Shown piece by piece: positions 1 through 64,000 of a stretch of DNA of 64,000 bases. The notes beneath the pieces were generated by a model. The model ran no database searches. It had not been told where the DNA came from and saw only the letters and a program-made list of their open reading frames with translations. Within the stretch, counting starts at the first letter, position 1. Each line of letters begins with the position of its first letter. A program made the position numbers and the translations under genes. The stretch comes from Azolla caroliniana (Eukaryota; Plantae; Polypodiophyta): positions 14,384,001-14,448,000 of the forward strand of contig JBHGNT010000010.1 in NCBI GenBank assembly GCA_043228905.1. The letters run 5' to 3'.

Positions 1-258
1 TCCTACATCCAATGCATAAAACATGGTTATAATATGGAATTCCCTTCTAATCCATTACTGCAAACTTACAGTTCCTTAAGGTCACAATTAAAATTTGTAC
101 AGATCCTACATCTTCATTTATGGATGTCGTGTCTCTGCAAACCAATTATTGACTATAGGACCAAAAAATGTGTGCAAGATTCCTCAACAACCTTTAGCAA
201 ATGTGAACATTAAAAGAGAGCATATATCCAATGTTTGATTCAAAAACTATTATTTTCA

Positions 259-746
<488 letters not shown>

Positions 747-807
747 CTGCCAAAACAAATCACTTAATCTCTCACTCCATGATGTTGGTGATTTTTTATT
801 GCAAACA

Positions 808-1246
808 TGTAAAGATTAGTGTGCGGAAGTTAAATAGACACAACCGGCTCAGCCGGACAGTAACAGAGAACGGTAAACACTGAGAACAACGGAGAGAGAG
901 AGAGTACACAGGAGAGACAGAGAGAGTAGAACAATAAAACTCAAATTCAAATAACACTCTATACATACAAATGTGCTCCGAGAGCACTTTTATACAAGTC
1001 CTCAAAAGGACTGACAGAAGTACTAACATGTACTTCAATGCTCATAACTGAGCGACAGACACTAACTCCCAAAAAATATGCCTATCTACTAGGCTAGGAT
1101 TGTAGGCCTCTAATGGCTTACTAGCTCTCATGGATCCGACTCACCGATCCGATCTAGGCCTAGCCGATTCAGTCTTCGCCCAATCTAGCTCTCGGCTTGT
1201 TCAGCCGATTCGGCCCATCGGCCCATGTTGAGCTTGCTTCTCAACA
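808..1246 (-). repeat. 3' LTR of Copia element A copy 1 (439 bp)
   Basis: Starts tgtaaagatt, ends tctcaaca, preceded by aaaca (TSD) and adjacent to the PPT; homologous to 57032-57470 and 61643-62018. Confidence 0.9.
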
Positions 1247-4200
1247 CTCCCCCTCAAGCTCAAACTGAGATTCCATCTGATCTGCCAGTTCCTTGCCTCG
1301 GCTTCTCCTAGCGTCTTTTCGCCTTGCTCGCACCCCTCATCCGGTTCGGTCCTGCGTTCCACAACCCCTCCAGTCCAACGCTTCTTGACCCATCCAGCTC
1401 CATGCATCTTGACCCATCCAACCGCCGCATCTCGACCCCTACAGTCGGCTTGTCTACTCATTAAGCCCATCTCAGCTCCATCGTTGTCGCGGTATTGGCG
1501 CTTCTCGACCCGTCGAATCCTTCGTTTCGGTGTCGGCTTCGGCTGCCTTCCTGTCCGCTTGGCTTTCACTTTATTCGGCTCCTCCGAATCGAACCACTCG
1601 ACTGACGCAGCTGTCTCCAATTTGTCATCCGTCTGCAAGCCCTTGACCACATCCGAACATTTTCTGGTCCCAGCCTCTTTCCTTTGGTCGGCTCTGTCCT
1701 TCTTGACTCTACCGCCTTTGCTGCTTGTTCCAACTCTATCGGATGTGTTGACTTCTTCAATCGATTCGGCATCTTGTTCAGTTTCAACTTTCTCTCGTTG
1801 CTCTCTCCATTTTTCTCTACCTGTGCGGCACATTGAGATGTTATAGCCCAAGCATCTCCAAGAAGTGTTGCAACTTGTCCGATCCGAGCGCTTTGGTGAA
1901 GATGTCGGCAACCTGCCGATCGGTTCGAACATATCGGAGTTAAAATTCACCGCTCAAGACCCGCTCGCGCACAAAGTGATCATGAACTTCTATGTGCTTT
2001 GTGCGAGCATGGAACACGGGGTTCTTGGCTAGCTGTATGTTGCTAATGTTGTCGCAGTAGATTGGGATTGAAGTGGGAACTTCGATCCGTAAGTCCTGCA
2101 ACAACCGCCGAAGCCATATAGCTTCACAAGTCGCGACGGTGGCTCCTCAATATTTAGCTTCGGTGCTTCCGGCCCAGTCGGCATCCATATAGCCGACTAA
2201 CTATTCGGCTATACCGTGTCGATACAATATTCCCCGATCCTCTGTGCCACTAATATATTGCTCGGTTGTCAGTCGCTGCATCAACTAACTCATCACTCCG
2301 ACCAAATAGCGAAGGTCAAGTCGGGTGATAGTTAAATATATAAGGCTTCCAACAATTTGTCAGAACCATTGATCATTGTAGGCTGCTCCTAACTCGGGAC
2401 GTAGCTTCCGGTTTTTGTTGAAGGGAGCAGAGACGCATCGACAATCCGTCATACCGAATTTCTACAGCATATTCAATACATAATGTCGTTGAGACAATAA
2501 TATGTCATCGGGGGTGTGGATCACTTCGATCCCGAGAAAGTAGTGAAGGTCCCCCAAGTCCTTCATCTCGAATGCGTCTGACAGCTGGGACTTTACTTGG
2601 CCGATTTCAGCAAAGTCGGGTCCGGTGACGACCAAGTCGTCGACGTACAGTAGAATGCATACCGGACCTTTCAGAATTTTCTGAAATGAACAATGAAGAG
2701 TCAGACTTGGAGGCTGCAAACCCCATCTTACGCAATCAATGCGTGATCTTCGAGTTCCAAGCACAGGGGGCTTGCTTACGGCTGTAAAGCGACTTCTTCA
2801 GTCTACATACTGCCGACTTGTTCTTTAAGATCACCTTGAAGAAACATGTTCATGTCCATCTAGTGGAGATGCCACCCCCTTGCCGTTGCGATTGCCAGCA
2901 CCACATGAACCGATGACATCGTCATCTTCGCTGCCGGTGCGAAGGTCTCATCGTAGTCAATTCTGTCGGTCTGTGCATATCCCTTGGCCACCAGTTGGGC
3001 CTTGTACTGGTTGACTGAACCGTCGACATTGTATTTCACCTTATACACCCACTTACATCCAATCGGTTTGCAGTTTCGAGGAGGGTCAACTAAGTCCCAT
3101 GTCTCGTTGGAATCAAGTGCCCGCATTTCTTCCTCCATGGGCAAACGCCATTTAGCATCCTGTGATGCCTCCGCTTAGCTCTCTGACTCGCGTACTTCCA
3201 CCACCTTCGTCATGTACGCATAATGGTGCACCATGTCCTCGTTATAACCATACTAGATCAACTACTTCTTGTGGCGAGTCGATCGGCGGAGCTTCTCATT
3301 TGCCGATTATAGGGCCCTCTTGGCTGCATCCGACCTCAACTCTTGAGGTCGGTCTTCGCTGTAGTTGGTGTCAGATTCTCCCATATCGATCCGATTCTAG
3401 ATGTAGACCGTTGTTCAAACCGCTTCGGCCCAGTAAAACTTGGGCATGGTCTTCTCCTCAAGCATTGCCCGTGTTGCTTCGACAATCGACCAATTTTTTC
3501 GTTTAGCTACGTCATTCTGCTCCGGCGTTTATGTCTACAGCTGAATTCTCGCCGAATTCCCATTTGTTGTAGATAACAATTGAACTGGCGGAAAAGTATT
3601 CTTTTGCATCGTCTGACCGTAGGCACTTGATCTTTCTTTCTATTTCCTTTTCTACCAGACTTTTTAGGTTCTAGAAACAGTTGAAGTCTTCACTCTTCTT
3701 TTCGATCAAGTAGATCCAAGTGTGCCGGCTATATAGTCGTCGATGAAAGAGACGAAGTATTGACTCCCGCCTAGGCTCACATTATTTGTCGGTCCCCATA
3801 TTTCCCAATGTATTAAGTCGAGCTTATTCCGGCTCCGATTTCACTCGTTGGGGAAGCCTTCTGACCACTAAATTTCAGCAATCCGAAAATTGCTTGATCG
3901 TTTGCAGCTCTTGAAGCCTTTGATAGTTGACATGGCCGATCCGCTTATGCCGTAAGTCAACGTCCGACTCGACTCTTTGTCTTTTGGCGAACAGTGCAGT
4001 GCCTGCGCCATTTGGGTCGAGGATGAACATCCTCCCTTCCCGGCACCCTTGCGCGATGATTTGGCCTTCCTCTTCGATGAAGCACCCTAGGTGGGTGAAC
4101 CGGATTTACATCCCTTGATCAACGATCTGCCCGACCGACAACAAGTTTTTCGTTATTGTCAGAACGTGCAGTAAGTTCATAAGTCTCCGCTTCTGTCAGA

Positions 4201-4716
4201 CATGTTCGATCGGATGCAAGGTGTCATCTCTGATTTCGACGACTCCCGGTTGTTCTATTTCTCCAGGTAGGAGAACCACTGTGTGGCTCGTCATATGATT
4301 TGACACTCCAGAGTCGACATACCACACCTCATTCAGTTTCAAGGTGCTCTTCTTCATCAAACTTGCCTTGTGCTTCATCAAAAAAGTTGGGCCCTTTTTA
4401 GTTTTGGCTCCTTCCGACACTTCGGCATATTGTGGACGCTGTCAATTTCCATGTTCGGCTTTGCCGGATCCGGATTTGTCCAACTCGGCGCACTTCTTCC
4501 ACCACTCACTCTCGCTATGGCCCTTCCAACAACAATACTAGCATTCCGTTTCGGCCTTTGCTTGCCGGTTCTGACGCCCCTTTGACCCCCCCCTGCTTGT
4601 GGACAGTCCATAACTGTTGTCGGAACCACCTATATGCCTTCTTTCCTGCTCTTGTTGGCCGCCACCATTGCGTGCAAATCCACCTCGTCCTCCACGTCCA
4701 CCGGGCCTATCTACCT
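808..4716 (-). mobile_element. 5'-truncated, decayed Ty1/Copia LTR retrotransposon (element A, copy 1)
   Basis: 3' LTR 808-1246 (TG...CA), PPT TGAGGGGGAG at 1247-1256, RNase H HARTKHIEVH, RT LLYVDDL and KPIGCKWVYKVK, protease WYVDSG, gag zinc-knuckle region. Many stops, frameshifts and deletions; cut off inside gag by the tRNA array. Confidence 0.93.
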
Positions 4717-5597
4717 AATGACATTACATAATGATCTATGATGTATCTAGTTTTTCCAATGCCTATTGTTGTACCCCGGAGTCTCGTGTAAAAAACAAGG
4801 ATCCGAACCAACTAGACTACAATAGAATTGATTTAGTGCATGAATTAGTTAATATAATATTCTAGTGCTTTGCTTCAAATAAAGAACTATGACGCAATGT
4901 TGATCGAGAGTTCACCATTATTCTACAATCTATGCGTATTTCGGGAAACTCTATGAAGTTATCCAAACTATAATTGTCGGTGTACTAATTTGTAGCAACC
5001 ATGTTGACAAATAACCACGACTAAATATATTGTTTCTTCTTGTCCCGAACAACCTAATGTTTTGTCAAATTTCATTTGAAACCTCTCCTATTAATTGAAT
5101 AATGGGATTAAGTTTGCAAGCATCCACAAAAAAACTGAGGATTATTCTAACGCACTTTCATTTTTAACATTTAATAATGTCAAGGGCTTTTATAGATGCC
5201 ACATTAACTCATGATATATGATAGACCTGCTTGTACCCGGGCGTCTCAGGTAAAAAGCAAGGATCCGGGGCAACTTGATTACAATGGAATTCATTTAGTA
5301 AATGAAATAGTGGATGTACCACTCTAGCCTTTGTTACAAATAAAGAAACATGGTGCAATGCTCATCGTACCAATGTCCATTATTCTGCAATCTATGCGTA
5401 TTTTTTGAAATTGTATCCAGTTATCCAAACTATAATTGTTGGTGTACCAATTTGTCGTACCAATGTTGACGAATAACCACAGCCAAAGATGGTGCTTCTT
5501 GTTGTCCCGAACGACATAATGTTTTGTCCAATTTCATTTGAAACCTCTACCATGAATCGAATAATGGGATTAAGTTTAGAAATTGATGTTAGGAGAG

Positions 5598-5602
5598 AAA
5601 AA
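5598..5602 (-). terminator. First candidate Pol III terminator (T5) downstream of the tRNA, recurring every 1620 bp
   Basis: aaaaa on +; no run of 4 or more A lies between 5603 and 5756. Confidence 0.5.
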
Positions 5603-5756
5603 TCAAAGTAATGTTCGTCATCAATCCTTCAAACATAATATTGATTATTTTGTTAATTGCACATTATCGTAACATCTACTTTAGGTCTTGAGTTTTTGAG
5701 TTGTCAAACAGTTAACACATGATATGCGTCCGAAATTTAATATATGATATTGTCGT

Positions 5757-5829
5757 TTCCATTGCCGGGAGTTGAACCCGGGTCTCTCGGGTGAGAGCCG
5801 AGTATCCTAACCAACTAGACTACAATGGA
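5757..5829 (-). tRNA. trnE-CUC: tRNA-Glu(CUC), copy 1
   Basis: Minus strand TCCATTGTAGTCTAGTTGGTTAGGATACTCGGCTCTCACCCGAGAGACCCGGGTTCAACTCCCGGCAATGGAA, 73 nt. Acceptor stem TCCATTG/CAATGGA, anticodon arm CTCGG-CT-CTC-AC-CCGAG, T arm CCGGG-TTCAACT-CCCGG, A and B boxes present; resembles plant cytosolic tRNA-Glu. Confidence 0.96.
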
Positions 5830-6386
5830 TCACATGTTGGGTGCTTTTTATCGTAACGATCATTGATTCGTAATAAATAATATTTATATATTGCGCAAAC
5901 AAGGATCCGAACCAGCTAGACTACAATGGAATTCATTTAGTAAATGATTTAGTTAATGCAATATTCCAGTGGTTCACTTAAAATATAGAAACATGGTGCA
6001 ATGCTCATCGACAGTTGACCAATAGTCTGCGATCTATGCGTATTGCTTGAAATTGTATTGTGATATCCAAACTATAATTGTTGGTGTACTAATTTGTCGT
6101 ACCAATGTTGACGACTAACCAAAACCAAATATACTGCTTCTTGTTGTCCCGAACAACATAATGTTGTCCCTAACCAACTAGATTACAATGGCTCCTATCT
6201 TGTGTATAGATATATTGCAATCATAGATTAGTAACAAATAATATTTACATATTGCGCAAGCATCAACAAGAAACTGAGGATTACTCTCACACGCTCTCGT
6301 TTTTAACATTTAATCATTTCAAGGGGTTTTATCGATGCGACATTACATAATGATCTATGATGTATCTAGTTTTCCCAATGCCTATT

Positions 6387-6445
6387 GTTGTACCCCGGAG
6401 TCTCGTGTAGAAAACAAGGATCCGAACCAACTAGACTACAATAGA
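6387..6445 (-). pseudogene. Degenerate tRNA-Glu relic A (one per unit; representative copy)
   Basis: Minus strand TCTATTGTAGTCTAGTTGGTTCGGATCCTTGTTTT...GAGACTCCGGGGTACAAC aligns with the 5' three-quarters of the tRNA. Confidence 0.8.
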
Positions 6446-6850
6446 ATTGATTTAGTGCATGAATTAGTTAATATAATATTCTAGTGCTTTGCTTCAAATA
6501 AAGAACTATGACGCAATGTTGATCGAGAGTTCACCATTATTCTACAATCTATGCGTAGTTCGGGAAACTCTATGAGGTTATCCAAACTATAATTGTCGGT
6601 GTACTAATTTGTCGCAACCATGTTGACAAATAACCACGACTAAATATATTGCTTCTTCTTGTCCCGAACAACCTAATGTTTTGTCAAATTTCATTTGAAA
6701 CCTCTCCTATTAATTGAATAATGGGATTAAGTTTGCAAGCATCCACAAAAAAACTGAGGATTATTCTAACGCACTTTCATTTTTAACATTTAATAATGTC
6801 AAGGGCTTTTATCGATGCCACATTAACTCATGATATATGATAGACCTGCT

Positions 6851-6907
6851 TGTACCCGGGCGTCTCAGGTAAAAAGCAAGGATCCGGGGCAACTTGATTA
6901 CAATGGA
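6851..6907 (-). pseudogene. Degenerate tRNA-Glu relic B (one per unit; representative copy)
   Basis: Minus strand TCCATTGTAATCAAGTTGCCCCGGATCCTTGCTTTTTACCTGAGACGCCCGGGTACA. Confidence 0.8.
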
Positions 6908-7376
6908 ATTCATTTAGTAAATGAAATAGTTGATGTACCACTCTAGCCCTTTGTTACAAATAAAGAAACATGGTGCAATGCTCATCGTACCAATGTCCAT
7001 TATTCTGCAATCTATGCGTATTTTTTGAAATTGTATCCAGTTATCCAAACTATAATTGTTGGTGTACCAATTTGTCGTACCAATGTTGACGAATAACCAC
7101 AGCCAAAGATGCTGCTTCTTGTTGTCCCGAACGACATAATGTTTTGTCCAATTTCATTTGAAACCTCTACCATGAATCGAATAATGGGATTAAGTTTAGA
7201 AATTGATGTTAGGAGAGAAAAATCAAAGTAATGTTCGTCATCAATCCTTCAAACATAATATTGATTATTTTGTTAATTGCACATTATCGTAACATCTACT
7301 TTAGGTCTTGAGTTTTTGAGTTGTCAAACAGTTAACACATGATATGCGTCCGAAATTTAATATATGATATTGTCGT

Positions 7377-7449
7377 TTCCATTGCCGGGAGTTGAACCCG
7401 GGTCTCTCGGGTGAGAGCCGAGTATCCTAACCAACTAGACTACAATGGA
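7377..7449 (-). tRNA. trnE-CUC: tRNA-Glu(CUC), copy 2
   Basis: Same sequence as copy 1. Confidence 0.95.
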
Positions 7450-7519
7450 TCACATGTTGGGTGCTTTTTATCGTAACGATCATTGATTCGTAATAAATAA
7501 TATTTATATATTGCGCAAA

Positions 7520-7550
7520 CAAGGATCCGAACCAGCTAGACTACAATGGA
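7520..7550 (-). pseudogene. tRNA-Glu 5' fragment, relic D (one per unit; representative copy)
   Basis: Minus strand TCCATTGTAGTCTAGCTGGTTCGGATCCTTG, covering the acceptor 5' strand and A box. Confidence 0.75.
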
Positions 7551-7788
7551 ATTCATTTAGTAAATGATTTAGTTAATGCAATATTCCAGTGGTTCACTTA
7601 AAATATAGAAACATGGTGCAATGCTCATCGACAGTTGACCAATAGTCTGCGATCTATGCGTATTGCTTGAAATTGTATTGTGATATCCAAACTATAATTG
7701 TTGGTGTACTAATTTGTCGTACCAATGTTGACGACTAACCAAAACCAAATATACTGCTTCTTGTTGTCCCGAACAACATAATGTTGTC

Positions 7789-7811
7789 CCTAACCAACTA
7801 GATTACAATGG
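7789..7811 (-). pseudogene. tRNA-Glu 5' fragment, relic E (one per unit; representative copy)
   Basis: Minus strand CCATTGTAATCTAGTTGGTTAGG, with an upstream flank homologous to the leader of the intact tRNA (aaataatattta.atattgcgcaa). Confidence 0.7.
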
Positions 7812-8996
7812 CTCCTATCTTGTGTATAGATATATTGCAATCATAGATTAGTAACAAATAATATTTACATATTGCGCAAGCATCAACAAGAAACTGAGGA
7901 TTACTCTCACACGCTCTCGTTTTTAACATTTAATCATTTCAAGGGGTTTTATCGATGCGACATTACATAATGATCTATGATGTATCTAGTTTTCCCAATG
8001 CCTATTGTTGTACCCCGGAGTCTCGTGTACAAAACAAGGATCCGAACCAACTAGACTACAATAGAATTGATTTAGTGCATGAATTAGTTAATATAATATT
8101 CTAGTGCTTTGCTTCAAATAAAGAACCATGACGCAATGTTGATCGAGAGTTCACCATTATTCTACAATCTATGCGTAGTTCGGGAAACTCTATGAGGTTA
8201 TCCAAACTATAATTGTCGGTGTACTAATTTGTCGCAACCATGTTGACAAATAACCACGACTAAATATATTGTTTCTTCTTGTCCCGAACAACCTAATGTT
8301 TTGTCAAATTTCATTTGAAACCTCTCCTATTAATTGAATAATGGGATTAAGTTTGCAAGCATCCACAAAAAAACTGAGGATTATTCTAACGCACTTTCAT
8401 TTTTAACATTTAATAATGTCAAGGGCTTTTATCGATGCCACATTAACTCATGATATATGATAGACCTGCTTGTACCCGGGCGTCTCAGGTAAAAAGCAAG
8501 GATCCGGGGCAACTTGATTACAATGGAATTCATTTAGTAAATGAAATAGTGGATGTACCACTCTAGCCCTTTGTTACAAATAAAGAAACATGGTGCAATG
8601 CTCATCGTACCAATGTCCATTATTCTGCAATCTATGCGTATTTTTTGAAATTGTATCCAGTTATCCAAACTATAATTGTTGGTGTACCAATTTGTCGTAC
8701 CAATGTTGACGAATAACCACAGCCAAAGATGCTGCTTCTTGTTGTCCCGAACGACATAATGTTTTGTCCAATTTCATTTGAAACCTCTACCATGAATCGA
8801 ATAATGGGATTAAGTTTAGAAATTGATGTTAGGAGAGAAAAATCAAACTAATGTTCGTCATCAATCCTTCAAACATAATATTGATTATTTTGTTAATTGC
8901 ACATTATCGTAACATCTACTTTAGGTCTTGAGTTTTTGAGTTGTCAAACAGTTAACACATGATATGCGTCCGAAATTTAATATATGATATTGTCGT

Positions 8997-9069
8997 TTCC
9001 ATTGCCGGGAGTTGAACCCGGGTCTCTCGGGTGAGAGCCGAGTATCCTAACCAACTAGACTACAATGGA
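8997..9069 (-). tRNA. trnE-CUC: tRNA-Glu(CUC), copy 3
   Basis: Same sequence as copy 1. Confidence 0.95.
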
Positions 9070-10616
9070 TCACATGTTGGGTGCTTTTTATCGTAACGAT
9101 CGTTGATTCGTAATAAATAATATTTATATATTGCGCAAACAAGGATCCGAACCAGCTAGACTACAATGGAATTCATTTAGTAAATGATTTAGTTAATGTA
9201 ATATTCCAGTGGTTCACTTCAAATATAGAAACATGGTGCAATGCTCATCGACAGTTGACCAATAGTCTGCGATCTATGCGTATTGCTTGAAATTGTATTG
9301 TGATATCCAAACTATAATTGTTGGTGTACTAATTTGTCGTACCAATGTTGACGACTAACCAAAACCAAATATACTGCTTCTTGTTGTCCCGAACAACATA
9401 ATGTTGTCCCTAACCAACTAGATTACAATGGCTCCTATCTTGTGTATAGATATATTGCAATCATAGATTAGTAACAAATAATATTTACATATTGCGCAAG
9501 CATCAACAAGAAACTGAGGATTACTCTCACACGCTCTCGTTTTTAACATTTAATCATTTCAAGGGGTTTTATCGATGCGACATTACATAATGATCTATGA
9601 TGTATCTAGTTTTCCCAATGCCTATTGTTGTACCCCGGAGTCTCGTGTACAAAACAAGGATCCGAACCAACTAGACTACAATAGAATTGATTTAGTGCAT
9701 GAATTAGTTAATATAATATTCTAGTGCTTTGCTTCAAATAAAGAACCATGACGCAATGTTGATCGAGAGTTCACCATTATTCTACAATCTATGCGTAGTT
9801 CGGGAAACTCTATGAGGTTATCCAAACTATAATTGTCGGTGTACTAATTTGTCGCAACCATGTTGACAAATAACCACGACTAAATATATTGTTTCTTCTT
9901 GTCCCGAACAACCTAATGTTTTGTCAAATTTCATTTGAAACCTCTCCTATTAATTGAATAATGGGATTAAGTTTGCAAGCATCCACAAAAAAACTGAGGA
10001 TTATTCTAACGCACTTTCATTTTTAACATTTAATAATGTCAAGGGCTTTTATCGATGCCACATTAACTCATGATATATGATAGACCTGCTTGTACCCGGG
10101 CGTCTCAGGTAAAAAGCAAGGATCCGGGGCAACTTGATTACAATGGAATTCATTTAGTAAATGAAATAGTGGATGTACCACTCTAGCCCTTTGTTACAAA
10201 TAAAGAAACATGGTGCAATGCTCATCGTACCAATGTCCATTATTCTGCAATCTATGCGTATTTTTTGAAATTGTATCCAGTTATCCAAACTATAATTGTT
10301 GGTGTACCAATTTGTCGTACCAATGTTGACGAATAACCACAGCCAAAGATGCTGCTTCTTGTTGTCCCGAACGACATAATGTTTTGTCCAATTTCATTTG
10401 AAACCTCTACCATGAATCGAATAATGGGATTAAGTTTAGAAATTGATGTTAGGAGAGAAAAATCAAACTAATGTTCGTCATCAATCCTTCAAACATAATA
10501 TTGATTATTTTGTTAATTGCACATTATCGTAACATCTACTTTAGGTCTTGAGTTTTTGAGTTGTCAAACAGTTAACACATGATATGCGTCCGAAATTTAA
10601 TATATGATATTGTCGT

Positions 10617-10689
10617 TTCCATTGCCGGGAGTTGAACCCGGGTCTCTCGGGTGAGAGCCGAGTATCCTAACCAACTAGACTACAATGGA
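10617..10689 (-). tRNA. trnE-CUC: tRNA-Glu(CUC), copy 4
   Basis: Same sequence as copy 1. Confidence 0.95.
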
Positions 10690-12236
10690 TCACATGTTGG
10701 GTGCTTTTTATCGTAACGATCATTGATTCGTAATAAATAATATTTATATATTGCGCAAACAAGGATCCGAACCAGCTAGACTACAATGGAATTCATTTAG
10801 TAAATGATTTAGTTAATGTAATATTCCAGTGGTTCACTTCAAATATAGAAACATGGTGCAATGCTCATCGACAGTTGACCAATAGTCTGCGATCTATGCG
10901 TATTGCTTGAAATTGTATTGTGATATCCAAACTATAATTGTTGGTGTACTAATTTGTCGTACCAATGTTGACGACTAACCAAAACCAAATATACTGCTTC
11001 TTGTTGTCCCGAACAACATAATGTTGTCCCTAACCAACTAGATTACAATGGCTCCTATCTTGTGTATAGATATATTGCAATCATAGATTAGTAACAAATA
11101 ATATTTACATATTGCGCAAGCATCAACAAGAAACTGAGGATTACTCTCACACGCTCTCGTTTTTAACATTTAATCATTTCAAGGGGTTTTATCGATGCGA
11201 CATTACATAATGATCTATGATGTATCTAGTTTTCCCAATGCCTATTGTTGTACCCCGGAGTCTCGTGTACAAAACAAGGATCCGAACCAACTAGACTACA
11301 ATAGAATTGATTTAGTGCATGAATTAGTTAATATAATATTCTAGTGCTTTGCTTCAAATAAAGAACCATGACGCAATGTTGATCGAGAGTTCACCATTAT
11401 TCTACAATCTATGCGTAGTTCGGGAAACTCTATGAGGTTATCCAAACTATAATTGTCGGTGTACTAATTTGTCGCAACCATGTTGACAAATAACCACGAC
11501 TAAATATATTGTTTCTTCTTGTCCCGAACAACCTAATGTTTTGTCAAATTTCATTTGAAACCTCTCCTATTAATTGAATAATGGGATTAAGTTTGCAAGC
11601 ATCCACAAAAAAACTGAGGATTATTCTAACGCACTTTCATTTTTAACATTTAATAATGTCAAGGGCTTTTATCGATGCCACATTAACTCATGATATATGA
11701 TAGACCTGCTTGTACCCGGGCGTCTCAGGTAAAAAGCAAGGATCCGGGGCAACTTGATTACAATGGAATTCATTTAGTAAATGAAATAGTGGATGTACCA
11801 CTCTAGCCCTTTGTTACAAATAAAGAAACATGGTGCAATGCTCATCGTACCAATGTCCATTATTCTGCAATCTATGCGTATTTTTTGAAATTGTATCCAG
11901 TTATCCAAACTATAATTGTTGGTGTACCAATTTGTCGTACCAATGTTGACGAATAACCACAGCCAAAGATGCTGCTTCTTGTTGTCCCGAACGACATAAT
12001 GTTTTGTCCAATTTCATTTGAAACCTCTACCATGAATCGAATAATGGGATTAAGTTTAGAAATTGATGTTAGGAGAGAAAAATCAAACTAATGTTCGTCA
12101 TCAATCCTTCAAACATAATATTGATTATTTTGTTAATTGCACATTATCGTAACATCTACTTTAGGTCTTGAGTTTTTGAGTTGTCAAACAGTTAACACAT
12201 GATATGCGTCCGAAATTTAATATATGATATTGTCGT

Positions 12237-12309
12237 TTCCATTGCCGGGAGTTGAACCCGGGTCTCTCGGGTGAGAGCCGAGTATCCTAACCAACTAGAC
12301 TACAATGGA
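12237..12309 (-). tRNA. trnE-CUC: tRNA-Glu(CUC), copy 5
   Basis: Same sequence as copy 1. Confidence 0.95.
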
Positions 12310-13856
12310 TCACATGTTGGGTGCTTTTTATCGTAACGATCATTGATTCGTAATAAATAATATTTATATATTGCGCAAACAAGGATCCGAACCAGCTAGA
12401 CTACAATGGAATTCATTTAGTAAATGATTTAGTTAATGTAATATTCCAGTGGTTCACTTCAAATATAGAAACATGGTGCAATGCTCATCGACAGTTGACC
12501 AATAGTCTGCGATCTATGCGTATTGCTTGAAATTGTATTGTGATATCCAAACTATAATTGTTGGTGTACTAATTTGTCGTACCAATGTTGACGACTAACC
12601 AAAACCAAATATACTGCTTCTTGTTGTCCCGAACAACATAATGTTGTCCCTAACCAACTAGATTACAATGGCTCCTATCTTGTGTATAGATATATTGCAA
12701 TCATAGATTAGTAACAAATAATATTTACATATTGCGCAAGCATCAACAAGAAACTGAGGATTACTCTCACACGCTCTCGTTTTTAACATTTAATCATTTC
12801 AAGGGGTTTTATCGATGCGACATTACATAATGATCTATGATGTATCTAGTTTTCCCAATGCCTATTGTTGTACCCCGGAGTCTCGTGTACAAAACAAGGA
12901 TCCGAACCAACTAGACTACAATAGAATTGATTTAGTGCATGAATTAGTTAATATAATATTCTAGTGCTTTGCTTCAAATAAAGAACCATGACGCAATGTT
13001 GATCGAGAGTTCACCATTATTCTACAATCTATGCGTAGTTCGGGAAACTCTATGAGGTTATCCAAACTATAATTGTCGGTGTACTAATTTGTCGCAACCA
13101 TGTTGACAAATAACCACGACTAAATATATTGTTTCTTCTTGTCCCGAACAACCTAATGTTTTGTCAAATTTCATTTGAAACCTCTCCTATTAATTGAATA
13201 ATGGGATTAAGTTTGCAAGCATCCACAAAAAAACTGAGGATTATTCTAACGCACTTTCATTTTTAACATTTAATAATGTCAAGGGCTTTTATCGATGCCA
13301 CATTAACTCATGATATATGATAGACCTGCTTGTACCCGGGCGTCTCAGGTAAAAAGCAAGGATCCGGGGCAACTTGATTACAATGGAATTCATTTAGTAA
13401 ATGAAATAGTGGATGTACCACTCTAGCCCTTTGTTACAAATAAAGAAACATGGTGCAATGCTCATCGTACCAATGTCCATTATTCTGCAATCTATGCGTA
13501 TTTTTTGAAATTGTATCCAGTTATCCAAACTATAATTGTTGGTGTACCAATTTGTCGTACCAATGTTGACGAATAACCACAGCCAAAGATGCTGCTTCTT
13601 GTTGTCCCGAACGACATAATGTTTTGTCCAATTTCATTTGAAACCTCTACCATGAATCGAATAATGGGATTAAGTTTAGAAATTGATGTTAGGAGAGAAA
13701 AATCAAACTAATGTTCGTCATCAATCCTTCAAACATAATATTGATTATTTTGTTAATTGCACATTATCGTAACATCTACTTTAGGTCTTGAGTTTTTGAG
13801 TTGTCAAACAGTTAACACATGATATGCGTCCGAAATTTAATATATGATATTGTCGT

Positions 13857-13929
13857 TTCCATTGCCGGGAGTTGAACCCGGGTCTCTCGGGTGAGAGCCG
13901 AGTATCCTAACCAACTAGACTACAATGGA
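13857..13929 (-). tRNA. trnE-CUC: tRNA-Glu(CUC), copy 6
   Basis: Same sequence as copy 1. Confidence 0.95.
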
Positions 13930-15476
13930 TCACATGTTGGGTGCTTTTTATCGTAACGATCATTGATTCGTAATAAATAATATTTATATATTGCGCAAAC
14001 AAGGATCCGAACCAGCTAGACTACAATGGAATTCATTTAGTAAATGATTTAGTTAATGTAATATTCCAGTGGTTCACTTCAAATATAGAAACATGGTGCA
14101 ATGCTCATCGACAGTTGACCAATAGTCTGCGATCTATGCGTATTGCTTGAAATTGTATTGTGATATCCAAACTATAATTGTTGGTGTACTAATTTGTCGT
14201 ACCAATGTTGACGACTAACCAAAACCAAATATACTGCTTCTTGTTGTCCCGAACAACATAATGTTGTCCCTAACCAACTAGATTACAATGGCTCCTATCT
14301 TGTGTATAGATATATTGCAATCATAGATTAGTAACAAATAATATTTACATATTGCGCAAGCATCAACAAGAAACTGAGGATTACTCTCACACGCTCTCGT
14401 TTTTAACATTTAATCATTTCAAGGGGTTTTATCGATGCGACATTACATAATGATCTATGATGTATCTAGTTTTCCCAATGCCTATTGTTGTACCCCGGAG
14501 TCTCGTGTACAAAACAAGGATCCGAACCAACTAGACTACAATAGAATTGATTTAGTGCATGAATTAGTTAATATAATATTCTAGTGCTTTGCTTCAAATA
14601 AAGAACCATGACGCAATGTTGATCGAGAGTTCACCATTATTCTACAATCTATGCGTAGTTCGGGAAACTCTATGAGGTTATCCAAACTATAATTGTCGGT
14701 GTACTAATTTGTCGCAACCATGTTGACAAATAACCACGACTAAATATATTGTTTCTTCTTGTCCCGAACAACCTAATGTTTTGTCAAATTTCATTTGAAA
14801 CCTCTCCTATTAATTGAATAATGGGATTAAGTTTGCAAGCATCCACAAAAAAACTGAGGATTATTCTAACGCACTTTCATTTTTAACATTTAATAATGTC
14901 AAGGGCTTTTATCGATGCCACATTAACTCATGATATATGATAGACCTGCTTGTACCCGGGCGTCTCAGGTAAAAAGCAAGGATCCGGGGCAACTTGATTA
15001 CAATGGAATTCATTTAGTAAATGAAATAGTGGATGTACCACTCTAGCCCTTTGTTACAAATAAAGAAACATGGTGCAATGCTCATCGTACCAATGTCCAT
15101 TATTCTGCAATCTATGCGTATTTTTTGAAATTGTATCCAGTTATCCAAACTATAATTGTTGGTGTACCAATTTGTCGTACCAATGTTGACGAATAACCAC
15201 AGCCAAAGATGCTGCTTCTTGTTGTCCCGAACGACATAATGTTTTGTCCAATTTCATTTGAAACCTCTACCATGAATCGAATAATGGGATTAAGTTTAGA
15301 AATTGATGTTAGGAGAGAAAAATCAAACTAATGTTCGTCATCAATCCTTCAAACATAATATTGATTATTTTGTTAATTGCACATTATCGTAACATCTACT
15401 TTAGGTCTTGAGTTTTTGAGTTGTCAAACAGTTAACACATGATATGCGTCCGAAATTTAATATATGATATTGTCGT

Positions 15477-15549
15477 TTCCATTGCCGGGAGTTGAACCCG
15501 GGTCTCTCGGGTGAGAGCCGAGTATCCTAACCAACTAGACTACAATGGA
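15477..15549 (-). tRNA. trnE-CUC: tRNA-Glu(CUC), copy 7
   Basis: Same sequence as copy 1. Confidence 0.95.
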
Positions 15550-17096
15550 TCACATGTTGGGTGCTTTTTATCGTAACGATCATTGATTCGTAATAAATAA
15601 TATTTATATATTGCGCAAACAAGGATCCGAACCAGCTAGACTACAATGGAATTCATTTAGTAAATGATTTAGTTAATGTAATATTCCAGTGGTTCACTTC
15701 AAATATAGAAACATGGTGCAATGCTCATCGACAGTTGACCAATAGTCTGCGATCTATGCGTATTGCTTGAAATTGTATTGTGATATCCAAACTATAATTG
15801 TTGGTGTACTAATTTGTCGTACCAATGTTGACGACTAACCAAAACCAAATATACTGCTTCTTGTTGTCCCGAACAACATAATGTTGTCCCTAACCAACTA
15901 GATTACAATGGCTCCTATCTTGTGTATAGATATATTGCAATCATAGATTAGTAACAAATAATATTTACATATTGCGCAAGCATCAACAAGAAACTGAGGA
16001 TTACTCTCACACGCTCTCGTTTTTAACATTTAATCATTTCAAGGGGTTTTATCGATGCGACATTACATAATGATCTATGATGTATCTAGTTTTCCCAATG
16101 CCTATTGTTGTACCCCGGAGTCTCGTGTACAAAACAAGGATCCGAACCAACTAGACTACAATAGAATTGATTTAGTGCATGAATTAGTTAATATAATATT
16201 CTAGTGCTTTGCTTCAAATAAAGAACCATGACGCAATGTTGATCGAGAGTTCACCATTATTCTACAATCTATGCGTAGTTCGGGAAACTCTATGAGGTTA
16301 TCCAAACTATAATTGTCGGTGTACTAATTTGTCGCAACCATGTTGACAAATAACCACGACTAAATATATTGTTTCTTCTTGTCCCGAACAACCTAATGTT
16401 TTGTCAAATTTCATTTGAAACCTCTCCTATTAATTGAATAATGGGATTAAGTTTGCAAGCATCCACAAAAAAACTGAGGATTATTCTAACGCACTTTCAT
16501 TTTTAACATTTAATAATGTCAAGGGCTTTTATCGATGCCACATTAACTCATGATATATGATAGACCTGCTTGTACCCGGGCGTCTCAGGTAAAAAGCAAG
16601 GATCCGGGGCAACTTGATTACAATGGAATTCATTTAGTAAATGAAATAGTGGATGTACCACTCTAGCCCTTTGTTACAAATAAAGAAACATGGTGCAATG
16701 CTCATCGTACCAATGTCCATTATTCTGCAATCTATGCGTATTTTTTGAAATTGTATCCAGTTATCCAAACTATAATTGTTGGTGTACCAATTTGTCGTAC
16801 CAATGTTGACGAATAACCACAGCCAAAGATGCTGCTTCTTGTTGTCCCGAACGACATAATGTTTTGTCCAATTTCATTTGAAACCTCTACCATGAATCGA
16901 ATAATGGGATTAAGTTTAGAAATTGATGTTAGGAGAGAAAAATCAAACTAATGTTCGTCATCAATCCTTCAAACATAATATTGATTATTTTGTTAATTGC
17001 ACATTATCGTAACATCTACTTTAGGTCTTGAGTTTTTGAGTTGTCAAACAGTTAACACATGATATGCGTCCGAAATTTAATATATGATATTGTCGT

Positions 17097-17169
17097 TTCC
17101 ATTGCCGGGAGTTGAACCCGGGTCTCTCGGGTGAGAGCCGAGTATCCTAACCAACTAGACTACAATGGA
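17097..17169 (-). tRNA. trnE-CUC: tRNA-Glu(CUC), copy 8
   Basis: Same sequence as copy 1. Confidence 0.95.
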
Positions 17170-18716
17170 TCACATGTTGGGTGCTTTTTATCGTAACGAT
17201 CATTGATTCGTAATAAATAATATTTATATATTGCGCAAACAAGGATCCGAACCAGCTAGACTACAATGGAATTCATTTAGTAAATGATTTAGTTAATGTA
17301 ATATTCCAGTGGTTCACTTCAAATATAGAAACATGGTGCAATGCTCATCGACAGTTGACCAATAGTCTGCGATCTATGCGTATTGCTTGAAATTGTATTG
17401 TGATATCCAAACTATAATTGTTGGTGTACTAATTTGTCGTACCAATGTTGACGACTAACCAAAACCAAATATACTGCTTCTTGTTGTCCCGAACAACATA
17501 ATGTTGTCCCTAACCAACTAGATTACAATGGCTCCTATCTTGTGTATAGATATATTGCAATCATAGATTAGTAACAAATAATATTTACATATTGCGCAAG
17601 CATCAACAAGAAACTGAGGATTACTCTCACACGCTCTCGTTTTTAACATTTAATCATTTCAAGGGGTTTTATCGATGCGACATTACATAATGATCTATGA
17701 TGTATCTAGTTTTCCCAATGCCTATTGTTGTACCCCGGAGTCTCGTGTACAAAACAAGGATCCGAACCAACTAGACTACAATAGAATTGATTTAGTGCAT
17801 GAATTAGTTAATATAATATTCTAGTGCTTTGCTTCAAATAAAGAACCATGACGCAATGTTGATCGAGAGTTCACCATTATTCTACAATCTATGCGTAGTT
17901 CGGGAAACTCTATGAGGTTATCCAAACTATAATTGTCGGTGTACTAATTTGTCGCAACCATGTTGACAAATAACCACGACTAAATATATTGTTTCTTCTT
18001 GTCCCGAACAACCTAATGTTTTGTCAAATTTCATTTGAAACCTCTCCTATTAATTGAATAATGGGATTAAGTTTGCAAGCATCCACAAAAAAACTGAGGA
18101 TTATTCTAACGCACTTTCATTTTTAACATTTAATAATGTCAAGGGCTTTTATCGATGCCACATTAACTCATGATATATGATAGACCTGCTTGTACCCGGG
18201 CGTCTCAGGTAAAAAGCAAGGATCCGGGGCAACTTGATTACAATGGAATTCATTTAGTAAATGAAATAGTGGATGTACCACTCTAGCCCTTTGTTACAAA
18301 TAAAGAAACATGGTGCAATGCTCATCGTACCAATGTCCATTATTCTGCAATCTATGCGTATTTTTTGAAATTGTATCCAGTTATCCAAACTATAATTGTT
18401 GGTGTACCAATTTGTCGTACCAATGTTGACGAATAACCACAGCCAAAGATGCTGCTTCTTGTTGTCCCGAACGACATAATGTTTTGTCCAATTTCATTTG
18501 AAACCTCTACCATGAATCGAATAATGGGATTAAGTTTAGAAATTGATGTTAGGAGAGAAAAATCAAACTAATGTTCGTCATCAATCCTTCAAACATAATA
18601 TTGATTATTTTGTTAATTGCACATTATCGTAACATCTACTTTAGGTCTTGAGTTTTTGAGTTGTCAAACAGTTAACACATGATATGCGTCCGAAATTTAA
18701 TATATGATATTGTCGT

Positions 18717-18789
18717 TTCCATTGCCGGGAGTTGAACCCGGGTCTCTCGGGTGAGAGCCGAGTATCCTAACCAACTAGACTACAATGGA
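18717..18789 (-). tRNA. trnE-CUC: tRNA-Glu(CUC), copy 9
   Basis: Same sequence as copy 1. Confidence 0.95.
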
Positions 18790-20336
18790 TCACATGTTGG
18801 GTGCTTTTTATCGTAACGATCATTGATTCGTAATAAATAATATTTATATATTGCGCAAACAAGGATCCGAACCAGCTAGACTACAATGGAATTCATTTAG
18901 TAAATGATTTAGTTAATGTAATATTCCAGTGGTTCACTTCAAATATAGAAACATGGTGCAATGCTCATCGACAGTTGACCAATAGTCTGCGATCTATGCG
19001 TATTGCTTGAAATTGTATTGTGATATCCAAACTATAATTGTTGGTGTACTAATTTGTCGTACCAATGTTGACGACTAACCAAAACCAAATATACTGCTTC
19101 TTGTTGTCCCGAACAACATAATGTTGTCCCTAACCAACTAGATTACAATGGCTCCTATCTTGTGTATAGATATATTGCAATCATAGATTAGTAACAAATA
19201 ATATTTACATATTGCGCAAGCATCAACAAGAAACTGAGGATTACTCTCACACGCTCTCGTTTTTAACATTTAATCATTTCAAGGGGTTTTATCGATGCGA
19301 CATTACATAATGATCTATGATGTATCTAGTTTTCCCAATGCCTATTGTTGTACCCCGGAGTCTCGTGTACAAAACAAGGATCCGAACCAACTAGACTACA
19401 ATAGAATTGATTTAGTGCATGAATTAGTTAATATAATATTCTAGTGCTTTGCTTCAAATAAAGAACCATGACGCAATGTTGATCGAGAGTTCACCATTAT
19501 TCTACAATCTATGCGTAGTTCGGGAAACTCTATGAGGTTATCCAAACTATAATTGTCGGTGTACTAATTTGTCGCAACCATGTTGACAAATAACCACGAC
19601 TAAATATATTGTTTCTTCTTGTCCCGAACAACCTAATGTTTTGTCAAATTTCATTTGAAACCTCTCCTATTAATTGAATAATGGGATTAAGTTTGCAAGC
19701 ATCCACAAAAAAACTGAGGATTATTCTAACGCACTTTCATTTTTAACATTTAATAATGTCAAGGGCTTTTATCGATGCCACATTAACTCATGATATATGA
19801 TAGACCTGCTTGTACCCGGGCGTCTCAGGTAAAAAGCAAGGATCCGGGGCAACTTGATTACAATGGAATTCATTTAGTAAATGAAATAGTGGATGTACCA
19901 CTCTAGCCCTTTGTTACAAATAAAGAAACATGGTGCAATGCTCATCGTACCAATGTCCATTATTCTGCAATCTATGCGTATTTTTTGAAATTGTATCCAG
20001 TTATCCAAACTATAATTGTTGGTGTACCAATTTGTCGTACCAATGTTGACGAATAACCACAGCCAAAGATGCTGCTTCTTGTTGTCCCGAACGACATAAT
20101 GTTTTGTCCAATTTCATTTGAAACCTCTACCATGAATCGAATAATGGGATTAAGTTTAGAAATTGATGTTAGGAGAGAAAAATCAAACTAATGTTCGTCA
20201 TCAATCCTTCAAACATAATATTGATTATTTTGTTAATTGCACATTATCGTAACATCTACTTTAGGTCTTGAGTTTTTGAGTTGTCAAACAGTTAACACAT
20301 GATATGCGTCCGAAATTTAATATATGATATTGTCGT

Positions 20337-20409
20337 TTCCATTGCCGGGAGTTGAACCCGGGTCTCTCGGGTGAGAGCCGAGTATCCTAACCAACTAGAC
20401 TACAATGGA
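20337..20409 (-). tRNA. trnE-CUC: tRNA-Glu(CUC), copy 10
   Basis: Same sequence as copy 1. Confidence 0.95.
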
Positions 20410-21956
20410 TCACATGTTGGGTGCTTTTTATCGTAACGATCATTGATTCGTAATAAATAATATTTATATATTGCGCAAACAAGGATCCGAACCAGCTAGA
20501 CTACAATGGAATTCATTTAGTAAATGATTTAGTTAATGTAATATTCCAGTGGTTCACTTCAAATATAGAAACATGGTGCAATGCTCATCGACAGTTGACC
20601 AATAGTCTGCGATCTATGCGTATTGCTTGAAATTGTATTGTGATATCCAAACTATAATTGTTGGTGTACTAATTTGTCGTACCAATGTTGACGACTAACC
20701 AAAACCAAATATACTGCTTCTTGTTGTCCCGAACAACATAATGTTGTCCCTAACCAACTAGATTACAATGGCTCCTATCTTGTGTATAGATATATTGCAA
20801 TCATAGATTAGTAACAAATAATATTTACATATTGCGCAAGCATCAACAAGAAACTGAGGATTACTCTCACACGCTCTCGTTTTTAACATTTAATCATTTC
20901 AAGGGGTTTTATCGATGCGACATTACATAATGATCTATGATGTATCTAGTTTTCCCAATGCCTATTGTTGTACCCCGGAGTCTCGTGTACAAAACAAGGA
21001 TCCGAACCAACTAGACTACAATAGAATTGATTTAGTGCATGAATTAGTTAATATAATATTCTAGTGCTTTGCTTCAAATAAAGAACCATGACGCAATGTT
21101 GATCGAGAGTTCACCATTATTCTACAATCTATGCGTAGTTCGGGAAACTCTATGAGGTTATCCAAACTATAATTGTCGGTGTACTAATTTGTCGCAACCA
21201 TGTTGACAAATAACCACGACTAAATATATTGTTTCTTCTTGTCCCGAACAACCTAATGTTTTGTCAAATTTCATTTGAAACCTCTCCTATTAATTGAATA
21301 ATGGGATTAAGTTTGCAAGCATCCACAAAAAAACTGAGGATTATTCTAACGCACTTTCATTTTTAACATTTAATAATGTCAAGGGCTTTTATCGATGCCA
21401 CATTAACTCATGATATATGATAGACCTGCTTGTACCCGGGCGTCTCAGGTAAAAAGCAAGGATCCGGGGCAACTTGATTACAATGGAATTCATTTAGTAA
21501 ATGAAATAGTGGATGTACCACTCTAGCCCTTTGTTACAAATAAAGAAACATGGTGCAATGCTCATCGTACCAATGTCCATTATTCTGCAATCTATGCGTA
21601 TTTTTTGAAATTGTATCCAGTTATCCAAACTATAATTGTTGGTGTACCAATTTGTCGTACCAATGTTGACGAATAACCACAGCCAAAGATGCTGCTTCTT
21701 GTTGTCCCGAACGACATAATGTTTTGTCCAATTTCATTTGAAACCTCTACCATGAATCGAATAATGGGATTAAGTTTAGAAATTGATGTTAGGAGAGAAA
21801 AATCAAACTAATGTTCGTCATCAATCCTTCAAACATAATATTGATTATTTTGTTAATTGCACATTATCGTAACATCTACTTTAGGTCTTGAGTTTTTGAG
21901 TTGTCAAACAGTTAACACATGATATGCGTCCGAAATTTAATATATGATATTGTCGT

Positions 21957-22029
21957 TTCCATTGCCGGGAGTTGAACCCGGGTCTCTCGGGTGAGAGCCG
22001 AGTATCCTAACCAACTAGACTACAATGGA
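21957..22029 (-). tRNA. trnE-CUC: tRNA-Glu(CUC), copy 11
   Basis: Same sequence as copy 1. Confidence 0.95.
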
Positions 22030-23576
22030 TCACATGTTGGGTGCTTTTTATCGTAACGATCATTGATTCGTAATAAATAATATTTATATATTGCGCAAAC
22101 AAGGATCCGAACCAGCTAGACTACAATGGAATTCATTTAGTAAATGATTTAGTTAATGCAATATTCCAGTGGTTCACTTCAAATATAGAAACATGGTGCA
22201 ATGCTCATCGACAGTTGACCAATAGTCTGCGATCTATGCGTATTGCTTGAAATTGTATTGTGATATCCAAACTATAATTGTTGGTGTACTAATTTGTCGT
22301 ACCAATGTTGACGACTAACCAAAACCAAATATACTGCTTCTTGTTGTCCCGAACAACATAATGTTGTCCCTAACCAACTAGATTACAATGGCTCCTATCT
22401 TGTGTATAGATATATTGCAATCATAGATTAGTAACAAATAATATTTACATATTGCGCAAGCATCAACAAGAAACTGAGGATTACTCTCACACGCTCTCGT
22501 TTTTAACATTTAATCATTTCAAGGGGTTTTATCGATGCGACATTACATAATGATCTATGATGTATCTAGTTTTCCCAATGCCTATTGTTGTACCCCGGAG
22601 TCTCGTGTACAAAACAAGGATCCGAACCAACTAGACTACAATAGAATTGATTTAGTGCATGAATTAGTTAATATAATATTCTAGTGCTTTGCTTCAAATA
22701 AAGAACTATGACGCAATGTTGATCGAGAGTTCACCATTATTCTACAATCTATGCGTAGTTCGGGAAACTCTATGAGGTTATCCAAACTATAATTGTCGGT
22801 GTACTAATTTGTCGCAACCATGTTGACAAATAACCACGACTAAATATATTGTTTCTTCTTGTCCCGAACAACCTAATGTTTTGTCAAATTTCATTTGAAA
22901 CCTCTCCTATTAATTGAATAATGGGATTAAGTTTGCAAGCATCCACAAAAAAACTGAGGATTATTCTAACGCACTTTCATTTTTAACATTTAATAATGTC
23001 AAGGGCTTTTATCGATGCCACATTAACTCATGATATATGATAGACCTGCTTGTACCCGGGCGTCTCAGGTAAAAAGCAAGGATCCGGGGCAACTTGATTA
23101 CAATGGAATTCATTTAGTAAATGAAATAGTGGATGTACCACTCTAGCCCTTTGTTACAAATAAAGAAACATGGTGCAATGCTCATCGTACCACTGTCCAT
23201 TATTCTGCAATCTATGCGTATTTTTTGAAATTGTATCCAGTTATCCAAACTATAATTGTTGGTGTACCAATTTGTCGTACCAATGTTGACGAATAACCAC
23301 AGCCAAAGATGCTGCTTCTTGTTGTCCCGAACGACATAATGTTTTGTCCAATTTCATTTGAAACCTCTACCATGAATCGAATAATGGGATTAAGTTTAGA
23401 AATTGATGTTAGGAGAGAAAAATCAAACTAATGTTCGTCATCAATCCTTCAAACATAATATTGATTATTTTGTTAATTGCACATTATCGTAACATCTACT
23501 TTAGGTCTTGAGTTTTTGAGTTGTCAAACAGTTAACACATGATATGCGTCCGAAATTTAATATATGATATTGTCGT

Positions 23577-23649
23577 TTCCATTGCCGGGAGTTGAACCCG
23601 GGTCTCTCGGGTGAGAGCCGAGTATCCTAACCAACTAGACTACAATGGA
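23577..23649 (-). tRNA. trnE-CUC: tRNA-Glu(CUC), copy 12
   Basis: Same sequence as copy 1. Confidence 0.95.
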
Positions 23650-25196
23650 TCACATGTTGGGTGCTTTTTATCGTAACGATCATTGATTCGTAATAAATAA
23701 TATTTATATATTGCGCAAACAAGGATCCGAACCAGCTAGACTACAATGGAATTCATTTAGTAAATGATTTAGTTAATGCAATATTCCAGTGGTTCACTTC
23801 AAATATAGAAACATGGTGCAATGCTCATCGACAGTTGACCAATAGTCTGCGATCTATGCGTATTGCTTGAAATTGTATTGTGATATCCAAACTATAATTG
23901 TTGGTGTACTAATTTGTCGTACCAATGTTGACGACTAACCAAAACCAAATATACTGCTTCTTGTTGTCCCGAACAACATAATGTTGTCCCTAACCAACTA
24001 GATTACAATGGCTCCTATCTTGTGTATAGATATATTGCAATCATAGATTAGTAACAAATAATATTTACATATTGCGCAAGCATCAACAAGAAACTGAGGA
24101 TTACTCTCACACGCTCTCGTTTTTAACATTTAATCATTTCAAGCGGTTTTATCGATGCGACATTACATAATGATCTATGATGTATCTAGTTTTCCCAATG
24201 CCTATTGTTGTACCCCGGAGTCTCGTGTACAAAACAAGGATCCGAACCAACTAGACTACAATAGAATTGATTTAGTGCATGAATTAGTTAATATAATATT
24301 CTAGTGCTTTGCTTCAAATAAAGAACTATGACGCAATGTTGATCGAGAGTTCACCATTATTCTACAATCTATGCGTAGTTCGGGAAACTCTATGAGGTTA
24401 TCCAAACTATAATTGTCGGTGTACTAATTTGTCGCAACCATGTTGACAAATAACCACGACTAAATATATTGTTTCTTCTTGTCCCGAACAACCTAATGTT
24501 TTGTCAAATTTCATTTGAAACCTCTCCTATTAATTGAATAATGGGATTAAGTTTGCAAGCATCCACAAAAAAACTGAGGATTATTCTAACGCACTTTCAT
24601 TTTTAACATTTAATAATGTCAAGGGCTTTTATCGATGCCACATTAACTCATGATATATGATAGACCTGCTTGTACCCGGGCGTCTCAGGTAAAAAGCAAG
24701 GATCCGGGGCAACTTGATTACAATGGAATTCATTTAGTAAATGAAATAGTGGATGTACCACTCTAGCCCTTTGTTACAAATAAAGAAACATGGTGCAATG
24801 CTCATCGTACCAATGTCCATTATTCTGCAATCTATGCGTATTTTTTGAAATTGTATCCAGTTATCCAAACTATAATTGTTGGTGTACCAATTTGTCGTAC
24901 CAATGTTGACGAATAACCACAGCCAAAGATGCTGCTTCTTGTTGTCCCGAACGACATAATGTTTTGTCCAATTTCATTTGAAACCTCTACCATGAATCGA
25001 ATAATGGGATTAAGTTTAGAAATTGATGTTAGGAGAGAAAAATCAAACTAATGTTCGTCATCAATCCTTCAAACATAATATTGATTATTTTGTTAATTGC
25101 ACATTATCGTAACATCTACTTTAGGTCTTGAGTTTTTGAGTTGTCAAACAGTTAACACATGATATGCGTCCGAAATTTAATATATGATATTGTCGT

Positions 25197-25269
25197 TTCC
25201 ATTGCCGGGAGTTGAACCCGGGTCTCTCGGGTGAGAGCCGAGTATCCTAACCAACTAGACTACAATGGA
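25197..25269 (-). tRNA. trnE-CUC: tRNA-Glu(CUC), copy 13
   Basis: Same sequence as copy 1. Confidence 0.95.
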
Positions 25270-26816
25270 TCACATGTTGGGTGCTTTTTATCGTAACGAT
25301 CATTGATTCGTAATAAATAATATTTATATATTGCGCAAACAAGGATCCGAACCAGCTAGACTACAATGGAATTCATTTAGTAAATGATTTAGTTAATGCA
25401 ATATTCCAGTGGTTCACTTCAAATATAGAAACATGGTGCAATGCTCATCGACAGTTGACCAATAGTCTGCGATCTATGCGTATTGCTTGAAATTGTATTG
25501 TGATATCCAAACTATAATTGTTGGTGTACTAATTTGTCGTACCAATGTTGACGACTAACCAAAACCAAATATACTGCTTCTTGTTGTCCCGAACAACATA
25601 ATGTTGTCCCTAACCAACTAGATTACAATGGCTCCTATCTTGTGTATAGATATATTGCAATCATAGATTAGTAACAAATAATATTTACATATTGCGCAAG
25701 CATCAACAAGAAACTGAGGATTACTCTCACACGCTCTCGTTTTTAACATTTAATCATTTCAAGGGGTTTTATCGATGCGACATTACATAATGATCTATGA
25801 TGTATCTAGTTTTCCCAATGCCTATTGTTGTACCCCGGAGTCTCGTGTACAAAACAAGGATCCGAACCAACTAGACTACAATAGAATTGATTTAGTGCAT
25901 GAATTAGTTAATATAATATTCTAGTGCTTTGCTTCAAATAAAGAACTATGACGCAATGTTGATCGAGAGTTCACCATTATTCTACAATCTATGCGTAGTT
26001 CGGGAAACTCTATGAGGTTATCCAAACTATAATTGTCGGTGTACTAATTTGTCGCAACCATGTTGACAAATAACCACGACTAAATATATTGTTTCTTCTT
26101 GTCCCGAACAACCTAATGTTTTGTCAAATTTCATTTGAAACCTCTCCTATTAATTGAATAATGGGATTAAGTTTGCAAGCATCCACAAAAAAACTGAGGA
26201 TTATTCTAACGCACTTTCATTTTTAACATTTAATAATGTCAAGGGCTTTTATCGATGCCACATTAACTCATGATATATGATAGACCTGCTTGTACCCGGG
26301 CGTCTCAGGTAAAAAGCAAGGATCCGGGGCAACTTGATTACAATGGAATTCATTTAGTAAATGAAATAGTGGATGTACCACTCTAGCCCTTTGTTACAAA
26401 TAAAGAAACATGGTGCAATGCTCATCGTACCAATGTCCATTATTCTGCAATCTATGCGTATTTTTTGAAATTGTATCCAGTTATCCAAACTATAATTGTT
26501 GGTGTACCAATTTGTCGTACCAATGTTGACGAATAACCACAGCCAAAGATGCTGCTTCTTGTTGTCCCGAACGACATAATGTTTTGTCCAATTTCATTTG
26601 AAACCTCTACCATGAATCGAATAATGGGATTAAGTTTAGAAATTGATGTTAGGAGAGAAAAATCAAACTAATGTTCGTCATCAATCCTTCAAACATAATA
26701 TTGATTATTTTGTTAATTGCACATTATCGTAACATCTACTTTAGGTCTTGAGTTTTTGAGTTGTCAAACAGTTAACACATGATATGCGTCCGAAATTTAA
26801 TATATGATATTGTCGT

Positions 26817-26889
26817 TTCCATTGCCGGGAGTTGAACCCGGGTCTCTCGGGTGAGAGCCGAGTATCCTAACCAACTAGACTACAATGGA
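26817..26889 (-). tRNA. trnE-CUC: tRNA-Glu(CUC), copy 14
   Basis: Same sequence as copy 1. Confidence 0.95.
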
Positions 26890-28436
26890 TCACATGTTGG
26901 GTGCTTTTTATCGTAACGATCATTGATTCGTAATAAATAATATTTATATATTGCGCAAACAAGGATCCGAACCAGCTAGACTACAATGGAATTCATTTAG
27001 TAAATGATTTAGTTAATGTAATATTCCAGTGGTTCACTTCAAATATAGAAACATGGTGCAATGCTCATCGACAGTTGACCAATAGTCTGCGATCTATGCG
27101 TATTGCTTGAAATTGTATTGTGATATCCAAACTATAATTGTTGGTGTACTAATTTGTCGTACCAATGTTGACGACTAACCAAAACCAAATATACTGCTTC
27201 TTGTTGTCCCGAACAACATAATGTTGTCCCTAACCAACTAGATTACAATGGCTCCTATCTTGTGTATAGATATATTGCAATCATAGATTAGTAACAAATA
27301 ATATTTACATATTGCGCAAGCATCAACAAGAAACTGAGGATTACTCTCACACGCTCTCGTTTTTAACATTTAATCATTTCAAGGGGTTTTATCGATGCGA
27401 CATTACATAATGATCTATGATGTATCTAGTTTTCCCAATGCCTATTGTTGTACCCCGGAGTCTCGTGTACAAAACAAGGATCCGAACCAACTAGACTACA
27501 ATAGAATTGATTTAGTGCATGAATTAGTTAATATAATATTCTAGTGCTTTGCTTCAAATAAAGAACCATGACGCAATGTTGATCGAGAGTTCACCATTAT
27601 TCTACAATCTATGCGTAGTTCGGGAAACTCTATGAGGTTATCCAAACTATAATTGTCGGTGTACTAATTTGTCGCAACCATGTTGACAAATAACCACGAC
27701 TAAATATATTGTTTCTTCTTGTCCCGAACAACCTAATGTTTTGTCAAATTTCATTTGAAACCTCTCCTATTAATTGAATAATGGGATTAAGTTTGCAAGC
27801 ATCCACAAAAAAACTGAGGATTATTCTAACGCACTTTCATTTTTAACATTTAATAATGTCAAGGGCTTTTATCGATGCCACATTAACTCATGATATATGA
27901 TAGACCTGCTTGTACCCGGGCGTCTCAGGTAAAAAGCAAGGATCCGGGGCAACTTGATTACAATGGAATTCATTTAGTAAATGAAATAGTGGATGTACCA
28001 CTCTAGCCCTTTGTTACAAATAAAGAAACATGGTGCAATGCTCATCGTACCAATGTCCATTATTCTGCAATCTATGCGTATTTTTTGAAATTGTATCCAG
28101 TTATCCAAACTATAATTGTTGGTGTACCAATTTGTCGTACCAATGTTGACGAATAACCACAGCCAAAGATGCTGCTTCTTGTTGTCCCGAACGACATAAT
28201 GTTTTGTCCAATTTCATTTGAAACCTCTACCATGAATCGAATAATGGGATTAAGTTTAGAAATTGATGTTAGGAGAGAAAAATCAAACTAATGTTCGTCA
28301 TCAATCCTTCAAACATAATATTGATTATTTTGTTAATTGCACATTATCGTAACATCTACTTTAGGTCTTGAGTTTTTGAGTTGTCAAACAGTTAACACAT
28401 GATATGCGTCCGAAATTTAATATATGATATTGTCGT

Positions 28437-28509
28437 TTCCATTGCCGGGAGTTGAACCCGGGTCTCTCGGGTGAGAGCCGAGTATCCTAACCAACTAGAC
28501 TACAATGGA
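28437..28509 (-). tRNA. trnE-CUC: tRNA-Glu(CUC), copy 15
   Basis: Same sequence as copy 1. Confidence 0.95.
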
Positions 28510-30056
28510 TCACATGTTGGGTGCTTTTTATCGTAACGATCATTGATTCGTAATAAATAATATTTATATATTGCGCAAACAAGGATCCGAACCAGCTAGA
28601 CTACAATGGAATTCATTTAGTAAATGATTTAGTTAATGCAATATTCCAGTGGTTCACTTCAAATATAGAAACATGGTGCAATGCTCATCGACAGTTGACC
28701 AATAGTCTGCGATCTATGCGTATTGCTTGAAATTGTATTGTGATATCCAAACTATAATTGTTGGTGTACTAATTTGTCGTACCAATGTTGACGACTAACC
28801 AAAACCAAATATACTGCTTCTTGTTGTCCCGAACAACATAATGTTGTCCCTAACCAACTAGATTACAATGGCTCCTATCTTGTGTATAGATATATTGCAA
28901 TCATAGATTAGTAACAAATAATATTTACATATTGCGCAAGCATCAACAAGAAACTGAGGATTACTCTCACACGCTCTCGTTTTTAACATTTAATCATTTC
29001 AAGGGGTTTTATCGATGCGACATTACATAATGATCTATGATGTATCTAGTTTTCCCAATGCCTATTGTTGTACCCCGGAGTCTCGTGTACAAAACAAGGA
29101 TCCGAACCAACTAGACTACAATAGAATTGATTTAGTGCATGAATTAGTTAATATAATATTCTAGTGCTTTGCTTCAAATAAAGAACTATGACGCAATGTT
29201 GATCGAGAGTTCACCATTATTCTACAATCTATGCGTAGTTCGGGAAACTCTATGAGGTTATCCAAACTATAATTGTCGGTGTACTAATTTGTCGCAACCA
29301 TGTTGACAAATAACCACGACTAAATATATTGTTTCTTCTTGTCCCGAACAACCTAATGTTTTGTCAAATTTCATTTGAAACCTCTCCTATTAATTGAATA
29401 ATGGGATTAAGTTTGCAAGCATCCACAAAAAAACTGAGGATTATTCTAACGCACTTTCATTTTTAACATTTAATAATGTCAAGGGCTTTTATCGATGCCA
29501 CATTAACTCATGATATATGATAGACCTGCTTGTACCCGGGCGTCTCAGGTAAAAAGCAAGGATCCGGGGCAACTTGATTACAATGGAATTCATTTAGTAA
29601 ATGAAATAGTGGATGTACCACTCTAGCCCTTTGTTACAAATAAAGAAACATGGTGCAATGCTCATCGTACCAATGTCCATTATTCTGCAATCTATGCGTA
29701 TTTTTTGAAATTGTATCCAGTTATCCAAACTATAATTGTTGGTGTACCAATTTGTCGTACCAATGTTGACGAATAACCACAGCCAAAGATGCTGCTTCTT
29801 GTTGTCCCGAACGACATAATGTTTTGTCCAATTTCATTTGAAACCTCTACCATGAATCGAATAATGGGATTAAGTTTAGAAATTGATGTTAGGAGAGAAA
29901 AATCAAACTAATGTTCGTCATCAATCCTTCAAACATAATATTGATTATTTTGTTAATTGCACATTATCGTAACATCTACTTTAGGTCTTGAGTTTTTGAG
30001 TTGTCAAACAGTTAACACATGATATGCGTCCGAAATTTAATATATGATATTGTCGT

Positions 30057-30129
30057 TTCCATTGCCGGGAGTTGAACCCGGGTCTCTCGGGTGAGAGCCG
30101 AGTATCCTAACCAACTAGACTACAATGGA
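30057..30129 (-). tRNA. trnE-CUC: tRNA-Glu(CUC), copy 16
   Basis: Same sequence as copy 1. Confidence 0.95.
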
Positions 30130-31676
30130 TCACATGTTGGGTGCTTTTTATCGTAACGATCATTGATTCGTAATAAATAATATTTATATATTGCGCAAAC
30201 AAGGATCCGAACCAGCTAGACTACAATGGAATTCATTTAGTAAATGATTTAGTTAATGCAATATTCCAGTGGTTCACTTCAAATATAGAAACATGGTGCA
30301 ATGCTCATCGACAGTTGACCAATAGTCTGCGATCTATGCGTATTGCTTGAAATTGTATTGTGATATCCAAACTATAATTGTTGGTGTACTAATTTGTCGT
30401 ACCAATGTTGACGACTAACCAAAACCAAATATACTGCTTCTTGTTGTCCCGAACAACATAATGTTGTCCCTAACCAACTAGATTACAATGGCTCCTATCT
30501 TGTGTATAGATATATTGCAATCATAGATTAGTAACAAATAATATTTACATATTGCGCAAGCATCAACAAGAAACTGAGGATTACTCTCACACGCTCTCGT
30601 TTTTAACATTTAATCATTTCAAGGGGTTTTATCGATGCGACATTACATAATGATCTATGATGTATCTAGTTTTCCCAATGCCTATTGTTGTACCCCGGAG
30701 TCTCGTGTACAAAACAAGGATCCGAACCAACTAGACTACAATAGAATTGATTTAGTGCATGAATTAGTTAATATAATATTCTAGTGCTTTGCTTCAAATA
30801 AAGAACTATGACGCAATGTTGATCGAGAGTTCACCATTATTCTACAATCTATGCGTAGTTCGGGAAACTCTATGAGGTTATCCAAACTATAATTGTCGGT
30901 GTACTAATTTGTCGCAACCATGTTGACAAATAACCACGACTAAATATATTGTTTCTTCTTGTCCCGAACAACCTAATGTTTTGTCAAATTTCATTTGAAA
31001 CCTCTCCTATTAATTGAATAATGGGATTAAGTTTGCAAGCATCCACAAAAAAACTGAGGATTATTCTAACGCACTTTCATTTTTAACATTTAATAATGTC
31101 AAGGGCTTTTATCGATGCCACATTAACTCATGATATATGATAGACCTGCTTGTACCCGGGCGTCTCAGGTAAAAAGCAAGGATCCGGGGCAACTTGATTA
31201 CAATGGAATTCATTTAGTAAATGAAATAGTGGATGTACCACTCTAGCCCTTTGTTACAAATAAAGAAACATGGTGCAATGCTCATCGTACCAATGTCCAT
31301 TATTCTGCAATCTATGCGTATTTTTTGAAATTGTATCCAGTTATCCAAACTATAATTGTTGGTGTACCAATTTGTCGTACCAATGTTGACGAATAACCAC
31401 AGCCAAAGATGCTGCTTCTTGTTGTCCCGAACGACATAATGTTTTGTCCAATTTCATTTGAAACCTCTACCATGAATCGAATAATGGGATTAAGTTTAGA
31501 AATTGATGTTAGGAGAGAAAAATCAAACTAATGTTCGTCATCAATCCTTCAAACATAATATTGATTATTTTGTTAATTGCACATTATCGTAACATCTACT
31601 TTAGGTCTTGAGTTTTTGAGTTGTCAAACAGTTAACACATGATATGCGTCCGAAATTTAATATATGATATTGTCGT

Positions 31677-31749
31677 TTCCATTGCCGGGAGTTGAACCCG
31701 GGTCTCTCAGGTGAGAGCCGAGTATCCTAACCAACTAGACTACAATGGA
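31677..31749 (-). tRNA. trnE-CUC: tRNA-Glu(CUC), copy 17, anticodon-stem variant (G30:U40 wobble)
   Basis: g>a at 31709 on + (ggtctctcag) changes the 3' anticodon stem CCGAG to CTGAG; otherwise as copy 1. Confidence 0.9.
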
Positions 31750-33296
31750 TCACATGTTGGGTGCTTTTTATCGTAACGATCATTGATTCGTAATAAATAA
31801 TATTTATATATTGCGCAAACAAGGATCCGAACCAGCTAGACTACAATGGAATTCATTTAGTAAATGATTTAGTTAATGCAATATTCCAGTGGTTCACTTC
31901 AAATATAGAAACATGGTGCAATGCTCATCGACAGTTGACCAATAGTCTGCGATCTATGCGTATTGCTTGAAATTGTATTGTGATATCCAAACTATAATTG
32001 TTGGTGTACTAATTTGTCGTACCAATGTTGACGACTAACCAAAACCAAATATACTGCTTCTTGTTGTCCCGAACAACATAATGTTGTCCCTAACCAACTA
32101 GATTACAATGGCTCCTATCTTGTGTATAGATATATTGCAATCATAGATTAGTAACAAATAATATTTACATATTGCGCAAGCATCAACAAGAAACTGAGGA
32201 TTACTCTCACACGCTCTCGTTTTTAACATTTAATCATTTCAAGGGGTTTTATCGATGCGACATTACATAATGATCTATGATGTATCTAGTTTTCCCAATG
32301 CCTATTGTTGTACCCCGGAGTCTCGTGTACAAAACAAGGATCCGAACCAACTAGACTACAATAGAATTGATTTAGTGCATGAATTAGTTAATATAATATT
32401 CTAGTGCTTTGCTTCAAATAAAGAACTATGACGCAATGTTGATCGAGAGTTCACCATTATTCTACAATCTATGCGTAGTTCGGGAAACTCTATGAGGTTA
32501 TCCAAACTATAATTGTCGGTGTACTAATTTGTCGCAACCATGTTGACAAATAACCACGACTAAATATATTGTTTCTTCTTGTCCCGAACAACCTAATGTT
32601 TTGTCAAATTTCATTTGAAACCTCTCCTATTAATTGAATAATGGGATTAAGTTTGCAAGCATCCACAAAAAAACTGAGGATTATTCTAACGCACTTTCAT
32701 TTTTAACATTTAATAATGTCAAGGGCTTTTATCGATGCCACATTAACTCATGATATATGATAGACCTGCTTGTACCCGGGCGTCTCAGGTAAAAAGCAAG
32801 GATCCGGGGCAACTTGATTACAATGGAATTCATTTAGTAAATGAAATAGTGGATGTACCACTCTAGCCCTTTGTTACAAATAAAGAAACATGGTGCAATG
32901 CTCATCGTACCAATGTCCATTATTCTGCAATCTATGCGTATTTTTTGAAATTGTATCCAGTTATCCAAACTATAATTGTTGGTGTACCAATTTGTCGTAC
33001 CAATGTTGACGAATAACCACAGCCAAAGATGCTGCTTCTTGTTGTCCCGAACGACATAATGTTTTGTCCAATTTCATTTGAAACCTCTACCATGAATCGA
33101 ATAATGGGATTAAGTTTAGAAATTGATGTTAGGAGAGAAAAATCAAACTAATGTTCGTCATCAATCCTTCAAACATAATATTGATTATTTTGTTAATTGC
33201 ACATTATCGTAACATCTACTTTAGGTCTTGAGTTTTTGAGTTGTCAAACAGTTAACACATGATATGCGTCCGAAATTTAATATATGATATTGTCGT

Positions 33297-33369
33297 TTCC
33301 ATTGCCGGGAGTTGAACCCGGGTCTCTCGGGTGAGAGCCGAGTATCCTAACCAACTAGACTACAATGGA
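33297..33369 (-). tRNA. trnE-CUC: tRNA-Glu(CUC), copy 18
   Basis: Same sequence as copy 1. Confidence 0.95.
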
Positions 33370-34916
33370 TCACATGTTGGGTGCTTTTTATCGTAACGAT
33401 CATTGATTCGTAATAAATAATATTTATATATTGCGCAAACAAGGATCCGAACCAGCTAGACTACAATGGAATTCATTTAGTAAATGATTTAGTTAATGTA
33501 ATATTCCAGTGGTTCACTTCAAATATAGAAACATGGTGCAATGCTCATCGACAGTTGACCAATAGTCTGCGATCTATGCGTATTGCTTGAAATTGTATTG
33601 TGATATCCAAACTATAATTGTTGGTGTACTAATTTGTCGTACCAATGTTGACGACTAACCAAAACCAAATATACTGCTTCTTGTTGTCCCGAACAACATA
33701 ATGTTGTCCCTAACCAACTAGATTACAATGGCTCCTATCTTGTGTATAGATATATTGCAATCATAGATTAGTAACAAATAATATTTACATATTGCGCAAG
33801 CATCAACAAGAAACTGAGGATTACTCTCACACGCTCTCGTTTTTAACATTTAATCATTTCAAGGGGTTTTATCGATGCGACATTACATAATGATCTATGA
33901 TGTATCTAGTTTTCCCAATGCCTATTGTTGTACCCCGGAGTCTCGTGTACAAAACAAGGATCCGAACCAACTAGACTACAATAGAATTGATTTAGTGCAT
34001 GAATTAGTTAATATAATATTCTAGTGCTTTGCTTCAAATAAAGAACCATGACGCAATGTTGATCGAGAGTTCACCATTATTCTACAATCTATGCGTAGTT
34101 CGGGAAACTCTATGAGGTTATCCAAACTATAATTGTCGGTGTACTAATTTGTCGCAACCATGTTGACAAATAACCACGACTAAATATATTGTTTCTTCTT
34201 GTCCCGAACAACCTAATGTTTTGTCAAATTTCATTTGAAACCTCTCCTATTAATTGAATAATGGGATTAAGTTTGCAAGCATCCACAAAAAAACTGAGGA
34301 TTATTCTAACGCACTTTCATTTTTAACATTTAATAATGTCAAGGGCTTTTATCGATGCCACATTAACTCATGATATATGATAGACCTGCTTGTACCCGGG
34401 CGTCTCAGGTAAAAAGCAAGGATCCGGGGCAACTTGATTACAATGGAATTCATTTAGTAAATGAAATAGTGGATGTACCACTCTAGCCCTTTGTTACAAA
34501 TAAAGAAACATGGTGCAATGCTCATCGTACCAATGTCCATTATTCTGCAATCTATGCGTATTTTTTGAAATTGTATCCAGTTATCCAAACTATAATTGTT
34601 GGTGTACCAATTTGTCGTACCAATGTTGACGAATAACCACAGCCAAAGATGCTGCTTCTTGTTGTCCCGAACGACATAATGTTTTGTCCAATTTCATTTG
34701 AAACCTCTACCATGAATCGAATAATGGGATTAAGTTTAGAAATTGATGTTAGGAGAGAAAAATCAAACTAATGTTCGTCATCAATCCTTCAAACATAATA
34801 TTGATTATTTTGTTAATTGCACATTATCGTAACATCTACTTTAGGTCTTGAGTTTTTGAGTTGTCAAACAGTTAACACATGATATGCGTCCGAAATTTAA
34901 TATATGATATTGTCGT

Positions 34917-34989
34917 TTCCATTGCCGGGAGTTGAACCCGGGTCTCTCGGGTGAGAGCCGAGTATCCTAACCAACTAGACTACAATGGA
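34917..34989 (-). tRNA. trnE-CUC: tRNA-Glu(CUC), copy 19
   Basis: Same sequence as copy 1. Confidence 0.95.
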
Positions 34990-36536
34990 TCACATGTTGG
35001 GTGCTTTTTATCGTAACGATCATTGATTCGTAATAAATAATATTTATATATTGCGCAAACAAGGATCCGAACCAGCTAGACTACAATGGAATTCATTTAG
35101 TAAATGATTTAGTTAATGTAATATTCCAGTGGTTCACTTCAAATATAGAAACATGGTGCAATGCTCATCGACAGTTGACCAATAGTCTGCGATCTATGCG
35201 TATTGCTTGAAATTGTATTGTGATATCCAAACTATAATTGTTGGTGTACTAATTTGTCGTACCAATGTTGACGACTAACCAAAACCAAATATACTGCTTC
35301 TTGTTGTCCCGAACAACATAATGTTGTCCCTAACCAACTAGATTACAATGGCTCCTATCTTGTGTATAGATATATTGCAATCATAGATTAGTAACAAATA
35401 ATATTTACATATTGCGCAAGCATCAACAAGAAACTGAGGATTACTCTCACACGCTCTCGTTTTTAACATTTAATCATTTCAAGGGGTTTTATCGATGCGA
35501 CATTACATAATGATCTATGATGTATCTAGTTTTCCCAATGCCTATTGTTGTACCCCGGAGTCTCGTGTACAAAACAAGGATCCGAACCAACTAGACTACA
35601 ATAGAATTGATTTAGTGCATGAATTAGTTAATATAATATTCTAGTGCTTTGCTTCAAATAAAGAACCATGACGCAATGTTGATCGAGAGTTCACCATTAT
35701 TCTACAATCTATGCGTAGTTCGGGAAACTCTATGAGGTTATCCAAACTATAATTGTCGGTGTACTAATTTGTCGCAACCATGTTGACAAATAACCACGAC
35801 TAAATATATTGTTTCTTCTTGTCCCGAACAACCTAATGTTTTGTCAAATTTCATTTGAAACCTCTCCTATTAATTGAATAATGGGATTAAGTTTGCAAGC
35901 ATCCACAAAAAAACTGAGGATTATTCTAACGCACTTTCATTTTTAACATTTAATAATGTCAAGGGCTTTTATCGATGCCACATTAACTCATGATATATGA
36001 TAGACCTGCTTGTACCCGGGCGTCTCAGGTAAAAAGCAAGGATCCGGGGCAACTTGATTACAATGGAATTCATTTAGTAAATGAAATAGTGGATGTACCA
36101 CTCTAGCCCTTTGTTACAAATAAAGAAACATGGTGCAATGCTCATCGTACCAATGTCCATTATTCTGCAATCTATGCGTATTTTTTGAAATTGTATCCAG
36201 TTATCCAAACTATAATTGTTGGTGTACCAATTTGTCGTACCAATGTTGACGAATAACCACAGCCAAAGATGCTGCTTCTTGTTGTCCCGAACGACATAAT
36301 GTTTTGTCCAATTTCATTTGAAACCTCTACCATGAATCGAATAATGGGATTAAGTTTAGAAATTGATGTTAGGAGAGAAAAATCAAACTAATGTTCGTCA
36401 TCAATCCTTCAAACATAATATTGATTATTTTGTTAATTGCACATTATCGTAACATCTACTTTAGGTCTTGAGTTTTTGAGTTGTCAAACAGTTAACACAT
36501 GATATGCGTCCGAAATTTAATATATGATATTGTCGT

Positions 36537-36609
36537 TTCCATTGCCGGGAGTTGAACCCGGGTCTCTCGGGTGAGAGCCGAGTATCCTAACCAACTAGAC
36601 TACAATGGA
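36537..36609 (-). tRNA. trnE-CUC: tRNA-Glu(CUC), copy 20
   Basis: Same sequence as copy 1. Confidence 0.95.
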
Positions 36610-36864
36610 TCACATGTTGGGTGCTTTTTATCGTAACGATCATTGATTCGTAATAAATAATATTTATATATTGCGCAAACAAGGATCCGAACCAGCTAGA
36701 CTACAATGGAATTCATTTAGTAAATGATTTAGTTAATGTAATATTCCAGTGGTTCACTTCAAATATAGAAACATGGTGCAATGCTCATCGACAGTTGACC
36801 AATAGTCTGCGATCTATGCGTATTGCTTGAAATTGTATTGTGATATCCAAACTATAATTGTTGG

Positions 36865-36890
36865 AGTACTCTGCGTTGATTACACTGCTT
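36865..36890 (-). other. SMART / PacBio ultra-low-input adapter-like sequence (technical artefact)
   Basis: agtactctgcgttgattacactgctt; reverse complement AAGCAGTGTAATCAACGCAGAGTACT matches AAGCAGTGGTATCAACGCAGAGTACT at 24 of 26 positions and replaces 26 bp of consensus in one unit only. Confidence 0.9.
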
Positions 36891-38156
36891 ACGACTAACC
36901 AAAACCAAATATACTGCTTCTTGTTGTCCCGAACAACATAATGTTGTCCCTAACCAACTAGATTACAATGGCTCCTATCTTGTGTATAGATATATTGCAA
37001 TCATAGATTAGTAACAAATAATATTTACATATTGCGCAAGCATCAACAAGAAACTGAGGATTACTCTCACACGCTCTCGTTTTTAACATTTAATCATTTC
37101 AAGGGGTTTTATCGATGCGACATTACATAATGATCTATGATGTATCTAGTTTTCCCAATGCCTATTGTTGTACCCCGGAGTCTCGTGTACAAAACAAGGA
37201 TCCGAACCAACTAGACTACAATAGAATTGATTTAGTGCATGAATTAGTTAATATAATATTCTAGTGCTTTGCTTCAAATAAAGAACCATGACGCAATGTT
37301 GATCGAGAGTTCACCATTATTCTACAATCTATGCGTAGTTCGGGAAACTCTATGAGGTTATCCAAACTATAATTGTCGGTGTACTAATTTGTCGCAACCA
37401 TGTTGACAAATAACCACGACTAAATATATTGTTTCTTCTTGTCCCGAACAACCTAATGTTTTGTCAAATTTCATTTGAAACCTCTCCTATTAATTGAATA
37501 ATGGGATTAAGTTTGCAAGCATCCACAAAAAAACTGAGGATTATTCTAACGCACTTTCATTTTTAACATTTAATAATGTCAAGGGCTTTTATCGATGCCA
37601 CATTAACTCATGATATATGATAGACCTGCTTGTACCCGGGCGTCTCAGGTAAAAAGCAAGGATCCGGGGCAACTTGATTACAATGGAATTCATTTAGTAA
37701 ATGAAATAGTGGATGTACCACTCTAGCCCTTTGTTACAAATAAAGAAACATGGTGCAATGCTCATCGTACCAATGTCCATTATTCTGCAATCTATGCGTA
37801 TTTTTTGAAATTGTATCCAGTTATCCAAACTATAATTGTTGGTGTACCAATTTGTCGTACCAATGTTGACGAATAACCACAGCCAAAGATGCTGCTTCTT
37901 GTTGTCCCGAACGACATAATGTTTTGTCCAATTTCATTTGAAACCTCTACCATGAATCGAATAATGGGATTAAGTTTAGAAATTGATGTTAGGAGAGAAA
38001 AATCAAACTAATGTTCGTCATCAATCCTTCAAACATAATATTGATTATTTTGTTAATTGCACATTATCGTAACATCTACTTTAGGTCTTGAGTTTTTGAG
38101 TTGTCAAACAGTTAACACATGATATGCGTCCGAAATTTAATATATGATATTGTCGT

Positions 38157-38229
38157 TTCCATTGCCGGGAGTTGAACCCGGGTCTCTCGGGTGAGAGCCG
38201 AGTATCCTAACCAACTAGACTACAATGGA
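38157..38229 (-). tRNA. trnE-CUC: tRNA-Glu(CUC), copy 21
   Basis: Same sequence as copy 1. Confidence 0.95.
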
Positions 38230-39776
38230 TCACATGTTGGGTGCTTTTTATCGTAACGATCATTGATTCGTAATAAATAATATTTATATATTGCGCAAAC
38301 AAGGATCCGAACCAGCTAGACTACAATGGAATTCATTTAGTAAATGATTTAGTTAATGTAATATTCCAGTGGTTCACTTCAAATATAGAAACATGGTGCA
38401 ATGCTCATCGACAGTTGACCAATAGTCTGCGATCTATGCGTATTGCTTGAAATTGTATTGTGATATCCAAACTATAATTGTTGGTGTACTAATTTGTCGT
38501 ACCAATGTTGACGACTAACCAAAACCAAATATACTGCTTCTTGTTGTCCCGAACAACATAATGTTGTCCCTAACCAACTAGATTACAATGGCTCCTATCT
38601 TGTGTATAGATATATTGCAATCATAGATTAGTAACAAATAATATTTACATATTGCGCAAGCATCAACAAGAAACTGAGGATTACTCTCACACGCTCTCGT
38701 TTTTAACATTTAATCATTTCAAGGGGTTTTATCGATGCGACATTACATAATGATCTATGATGTATCTAGTTTTCCCAATGCCTATTGTTGTACCCCGGAG
38801 TCTCGTGTACAAAACAAGGATCCGAACCAACTAGACTACAATAGAATTGATTTAGTGCATGAATTAGTTAATATAATATTCTAGTGCTTTGCTTCAAATA
38901 AAGAACCATGACGCAATGTTGATCGAGAGTTCACCATTATTCTACAATCTATGCGTAGTTCGGGAAACTCTATGAGGTTATCCAAACTATAATTGTCGGT
39001 GTACTAATTTGTCGCAACCATGTTGACAAATAACCACGACTAAATATATTGTTTCTTCTTGTCCCGAACAACCTAATGTTTTGTCAAATTTCATTTGAAA
39101 CCTCTCCTATTAATTGAATAATGGGATTAAGTTTGCAAGCATCCACAAAAAAACTGAGGATTATTCTAACGCACTTTCATTTTTAACATTTAATAATGTC
39201 AAGGGCTTTTATCGATGCCACATTAACTCATGATATATGATAGACCTGCTTGTACCCGGGCGTCTCAGGTAAAAAGCAAGGATCCGGGGCAACTTGATTA
39301 CAATGGAATTCATTTAGTAAATGAAATAGTGGATGTACCACTCTAGCCCTTTGTTACAAATAAAGAAACATGGTGCAATGCTCATCGTACCAATGTCCAT
39401 TATTCTGCAATCTATGCGTATTTTTTGAAATTGTATCCAGTTATCCAAACTATAATTGTTGGTGTACCAATTTGTCGTACCAATGTTGACGAATAACCAC
39501 AGCCAAAGATGCTGCTTCTTGTTGTCCCGAACGACATAATGTTTTGTCCAATTTCATTTGAAACCTCTACCATGAATCGAATAATGGGATTAAGTTTAGA
39601 AATTGATGTTAGGAGAGAAAAATCAAACTAATGTTCGTCATCAATCCTTCAAACATAATATTGATTATTTTGTTAATTGCACATTATCGTAACATCTACT
39701 TTAGGTCTTGAGTTTTTGAGTTGTCAAACAGTTAACACATGATATGCGTCCGAAATTTAATATATGATATTGTCGT

Positions 39777-39849
39777 TTCCATTGCCGGGAGTTGAACCCG
39801 GGTCTCTCGGGTGAGAGCCGAGTATCCTAACCAACTAGACTACAATGGA
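39777..39849 (-). tRNA. trnE-CUC: tRNA-Glu(CUC), copy 22
   Basis: Same sequence as copy 1. Confidence 0.95.
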
Positions 39850-41396
39850 TCACATGTTGGGTGCTTTTTATCGTAACGATCATTGATTCGTAATAAATAA
39901 TATTTATATATTGCGCAAACAAGGATCCGAACCAGCTAGACTACAATGGAATTCATTTAGTAAATGATTTAGTTAATGTAATATTCCAGTGGTTCACTTC
40001 AAATATAGAAACATGGTGCAATGCTCATCGACAGTTGACCAATAGTCTGCGATCTATGCGTATTGCTTGAAATTGTATTGTGATATCCAAACTATAATTG
40101 TTGGTGTACTAATTTGTCGTACCAATGTTGACGACTAACCAAAACCAAATATACTGCTTCTTGTTGTCCCGAACAACATAATGTTGTCCCTAACCAACTA
40201 GATTACAATGGCTCCTATCTTGTGTATAGATATATTGCAATCATAGATTAGTAATAAATAATATTTACATATTGCGCAAGCATCAACAAGAAACTGAGGA
40301 TTACTCTCACACGCTCTCGTTTTTAACATTTAATCATTTCAAGGGGTTTTATCGATGCGACATTACATAATGATCTATGATGTATCTAGTTTTCCCAATG
40401 CCTATTGTTGTACCCCGGAGTCTCGTGTAGAAAACAAGGATCCGAACCAACTAGACTACAATAGAATTGATTTAGTGCATGAATTAGTTAATATAATATT
40501 CTAGTGCTTTGCTTCAAATAAAGAACTATGACGCAATGTTGATCGAGAGTTCACCATTATTCTACAATCTATGCGTATTTCGGGAAACTCTATGAAGTTA
40601 TCCAAACTATAATTGCCGGTGTACTAATTTGTCGTAACCATGTTGACAAATAACCACGACTAAATATATTGTTTCTTCTTGTCCCGAACAACCTAATGTT
40701 TTGTCAAATTTCATTTGAAACCTCTCCTATTAATTGAATAATGGGATTAAGTTTGCAAGCATCCACAAAAAAACTGAGGATTATTCTAACGCACTTTCAT
40801 TTTTAACATTTAATAATGTCAAGGGCTTTTATCGATGCCACATTAACTCATGATATATGATAGACCTGCTTGTACCCGGGCGTCTCAGGTAAAAAGCAAG
40901 GATCCGGGGCAACTTGATTACAATGGAATTCATTTAGTAAATGAAATAGTGGATGTACCACTCTAGCCCTTTGTTACAAATAAAGAAACATGGTGCAATG
41001 CTCATCGTACCAATGTCCATTATTCTGCAATCTATGCGTATTTTTTGAAATTGTATCCAGTTATCCAAACTATAATTGTTGGTGTACCAATTTGTCGTAC
41101 CAATGTTGACGAATAACCACAGCCAAAGATGCTGCTTCTTGTTGTCCCGAACGACATAATGTTTTGTCCAATTTCATTTGAAACCTCTACCATGAATCGA
41201 ATAATGGGATTAAGTTTAGAAATTGATGTTAGGAGAGAAAAATCAAACTAATGTTCGTCATCAATCCTTCAAACATAATATTGATTATTTTGTTAATTGC
41301 ACATTATCGTAACATCTACTTTAGGTCTTGAGTTTTTGAGTTGTCAAACAGTTAACACATGATATGCGTCCGAAATTTAATATATGATATTGTCGT

Positions 41397-41469
41397 TTCC
41401 ATTGCCGGGAGTTGAACCCGGGTCTCTCGGGTGAGAGCCGAGTATCCTAACCAACTAGACTACAATGGA
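41397..41469 (-). tRNA. trnE-CUC: tRNA-Glu(CUC), copy 23
   Basis: Same sequence as copy 1. Confidence 0.95.
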
Positions 41470-43016
41470 TCACATGTTGGGTGCTTTTTATCGTAACGAT
41501 CATTGATTCGTAATAAATAATATTTATATATTGCGCAAACAAGGATCCGAACCAGCTAGACTACAATGGAATTCATTTAGTAAATGATTTAGTTAATGTA
41601 ATATTCCAGTGGTTCACTTCAAATATAGAAACATGGTGCAATGCTCATCGACAGTTGACCAATAGTCTGCGATCTATGCGTATTGCTTGAAATTGTATTG
41701 TGATATCCAAACTATAATTGTTGGTGTACTAATTTGTCGTACCAATGTTGACGACTAACCAAAACCAAATATACTGCTTCTTGTTGTCCCGAACAACATA
41801 ATGTTGTCCCTAACCAACTAGATTACAATGGCTCCTATCTTGTGTATAGATATATTGCAATCATAGATTAGTAATAAATAATATTTACATATTGCGCAAG
41901 CATCAACAAGAAACTGAGGATTACTCTCACACGCTCTCGTTTTTAACATTTAATCATTTCAAGGGGTTTTATCGATGCGACATTACATAATGATCTATGA
42001 TGTATCTAGTTTTCCCAATGCCTATTGTTGTACCCCGGAGTCTCGTGTAGAAAACAAGGATCCGAACCAACTAGACTACAATAGAATTGATTTAGTGCAT
42101 GAATTAGTTAATATAATATTCTAGTGCTTTGCTTCAAATAAAGAACTATGACGCAATGTTGATCGAGAGTTCACCATTATTCTACAATCTATGCGTATTT
42201 CGGGAAACTCTATGAAGTTATCCAAACTATAATTGCCGGTGTACTAATTTGTCGTAACCATGTTGACAAATAACCACGACTAAATATATTGTTTCTTCTT
42301 GTCCCGAACAACCTAATGTTTTGTCAAATTTCATTTGAAACCTCTCCTATTAATTGAATAATGGGATTAAGTTTGCAAGCATCCACAAAAAAACTGAGGA
42401 TTATTCTAACGCACTTTCATTTTTAACATTTAATAATGTCAAGGGCTTTTATCGATGCCACATTAACTCATGATATATGATAGACCTGCTTGTACCCGGG
42501 CGTCTCAGGTAAAAAGCAAGGATCCGGGGCAACTTGATTACAATGGAATTCATTTAGTAAATGAAATAGTGGATGTACCACTCTAGCCCTTTGTTACAAA
42601 TAAAGAAACATGGTGCAATGCTCATCGTACCAATGTCCATTATTCTGCAATCTATGCGTATTTTTTGAAATTGTATCCAGTTATCCAAACTATAATTGTT
42701 GGTGTACCAATTTGTCGTACCAATGTTGACGAATAACCACAGCCAAAGATGCTGCTTCTTGTTGTCCCGAACGACATAATGTTTTGTCCAATTTCATTTG
42801 AAACCTCTACCATGAATCGAATAATGGGATTAAGTTTAGAAATTGATGTTAGGAGAGAAAAATCAAACTAATGTTCGTCATCAATCCTTCAAACATAATA
42901 TTGATTATTTTGTTAATTGCACATTATCGTAACATCTACTTTAGGTCTTGAGTTTTTGAGTTGTCAAACAGTTAACACATGATATGCGTCCGAAATTTAA
43001 TATATGATATTGTCGT

Positions 43017-43089
43017 TTCCATTGCCGGGAGTTGAACCCGGGTCTCTCGGGTGAGAGCCGAGTATCCTAACCAACTAGACTACAATGGA
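43017..43089 (-). tRNA. trnE-CUC: tRNA-Glu(CUC), copy 24
   Basis: Same sequence as copy 1. Confidence 0.95.
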
Positions 43090-44636
43090 TCACATGTTGG
43101 GTGCTTTTTATCGTAACGATCATTGATTCGTAATAAATAATATTTATATATTGCGCAAACAAGGATCCGAACCAGCTAGACTACAATGGAATTCATTTAG
43201 TAAATGATTTAGTTAATGTAATATTCCAGTGGTTCACTTCAAATATAGAAACATGGTGCAATGCTCATCGACAGTTGACCAATAGTCTGCGATCTATGCG
43301 TATTGCTTGAAATTGTATTGTGATATCCAAACTATAATTGTTGGTGTACTAATTTGTCGTACCAATGTTGACGACTAACCAAAACCAAATATACTGCTTC
43401 TTGTTGTCCCGAACAACATAATGTTGTCCCTAACCAACTAGATTACAATGGCTCCTATCTTGTGTATAGATATATTGCAATCATAGATTAGTAATAAATA
43501 ATATTTACATATTGCGCAAGCATCAACAAGAAACTGAGGATTACTCTCACACGCTCTCGTTTTTAACATTTAATCATTTCAAGGGGTTTTATCGATGCGA
43601 CATTACATAATGATCTATGATGTATCTAGTTTTCCCAATGCCTATTGTTGTACCCCGGAGTCTCGTGTAGAAAACAAGGATCCGAACCAACTAGACTACA
43701 ATAGAATTGATTTAGTGCATGAATTAGTTAATATAATATTCTAGTGCTTTGCTTCAAATAAAGAACTATGACGCAATGTTGATCGAGAGTTCACCATTAT
43801 TCTACAATCTATGCGTATTTCGGGAAACTCTATGAAGTTATCCAAACTATAATTGCCGGTGTACTAATTTGTCGTAACCATGTTGACAAATAACCACGAC
43901 TAAATATATTGTTTCTTCTTGTCCCGAACAACCTAATGTTTTGTCAAATTTCATTTGAAACCTCTCCTATTAATTGAATAATGGGATTAAGTTTGCAAGC
44001 ATCCACAAAAAAACTGAGGATTATTCTAACGCACTTTCATTTTTAACATTTAATAATGTCAAGGGCTTTTATCGATGCCACATTAACTCATGATATATGA
44101 TAGACCTGCTTGTACCCGGGCGTCTCAGGTAAAAAGCAAGGATCCGGGGCAACTTGATTACAATGGAATTCATTTAGTAAATGAAATAGTGGATGTACCA
44201 CTCTAGCCCTTTGTTACAAATAAAGAAACATGGTGCAATGCTCATCGTACCAATGTCCATTATTCTGCAATCTATGCGTATTTTTTGAAATTGTATCCAG
44301 TTATCCAAACTATAATTGTTGGTGTACCAATTTGTCGTACCAATGTTGACGAATAACCACAGCCAAAGATGCTGCTTCTTGTTGTCCCGAACGACATAAT
44401 GTTTTGTCCAATTTCATTTGAAACCTCTACCATGAATCGAATAATGGGATTAAGTTTAGAAATTGATGTTAGGAGAGAAAAATCAAACTAATGTTCGTCA
44501 TCAATCCTTCAAACATAATATTGATTATTTTGTTAATTGCACATTATCGTAACATCTACTTTAGGTCTTGAGTTTTTGAGTTGTCAAACAGTTAACACAT
44601 GATATGCGTCCGAAATTTAATATATGATATTGTCGT

Positions 44637-44709
44637 TTCCATTGCCGGGAGTTGAACCCGGGTCTCTCGGGTGAGAGCCGAGTATCCTAACCAACTAGAC
44701 TACAATGGA
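44637..44709 (-). tRNA. trnE-CUC: tRNA-Glu(CUC), copy 25
   Basis: Same sequence as copy 1. Confidence 0.95.
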
Positions 44710-46256
44710 TCACATGTTGGGTGCTTTTTATCGTAACGATCATTGATTCGTAATAAATAATATTTATATATTGCGCAAACAAGGATCCGAACCAGCTAGA
44801 CTACAATGGAATTCATTTAGTAAATGATTTAGTTAATGTAATATTCCAGTGGTTCACTTCAAATATAGAAACATGGTGCAATGCTCATCGACAGTTGACC
44901 AATAGTCTGCGATCTATGCGTATTGCTTGAAATTGTATTGTGATATCCAAACTATAATTGTTGGTGTACTAATTTGTCGTACCAATGTTGACGACTAACC
45001 AAAACCAAATATACTGCTTCTTGTTGTCCCGAACAACATAATGTTGTCCCTAACCAACTAGATTACAATGGCTCCTATCTTGTGTATAGATATATTGCAA
45101 TCATAGATTAGTAATAAATAATATTTACATATTGCGCAAGCATCAACAAGAAACTGAGGATTACTCTCACACGCTCTCGTTTTTAACATTTAATCATTTC
45201 AAGGGGTTTTATCGATGCGACATTACATAATGATCTATGATGTATCTAGTTTTCCCAATGCCTATTGTTGTACCCCGGAGTCTCGTGTAGAAAACAAGGA
45301 TCCGAACCAACTAGACTACAATAGAATTGATTTAGTGCATGAATTAGTTAATATAATATTCTAGTGCTTTGCTTCAAATAAAGAACTATGACGCAATGTT
45401 GATCGAGAGTTCACCATTATTCTACAATCTATGCGTATTTCGGGAAACTCTATGAAGTTATCCAAACTATAATTGCCGGTGTACTAATTTGTCGTAACCA
45501 TGTTGACAAATAACCACGACTAAATATATTGTTTCTTCTTGTCCCGAACAACCTAATGTTTTGTCAAATTTCATTTGAAACCTCTCCTATTAATTGAATA
45601 ATGGGATTAAGTTTGCAAGCATCCACAAAAAAACTGAGGATTATTCTAACGCACTTTCATTTTTAACATTTAATAATGTCAAGGGCTTTTATCGATGCCA
45701 CATTAACTCATGATATATGATAGACCTGCTTGTACCCGGGCGTCTCAGGTAAAAAGCAAGGATCCGGGGCAACTTGATTACAATGGAATTCATTTAGTAA
45801 ATGAAATAGTGGATGTACCACTCTAGCCCTTTGTTACAAATAAAGAAACATGGTGCAATGCTCATCGTACCAATGTCCATTATTCTGCAATCTATGCGTA
45901 TTTTTTGAAATTGTATCCAGTTATCCAAACTATAATTGTTGGTGTACCAATTTGTCGTACCAATGTTGACGAATAACCACAGCCAAAGATGCTGCTTCTT
46001 GTTGTCCCGAACGACATAATGTTTTGTCCAATTTCATTTGAAACCTCTACCATGAATCGAATAATGGGATTAAGTTTAGAAATTGATGTTAGGAGAGAAA
46101 AATCAAACTAATGTTCGTCATCAATCCTTCAAACATAATATTGATTATTTTGTTAATTGCACATTATCGTAACATCTACTTTAGGTCTTGAGTTTTTGAG
46201 TTGTCAAACAGTTAACACATGATATGCGTCCGAAATTTAATATATGATATTGTCGT

Positions 46257-46329
46257 TTCCATTGCCGGGAGTTGAACCCGGGTCTCTCGGGTGAGAGCCG
46301 AGTATCCTAACCAACTAGACTACAATGGA
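46257..46329 (-). tRNA. trnE-CUC: tRNA-Glu(CUC), copy 26
   Basis: Same sequence as copy 1. Confidence 0.95.
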
Positions 46330-47876
46330 TCACATGTTGGGTGCTTTTTATCGTAACGATCATTGATTCGTAATAAATAATATTTATATATTGCGCAAAC
46401 AAGGATCCGAACCAGCTAGACTACAATGGAATTCATTTAGTAAATGATTTAGTTAATGTAATATTCCAGTGGTTCACTTCAAATATAGAAACATGGTGCA
46501 ATGCTCATCGACAGTTGACCAATAGTCTGCGATCTATGCGTATTGCTTGAAATTGTATTGTGATATCCAAACTATAATTGTTGGTGTACTAATTTGTCGT
46601 ACCAATGTTGACGACTAACCAAAACCAAATATACTGCTTCTTGTTGTCCCGAACAACATAATGTTGTCCCTAACCAACTAGATTACAATGGCTCCTATCT
46701 TGTGTATAGATATATTGCAATCATAGATTAGTAATAAATAATATTTACATATTGCGCAAGCATCAACAAGAAACTGAGGATTACTCTCACACGCTCTCGT
46801 TTTTAACATTTAATCATTTCAAGGGGTTTTATCGATGCGACATTACATAATGATCTATGATGTATCTAGTTTTCCCAATGCCTATTGTTGTACCCCGGAG
46901 TCTCGTGTAGAAAACAAGGATCCGAACCAACTAGACTACAATAGAATTGATTTAGTGCATGAATTAGTTAATATAATATTCTAGTGCTTTGCTTCAAATA
47001 AAGAACTATGACGCAATGTTGATCGAGAGTTCACCATTATTCTACAATCTATGCGTATTTCGGGAAACTCTATGAAGTTATCCAAACTATAATTGCCGGT
47101 GTACTAATTTGTCGTAACCATGTTGACAAATAACCACGACTAAATATATTGTTTCTTCTTGTCCCGAACAACCTAATGTTTTGTCAAATTTCATTTGAAA
47201 CCTCTCCTATTAATTGAATAATGGGATTAAGTTTGCAAGCATCCACAAAAAAACTGAGGATTATTCTAACGCACTTTCATTTTTAACATTTAATAATGTC
47301 AAGGGCTTTTATCGATGCCACATTAACTCATGATATATGATAGACCTGCTTGTACCCGGGCGTCTCAGGTAAAAAGCAAGGATCCGGGGCAACTTGATTA
47401 CAATGGAATTCATTTAGTAAATGAAATAGTGGATGTACCACTCTAGCCCTTTGTTACAAATAAAGAAACATGGTGCAATGCTCATCGTACCAATGTCCAT
47501 TATTCTGCAATCTATGCGTATTTTTTGAAATTGTATCCAGTTATCCAAACTATAATTGTTGGTGTACCAATTTGTCGTACCAATGTTGACGAATAACCAC
47601 AGCCAAAGATGCTGCTTCTTGTTGTCCCGAACGACATAATGTTTTGTCCAATTTCATTTGAAACCTCTACCATGAATCGAATAATGGGATTAAGTTTAGA
47701 AATTGATGTTAGGAGAGAAAAATCAAACTAATGTTCGTCATCAATCCTTCAAACATAATATTGATTATTTTGTTAATTGCACATTATCGTAACATCTACT
47801 TTAGGTCTTGAGTTTTTGAGTTGTCAAACAGTTAACACATGATATGCGTCCGAAATTTAATATATGATATTGTCGT

Positions 47877-47949
47877 TTCCATTGCCGGGAGTTGAACCCG
47901 GGTCTCTCGGGTGAGAGCCGAGTATCCTAACCAACTAGACTACAATGGA
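47877..47949 (-). tRNA. trnE-CUC: tRNA-Glu(CUC), copy 27
   Basis: Same sequence as copy 1. Confidence 0.95.
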
Positions 47950-49496
47950 TCACATGTTGGGTGCTTTTTATCGTAACGATCATTGATTCGTAATAAATAA
48001 TATTTATATATTGCGCAAACAAGGATCCGAACCAGCTAGACTACAATGGAATTCATTTAGTAAATGATTTAGTTAATGTAATATTCCAGTGGTTCACTTC
48101 AAATATAGAAACATGGTGCAATGCTCATCGACAGTTGACCAATAGTCTGCGATCTATGCGTATTGCTTGAAATTGTATTGTGATATCCAAACTATAATTG
48201 TTGGTGTACTAATTTGTCGTACCAATGTTGACGACTAACCAAAACCAAATATACTGCTTCTTGTTGTCCCGAACAACATAATGTTGTCCCTAACCAACTA
48301 GATTACAATGGCTCCTATCTTGTGTATAGATATATTGCAATCATAGATTAGTAATAAATAATATTTACATATTGCGCAAGCATCAACAAGAAACTGAGGA
48401 TTACTCTCACACGCTCTCGTTTTTAACATTTAATCATTTCAAGGGGTTTTATCGATGCGACATTACATAATGATCTATGATGTATCTAGTTTTCCCAATG
48501 CCTATTGTTGTACCCCGGAGTCTCGTGTAGAAAACAAGGATCCGAACCAACTAGACTACAATAGAATTGATTTAGTGCATGAATTAGTTAATATAATATT
48601 CTAGTGCTTTGCTTCAAATAAAGAACTATGACGCAATGTTGATCGAGAGTTCACCATTATTCTACAATCTATGCGTATTTCGGGAAACTCTATGAAGTTA
48701 TCCAAACTATAATTGCCGGTGTACTAATTTGTCGTAACCATGTTGACAAATAACCACGACTAAATATATTGTTTCTTCTTGTCCCGAACAACCTAATGTT
48801 TTGTCAAATTTCATTTGAAACCTCTCCTATTAATTGAATAATGGGATTAAGTTTGCAAGCATCCACAAAAAAACTGAGGATTATTCTAACGCACTTTCAT
48901 TTTTAACATTTAATAATGTCAAGGGCTTTTATCGATGCCACATTAACTCATGATATATGATAGACCTGCTTGTACCCGGGCGTCTCAGGTAAAAAGCAAG
49001 GATCCGGGGCAACTTGATTACAATGGAATTCATTTAGTAAATGAAATAGTGGATGTACCACTCTAGCCCTTTGTTACAAATAAAGAAACATGGTGCAATG
49101 CTCATCGTACCAATGTCCATTATTCTGCAATCTATGCGTATTTTTTGAAATTGTATCCAGTTATCCAAACTATAATTGTTGGTGTACCAATTTGTCGTAC
49201 CAATGTTGACGAATAACCACAGCCAAAGATGCTGCTTCTTGTTGTCCCGAACGACATAATGTTTTGTCCAATTTCATTTGAAACCTCTACCATGAATCGA
49301 ATAATGGGATTAAGTTTAGAAATTGATGTTAGGAGAGAAAAATCAAACTAATGTTCGTCATCAATCCTTCAAACATAATATTGATTATTTTGTTAATTGC
49401 ACATTATCGTAACATCTACTTTAGGTCTTGAGTTTTTGAGTTGTCAAACAGTTAACACATGATATGCGTCCGAAATTTAATATATGATATTGTCGT

Positions 49497-49569
49497 TTCC
49501 ATTGCCGGGAGTTGAACCCGGGTCTCTCGGGTGAGAGCCGAGTATCCTAACCAACTAGACTACAATGGA
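49497..49569 (-). tRNA. trnE-CUC: tRNA-Glu(CUC), copy 28
   Basis: Same sequence as copy 1. Confidence 0.95.
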
Positions 49570-51116
49570 TCACATGTTGGGTGCTTTTTATCGTAACGAT
49601 CATTGATTCGTAATAAATAATATTTATATATTGCGCAAACAAGGATCCGAACCAGCTAGACTACAATGGAATTCATTTAGTAAATGATTTAGTTAATGTA
49701 ATATTCCAGTGGTTCACTTCAAATATAGAAACATGGTGCAATGCTCATCGACAGTTGACCAATAGTCTGCGATCTATGCGTATTGCTTGAAATTGTATTG
49801 TGATATCCAAACTATAATTGTTGGTGTACTAATTTGTCGTACCAATGTTGACGACTAACCAAAACCAAATATACTGCTTCTTGTTGTCCCGAACAACATA
49901 ATGTTGTCCCTAACCAACTAGATTACAATGGCTCCTATCTTGTGTATAGATATATTGCAATCATAGATTAGTAATAAATAATATTTACATATTGCGCAAG
50001 CATCAACAAGAAACTGAGGATTACTCTCACACGCTCTCGTTTTTAACATTTAATCATTTCAAGGGGTTTTATCGATGCGACATTACATAATGATCTATGA
50101 TGTATCTAGTTTTCCCAATGCCTATTGTTGTACCCCGGAGTCTCGTGTAGAAAACAAGGATCCGAACCAACTAGACTACAATAGAATTGATTTAGTGCAT
50201 GAATTAGTTAATATAATATTCTAGTGCTTTGCTTCAAATAAAGAACTATGACGCAATGTTGATCGAGAGTTCACCATTATTCTACAATCTATGCGTATTT
50301 CGGGAAACTCTATGAAGTTATCCAAACTATAATTGCCGGTGTACTAATTTGTCGTAACCATGTTGACAAATAACCACGACTAAATATATTGTTTCTTCTT
50401 GTCCCGAACAACCTAATGTTTTGTCAAATTTCATTTGAAACCTCTCCTATTAATTGAATAATGGGATTAAGTTTGCAAGCATCCACAAAAAAACTGAGGA
50501 TTATTCTAACGCACTTTCATTTTTAACATTTAATAATGTCAAGGGCTTTTATCGATGCCACATTAACTCATGATATATGATAGACCTGCTTGTACCCGGG
50601 CGTCTCAGGTAAAAAGCAAGGATCCGGGGCAACTTGATTACAATGGAATTCATTTAGTAAATGAAATAGTGGATGTACCACTCTAGCCCTTTGTTACAAA
50701 TAAAGAAACATGGTGCAATGCTCATCGTACCAATGTCCATTATTCTGCAATCTATGCGTATTTTTTGAAATTGTATCCAGTTATCCAAACTATAATTGTT
50801 GGTGTACCAATTTGTCGTACCAATGTTGACGAATAACCACAGCCAAAGATGCTGCTTCTTGTTGTCCCGAACGACATAATGTTTTGTCCAATTTCATTTG
50901 AAACCTCTACCATGAATCGAATAATGGGATTAAGTTTAGAAATTGATGTTAGGAGAGAAAAATCAAACTAATGTTCGTCATCAATCCTTCAAACATAATA
51001 TTGATTATTTTGTTAATTGCACATTATCGTAACATCTACTTTAGGTCTTGAGTTTTTGAGTTGTCAAACAGTTAACACATGATATGCGTCCGAAATTTAA
51101 TATATGATATTGTCGT

Positions 51117-51189
51117 TTCCATTGCCGGGAGTTGAACCCGGGTCTCTCGGGTGAGAGCCGAGTATCCTAACCAACTAGACTACAATGGA
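51117..51189 (-). tRNA. trnE-CUC: tRNA-Glu(CUC), copy 29
   Basis: Same sequence as copy 1. Confidence 0.95.
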
Positions 51190-52116
51190 TCACATGTTGG
51201 GTGCTTTTTATCGTAACGATCATTGATTCGTAATAAATAATATTTATATATTGCGCAAACAAGGATCCGAACCAGCTAGACTACAATGGAATTCATTTAG
51301 TAAATGATTTAGTTAATGTAATATTCCAGTGGTTCACTTCAAATATAGAAACATGGTGCAATGCTCATCGACAGTTGACCAATAGTCTGCGATCTATGCG
51401 TATTGCTTGAAATTGTATTGTGATATCCAAACTATAATTGTTGGTGTACTAATTTGTCGTACCAATGTTGACGACTAACCAAAACCAAATATACTGCTTC
51501 TTGTTGTCCCGAACAACATAATGTTGTCCCTAACCAACTAGATTACAATGGCTCCTATCTTGTGTATAGATATATTGCAATCATAGATTAGTAATAAATA
51601 ATATTTACATATTGCGCAAGCATCAACAAGAAACTGAGGATTACTCTCACACGCTCTCGTTTTTAACATTTAATCATTTCAAGGGGTTTTATCGATGCGA
51701 CATTACATAATGATCTATGATGTATCTAGTTTTCCCAATGCCTATTGTTGTACCCCGGAGTCTCGTGTAAAAAACAAGGATCCGAACCAACTAGACTACA
51801 ATAGAATTGATTTAGTGCATGAATTAGTTAATATAATATTCTAGTGCTTTGCTTCAAATAAAGAACTATGACGCAATGTTGATCGAGAGTTCACCATTAT
51901 TCTACAATCTATGCGTATTTCGGGAAACTCTATGAAGAAAAATTGATGTTAGGAGAGAAAAATCAAACTAATGTTCGTCATTAATCCTTCAAACATAATA
52001 TTGATTATTTTGTTAATTGCACATTATCGTAACATCTACTTTAGGTCTTGAGTTTTTGAGTTGTCAAACAGTTAACACATGATATGCGTCCGAAATTTAA
52101 TATATGATATTGTCGT

Positions 52117-52176
52117 TTCCATTGCCGGGTCTCTCAGGTGAGAGCCGAGTATCCTAACCAACTAGACTACAATGGA
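52117..52176 (-). pseudogene. tRNA-Glu(CUC) pseudogene lacking the T loop / B box (13-bp deletion)
   Basis: attgccggg[agttgaacccggg]tctctcagg: deletion between two ccggg direct repeats. Confidence 0.9.
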
Positions 52177-52472
52177 TCACATGTTGTGTGCTTTTTATCG
52201 TAACAATCATTGATTCGTAATAAATAATATTTATATATTGCGCAAGCATTAACGAAAAACTGAGGATTATTGTAACACATTCTCATTTTTAAGATTTAAT
52301 AATTTCAAGGGTTTTTATCGGACCCACATGAACTTATGATCTATGATGTATCTAGTGTTGTCATTGCCTATAGTTGTACCCGGGCGTCTCAGGTAAAAAA
52401 GCAATGATCCGAACCAACTAGACTACAATGGAATTCATTTAGTAAATAAATTAGTTAATGTAATATTCTAGT

Positions 52473-53766
52473 TGTCTCCTTAGGACACACCAACTGTGAG
52501 GAAAGAATTTTATAGCAATTCAACCAGTCCTTTCGATATGTGAGGTGATGTGTAGCACTAGTGTCTAGGTACCATTTATCATGTTCGGTTTTTGTCTCTT
52601 CTGTAGTGACATGGTATGCTTGCAAAATATTGTCATCTTCTGGTATTTCATCCAAATTCTATATATTCTTTTGACTTCAAGTTTGATTTGTCTTCTAATG
52701 TTGCATTATTTTCTTGTGATCATCTTTTGTTCTCTGCAACTTGCTTCAATCGACATGCCCTTTCTGTATGCCCTTTTTTCTTACAATATCTGCAAATCAG
52801 TTTGAAACCACCATTGGATTGTCTTGTTGAAGCTTTCCAAGCATCATTTACCTTGTTGGTACTTGATATTTCTGCATTTCTGTAAGCATCCAATTTAGCT
52901 CTATATCTATTATTATAAGATGATTTTTGTGTTTTGCTAAATGTTACAGTCATTGCCAAAGATGGAGTGGATTCTTTTAATTTCCGCCGAAGTTTTTCAT
53001 GGCGGATCTTGGTAATCAAATCAGACAAAGAATTACCTTGGCTATTCATGGTGACAAACGTGCTCCAGGATTCTAGAAGTTTACTCAATAGGAGCTCAAT
53101 CTTCATTTCTTTTGAGATTTCATTTCCCGCAATGATAGCTTCTTCGAGATATATCTCCCAGGTATCAAAGAAGGTAAGAACATTTTCTTCTTCCTGCAAA
53201 ACCCACATGTGAAACAAGGTAGGAAGAGTATGGATTCTAGTAGTACCATCTTGTGGTTCAAACATCTATTTTACTTTGGACCACATTTCTGTTGTAGTTG
53301 TGAGTTTTCGAATGCCATCAGCTTGCTTGTCTTCTACATGTAGCAGTGTTTCAAGCTTTGCCCTTTTGTCTTTGTTTTTCCAATCTTTCCATGCTTTTGA
53401 TTGTGTATTTTTTTGTGCTTGACAGGTTTCGGTGATGACTTCAAGTAGCTCCTCCAAATCAAGTAGTAGCTCCATCCTTGGTTTCCAAATTCTGTAGTTT
53501 TTTGCGGTAAGTCTATCTACCGAGTATTTTCTTGTTTAAGTGGAGCTTGCCATAATGTTGAGGCTATTATCTTTTTTTTATTATTATATATATATTGATC
53601 AACAAAAGTAGAGTATGGTGCGGGTAATATATTTTCAGGCTTCATACTATTGATTCTCTGATACCATGTTTTTTTACTATTAATAACTTGTGGTGTGGGG
53701 TTATATTTAGTAATTAACGAAGTAGTTGCTCACTGTCAGCTAATTAGTTATTTATAACTTCTAACA
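52473..53766 (-). mobile_element. 3'-truncated, decayed Ty1/Copia element B (putative short 5' LTR, PBS, gag, protease)
   Basis: PBS TGGTATCAGAG at 53656-53666, gag ORF pieces 53266-53475 and 52720-53265 with CCHC knuckle CRYCKKKGHTERAC, protease WYLDTSATHH in 52455-52655, in-frame stops. AT-rich and not alignable by eye with element A. LTR limits 53667-53766 (TGTT...AACA) are tentative. Confidence 0.85.
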
Positions 53767-53910
53767 ATTGTGACCAAACAAGTAACTTATAATTACAATG
53801 CTCAATTATATATGTGTTTATAAGAATGGGACAAGTGCACTCACTCACTCACTAAATGCGTAGCGTTTCAAGCTAATGTTAAGGCATATTGTGCATGGGA
53901 TAGCTTGACG

Positions 53911-53943
53911 AAAGCCAAAGCCAAAGCCAAAGCCAAAGCCAAA
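53911..53943. repeat. (AAAGCC)5 microsatellite; (ATGC)n/(TATG)n near 54010-54047 and (GATA)n near 54283-54306
   Basis: Seen directly. Confidence 0.85.
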
Positions 53944-55663
53944 ACGCGAAGGATCCTCATCTCATCTACGTCATCCATCAACTGGAGAGATAACTCCACA
54001 TAACACACTATGCATGCATGCATGCATGTACGTATGTATGTATGTATACCAAGATAGAGGGTTTGGAGGTCGGTAGGTACCTGCCTAGAAGAGTGAGCGA
54101 TATAATTTAATTAATTAGGAGAAAGCAACAAGGAGAGAAGCCAAGAGAATCCGGAGTGAAAATATCCGAAGATGAAGCAAATCACCAAATGCCCGTGACA
54201 TTGTGGAGGAAGAAAACAATTACACAACCAACAAGTGATGATGAACCAAGAAAGTCGGAAAAGATCTAGAGCTAACTAACCAGATAGATAGGTAGATAGA
54301 TAGATACAAAGCAAAAGGCCCAGATCGATCGATCTCACCAAATGCCCCCCCACTAGAGATTATACATCTATTTACCATCCATGCATATACGTGAATACTG
54401 GGTTAAACATTTCTATATATATAATATCCATGCTTTTAGGAGGGCCATACTTTTAAATGGCACAATTGAAATGTAGTTGGTAGTGGAATGTAATTAAATT
54501 GCATAGAGATTGAATATAAAGGAAATGGAGCCAACAATTTGGAACATGTAATATTATTATGCTTCATGGTTTTGAGGATGACAAGGGGGATGAATAACGT
54601 CATAACCATTTGATGCCACTATTTGATGCATATTTAAGCCTGTGGACGAAATGAAAAATATCTCAAGAATAGGCATAATGGTTACAACACCCATTTCTTT
54701 CTAATTTGGCTTTCATTCATGTTCTTATTTAGTTATGGGTTTTGAAAACTACACAGCATTAAGATTCAAACTACTATGCCGTTCCACACCTTCCATTAAG
54801 TGTCCAATGCTTTCACGACTACTAGCATTCATACATATACAAGAAGCTTATACAGCAGCTACAAACTAAGCTATCACATGCCTGAACTGAGACAAAAGAA
54901 TCCTAACATAGCAATAAGAGTTGTGCAAGTCCACTAAATAGTGAAAAGATAAAGAGTGGCAAGGATAATAAAACATACCGAATTCCTCTATGAGTGTCTC
55001 CACAGCTTGGCTTCTACAAGCAGCAGCTTTTTCACAGTTCAAACTAGGCAACAGAAATTGTGATATTCACCCTTGAAAAAGTCCTGAATTTTCAACACAA
55101 TTCATAACTTGCTACGCAAATGCTCACACAGAATATAATGGCTGAACATATAGGTATTAATCTTCTAAGCACAGGGAAGTCACACAAACCAGGAGCACAC
55201 AAATTTATACTGAGTGACACTTAATCTATATATTTTTTTGGCGTATGAACTTAGTCACAAAAGTCCAACAAAACCCAGTCAGTCGATGTATACTTTGCAG
55301 GTGGATAATGAATAATAAATAAAGGTGAAATGCAAGAGTATTACAAAAAGAAATTTCAGACTTCGAAATACTACAAAACTTGGCAATTGTTACTCATGTG
55401 CGAGCTTCACCACTACCAAATGTTATGGTTAATATCTCCCAATGAAAATTGCTCAGCTTTCTGTCACCAGCAAAATTGTTAACTTACACAAATTTGTATT
55501 ACTTGCTATGAAAATTCAATACTCAGAATACAAGTGACCCCTTAGAATTTTGGTGAAAACTAATTTGGAAAATGTTTTTTTTCTAATTAGAACGAAACTG
55601 CTGAGGACGTATATCTCGACTCAGATGTCATGTTCAAAAAAGAACAAGAAACACTTTTCCAGC

Positions 55664-56164
<501 letters not shown>

Positions 56165-56482
56165 CTACATCCAATGCATAAAACATGGTTATAATATGGA
56201 ATTACCTTCTAATCCATTACTGCAAACTTACAGTTCCTTAAGGTCACAATTAAAATTTGTACAGATCCTACATCTTCATTTATGGATGCCATGTCTCTGC
56301 AAACCAATTATTGACTGTAGGACCAAAAAATGTGTGCAAGATTCCTCAACAACCTTTAGCAAATGTGAACATTAAAAGAGAGCATATATCCAATGCCTGA
56401 TTCAAAAACATATTATGAAAGTGTAGATAATTACTATCTTCTACTCAAGGCTTTACCACAATATAGATAACTATTATTTTCA

Positions 56483-56707
<225 letters not shown>

Positions 56708-56796
56708 CTAGTATAAGAGAAAGAGAGAATATCAAAATGTTCAGACTACAAATATTTATGTATCAGCAATCCATAACTCAAATTCACGCATGTTAC

Positions 56797-56970
56797 CTTT
56801 CCTTGCCCTTGACTCCCATTTGCCTTCTGAGAATGAATGAGATCCATCAACATGCTTCGTTTCTCTTGATCCGGAACATATTCAACCCTTTGGGCAATGA
56901 GATCAGTGCTCGAACCCACTCTTCCAACAGCCAAGAAGATATAATTAGACAAGAAATCTGCAGCCAGCCT
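56797..56970 (-). CDS. DED1/DDX3-like helicase exon (inter-domain linker)
   Basis: CAG|RLAADFLSNYIFLAVGRVGSSTDLIAQRVEYV...GQGK|GTAAC; 174 nt, phase 0. Confidence 0.92.
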
Positions 56971-57031
56971 CTGCCAAAACAAATCACTAAATCTCTCACT
57001 CCATGATGTTGGTGGTTTTTTATTGCAAACA

Positions 57032-57470
57032 TGTAAAGATTAGTGTGCAGAAGTTAAATAGACACAACCAGCTCAGCCGGACAGTAACAGAGAACAGTAA
57101 ACACTGAGAACAATGGAGAGAGAGAGAGTACACAGGAGAGACAGAGAGAGCAGAACAATAAAACTCAAATTCAAATAACACTCTATACATACAAATGTGC
57201 TCCGAGAGCACTTTTATACAAGTCCTCAAAAGGACTGACAGAAGTACTAACATGTACTTCAATGCTCATAACTAAGCGACAGACACTAACTCCCAAAAAA
57301 TATGCCTATCTACTAGGCTAGGATTGTAGGCCTCTAACGGCCTACCGGCTCTCATGGATCCGACTCACCGATCCAATCTAGGCCTAGCCGATTCGATCTT
57401 CACCCAATCTAGCTCTCGGCTTGTTCAGCCGATTCGGCCCATCGGCCCATGTTGAGCTTGCTTCTCAACA
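57032..57470 (-). repeat. 3' LTR of element A copy 2 (439 bp)
   Basis: TG...CA ends, adjacent to the PPT. Confidence 0.9.
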
Positions 57471-60400
57471 CTCCCCCTCAATCTCAAACTGAGATTCCAT
57501 CTGATCTGCCAGTTCCTTGCCTCGGCTTCTCCTAGCGTCTTTTCGCCTTGCTCACACCCCTCATCCGGTTCGGTCCTGCGTTCCACAACCCCTCCAGTCC
57601 AACGCTTCTTGACCCATCCAACTCCATGCATCTTGACCCATCCAACCCCCGCATCTCGACCCCTACAGTCGGCTTGTCTGCTCATCAGGCCCATCTCAGC
57701 TCCATCGTTGTCGCGGTATTGGCGCTTCTCGACCCGTCGAATCCTTCGTTTCGGTGTCGGCTTCGGCTGCCTTCCTGTCCGCTTGGCTTTCACTTGATTC
57801 GGCTCGTCCGAATCAAACCACTCGACCGACTCAGCTGTCTCCAATTCGTCATCCGTCTGCAAGCCCTTGACCACATCCGACCATTTTCTGGTCCCAGCCT
57901 CTTTCTTCTGGTCGGCTCTGTCCTTGACTCTGCCGCCTTTGCCGCTTGTTCCAACTCTATCGGATATGTCGACTTCTTCAATCGATTCGGCATCTTGTTC
58001 AGTTTCAACTTTCTTCGTTGCTCTCTCCATTTTTCTCTACCTGTGCGGCACATTGAGATGTTATAGCCCAAGCATCTCCAAGAAGTGTTGCAACTTGTCC
58101 GATCCGAGCGCTTTGGTGAAGATGTCGGCAACCTACCGATCGGTTCGAACATATCGGAGTTAAACTTCACCGCTCAAGACCCGCTCGCGCACAAAGTGAT
58201 CATGCACTTCTATGTGCTTTGTGCGAGCATGGAACACGGGGTTCTTGGCTAGCTGTATGTTGCTAATGTTGTCGCAGTAGATCGGGATTGAAGTGGGAAC
58301 TTCGATCCGTAAGTCCTGCAACAACCGCCGAAGCCATATAGCTTCACAAGTCGCGACGGTGGCTCCTCAATATTTAGCTTCGGTGCTTCTGGCCCAGTCG
58401 GCATCCATATAGCCGACTAACTATTCGGCTATACCGTGTCGATACAATATTCCCCGATCCTCCGTGCCGCTAACATATTGCTCGGTTGTCGGTCGCTGCA
58501 TCAACTGACTCATCACTCCGACCAAATAGCGAAGGTCAGGTCGGGTGATAGTTAAATATATAAGGCTTCCAACAATTTGTCAGAACCATTGATCATTGTA
58601 GGCCGCTCCTGACTCGGGATGTAGCTTCAGGTTTTTGTTGAAGGGAGTAGAGACGTATCGACAATCCGTCATACCGAACTTCTACAGCATATTCAATACA
58701 TAATGTCGTTGAGACAATAATATGTCATCGGGGGTGTGGATCACTTCGATCCCGAGAAAGTAGTGAAGGTCCCCCAAGTCCTTCATCTCGAATGCGTCTG
58801 ACAGCTGGGACTTTACTTGGCCAATTTCAGCAAAGTCGGGTCCGGTGACGACCAAGTCGTCGACGTACATTAGAATGCATACCGGACCTTTCGGACTTTT
58901 CTGAAATGAACAATGAAGAGTCAGACTTGGAGGCTGCAAACCCCATCTTATGCAATCAATGCGTGATCTTCGAGTTCCAAGCACAGGGGGCTTGCTTACG
59001 GCCATAAAGCAATTTCTTCAGTCTACATACTGCCGACTTGTTCTTCAAGATCACCTTGAAGAAACATGTTCATGTCCATCTAGTGGAGATGCCACCCCCT
59101 TGCCGTTGCGATTGCCAGCACCACATGAACCGATGACATCGTCATCTTCGCTGCCGGTGCGAAGGTCTCATCGTAGTCAATTCCGTGGGTCTGTGCATAT
59201 CCCTTGGCCACCAATTGGGCCTTGTACTGGTTGACCGAACCGTCGGCATTGTATTTCACCTTATACACCCACTTACATCCAATCAGTTTGCAGTTTCGAG
59301 GAGGGTCAACTAAGTCCCATGTCTCGTTGGAATCAAGTGCCCGCATTTCTTCCTCCATGGGCAAACGCCATTTAGCATCCTGTGATGCCTCCGCTTAGCT
59401 CTCCGACTTGCGGACTTCCACCACCTTCGTCATGTACGCAAAATGGTGTGCCATGTACTCGTTATAACCATACTGGATCAACTACTTCTTGTGGCGAGTC
59501 GATCGGCGGAGCTTCTCATTTGCCGATTTTAGGGCCCTCTTGGCTGCATCCGACCTCAACTCTTGAGGTCGGTCTTCGCTCCAGTTGGTGTCGAATTCTC
59601 CCATATCAATCCGATTCTAGATGTAGACCGTTGTTCAAACCGCTTCGGCCCAGTAAAACTTGGGCATGGTCTTCTCCTCAAGCATTGCCCGTGTTGCTTC
59701 GACAATCGACCGATTTTTTCGTTCAGCTACGTCATTCTGCTCCGGCGTTTATGTCTACAGCTGAATTCTCGCCGAATTCCCATCTGTTGTAGATAACAAT
59801 TGAACTGGCGGAAAAGTATTCTTTTGCGTCGTCTGACCGCAGGCACTTGATCTTTCTTTCTATTTCCTTTTCTACTAGACTTTTTAGGTTCTAGAAACAG
59901 TCGAAATCTTCACTCTTCTTTTCGATCAAGTAGATCCAAGTGTGTCGGCTATATAGTCGTCGATGAAAGAGACGAAGTATTGACTCCCGCCTAGGATCAC
60001 ATTATTTATCGGTCCCCATATTTCCCAATGTATTAAGTCGAGCTTATTCCGGCTCCGATTTCACTCGTTGGGGAAGCCTTCTGACCACTAAATTTCAGCA
60101 ATCCGAAAACTACTTGATCGTTTGCAGCTCTTGAAGCCTTTGATAGTTGACGTGGCCGATCCACTTATGCCATAAGTCAACGTCCGACTTGACTCTTTGT
60201 CCTTTGGCGAACAGTGCAGTGCCTACGCCATTTGGGTCGAGGATGAACATCCTCCCTTCCCGGCACCCTTGCGCGATGATTTGGCCTTCCTCTTTGATGA
60301 AGCACCCTAGGTGGGTGAACCGGATTTACATCCCTTGATCAACGATCTGCTCGACCGACAACAAGTTTTTCGTTATTGTCAGAACGTGCAGTAAGTTCAT

Positions 60401-61630
60401 AAGTCTCCGATTCTATCCGACATGTTCGATCGGATGCAAGGTGTCGTCTCTGATTTCGACGACTCCCGGTTGTTCTGTTTCTCCAGGTAGGAGAACCACT
60501 ATGTGGCTCGTCATATGATTTGACGCTCCAGAGTTGACATACCACACCTCATTCGGTTTCAAGGTGCTCTTCTTCATCGAACTTGCCTTGTGCTTCATCA
60601 CAAAGGTTGGGCCCTTTTTAGTTTTGGCTCCTTCCGACCCTTCGGCATATTGTGAACGCTGTCAATTTCCATGTTCGGCTCTGCCGGATCCGGATTTGTC
60701 CAAATCGGCGCACTTCTTCCAGCACTCACTCTCTCTATGGCCCTTCCAGCAACAATACTAGCATTCCGTTTCGGCCTTTGCTTGCCGGTTCTGGCGCCCC
60801 TTTGACCCCCCCCTGCTTGTGGAGGGTCCATAACTGTTGTCGGCACCACCTATGTGCCTTCTTTCCTGCTCTTGTTGGCCGCCACCATTGCGTGCAAATC
60901 CACCTCGTCCTCCACGTCCACCGGGCCTATCTACCTCTGTGTACAACACCAGTTGTCGGATTGTGTGCTCCTTGACGCACCCGCGTGGTTTTCTTCGACC
61001 AAAAGCATTGATTGTAGGTCAAAAAACGACAGTGGCTTCTCCAAATCATCGTCCGGATCAGCCCGTACCTTTGCGCTAGGCCACCAAGGCAGATCTGCAC
61101 CATTTCATCTTCGTCCACCGTCATGTTGATGGACCCCAAGGCGTCACAAATCTCCTTGATCTTTGTGGTGTAGTCGGTCACTGTCATATCCCTTTGTCGA
61201 ATATTGTTGAGCTCTTGCCGGAGCTGCAACTTCCGGGCCGTTGTACTTGCGGCAAAAATCTTTTTTAGATTTTCCTGAGCCTCCTTTGGCGTCCTCGCAT
61301 CCCGAATGTAGCCGAGCATCTGCGTGTGCACACAGGATGCAAGGCAGTACAAGACTCGGCTTGCTGCTTGCTCCCACACTGGAAAATCCTTGTGTGTTGA
61401 ACCCGGCACTACTTCGTTCACTCCTTCCACATAACTCCAGTAGTCGTGCCTTAGCAAGTATTGGTGCATCTTGTAGGACCAAGACGCGTAGTTGCTCCTG
61501 TCAAGCTTTTCCGTCGAAGTGAGCTTGCCATGCTTCTGTCCATTTTCTTCTTCTTGTCTGTTCTCAACCGGGTGTTAGGGTTTGTCTGTGTTTGAGCGTT
61601 TGTCGGCAACAAAGGATTCTCAACCCTCGC

Positions 61631-61642
61631 GCTCTGATACCA
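61631..61642 (-). promoter_or_regulatory. Primer-binding site complementary to the 3' end of initiator tRNA-Met
   Basis: TGGTATCAGAGC directly internal to the 5' LTR. Confidence 0.9.
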
Positions 61643-62018
61643 TGTAAAGATTAGTGTGCGGAAGTTAAACAGACACAACCGGCTCAGCCGGACAGTAACA
61701 GAGAACGGTAAACACTAAGAACAATGGAGAGAGAGATAGAGAGTACACAAGCGAGACAGAGAGAGCAGAACAGTAAAACTCAAATTCAAAATAACACCCT
61801 GTACATACAAATGTGCTCAAAGATCACTTTTATACAAGTCCTTAAAAGGACCGACATGTACTTCAATGCTCATAACTGAGCGACAGACATTAACTCCCAA
61901 ACTATCTACTAGGCTAGGATTGTAGGCCTCTAACGGCCTACCAGCTCACCGATCCGATCCCGGCCTAGCCGATTCGGTCTTCACCCGATCCGGCCCATGT
62001 TGAGCTTGCTTCTCAACA
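61643..62018 (-). repeat. 5' LTR of element A copy 2 (376 bp)
   Basis: TG...CA ends, adjacent to the PBS; several deletions relative to the 3' LTR. Confidence 0.9.
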
Positions 62019-63235
62019 AAACATGACCTAATTAATGCTTCAATCTCTGACTGCTTTTTTCAGATCAAAACTGTTGATACACTAAAAATATCTAGACTTC
62101 TCCAAGCTGGTGGATAGTTCCATGTCGAGGGCAGAAATTTTACCACATGAAAATTAAAAAAGTGCACATTCAAGATTCGTAAAATAAATTCTAAACATAA
62201 TTAAACTCAATGAGATAAGCCTAGGTATTCACAATTTGGATACATTACTCAAAGACAAGCAGATGTTCTTATATCTTGCACAATGGGATTACCTTTCTGG
62301 ACCTAGAATGTCATTGTCATTCTATGTAAAGAAGAACGGTATCAGTTTCCTGACATTTTTCTTTCTCACAAACATTTATGCTAATAAAAATAAATTAACT
62401 TCATTAGATCACATAAATATTCATAATTCAGATCCACACACAAAGAAACAGATATCTTTCTAATCCTGTATCATATGAGTAGCTTTTCTGATAGAATCTA
62501 GATGAAAGATAGCAAAAAACTGTGAAAGATTCATGAGGCAGAATGTTCTAGGGTACAGCAAAACACCCACATCACGACGCTAAATATCAAGGACACTAAT
62601 GCTATAGACATGATGACTCGTGAATCAAGAGCCCTAGAGTAATTAATGTAATAGACAGTCTAGCTAATGTGAGCCACGAGTTCCCATACTACAATTGAGG
62701 ATCTGTTAGCAAAATGCCTATAATCAAGAGATGGAACTTCCATAAGATCAGATTTCATAAATTTGTTTTGTGGATTTAGAAAGAAACAGAGTTTCTTTTA
62801 TCCTAGCTGGCATTCTGTATTTTTCAGCCGGTTGATGCTAGTTTACTTCCTCATAAACAGAAAAAGGACCTCATTCCTCACTCTTATTGTTCAAGTCTTG
62901 TCAAACGTCAGACCCTTTTCTCTATCCAGCACCCACAAAAGAAGCCCTCAACTCCATAGAGATTCTCACAGCAAATGGTAAATCCTGTGTAATGTAAACT
63001 CTAAGATCTTCTTGAAAATAGATACAATTGACATGAGAACAAATTGATACACTGTACAATCATGGTGTTTTACCCTACCTACAACGAATGAGATACTCTA
63101 GTAAACACAAATACTTTACTGCATTTATGTTGACTCAAGACCTCTGCAAAGCATTGACACCACCTCATTTTAATTACTTTCAAGAAAACCCAAGAAAAAG
63201 ATTATTACCTTAACAGCACATGCATGTTGTATTAC

Positions 63236-63478
63236 CTGAATTTCTCTTGGAAAGGTTGCACTAAATAGCATAGTTTGCCTCTCCCCTGCTCGTGGCATAT
63301 CCATCTGCTCCACAATCCTGCGGATCTGTGGCTCAAATCCCATGTCAAGCATCCGATCAGCTTCATCCAAGGCCAAGTAGCGTACTTGAGATAGAGATAC
63401 TCTAGCCCTCTCCAACAGGTCAGATAAGCGTCCGGGTGTTGCAACCAAAATATCAACTCCCCTCTCAAGATCTCGTAG
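63236..63478 (-). CDS. DED1/DDX3-like helicase exon (motifs Ib, II DEAD, III SAT); upstream exons lie outside the window
   Basis: TTTCAG|[18 protein letters not shown]...[19 protein letters not shown]...[12 protein letters not shown]|GTAAT; 243 nt, phase 0. Confidence 0.94.
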
Positions 63479-64000
63479 CTGAAATAATACCATGAGCCAT
63501 AGGATATATAAATGAAGAGTGTGTCTCTCTGAGAAAATTTAACTCCACAGTAAAAAAATATTGTAATGTTTAATGAAAATAAAACGGTAAAAAGAAATAT
63601 TTCGCCAACAGAAATGCAAACTACGCATCAGGAATTTTAAGGTTGTCAATAAATTAAAATCAAATAATAAATATCTTTAATAAGTACACGCATTTATGAT
63701 TAATGAAAGAAGTACTTTGCAAATATTCAAATATAAAATCTTCATAGTCAATCACATCCCCAACTCATGCAAAAACACAAGAAATTTTCCAATGATGAAT
63801 ACTGGTACAAAGTAAAGAAATAAATATGAATCAGAACACAAATTTAGAAAACCCAGAATATACACAAGATCAAATACAAATATGGGAATATATATTAAAT
63901 GCCCTTCATGGTTATCATTCTCTTCTATTTCTCATTTGTGTTTTCGCCAGTGATTTCTTTTGAAAGATCAAATATTATTGTAAGACTTGCATGTTGTAGA

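What the first reader, a model, noticed from the sequence alone, without database searches (positions are those of the whole stretch)
4720..52472. 48-kb tRNA-Glu(CUC) macrosatellite: 29 full-length tRNA genes in near-identical 1620-bp units
Seen: one canonical tRNA-Glu(CUC) per unit, all on the minus strand, 28 identical by eye and one with a wobble variant; spacers are almost invariant. Established: tandem tDNA clusters are known in plants (Arabidopsis Pro and Ser-Tyr-Tyr clusters, largely silenced) and tRNA arrays have proposed structural roles in Entamoeba. I do not recognise a described single-isoacceptor Glu(CUC) array of this architecture, but cannot search. Inference: rDNA-like concerted evolution. 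Possible roles are tRNA or tRNA-fragment dosage, a TFIIIC-based chromatin boundary, or a young satellite seeded by a tRNA gene. The tRNA staying intact while four sibling copies per unit decayed hints at selection on it.
Basis: partly seen in the sequence, partly recalled or inferred. Interest (0 to 1): 0.8.

Follow-up and report, generated by a model that had tools for sequence, protein, structure and literature searches.

The report
Fern glutamate-tRNA gene macrosatellite
A plant that is likely a fern carries 29 head-to-tail copies of a 1.6-kb unit, each with one intact glutamate tRNA gene and four broken ones; the intact gene was likely kept by selection and the repeat lacks the mutation scars of DNA methylation, so unlike the silenced tRNA clusters of Arabidopsis it may be an active and fast-changing tRNA source.

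Summary
Confirmed: 29 tRNA-Glu(CUC) genes at exact 1620-bp spacing, 28 identical, units 99.7% alike. The host is likely a fern. The unit is 2.5 rearranged copies of an older ~780-bp tRNA+pseudogene dimer, so its four remnants reflect two losses, not four. The intact gene shows no change since that split while paralogous flanks diverged 15-24% (P 0.003-0.0001): selection is supported for the ancestral gene, not for the copy number. Paralogs show no CG/CHG mutation excess, against fourfold in the neighbouring copia, suggesting a historically unmethylated locus. The first T4 terminator is 154 nt away, versus within 30 nt in 111 of 113 other plant Glu(CUC) loci. Contigs of four DNA runs show a larger family with sample-dependent variant levels. 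Expression is untested. Best reading: a recently re-amplified, probably transcribable tDNA array whose size drifts.

The parts
4721..52472 (-). Tandem tDNA array: unit 1 (4721-6339, 1619 bp), units 2-29 (6340-51699, 1620 bp each), partial unit 30 (51700-~51937) and rearranged end piece (51940-52472)
5757..51189 (-). 29 intact tRNA-Glu(CUC) genes, 73 nt, at 5757+1620k; A box and B box intact; allele A4:U69, C59
10617..10689 (-). Intact gene T in the reference unit (unit 4, 9580-11199); Rfam tRNA 66.6 bits
10440..10616 (-). Trailer block D of the intact gene; first run of 4 or more T (T5) lies at +155 to +159 (10458-10462), the predicted Pol III terminator
10690..10761 (-). Leader block upA: CAA at -10, 69% A+T at -35 to -20
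9613..9685 (-). Remnant R1: full-length pseudogene, 23 of 73 differences from the commonest plant allele, B box altered, T4 run in the anticodon arm
10090..10147 (-). Remnant R2: same pseudogene lineage, 3' end lost, T5 run in the anticodon arm
10762..10790 (-). Remnant R3: 5' 29 nt of the same pseudogene lineage
11029..11051 (-). Remnant R4: 5' 23 nt of a T-type gene truncated by deletion, followed by an upA-type leader 24% diverged from that of T
31709..31709 (-). Unit 17 variant C41>T (G-U wobble in the anticodon stem, CpG site)
36865..36890 (.). Unit 20: 14 substitutions in 26 bp without indel, no template found in the window; likely base-calling or polishing error, unexplained
51940..52472 (-). 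End piece in the order D-T-upA-C-R-upB (the inferred ancestral dimer); T carries a 13-bp deletion (52117-52176); R at 52360-52432
1..4716 (-). Left flank: 96.8% copy of 56163-60936 (RH37/52-type helicase exons and intron plus the 3' part of a copia), cut near the end of gag where the array begins
52473..53666 (-). Right flank: 5' part of a second, broken copia (primer site 53656-53666, gag, protease-like motif), cut where the array ends
55667..63481 (-). DEAD-box helicase gene (RH37/52 type), exons at about 63173-63481, 56794-56973, 56504-56611, 55667-56164; best named matches include ferns
57032..62018 (-). Full-length decayed copia in the helicase intron; LTRs 6.2% diverged, 5-bp target duplication; used as the methylated control

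Best explanation
This is a tandem array of 29 near-identical units that each hold one intact tRNA-Glu(CUC) gene, likely built by repeated unequal recombination from a functional, probably unmethylated tRNA locus and likely able to make tRNA, with a copy number that likely drifts rather than being selected. Steps: (1, inferred from shared changes) a tRNA-Glu gene with its flanks duplicated, one copy decayed, giving a ~780-bp gene+pseudogene dimer; (2, inferred from block order, shown in the end piece) the dimer duplicated and was trimmed by deletions into the 1620-bp unit of 2.5 dimers; (3, shown statistically) through this history the intact gene took no substitution while flanks diverged 15-24%; (4, inferred) a member of the family came to lie at the breakpoint of a segmental duplication between two broken copia elements; (5, shown as SNP blocks) that unit was expanded and homogenised locally, about ten times more recently than the duplication (0.3% versus 3.2%); (6, predicted, untested) Pol III transcribes the genes from intact A/B boxes into a precursor with a trailer of about 155 nt that is trimmed to a normal tRNA-Glu(CUC).
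For: Period, identity and distance-dependent divergence. Gene differs from the commonest of 117 plant alleles at 3 of 73 sites, two forming one compensated pair; A4 is shared by all five remnants and C59 and U69 by two of the three that keep a 3' part, so the intact lineage has 0 changes; P = 0.003 to 0.00009 for per-lineage rates of 7.5-12%. No methylation footprint: transition rates at CG/CHG/CHH 24/27/23% in array paralogs versus 8.2/9.0/2.0% in the copia duplicate; ts/tv 32/42 versus 86/27 (P = 7e-6); CpG o/e 0.96 versus 0.29-0.45 in intron and intergenic DNA. CAA at -10, inside the -10 to -3 window of PMC13437025. Four DNA runs from four studies cover all 30 bins and carry the end-to-start joint at roughly 8-13 times the depth of the flank, with unit sites at 37-64 times and the trailer at 81-224 times; one variant class is 28-32 times flank in two runs and 1-2 times in the other two (contig depths, rough).
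Against: No expression data at all. The terminator is unusually far (154 nt; 111 of 113 other loci within 30 nt, maximum 65), although that comparison set is probably mostly seed plants and non-angiosperm embryophytes have the fewest T4 tracts (PMC13437025). Among present units there is no sign of selection on the gene. The mutation footprint records the past: the recent changes alone do not reject methylation (3 of 10 transitions at CG/CHG, P = 0.07 against the copia pattern), and Arabidopsis clusters with intact cis-elements are silent (PMC7544208). The paralog test rests on 412 aligned bases. Gene conversion from other family copies could also keep the gene uniform. The window's own haplotype markers are at 0.8 times flank depth or less in all four runs, so 29 copies of this exact haplotype are not independently confirmed; no listed contig bridged either junction.
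Confidence: 0.55

Rival explanations
1. Silent passenger satellite: a once-functional tRNA unit was amplified neutrally and the array is now methylated and silent, like most Arabidopsis tDNA clusters; the genes are intact only because the expansion is young.
For: 0.3% divergence leaves no time for decay; 1 of 16 variable sites in the gene, 0.72 expected. The end copy has already lost 13 bp. Flanks are broken copia. No proximal terminator. Clustered Arabidopsis tDNAs are methylated and silent (PMC7544208 abstract).
Against: No CG/CHG excess or CpG loss over about 20% paralog divergence, in a family that is multi-copy in two labelled organisms; recent changes lean the same way.
Confidence: 0.27
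2. Selected dosage or structural array: the many copies themselves are maintained, either to supply tRNA-Glu(CUC) or its fragments in some tissue, or as a TFIIIC-bound boundary that keeps copia methylation away from the helicase gene.
For: Precedent: SYY cluster active in root-cap cells (PMC12308677 abstract); human 1q23.3 tDNA VNTR proposed as boundary (PMC4041453 abstract). All four runs hold tens of unit equivalents.
Against: Variant classes differ about 20-fold between samples; the array lies between two copia fragments, not between heterochromatin and a gene, and the helicase gene has a copia inside its own intron; no conserved non-tRNA motif was identified.
Confidence: 0.1
3. Assembly over-expansion: a short real array was lengthened by the assembler.
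For: Two runs of seven identical units (4-10 and 23-29); a scrambled 26-bp patch in unit 20; window-specific markers are rare in the four runs laid.
Against: 11 distinct unit sequences arranged in ordered blocks; both ends anchored in non-array DNA; exact joint at 8-13 times flank depth in four independent runs.
Confidence: 0.08

Closest known systems
Arabidopsis Ser-Tyr-Tyr (SYY) tDNA cluster (PMC7544208 sections 13-14 and abstract read; PMC12308677 abstract and section 7 read)
   Same: 27 regularly spaced units over about 40 kb, one orientation, pseudogenes enriched at the edges, growth by tandem duplication of whole units.
   Different: SYY is a three-gene heterocluster, heavily methylated, with short poly(T) terminators near the genes. 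Here one isoacceptor plus four remnants per unit, 99.7% unit identity, no methylation footprint, terminator 154 nt away.
Plant tDNA homoclusters: maize Ile and Ala, barley Gln, Arabidopsis Pro and Cys, Ceratodon Ile and Cys (PMC13437025 passages and section 7; PMC12652284 part 2 of 4; PMC10701932 abstract)
   Same: Single-isotype tandem arrays with uniform flanks; copy-number variation between accessions and a pseudogene in the Cys cluster.
   Different: No land-plant Glu-only cluster appears in the Glu rows of the 5-gene summary sheet of PMC13437025 Table S3 (first 30 of 150 hits seen; sunflower has Glu/Met mixed clusters, Drosophila a 5-gene Glu(CTC) one); that table holds no Azolla rows.
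Human 1q23.3 tDNA VNTR (PMC4041453, abstract)
   Same: Macrosatellite of tRNA-bearing units with 9-43 copies per allele and instability; tRNA genes conserved while spacers are not.
   Different: 7.3-kb GC-rich multi-isotype unit with a CTCF site; here 1.62 kb, 35% GC, one isotype.
Extreme tDNA count of the fern Azolla filiculoides (more than 7500 genes; PMC13578239 and PMC13437025 passages; 7848 in Table S1)
   Same: A fern genome with unexplained tDNA excess; arrays of this kind would produce such counts.
   Different: Those papers ascribe it loosely to duplication and repeats and describe no array. The host of this window is not identified beyond 'likely fern'.

Membership tests
Tandem tDNA homocluster (Hummel et al. 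definition) | Five or more closely spaced tRNA genes of one isotype | tested here: met
   29 Glu(CUC) genes 1620 bp apart; meets the 10 genes in 50 kb criterion; a strict 5-kb window holds only 4 genes
Tandem tDNA homocluster (Hummel et al. definition) | Same orientation and homogeneous flanks from whole-unit duplication | tested here: met
   All minus strand; 99.7% unit identity
Arabidopsis-type silenced tDNA cluster | Dense DNA methylation and transcriptional silence | tested here: inconclusive
   Indirect only: no historical CG/CHG mutation excess, which argues against; present methylation and expression not measurable here
Functional Pol III type-2 tRNA gene | Intact cloverleaf, A box, B box | tested here: met
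   Rfam 66.6 bits, all stems paired; 3 of 73 differences from the commonest plant allele, none in the A box, one (C59) in the T loop
Functional Pol III type-2 tRNA gene | Upstream CAA and A/T-rich leader | tested here: met
   CAA at -10; 69% A+T at -35 to -20
Functional Pol III type-2 tRNA gene | T4 or longer terminator within about 25 nt downstream | tested here: not met
   First T-run at +155; 111 of 113 other loci within 30 nt
Functional Pol III type-2 tRNA gene | Transcription and maturation | not testable with these tools
   No usable RNA reads were available
Macrosatellite / VNTR | Kilobase unit, tens of copies, copy-number variation between individuals | tested here: inconclusive
   Unit size and copies met; variant classes vary between samples but contig depths cannot assign that to this locus
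tRNA-derived SINE | Dispersed copies with A-rich or simple-repeat tail and target-site duplications | tested here: not met
   Head-to-tail units, no tail or target duplication around T or the remnants
Helitron-made tandem array | 5' TC and 3' CTRR with GC-rich hairpin, inserted in one AT target | tested here: not met
   Right end reads CTAG before T, but no TC start, only an AT-rich palindrome, and the two flanks are different elements
tRNA-snoRNA dicistronic gene | snoRNA directly 3' of the tRNA | tested here: not met
   No Rfam snoRNA in the trailer at E up to 5

The most novel reading that the evidence does not exclude
Some ferns keep a genome-wide family of unmethylated, actively transcribed tRNA-Glu macrosatellites that expand and contract between individuals like rDNA. 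They make long terminator-less precursors (about 230 nt), and their pseudogene copies, which keep the A box and have gained a T-run in the anticodon arm, could yield 5'-half-like RNAs directly. Such arrays would explain the thousands of tRNA genes reported for Azolla and make tRNA dosage a polymorphic trait.
Probability: 0.15. Interest if true: 0.75.

Novelty: new variant of a known kind. Interest (0 to 1): 0.45.

Why it matters
Plant tDNA clusters are treated as rare, methylated surplus, and a 2026 review calls their function unresolved (PMC13578239). This array gives a clean test: array-specific leader and trailer make its precursors distinguishable, sequence history points to low methylation, and variant levels differ between samples. 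It also offers a concrete structure behind the unexplained tDNA excess in a fern genome. If it proves silent, it is an ordinary addition to the list of tandem tRNA clusters.

Tried and rejected
No whole genome is held, so the genome-wide share of Glu(CUC) genes and other arrays could not be counted. Of 15 holders I laid 4 (X1, X4, X8, X10). Neither junction was shown bridged in the listed contig pieces (tables cut). Family-wide conservation of the gene versus spacer could not be tested because only 40 of 329 and 40 of 80 difference rows were shown. Tandem Repeats Finder misses the 1620 period (limit 500). Minimum-energy folding does not give the cloverleaf and does not separate the wobble variant; Rfam was used instead. 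Apart from tRNA-centred matches, none of 120 metagenome loci matched the spacer blocks; 3 of 120 were dropped as incomplete tRNAs and 4 more for short downstream sequence. SINE, Helitron and tRNA-snoRNA readings rejected (membership table). The site-share Fisher test (P = 5e-5) is not corrected for site composition and is not relied on. Eight literature searches found no description of this array; the main supplement of the 2018 fern genome paper (PMC6786969) was too large to read, and I recall, unverified, that it mentions proliferation of tRNA-Glu and tRNA-Asp genes in Azolla and Salvinia. The scan's own notes had no look-alike.
Full report
Observation. ARAGORN reports 29 tRNA-Glu(CTC) genes on the minus strand at exactly 1620-bp steps from 5757 to 51189. 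Twenty-eight are identical and unit 17 has one C-to-T change that makes a G-U pair in the anticodon stem. Units 2-29 are in register without indels, 99.70% alike on average, with 30 variable columns, 14 of them in one 26-bp patch of unit 20.

Setting. The left flank (1-4716) is a 96.8% copy of 56163-60936: exons and intron of a DEAD-box helicase plus the 3' part of a copia element. The copy breaks off near the end of gag and the first unit follows after four bases. On the right the array ends at about 52472 against the 5' part of a second broken copia. The array therefore sits at the breakpoint of a segmental duplication. The helicase is of the RH37/52 type; among the best-scoring named matches are Adiantum and Ceratopteris (84-87% on the last exon), although the top row is an angiosperm fusion protein and moss and Sphagnum proteins score similarly in identity. 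'Fern' is likely, not proven; no closer name follows from my calls.

Anatomy of the unit. Self-comparison shows sub-repeats 74-84% alike and four tRNA remnants. Two leader types occur: upA before the intact gene T and remnant R4, upB before R1, R2 and R3. R1-R3 and the remnant in the end piece share diagnostic changes, so they come from one pseudogene; R4 is a T-type copy cut to 23 nt. The end piece (51940-52472) shows the blocks in the order trailer-T-upA-C-R-upB, and contigs from other samples show joints that go back 766 and 781 bases. I infer an ancestral dimer of about 780 bp with one gene and one pseudogene, of which the present unit holds 2.5 trimmed copies.

Selection. A scan of metagenome contigs with the gene's core gave 120 loci, 117 with a whole tRNA. 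The array gene differs from the commonest allele (33 of 117) at A4, U69 (one compensated pair) and C59. A4 is in all five remnants; C59 and U69 are in two of the three remnants that keep a 3' part. The intact lineage has thus taken no substitution since it split from the pseudogene, which now differs at 20-23 sites, while paralogous flanks differ by 15-24%. Zero changes in 73 nt has probability 0.003 to 0.00009 at per-lineage rates of 7.5-12%. This supports long-term selection on the gene, or conversion from a selected pool. It does not extend to the 29 copies: 1 of 16 variable sites falls in the gene where 0.72 are expected. One other locus, L084, carries A4:U69 and a similar leader, so the allele is a natural isodecoder.

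Methylation history. In the duplicated copia body, transitions occur at 8.2% of CG, 9.0% of CHG and 2.0% of CHH sites (P about 2e-7 each). In three disjoint paralog pairs of the array flanks (412 bases) the rates are 24%, 27% and 23%, with no excess; ts/tv is 32/42 against 86/27 (P = 7e-6), and equals the copia's unmethylated part (20/27). CpG o/e is 0.96 in the unit, 0.29 in the intron, 0.45 in intergenic DNA and 0.37 in the older copia fragment; the younger copia is also 0.97, so o/e alone is not diagnostic. Of 21 recent changes, 10 are transitions, 3 at CG/CHG (25% expected flat, 58% copia-like; P = 0.07). I infer that the unit evolved largely unmethylated; its present state is unknown.

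Transcription signals. A and B boxes are intact, CAA lies at -10 and the leader is 69% A+T at -35 to -20. The first run of four T is 154 nt downstream, whereas 111 of 113 other loci have one within 30 nt and none beyond 65. PMC13437025 (section 7 read) reports that non-angiosperm embryophytes have the lowest share of T4 tracts, so this may be partly a lineage trait. No snoRNA lies in the trailer. If transcribed, the precursor would be about 230-240 nt.

Recent expansion. Differences between units rise from 1.2 for neighbours to 10 at the greatest distance, and SNPs form blocks (units 23-29 share six). This is the pattern of local unequal exchange. At 0.3% it is about ten times younger than the segmental duplication (3.2%) and twenty times younger than the copia insertion (LTRs 6.2%).

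Other samples. Fifteen DNA-type runs in 10 studies hold part of the unit, mostly of one coded organism and one of a second. I laid four. All cover the whole unit with 818-3260 contigs spread from 80 to 100% identity, and all show the end-to-start joint. Relative to the median depth of the 54.0-55.5 kb flank, the joint contig is 8-13-fold, a unit site 37-64-fold and a trailer site 81-224-fold. The tool warns that summed contig depth is not a copy number, overlaps inflate it and the flank may itself be two-copy, so these are orders of magnitude. They indicate a family of tens to a few hundred copies in several architectures. One variant class is 28-32-fold in two runs and 1-2-fold in the others; the markers private to this window are at 0.8-fold or less everywhere. 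So the kind of array is real and variable, but this exact 29-copy haplotype is seen only in the window.

Comparison. The nearest system is the Arabidopsis SYY cluster: 27 regular units in about 40 kb, methylated and mostly silent (PMC7544208), reactivated in root-cap cells (PMC12308677). Single-isotype arrays are known in maize, barley and Ceratodon and vary between accessions (PMC10701932 abstract). The human 1q23.3 VNTR is the macrosatellite precedent. Azolla filiculoides is reported with more than 7500 tRNA genes and no structural explanation. I found no land-plant Glu-only cluster in the summary rows I saw (first 30 of 150 hits) and no description of this array in eight searches; the unread main supplement of PMC6786969 may bear on this.

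Verdict. A real tandem tDNA homocluster, new in isotype, lineage and in its apparent lack of methylation and of a near terminator. Best reading, 0.55: a probably transcribable array from a long-selected gene, with drifting size. Silent passenger 0.27, selected dosage or boundary 0.10, assembly inflation 0.08. Interest 0.45.

Noticed in passing
window 9613-9685, 10090-10147, 52360-52432: The pseudogene lineage kept its 5' 26 nt (about 1 shared change) but changed about 14 of the 3' 47 nt (my count from the alignments; Fisher P = 0.013) and gained a T4-T6 run in the anticodon arm; conversion from the intact gene or selection on a 5'-half-like RNA could explain it.
   Followed up: partly
window 36865-36890: 14 substitutions in 26 bp in unit 20, no indel, no template elsewhere in the window.
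   Followed up: partly
window 4721-4958 and 51700-51937: The first 240 bp of unit 1 match the last partial unit at the far end (same alleles at unit positions 71, 219, 237) better than the units between them.
   Followed up: no
window 1-4716 versus 56163-60936: Segmental duplication about 56 kb apart carrying the 3' exons of the helicase and part of its intronic copia; the left copy is cut off from the 5' exons by the array.
   Followed up: partly
window 57032-62018: Full-length decayed copia with 5-bp target duplication inside the helicase intron; its two LTRs differ by several deletions.
   Followed up: partly
L084:284-378: The only one of 117 loci with the A4:U69 allele; it also has a similar leader and a distant terminator (65 nt). 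Possibly a related dispersed gene.
   Followed up: partly
window 31709 and 52149 region: The same C41>T change at a CpG occurs in unit 17, in the truncated end copy and in two remnants.
   Followed up: no
window 53911-53943: Perfect (AAAGCC)5.5 microsatellite in the intergenic flank.
   Followed up: no
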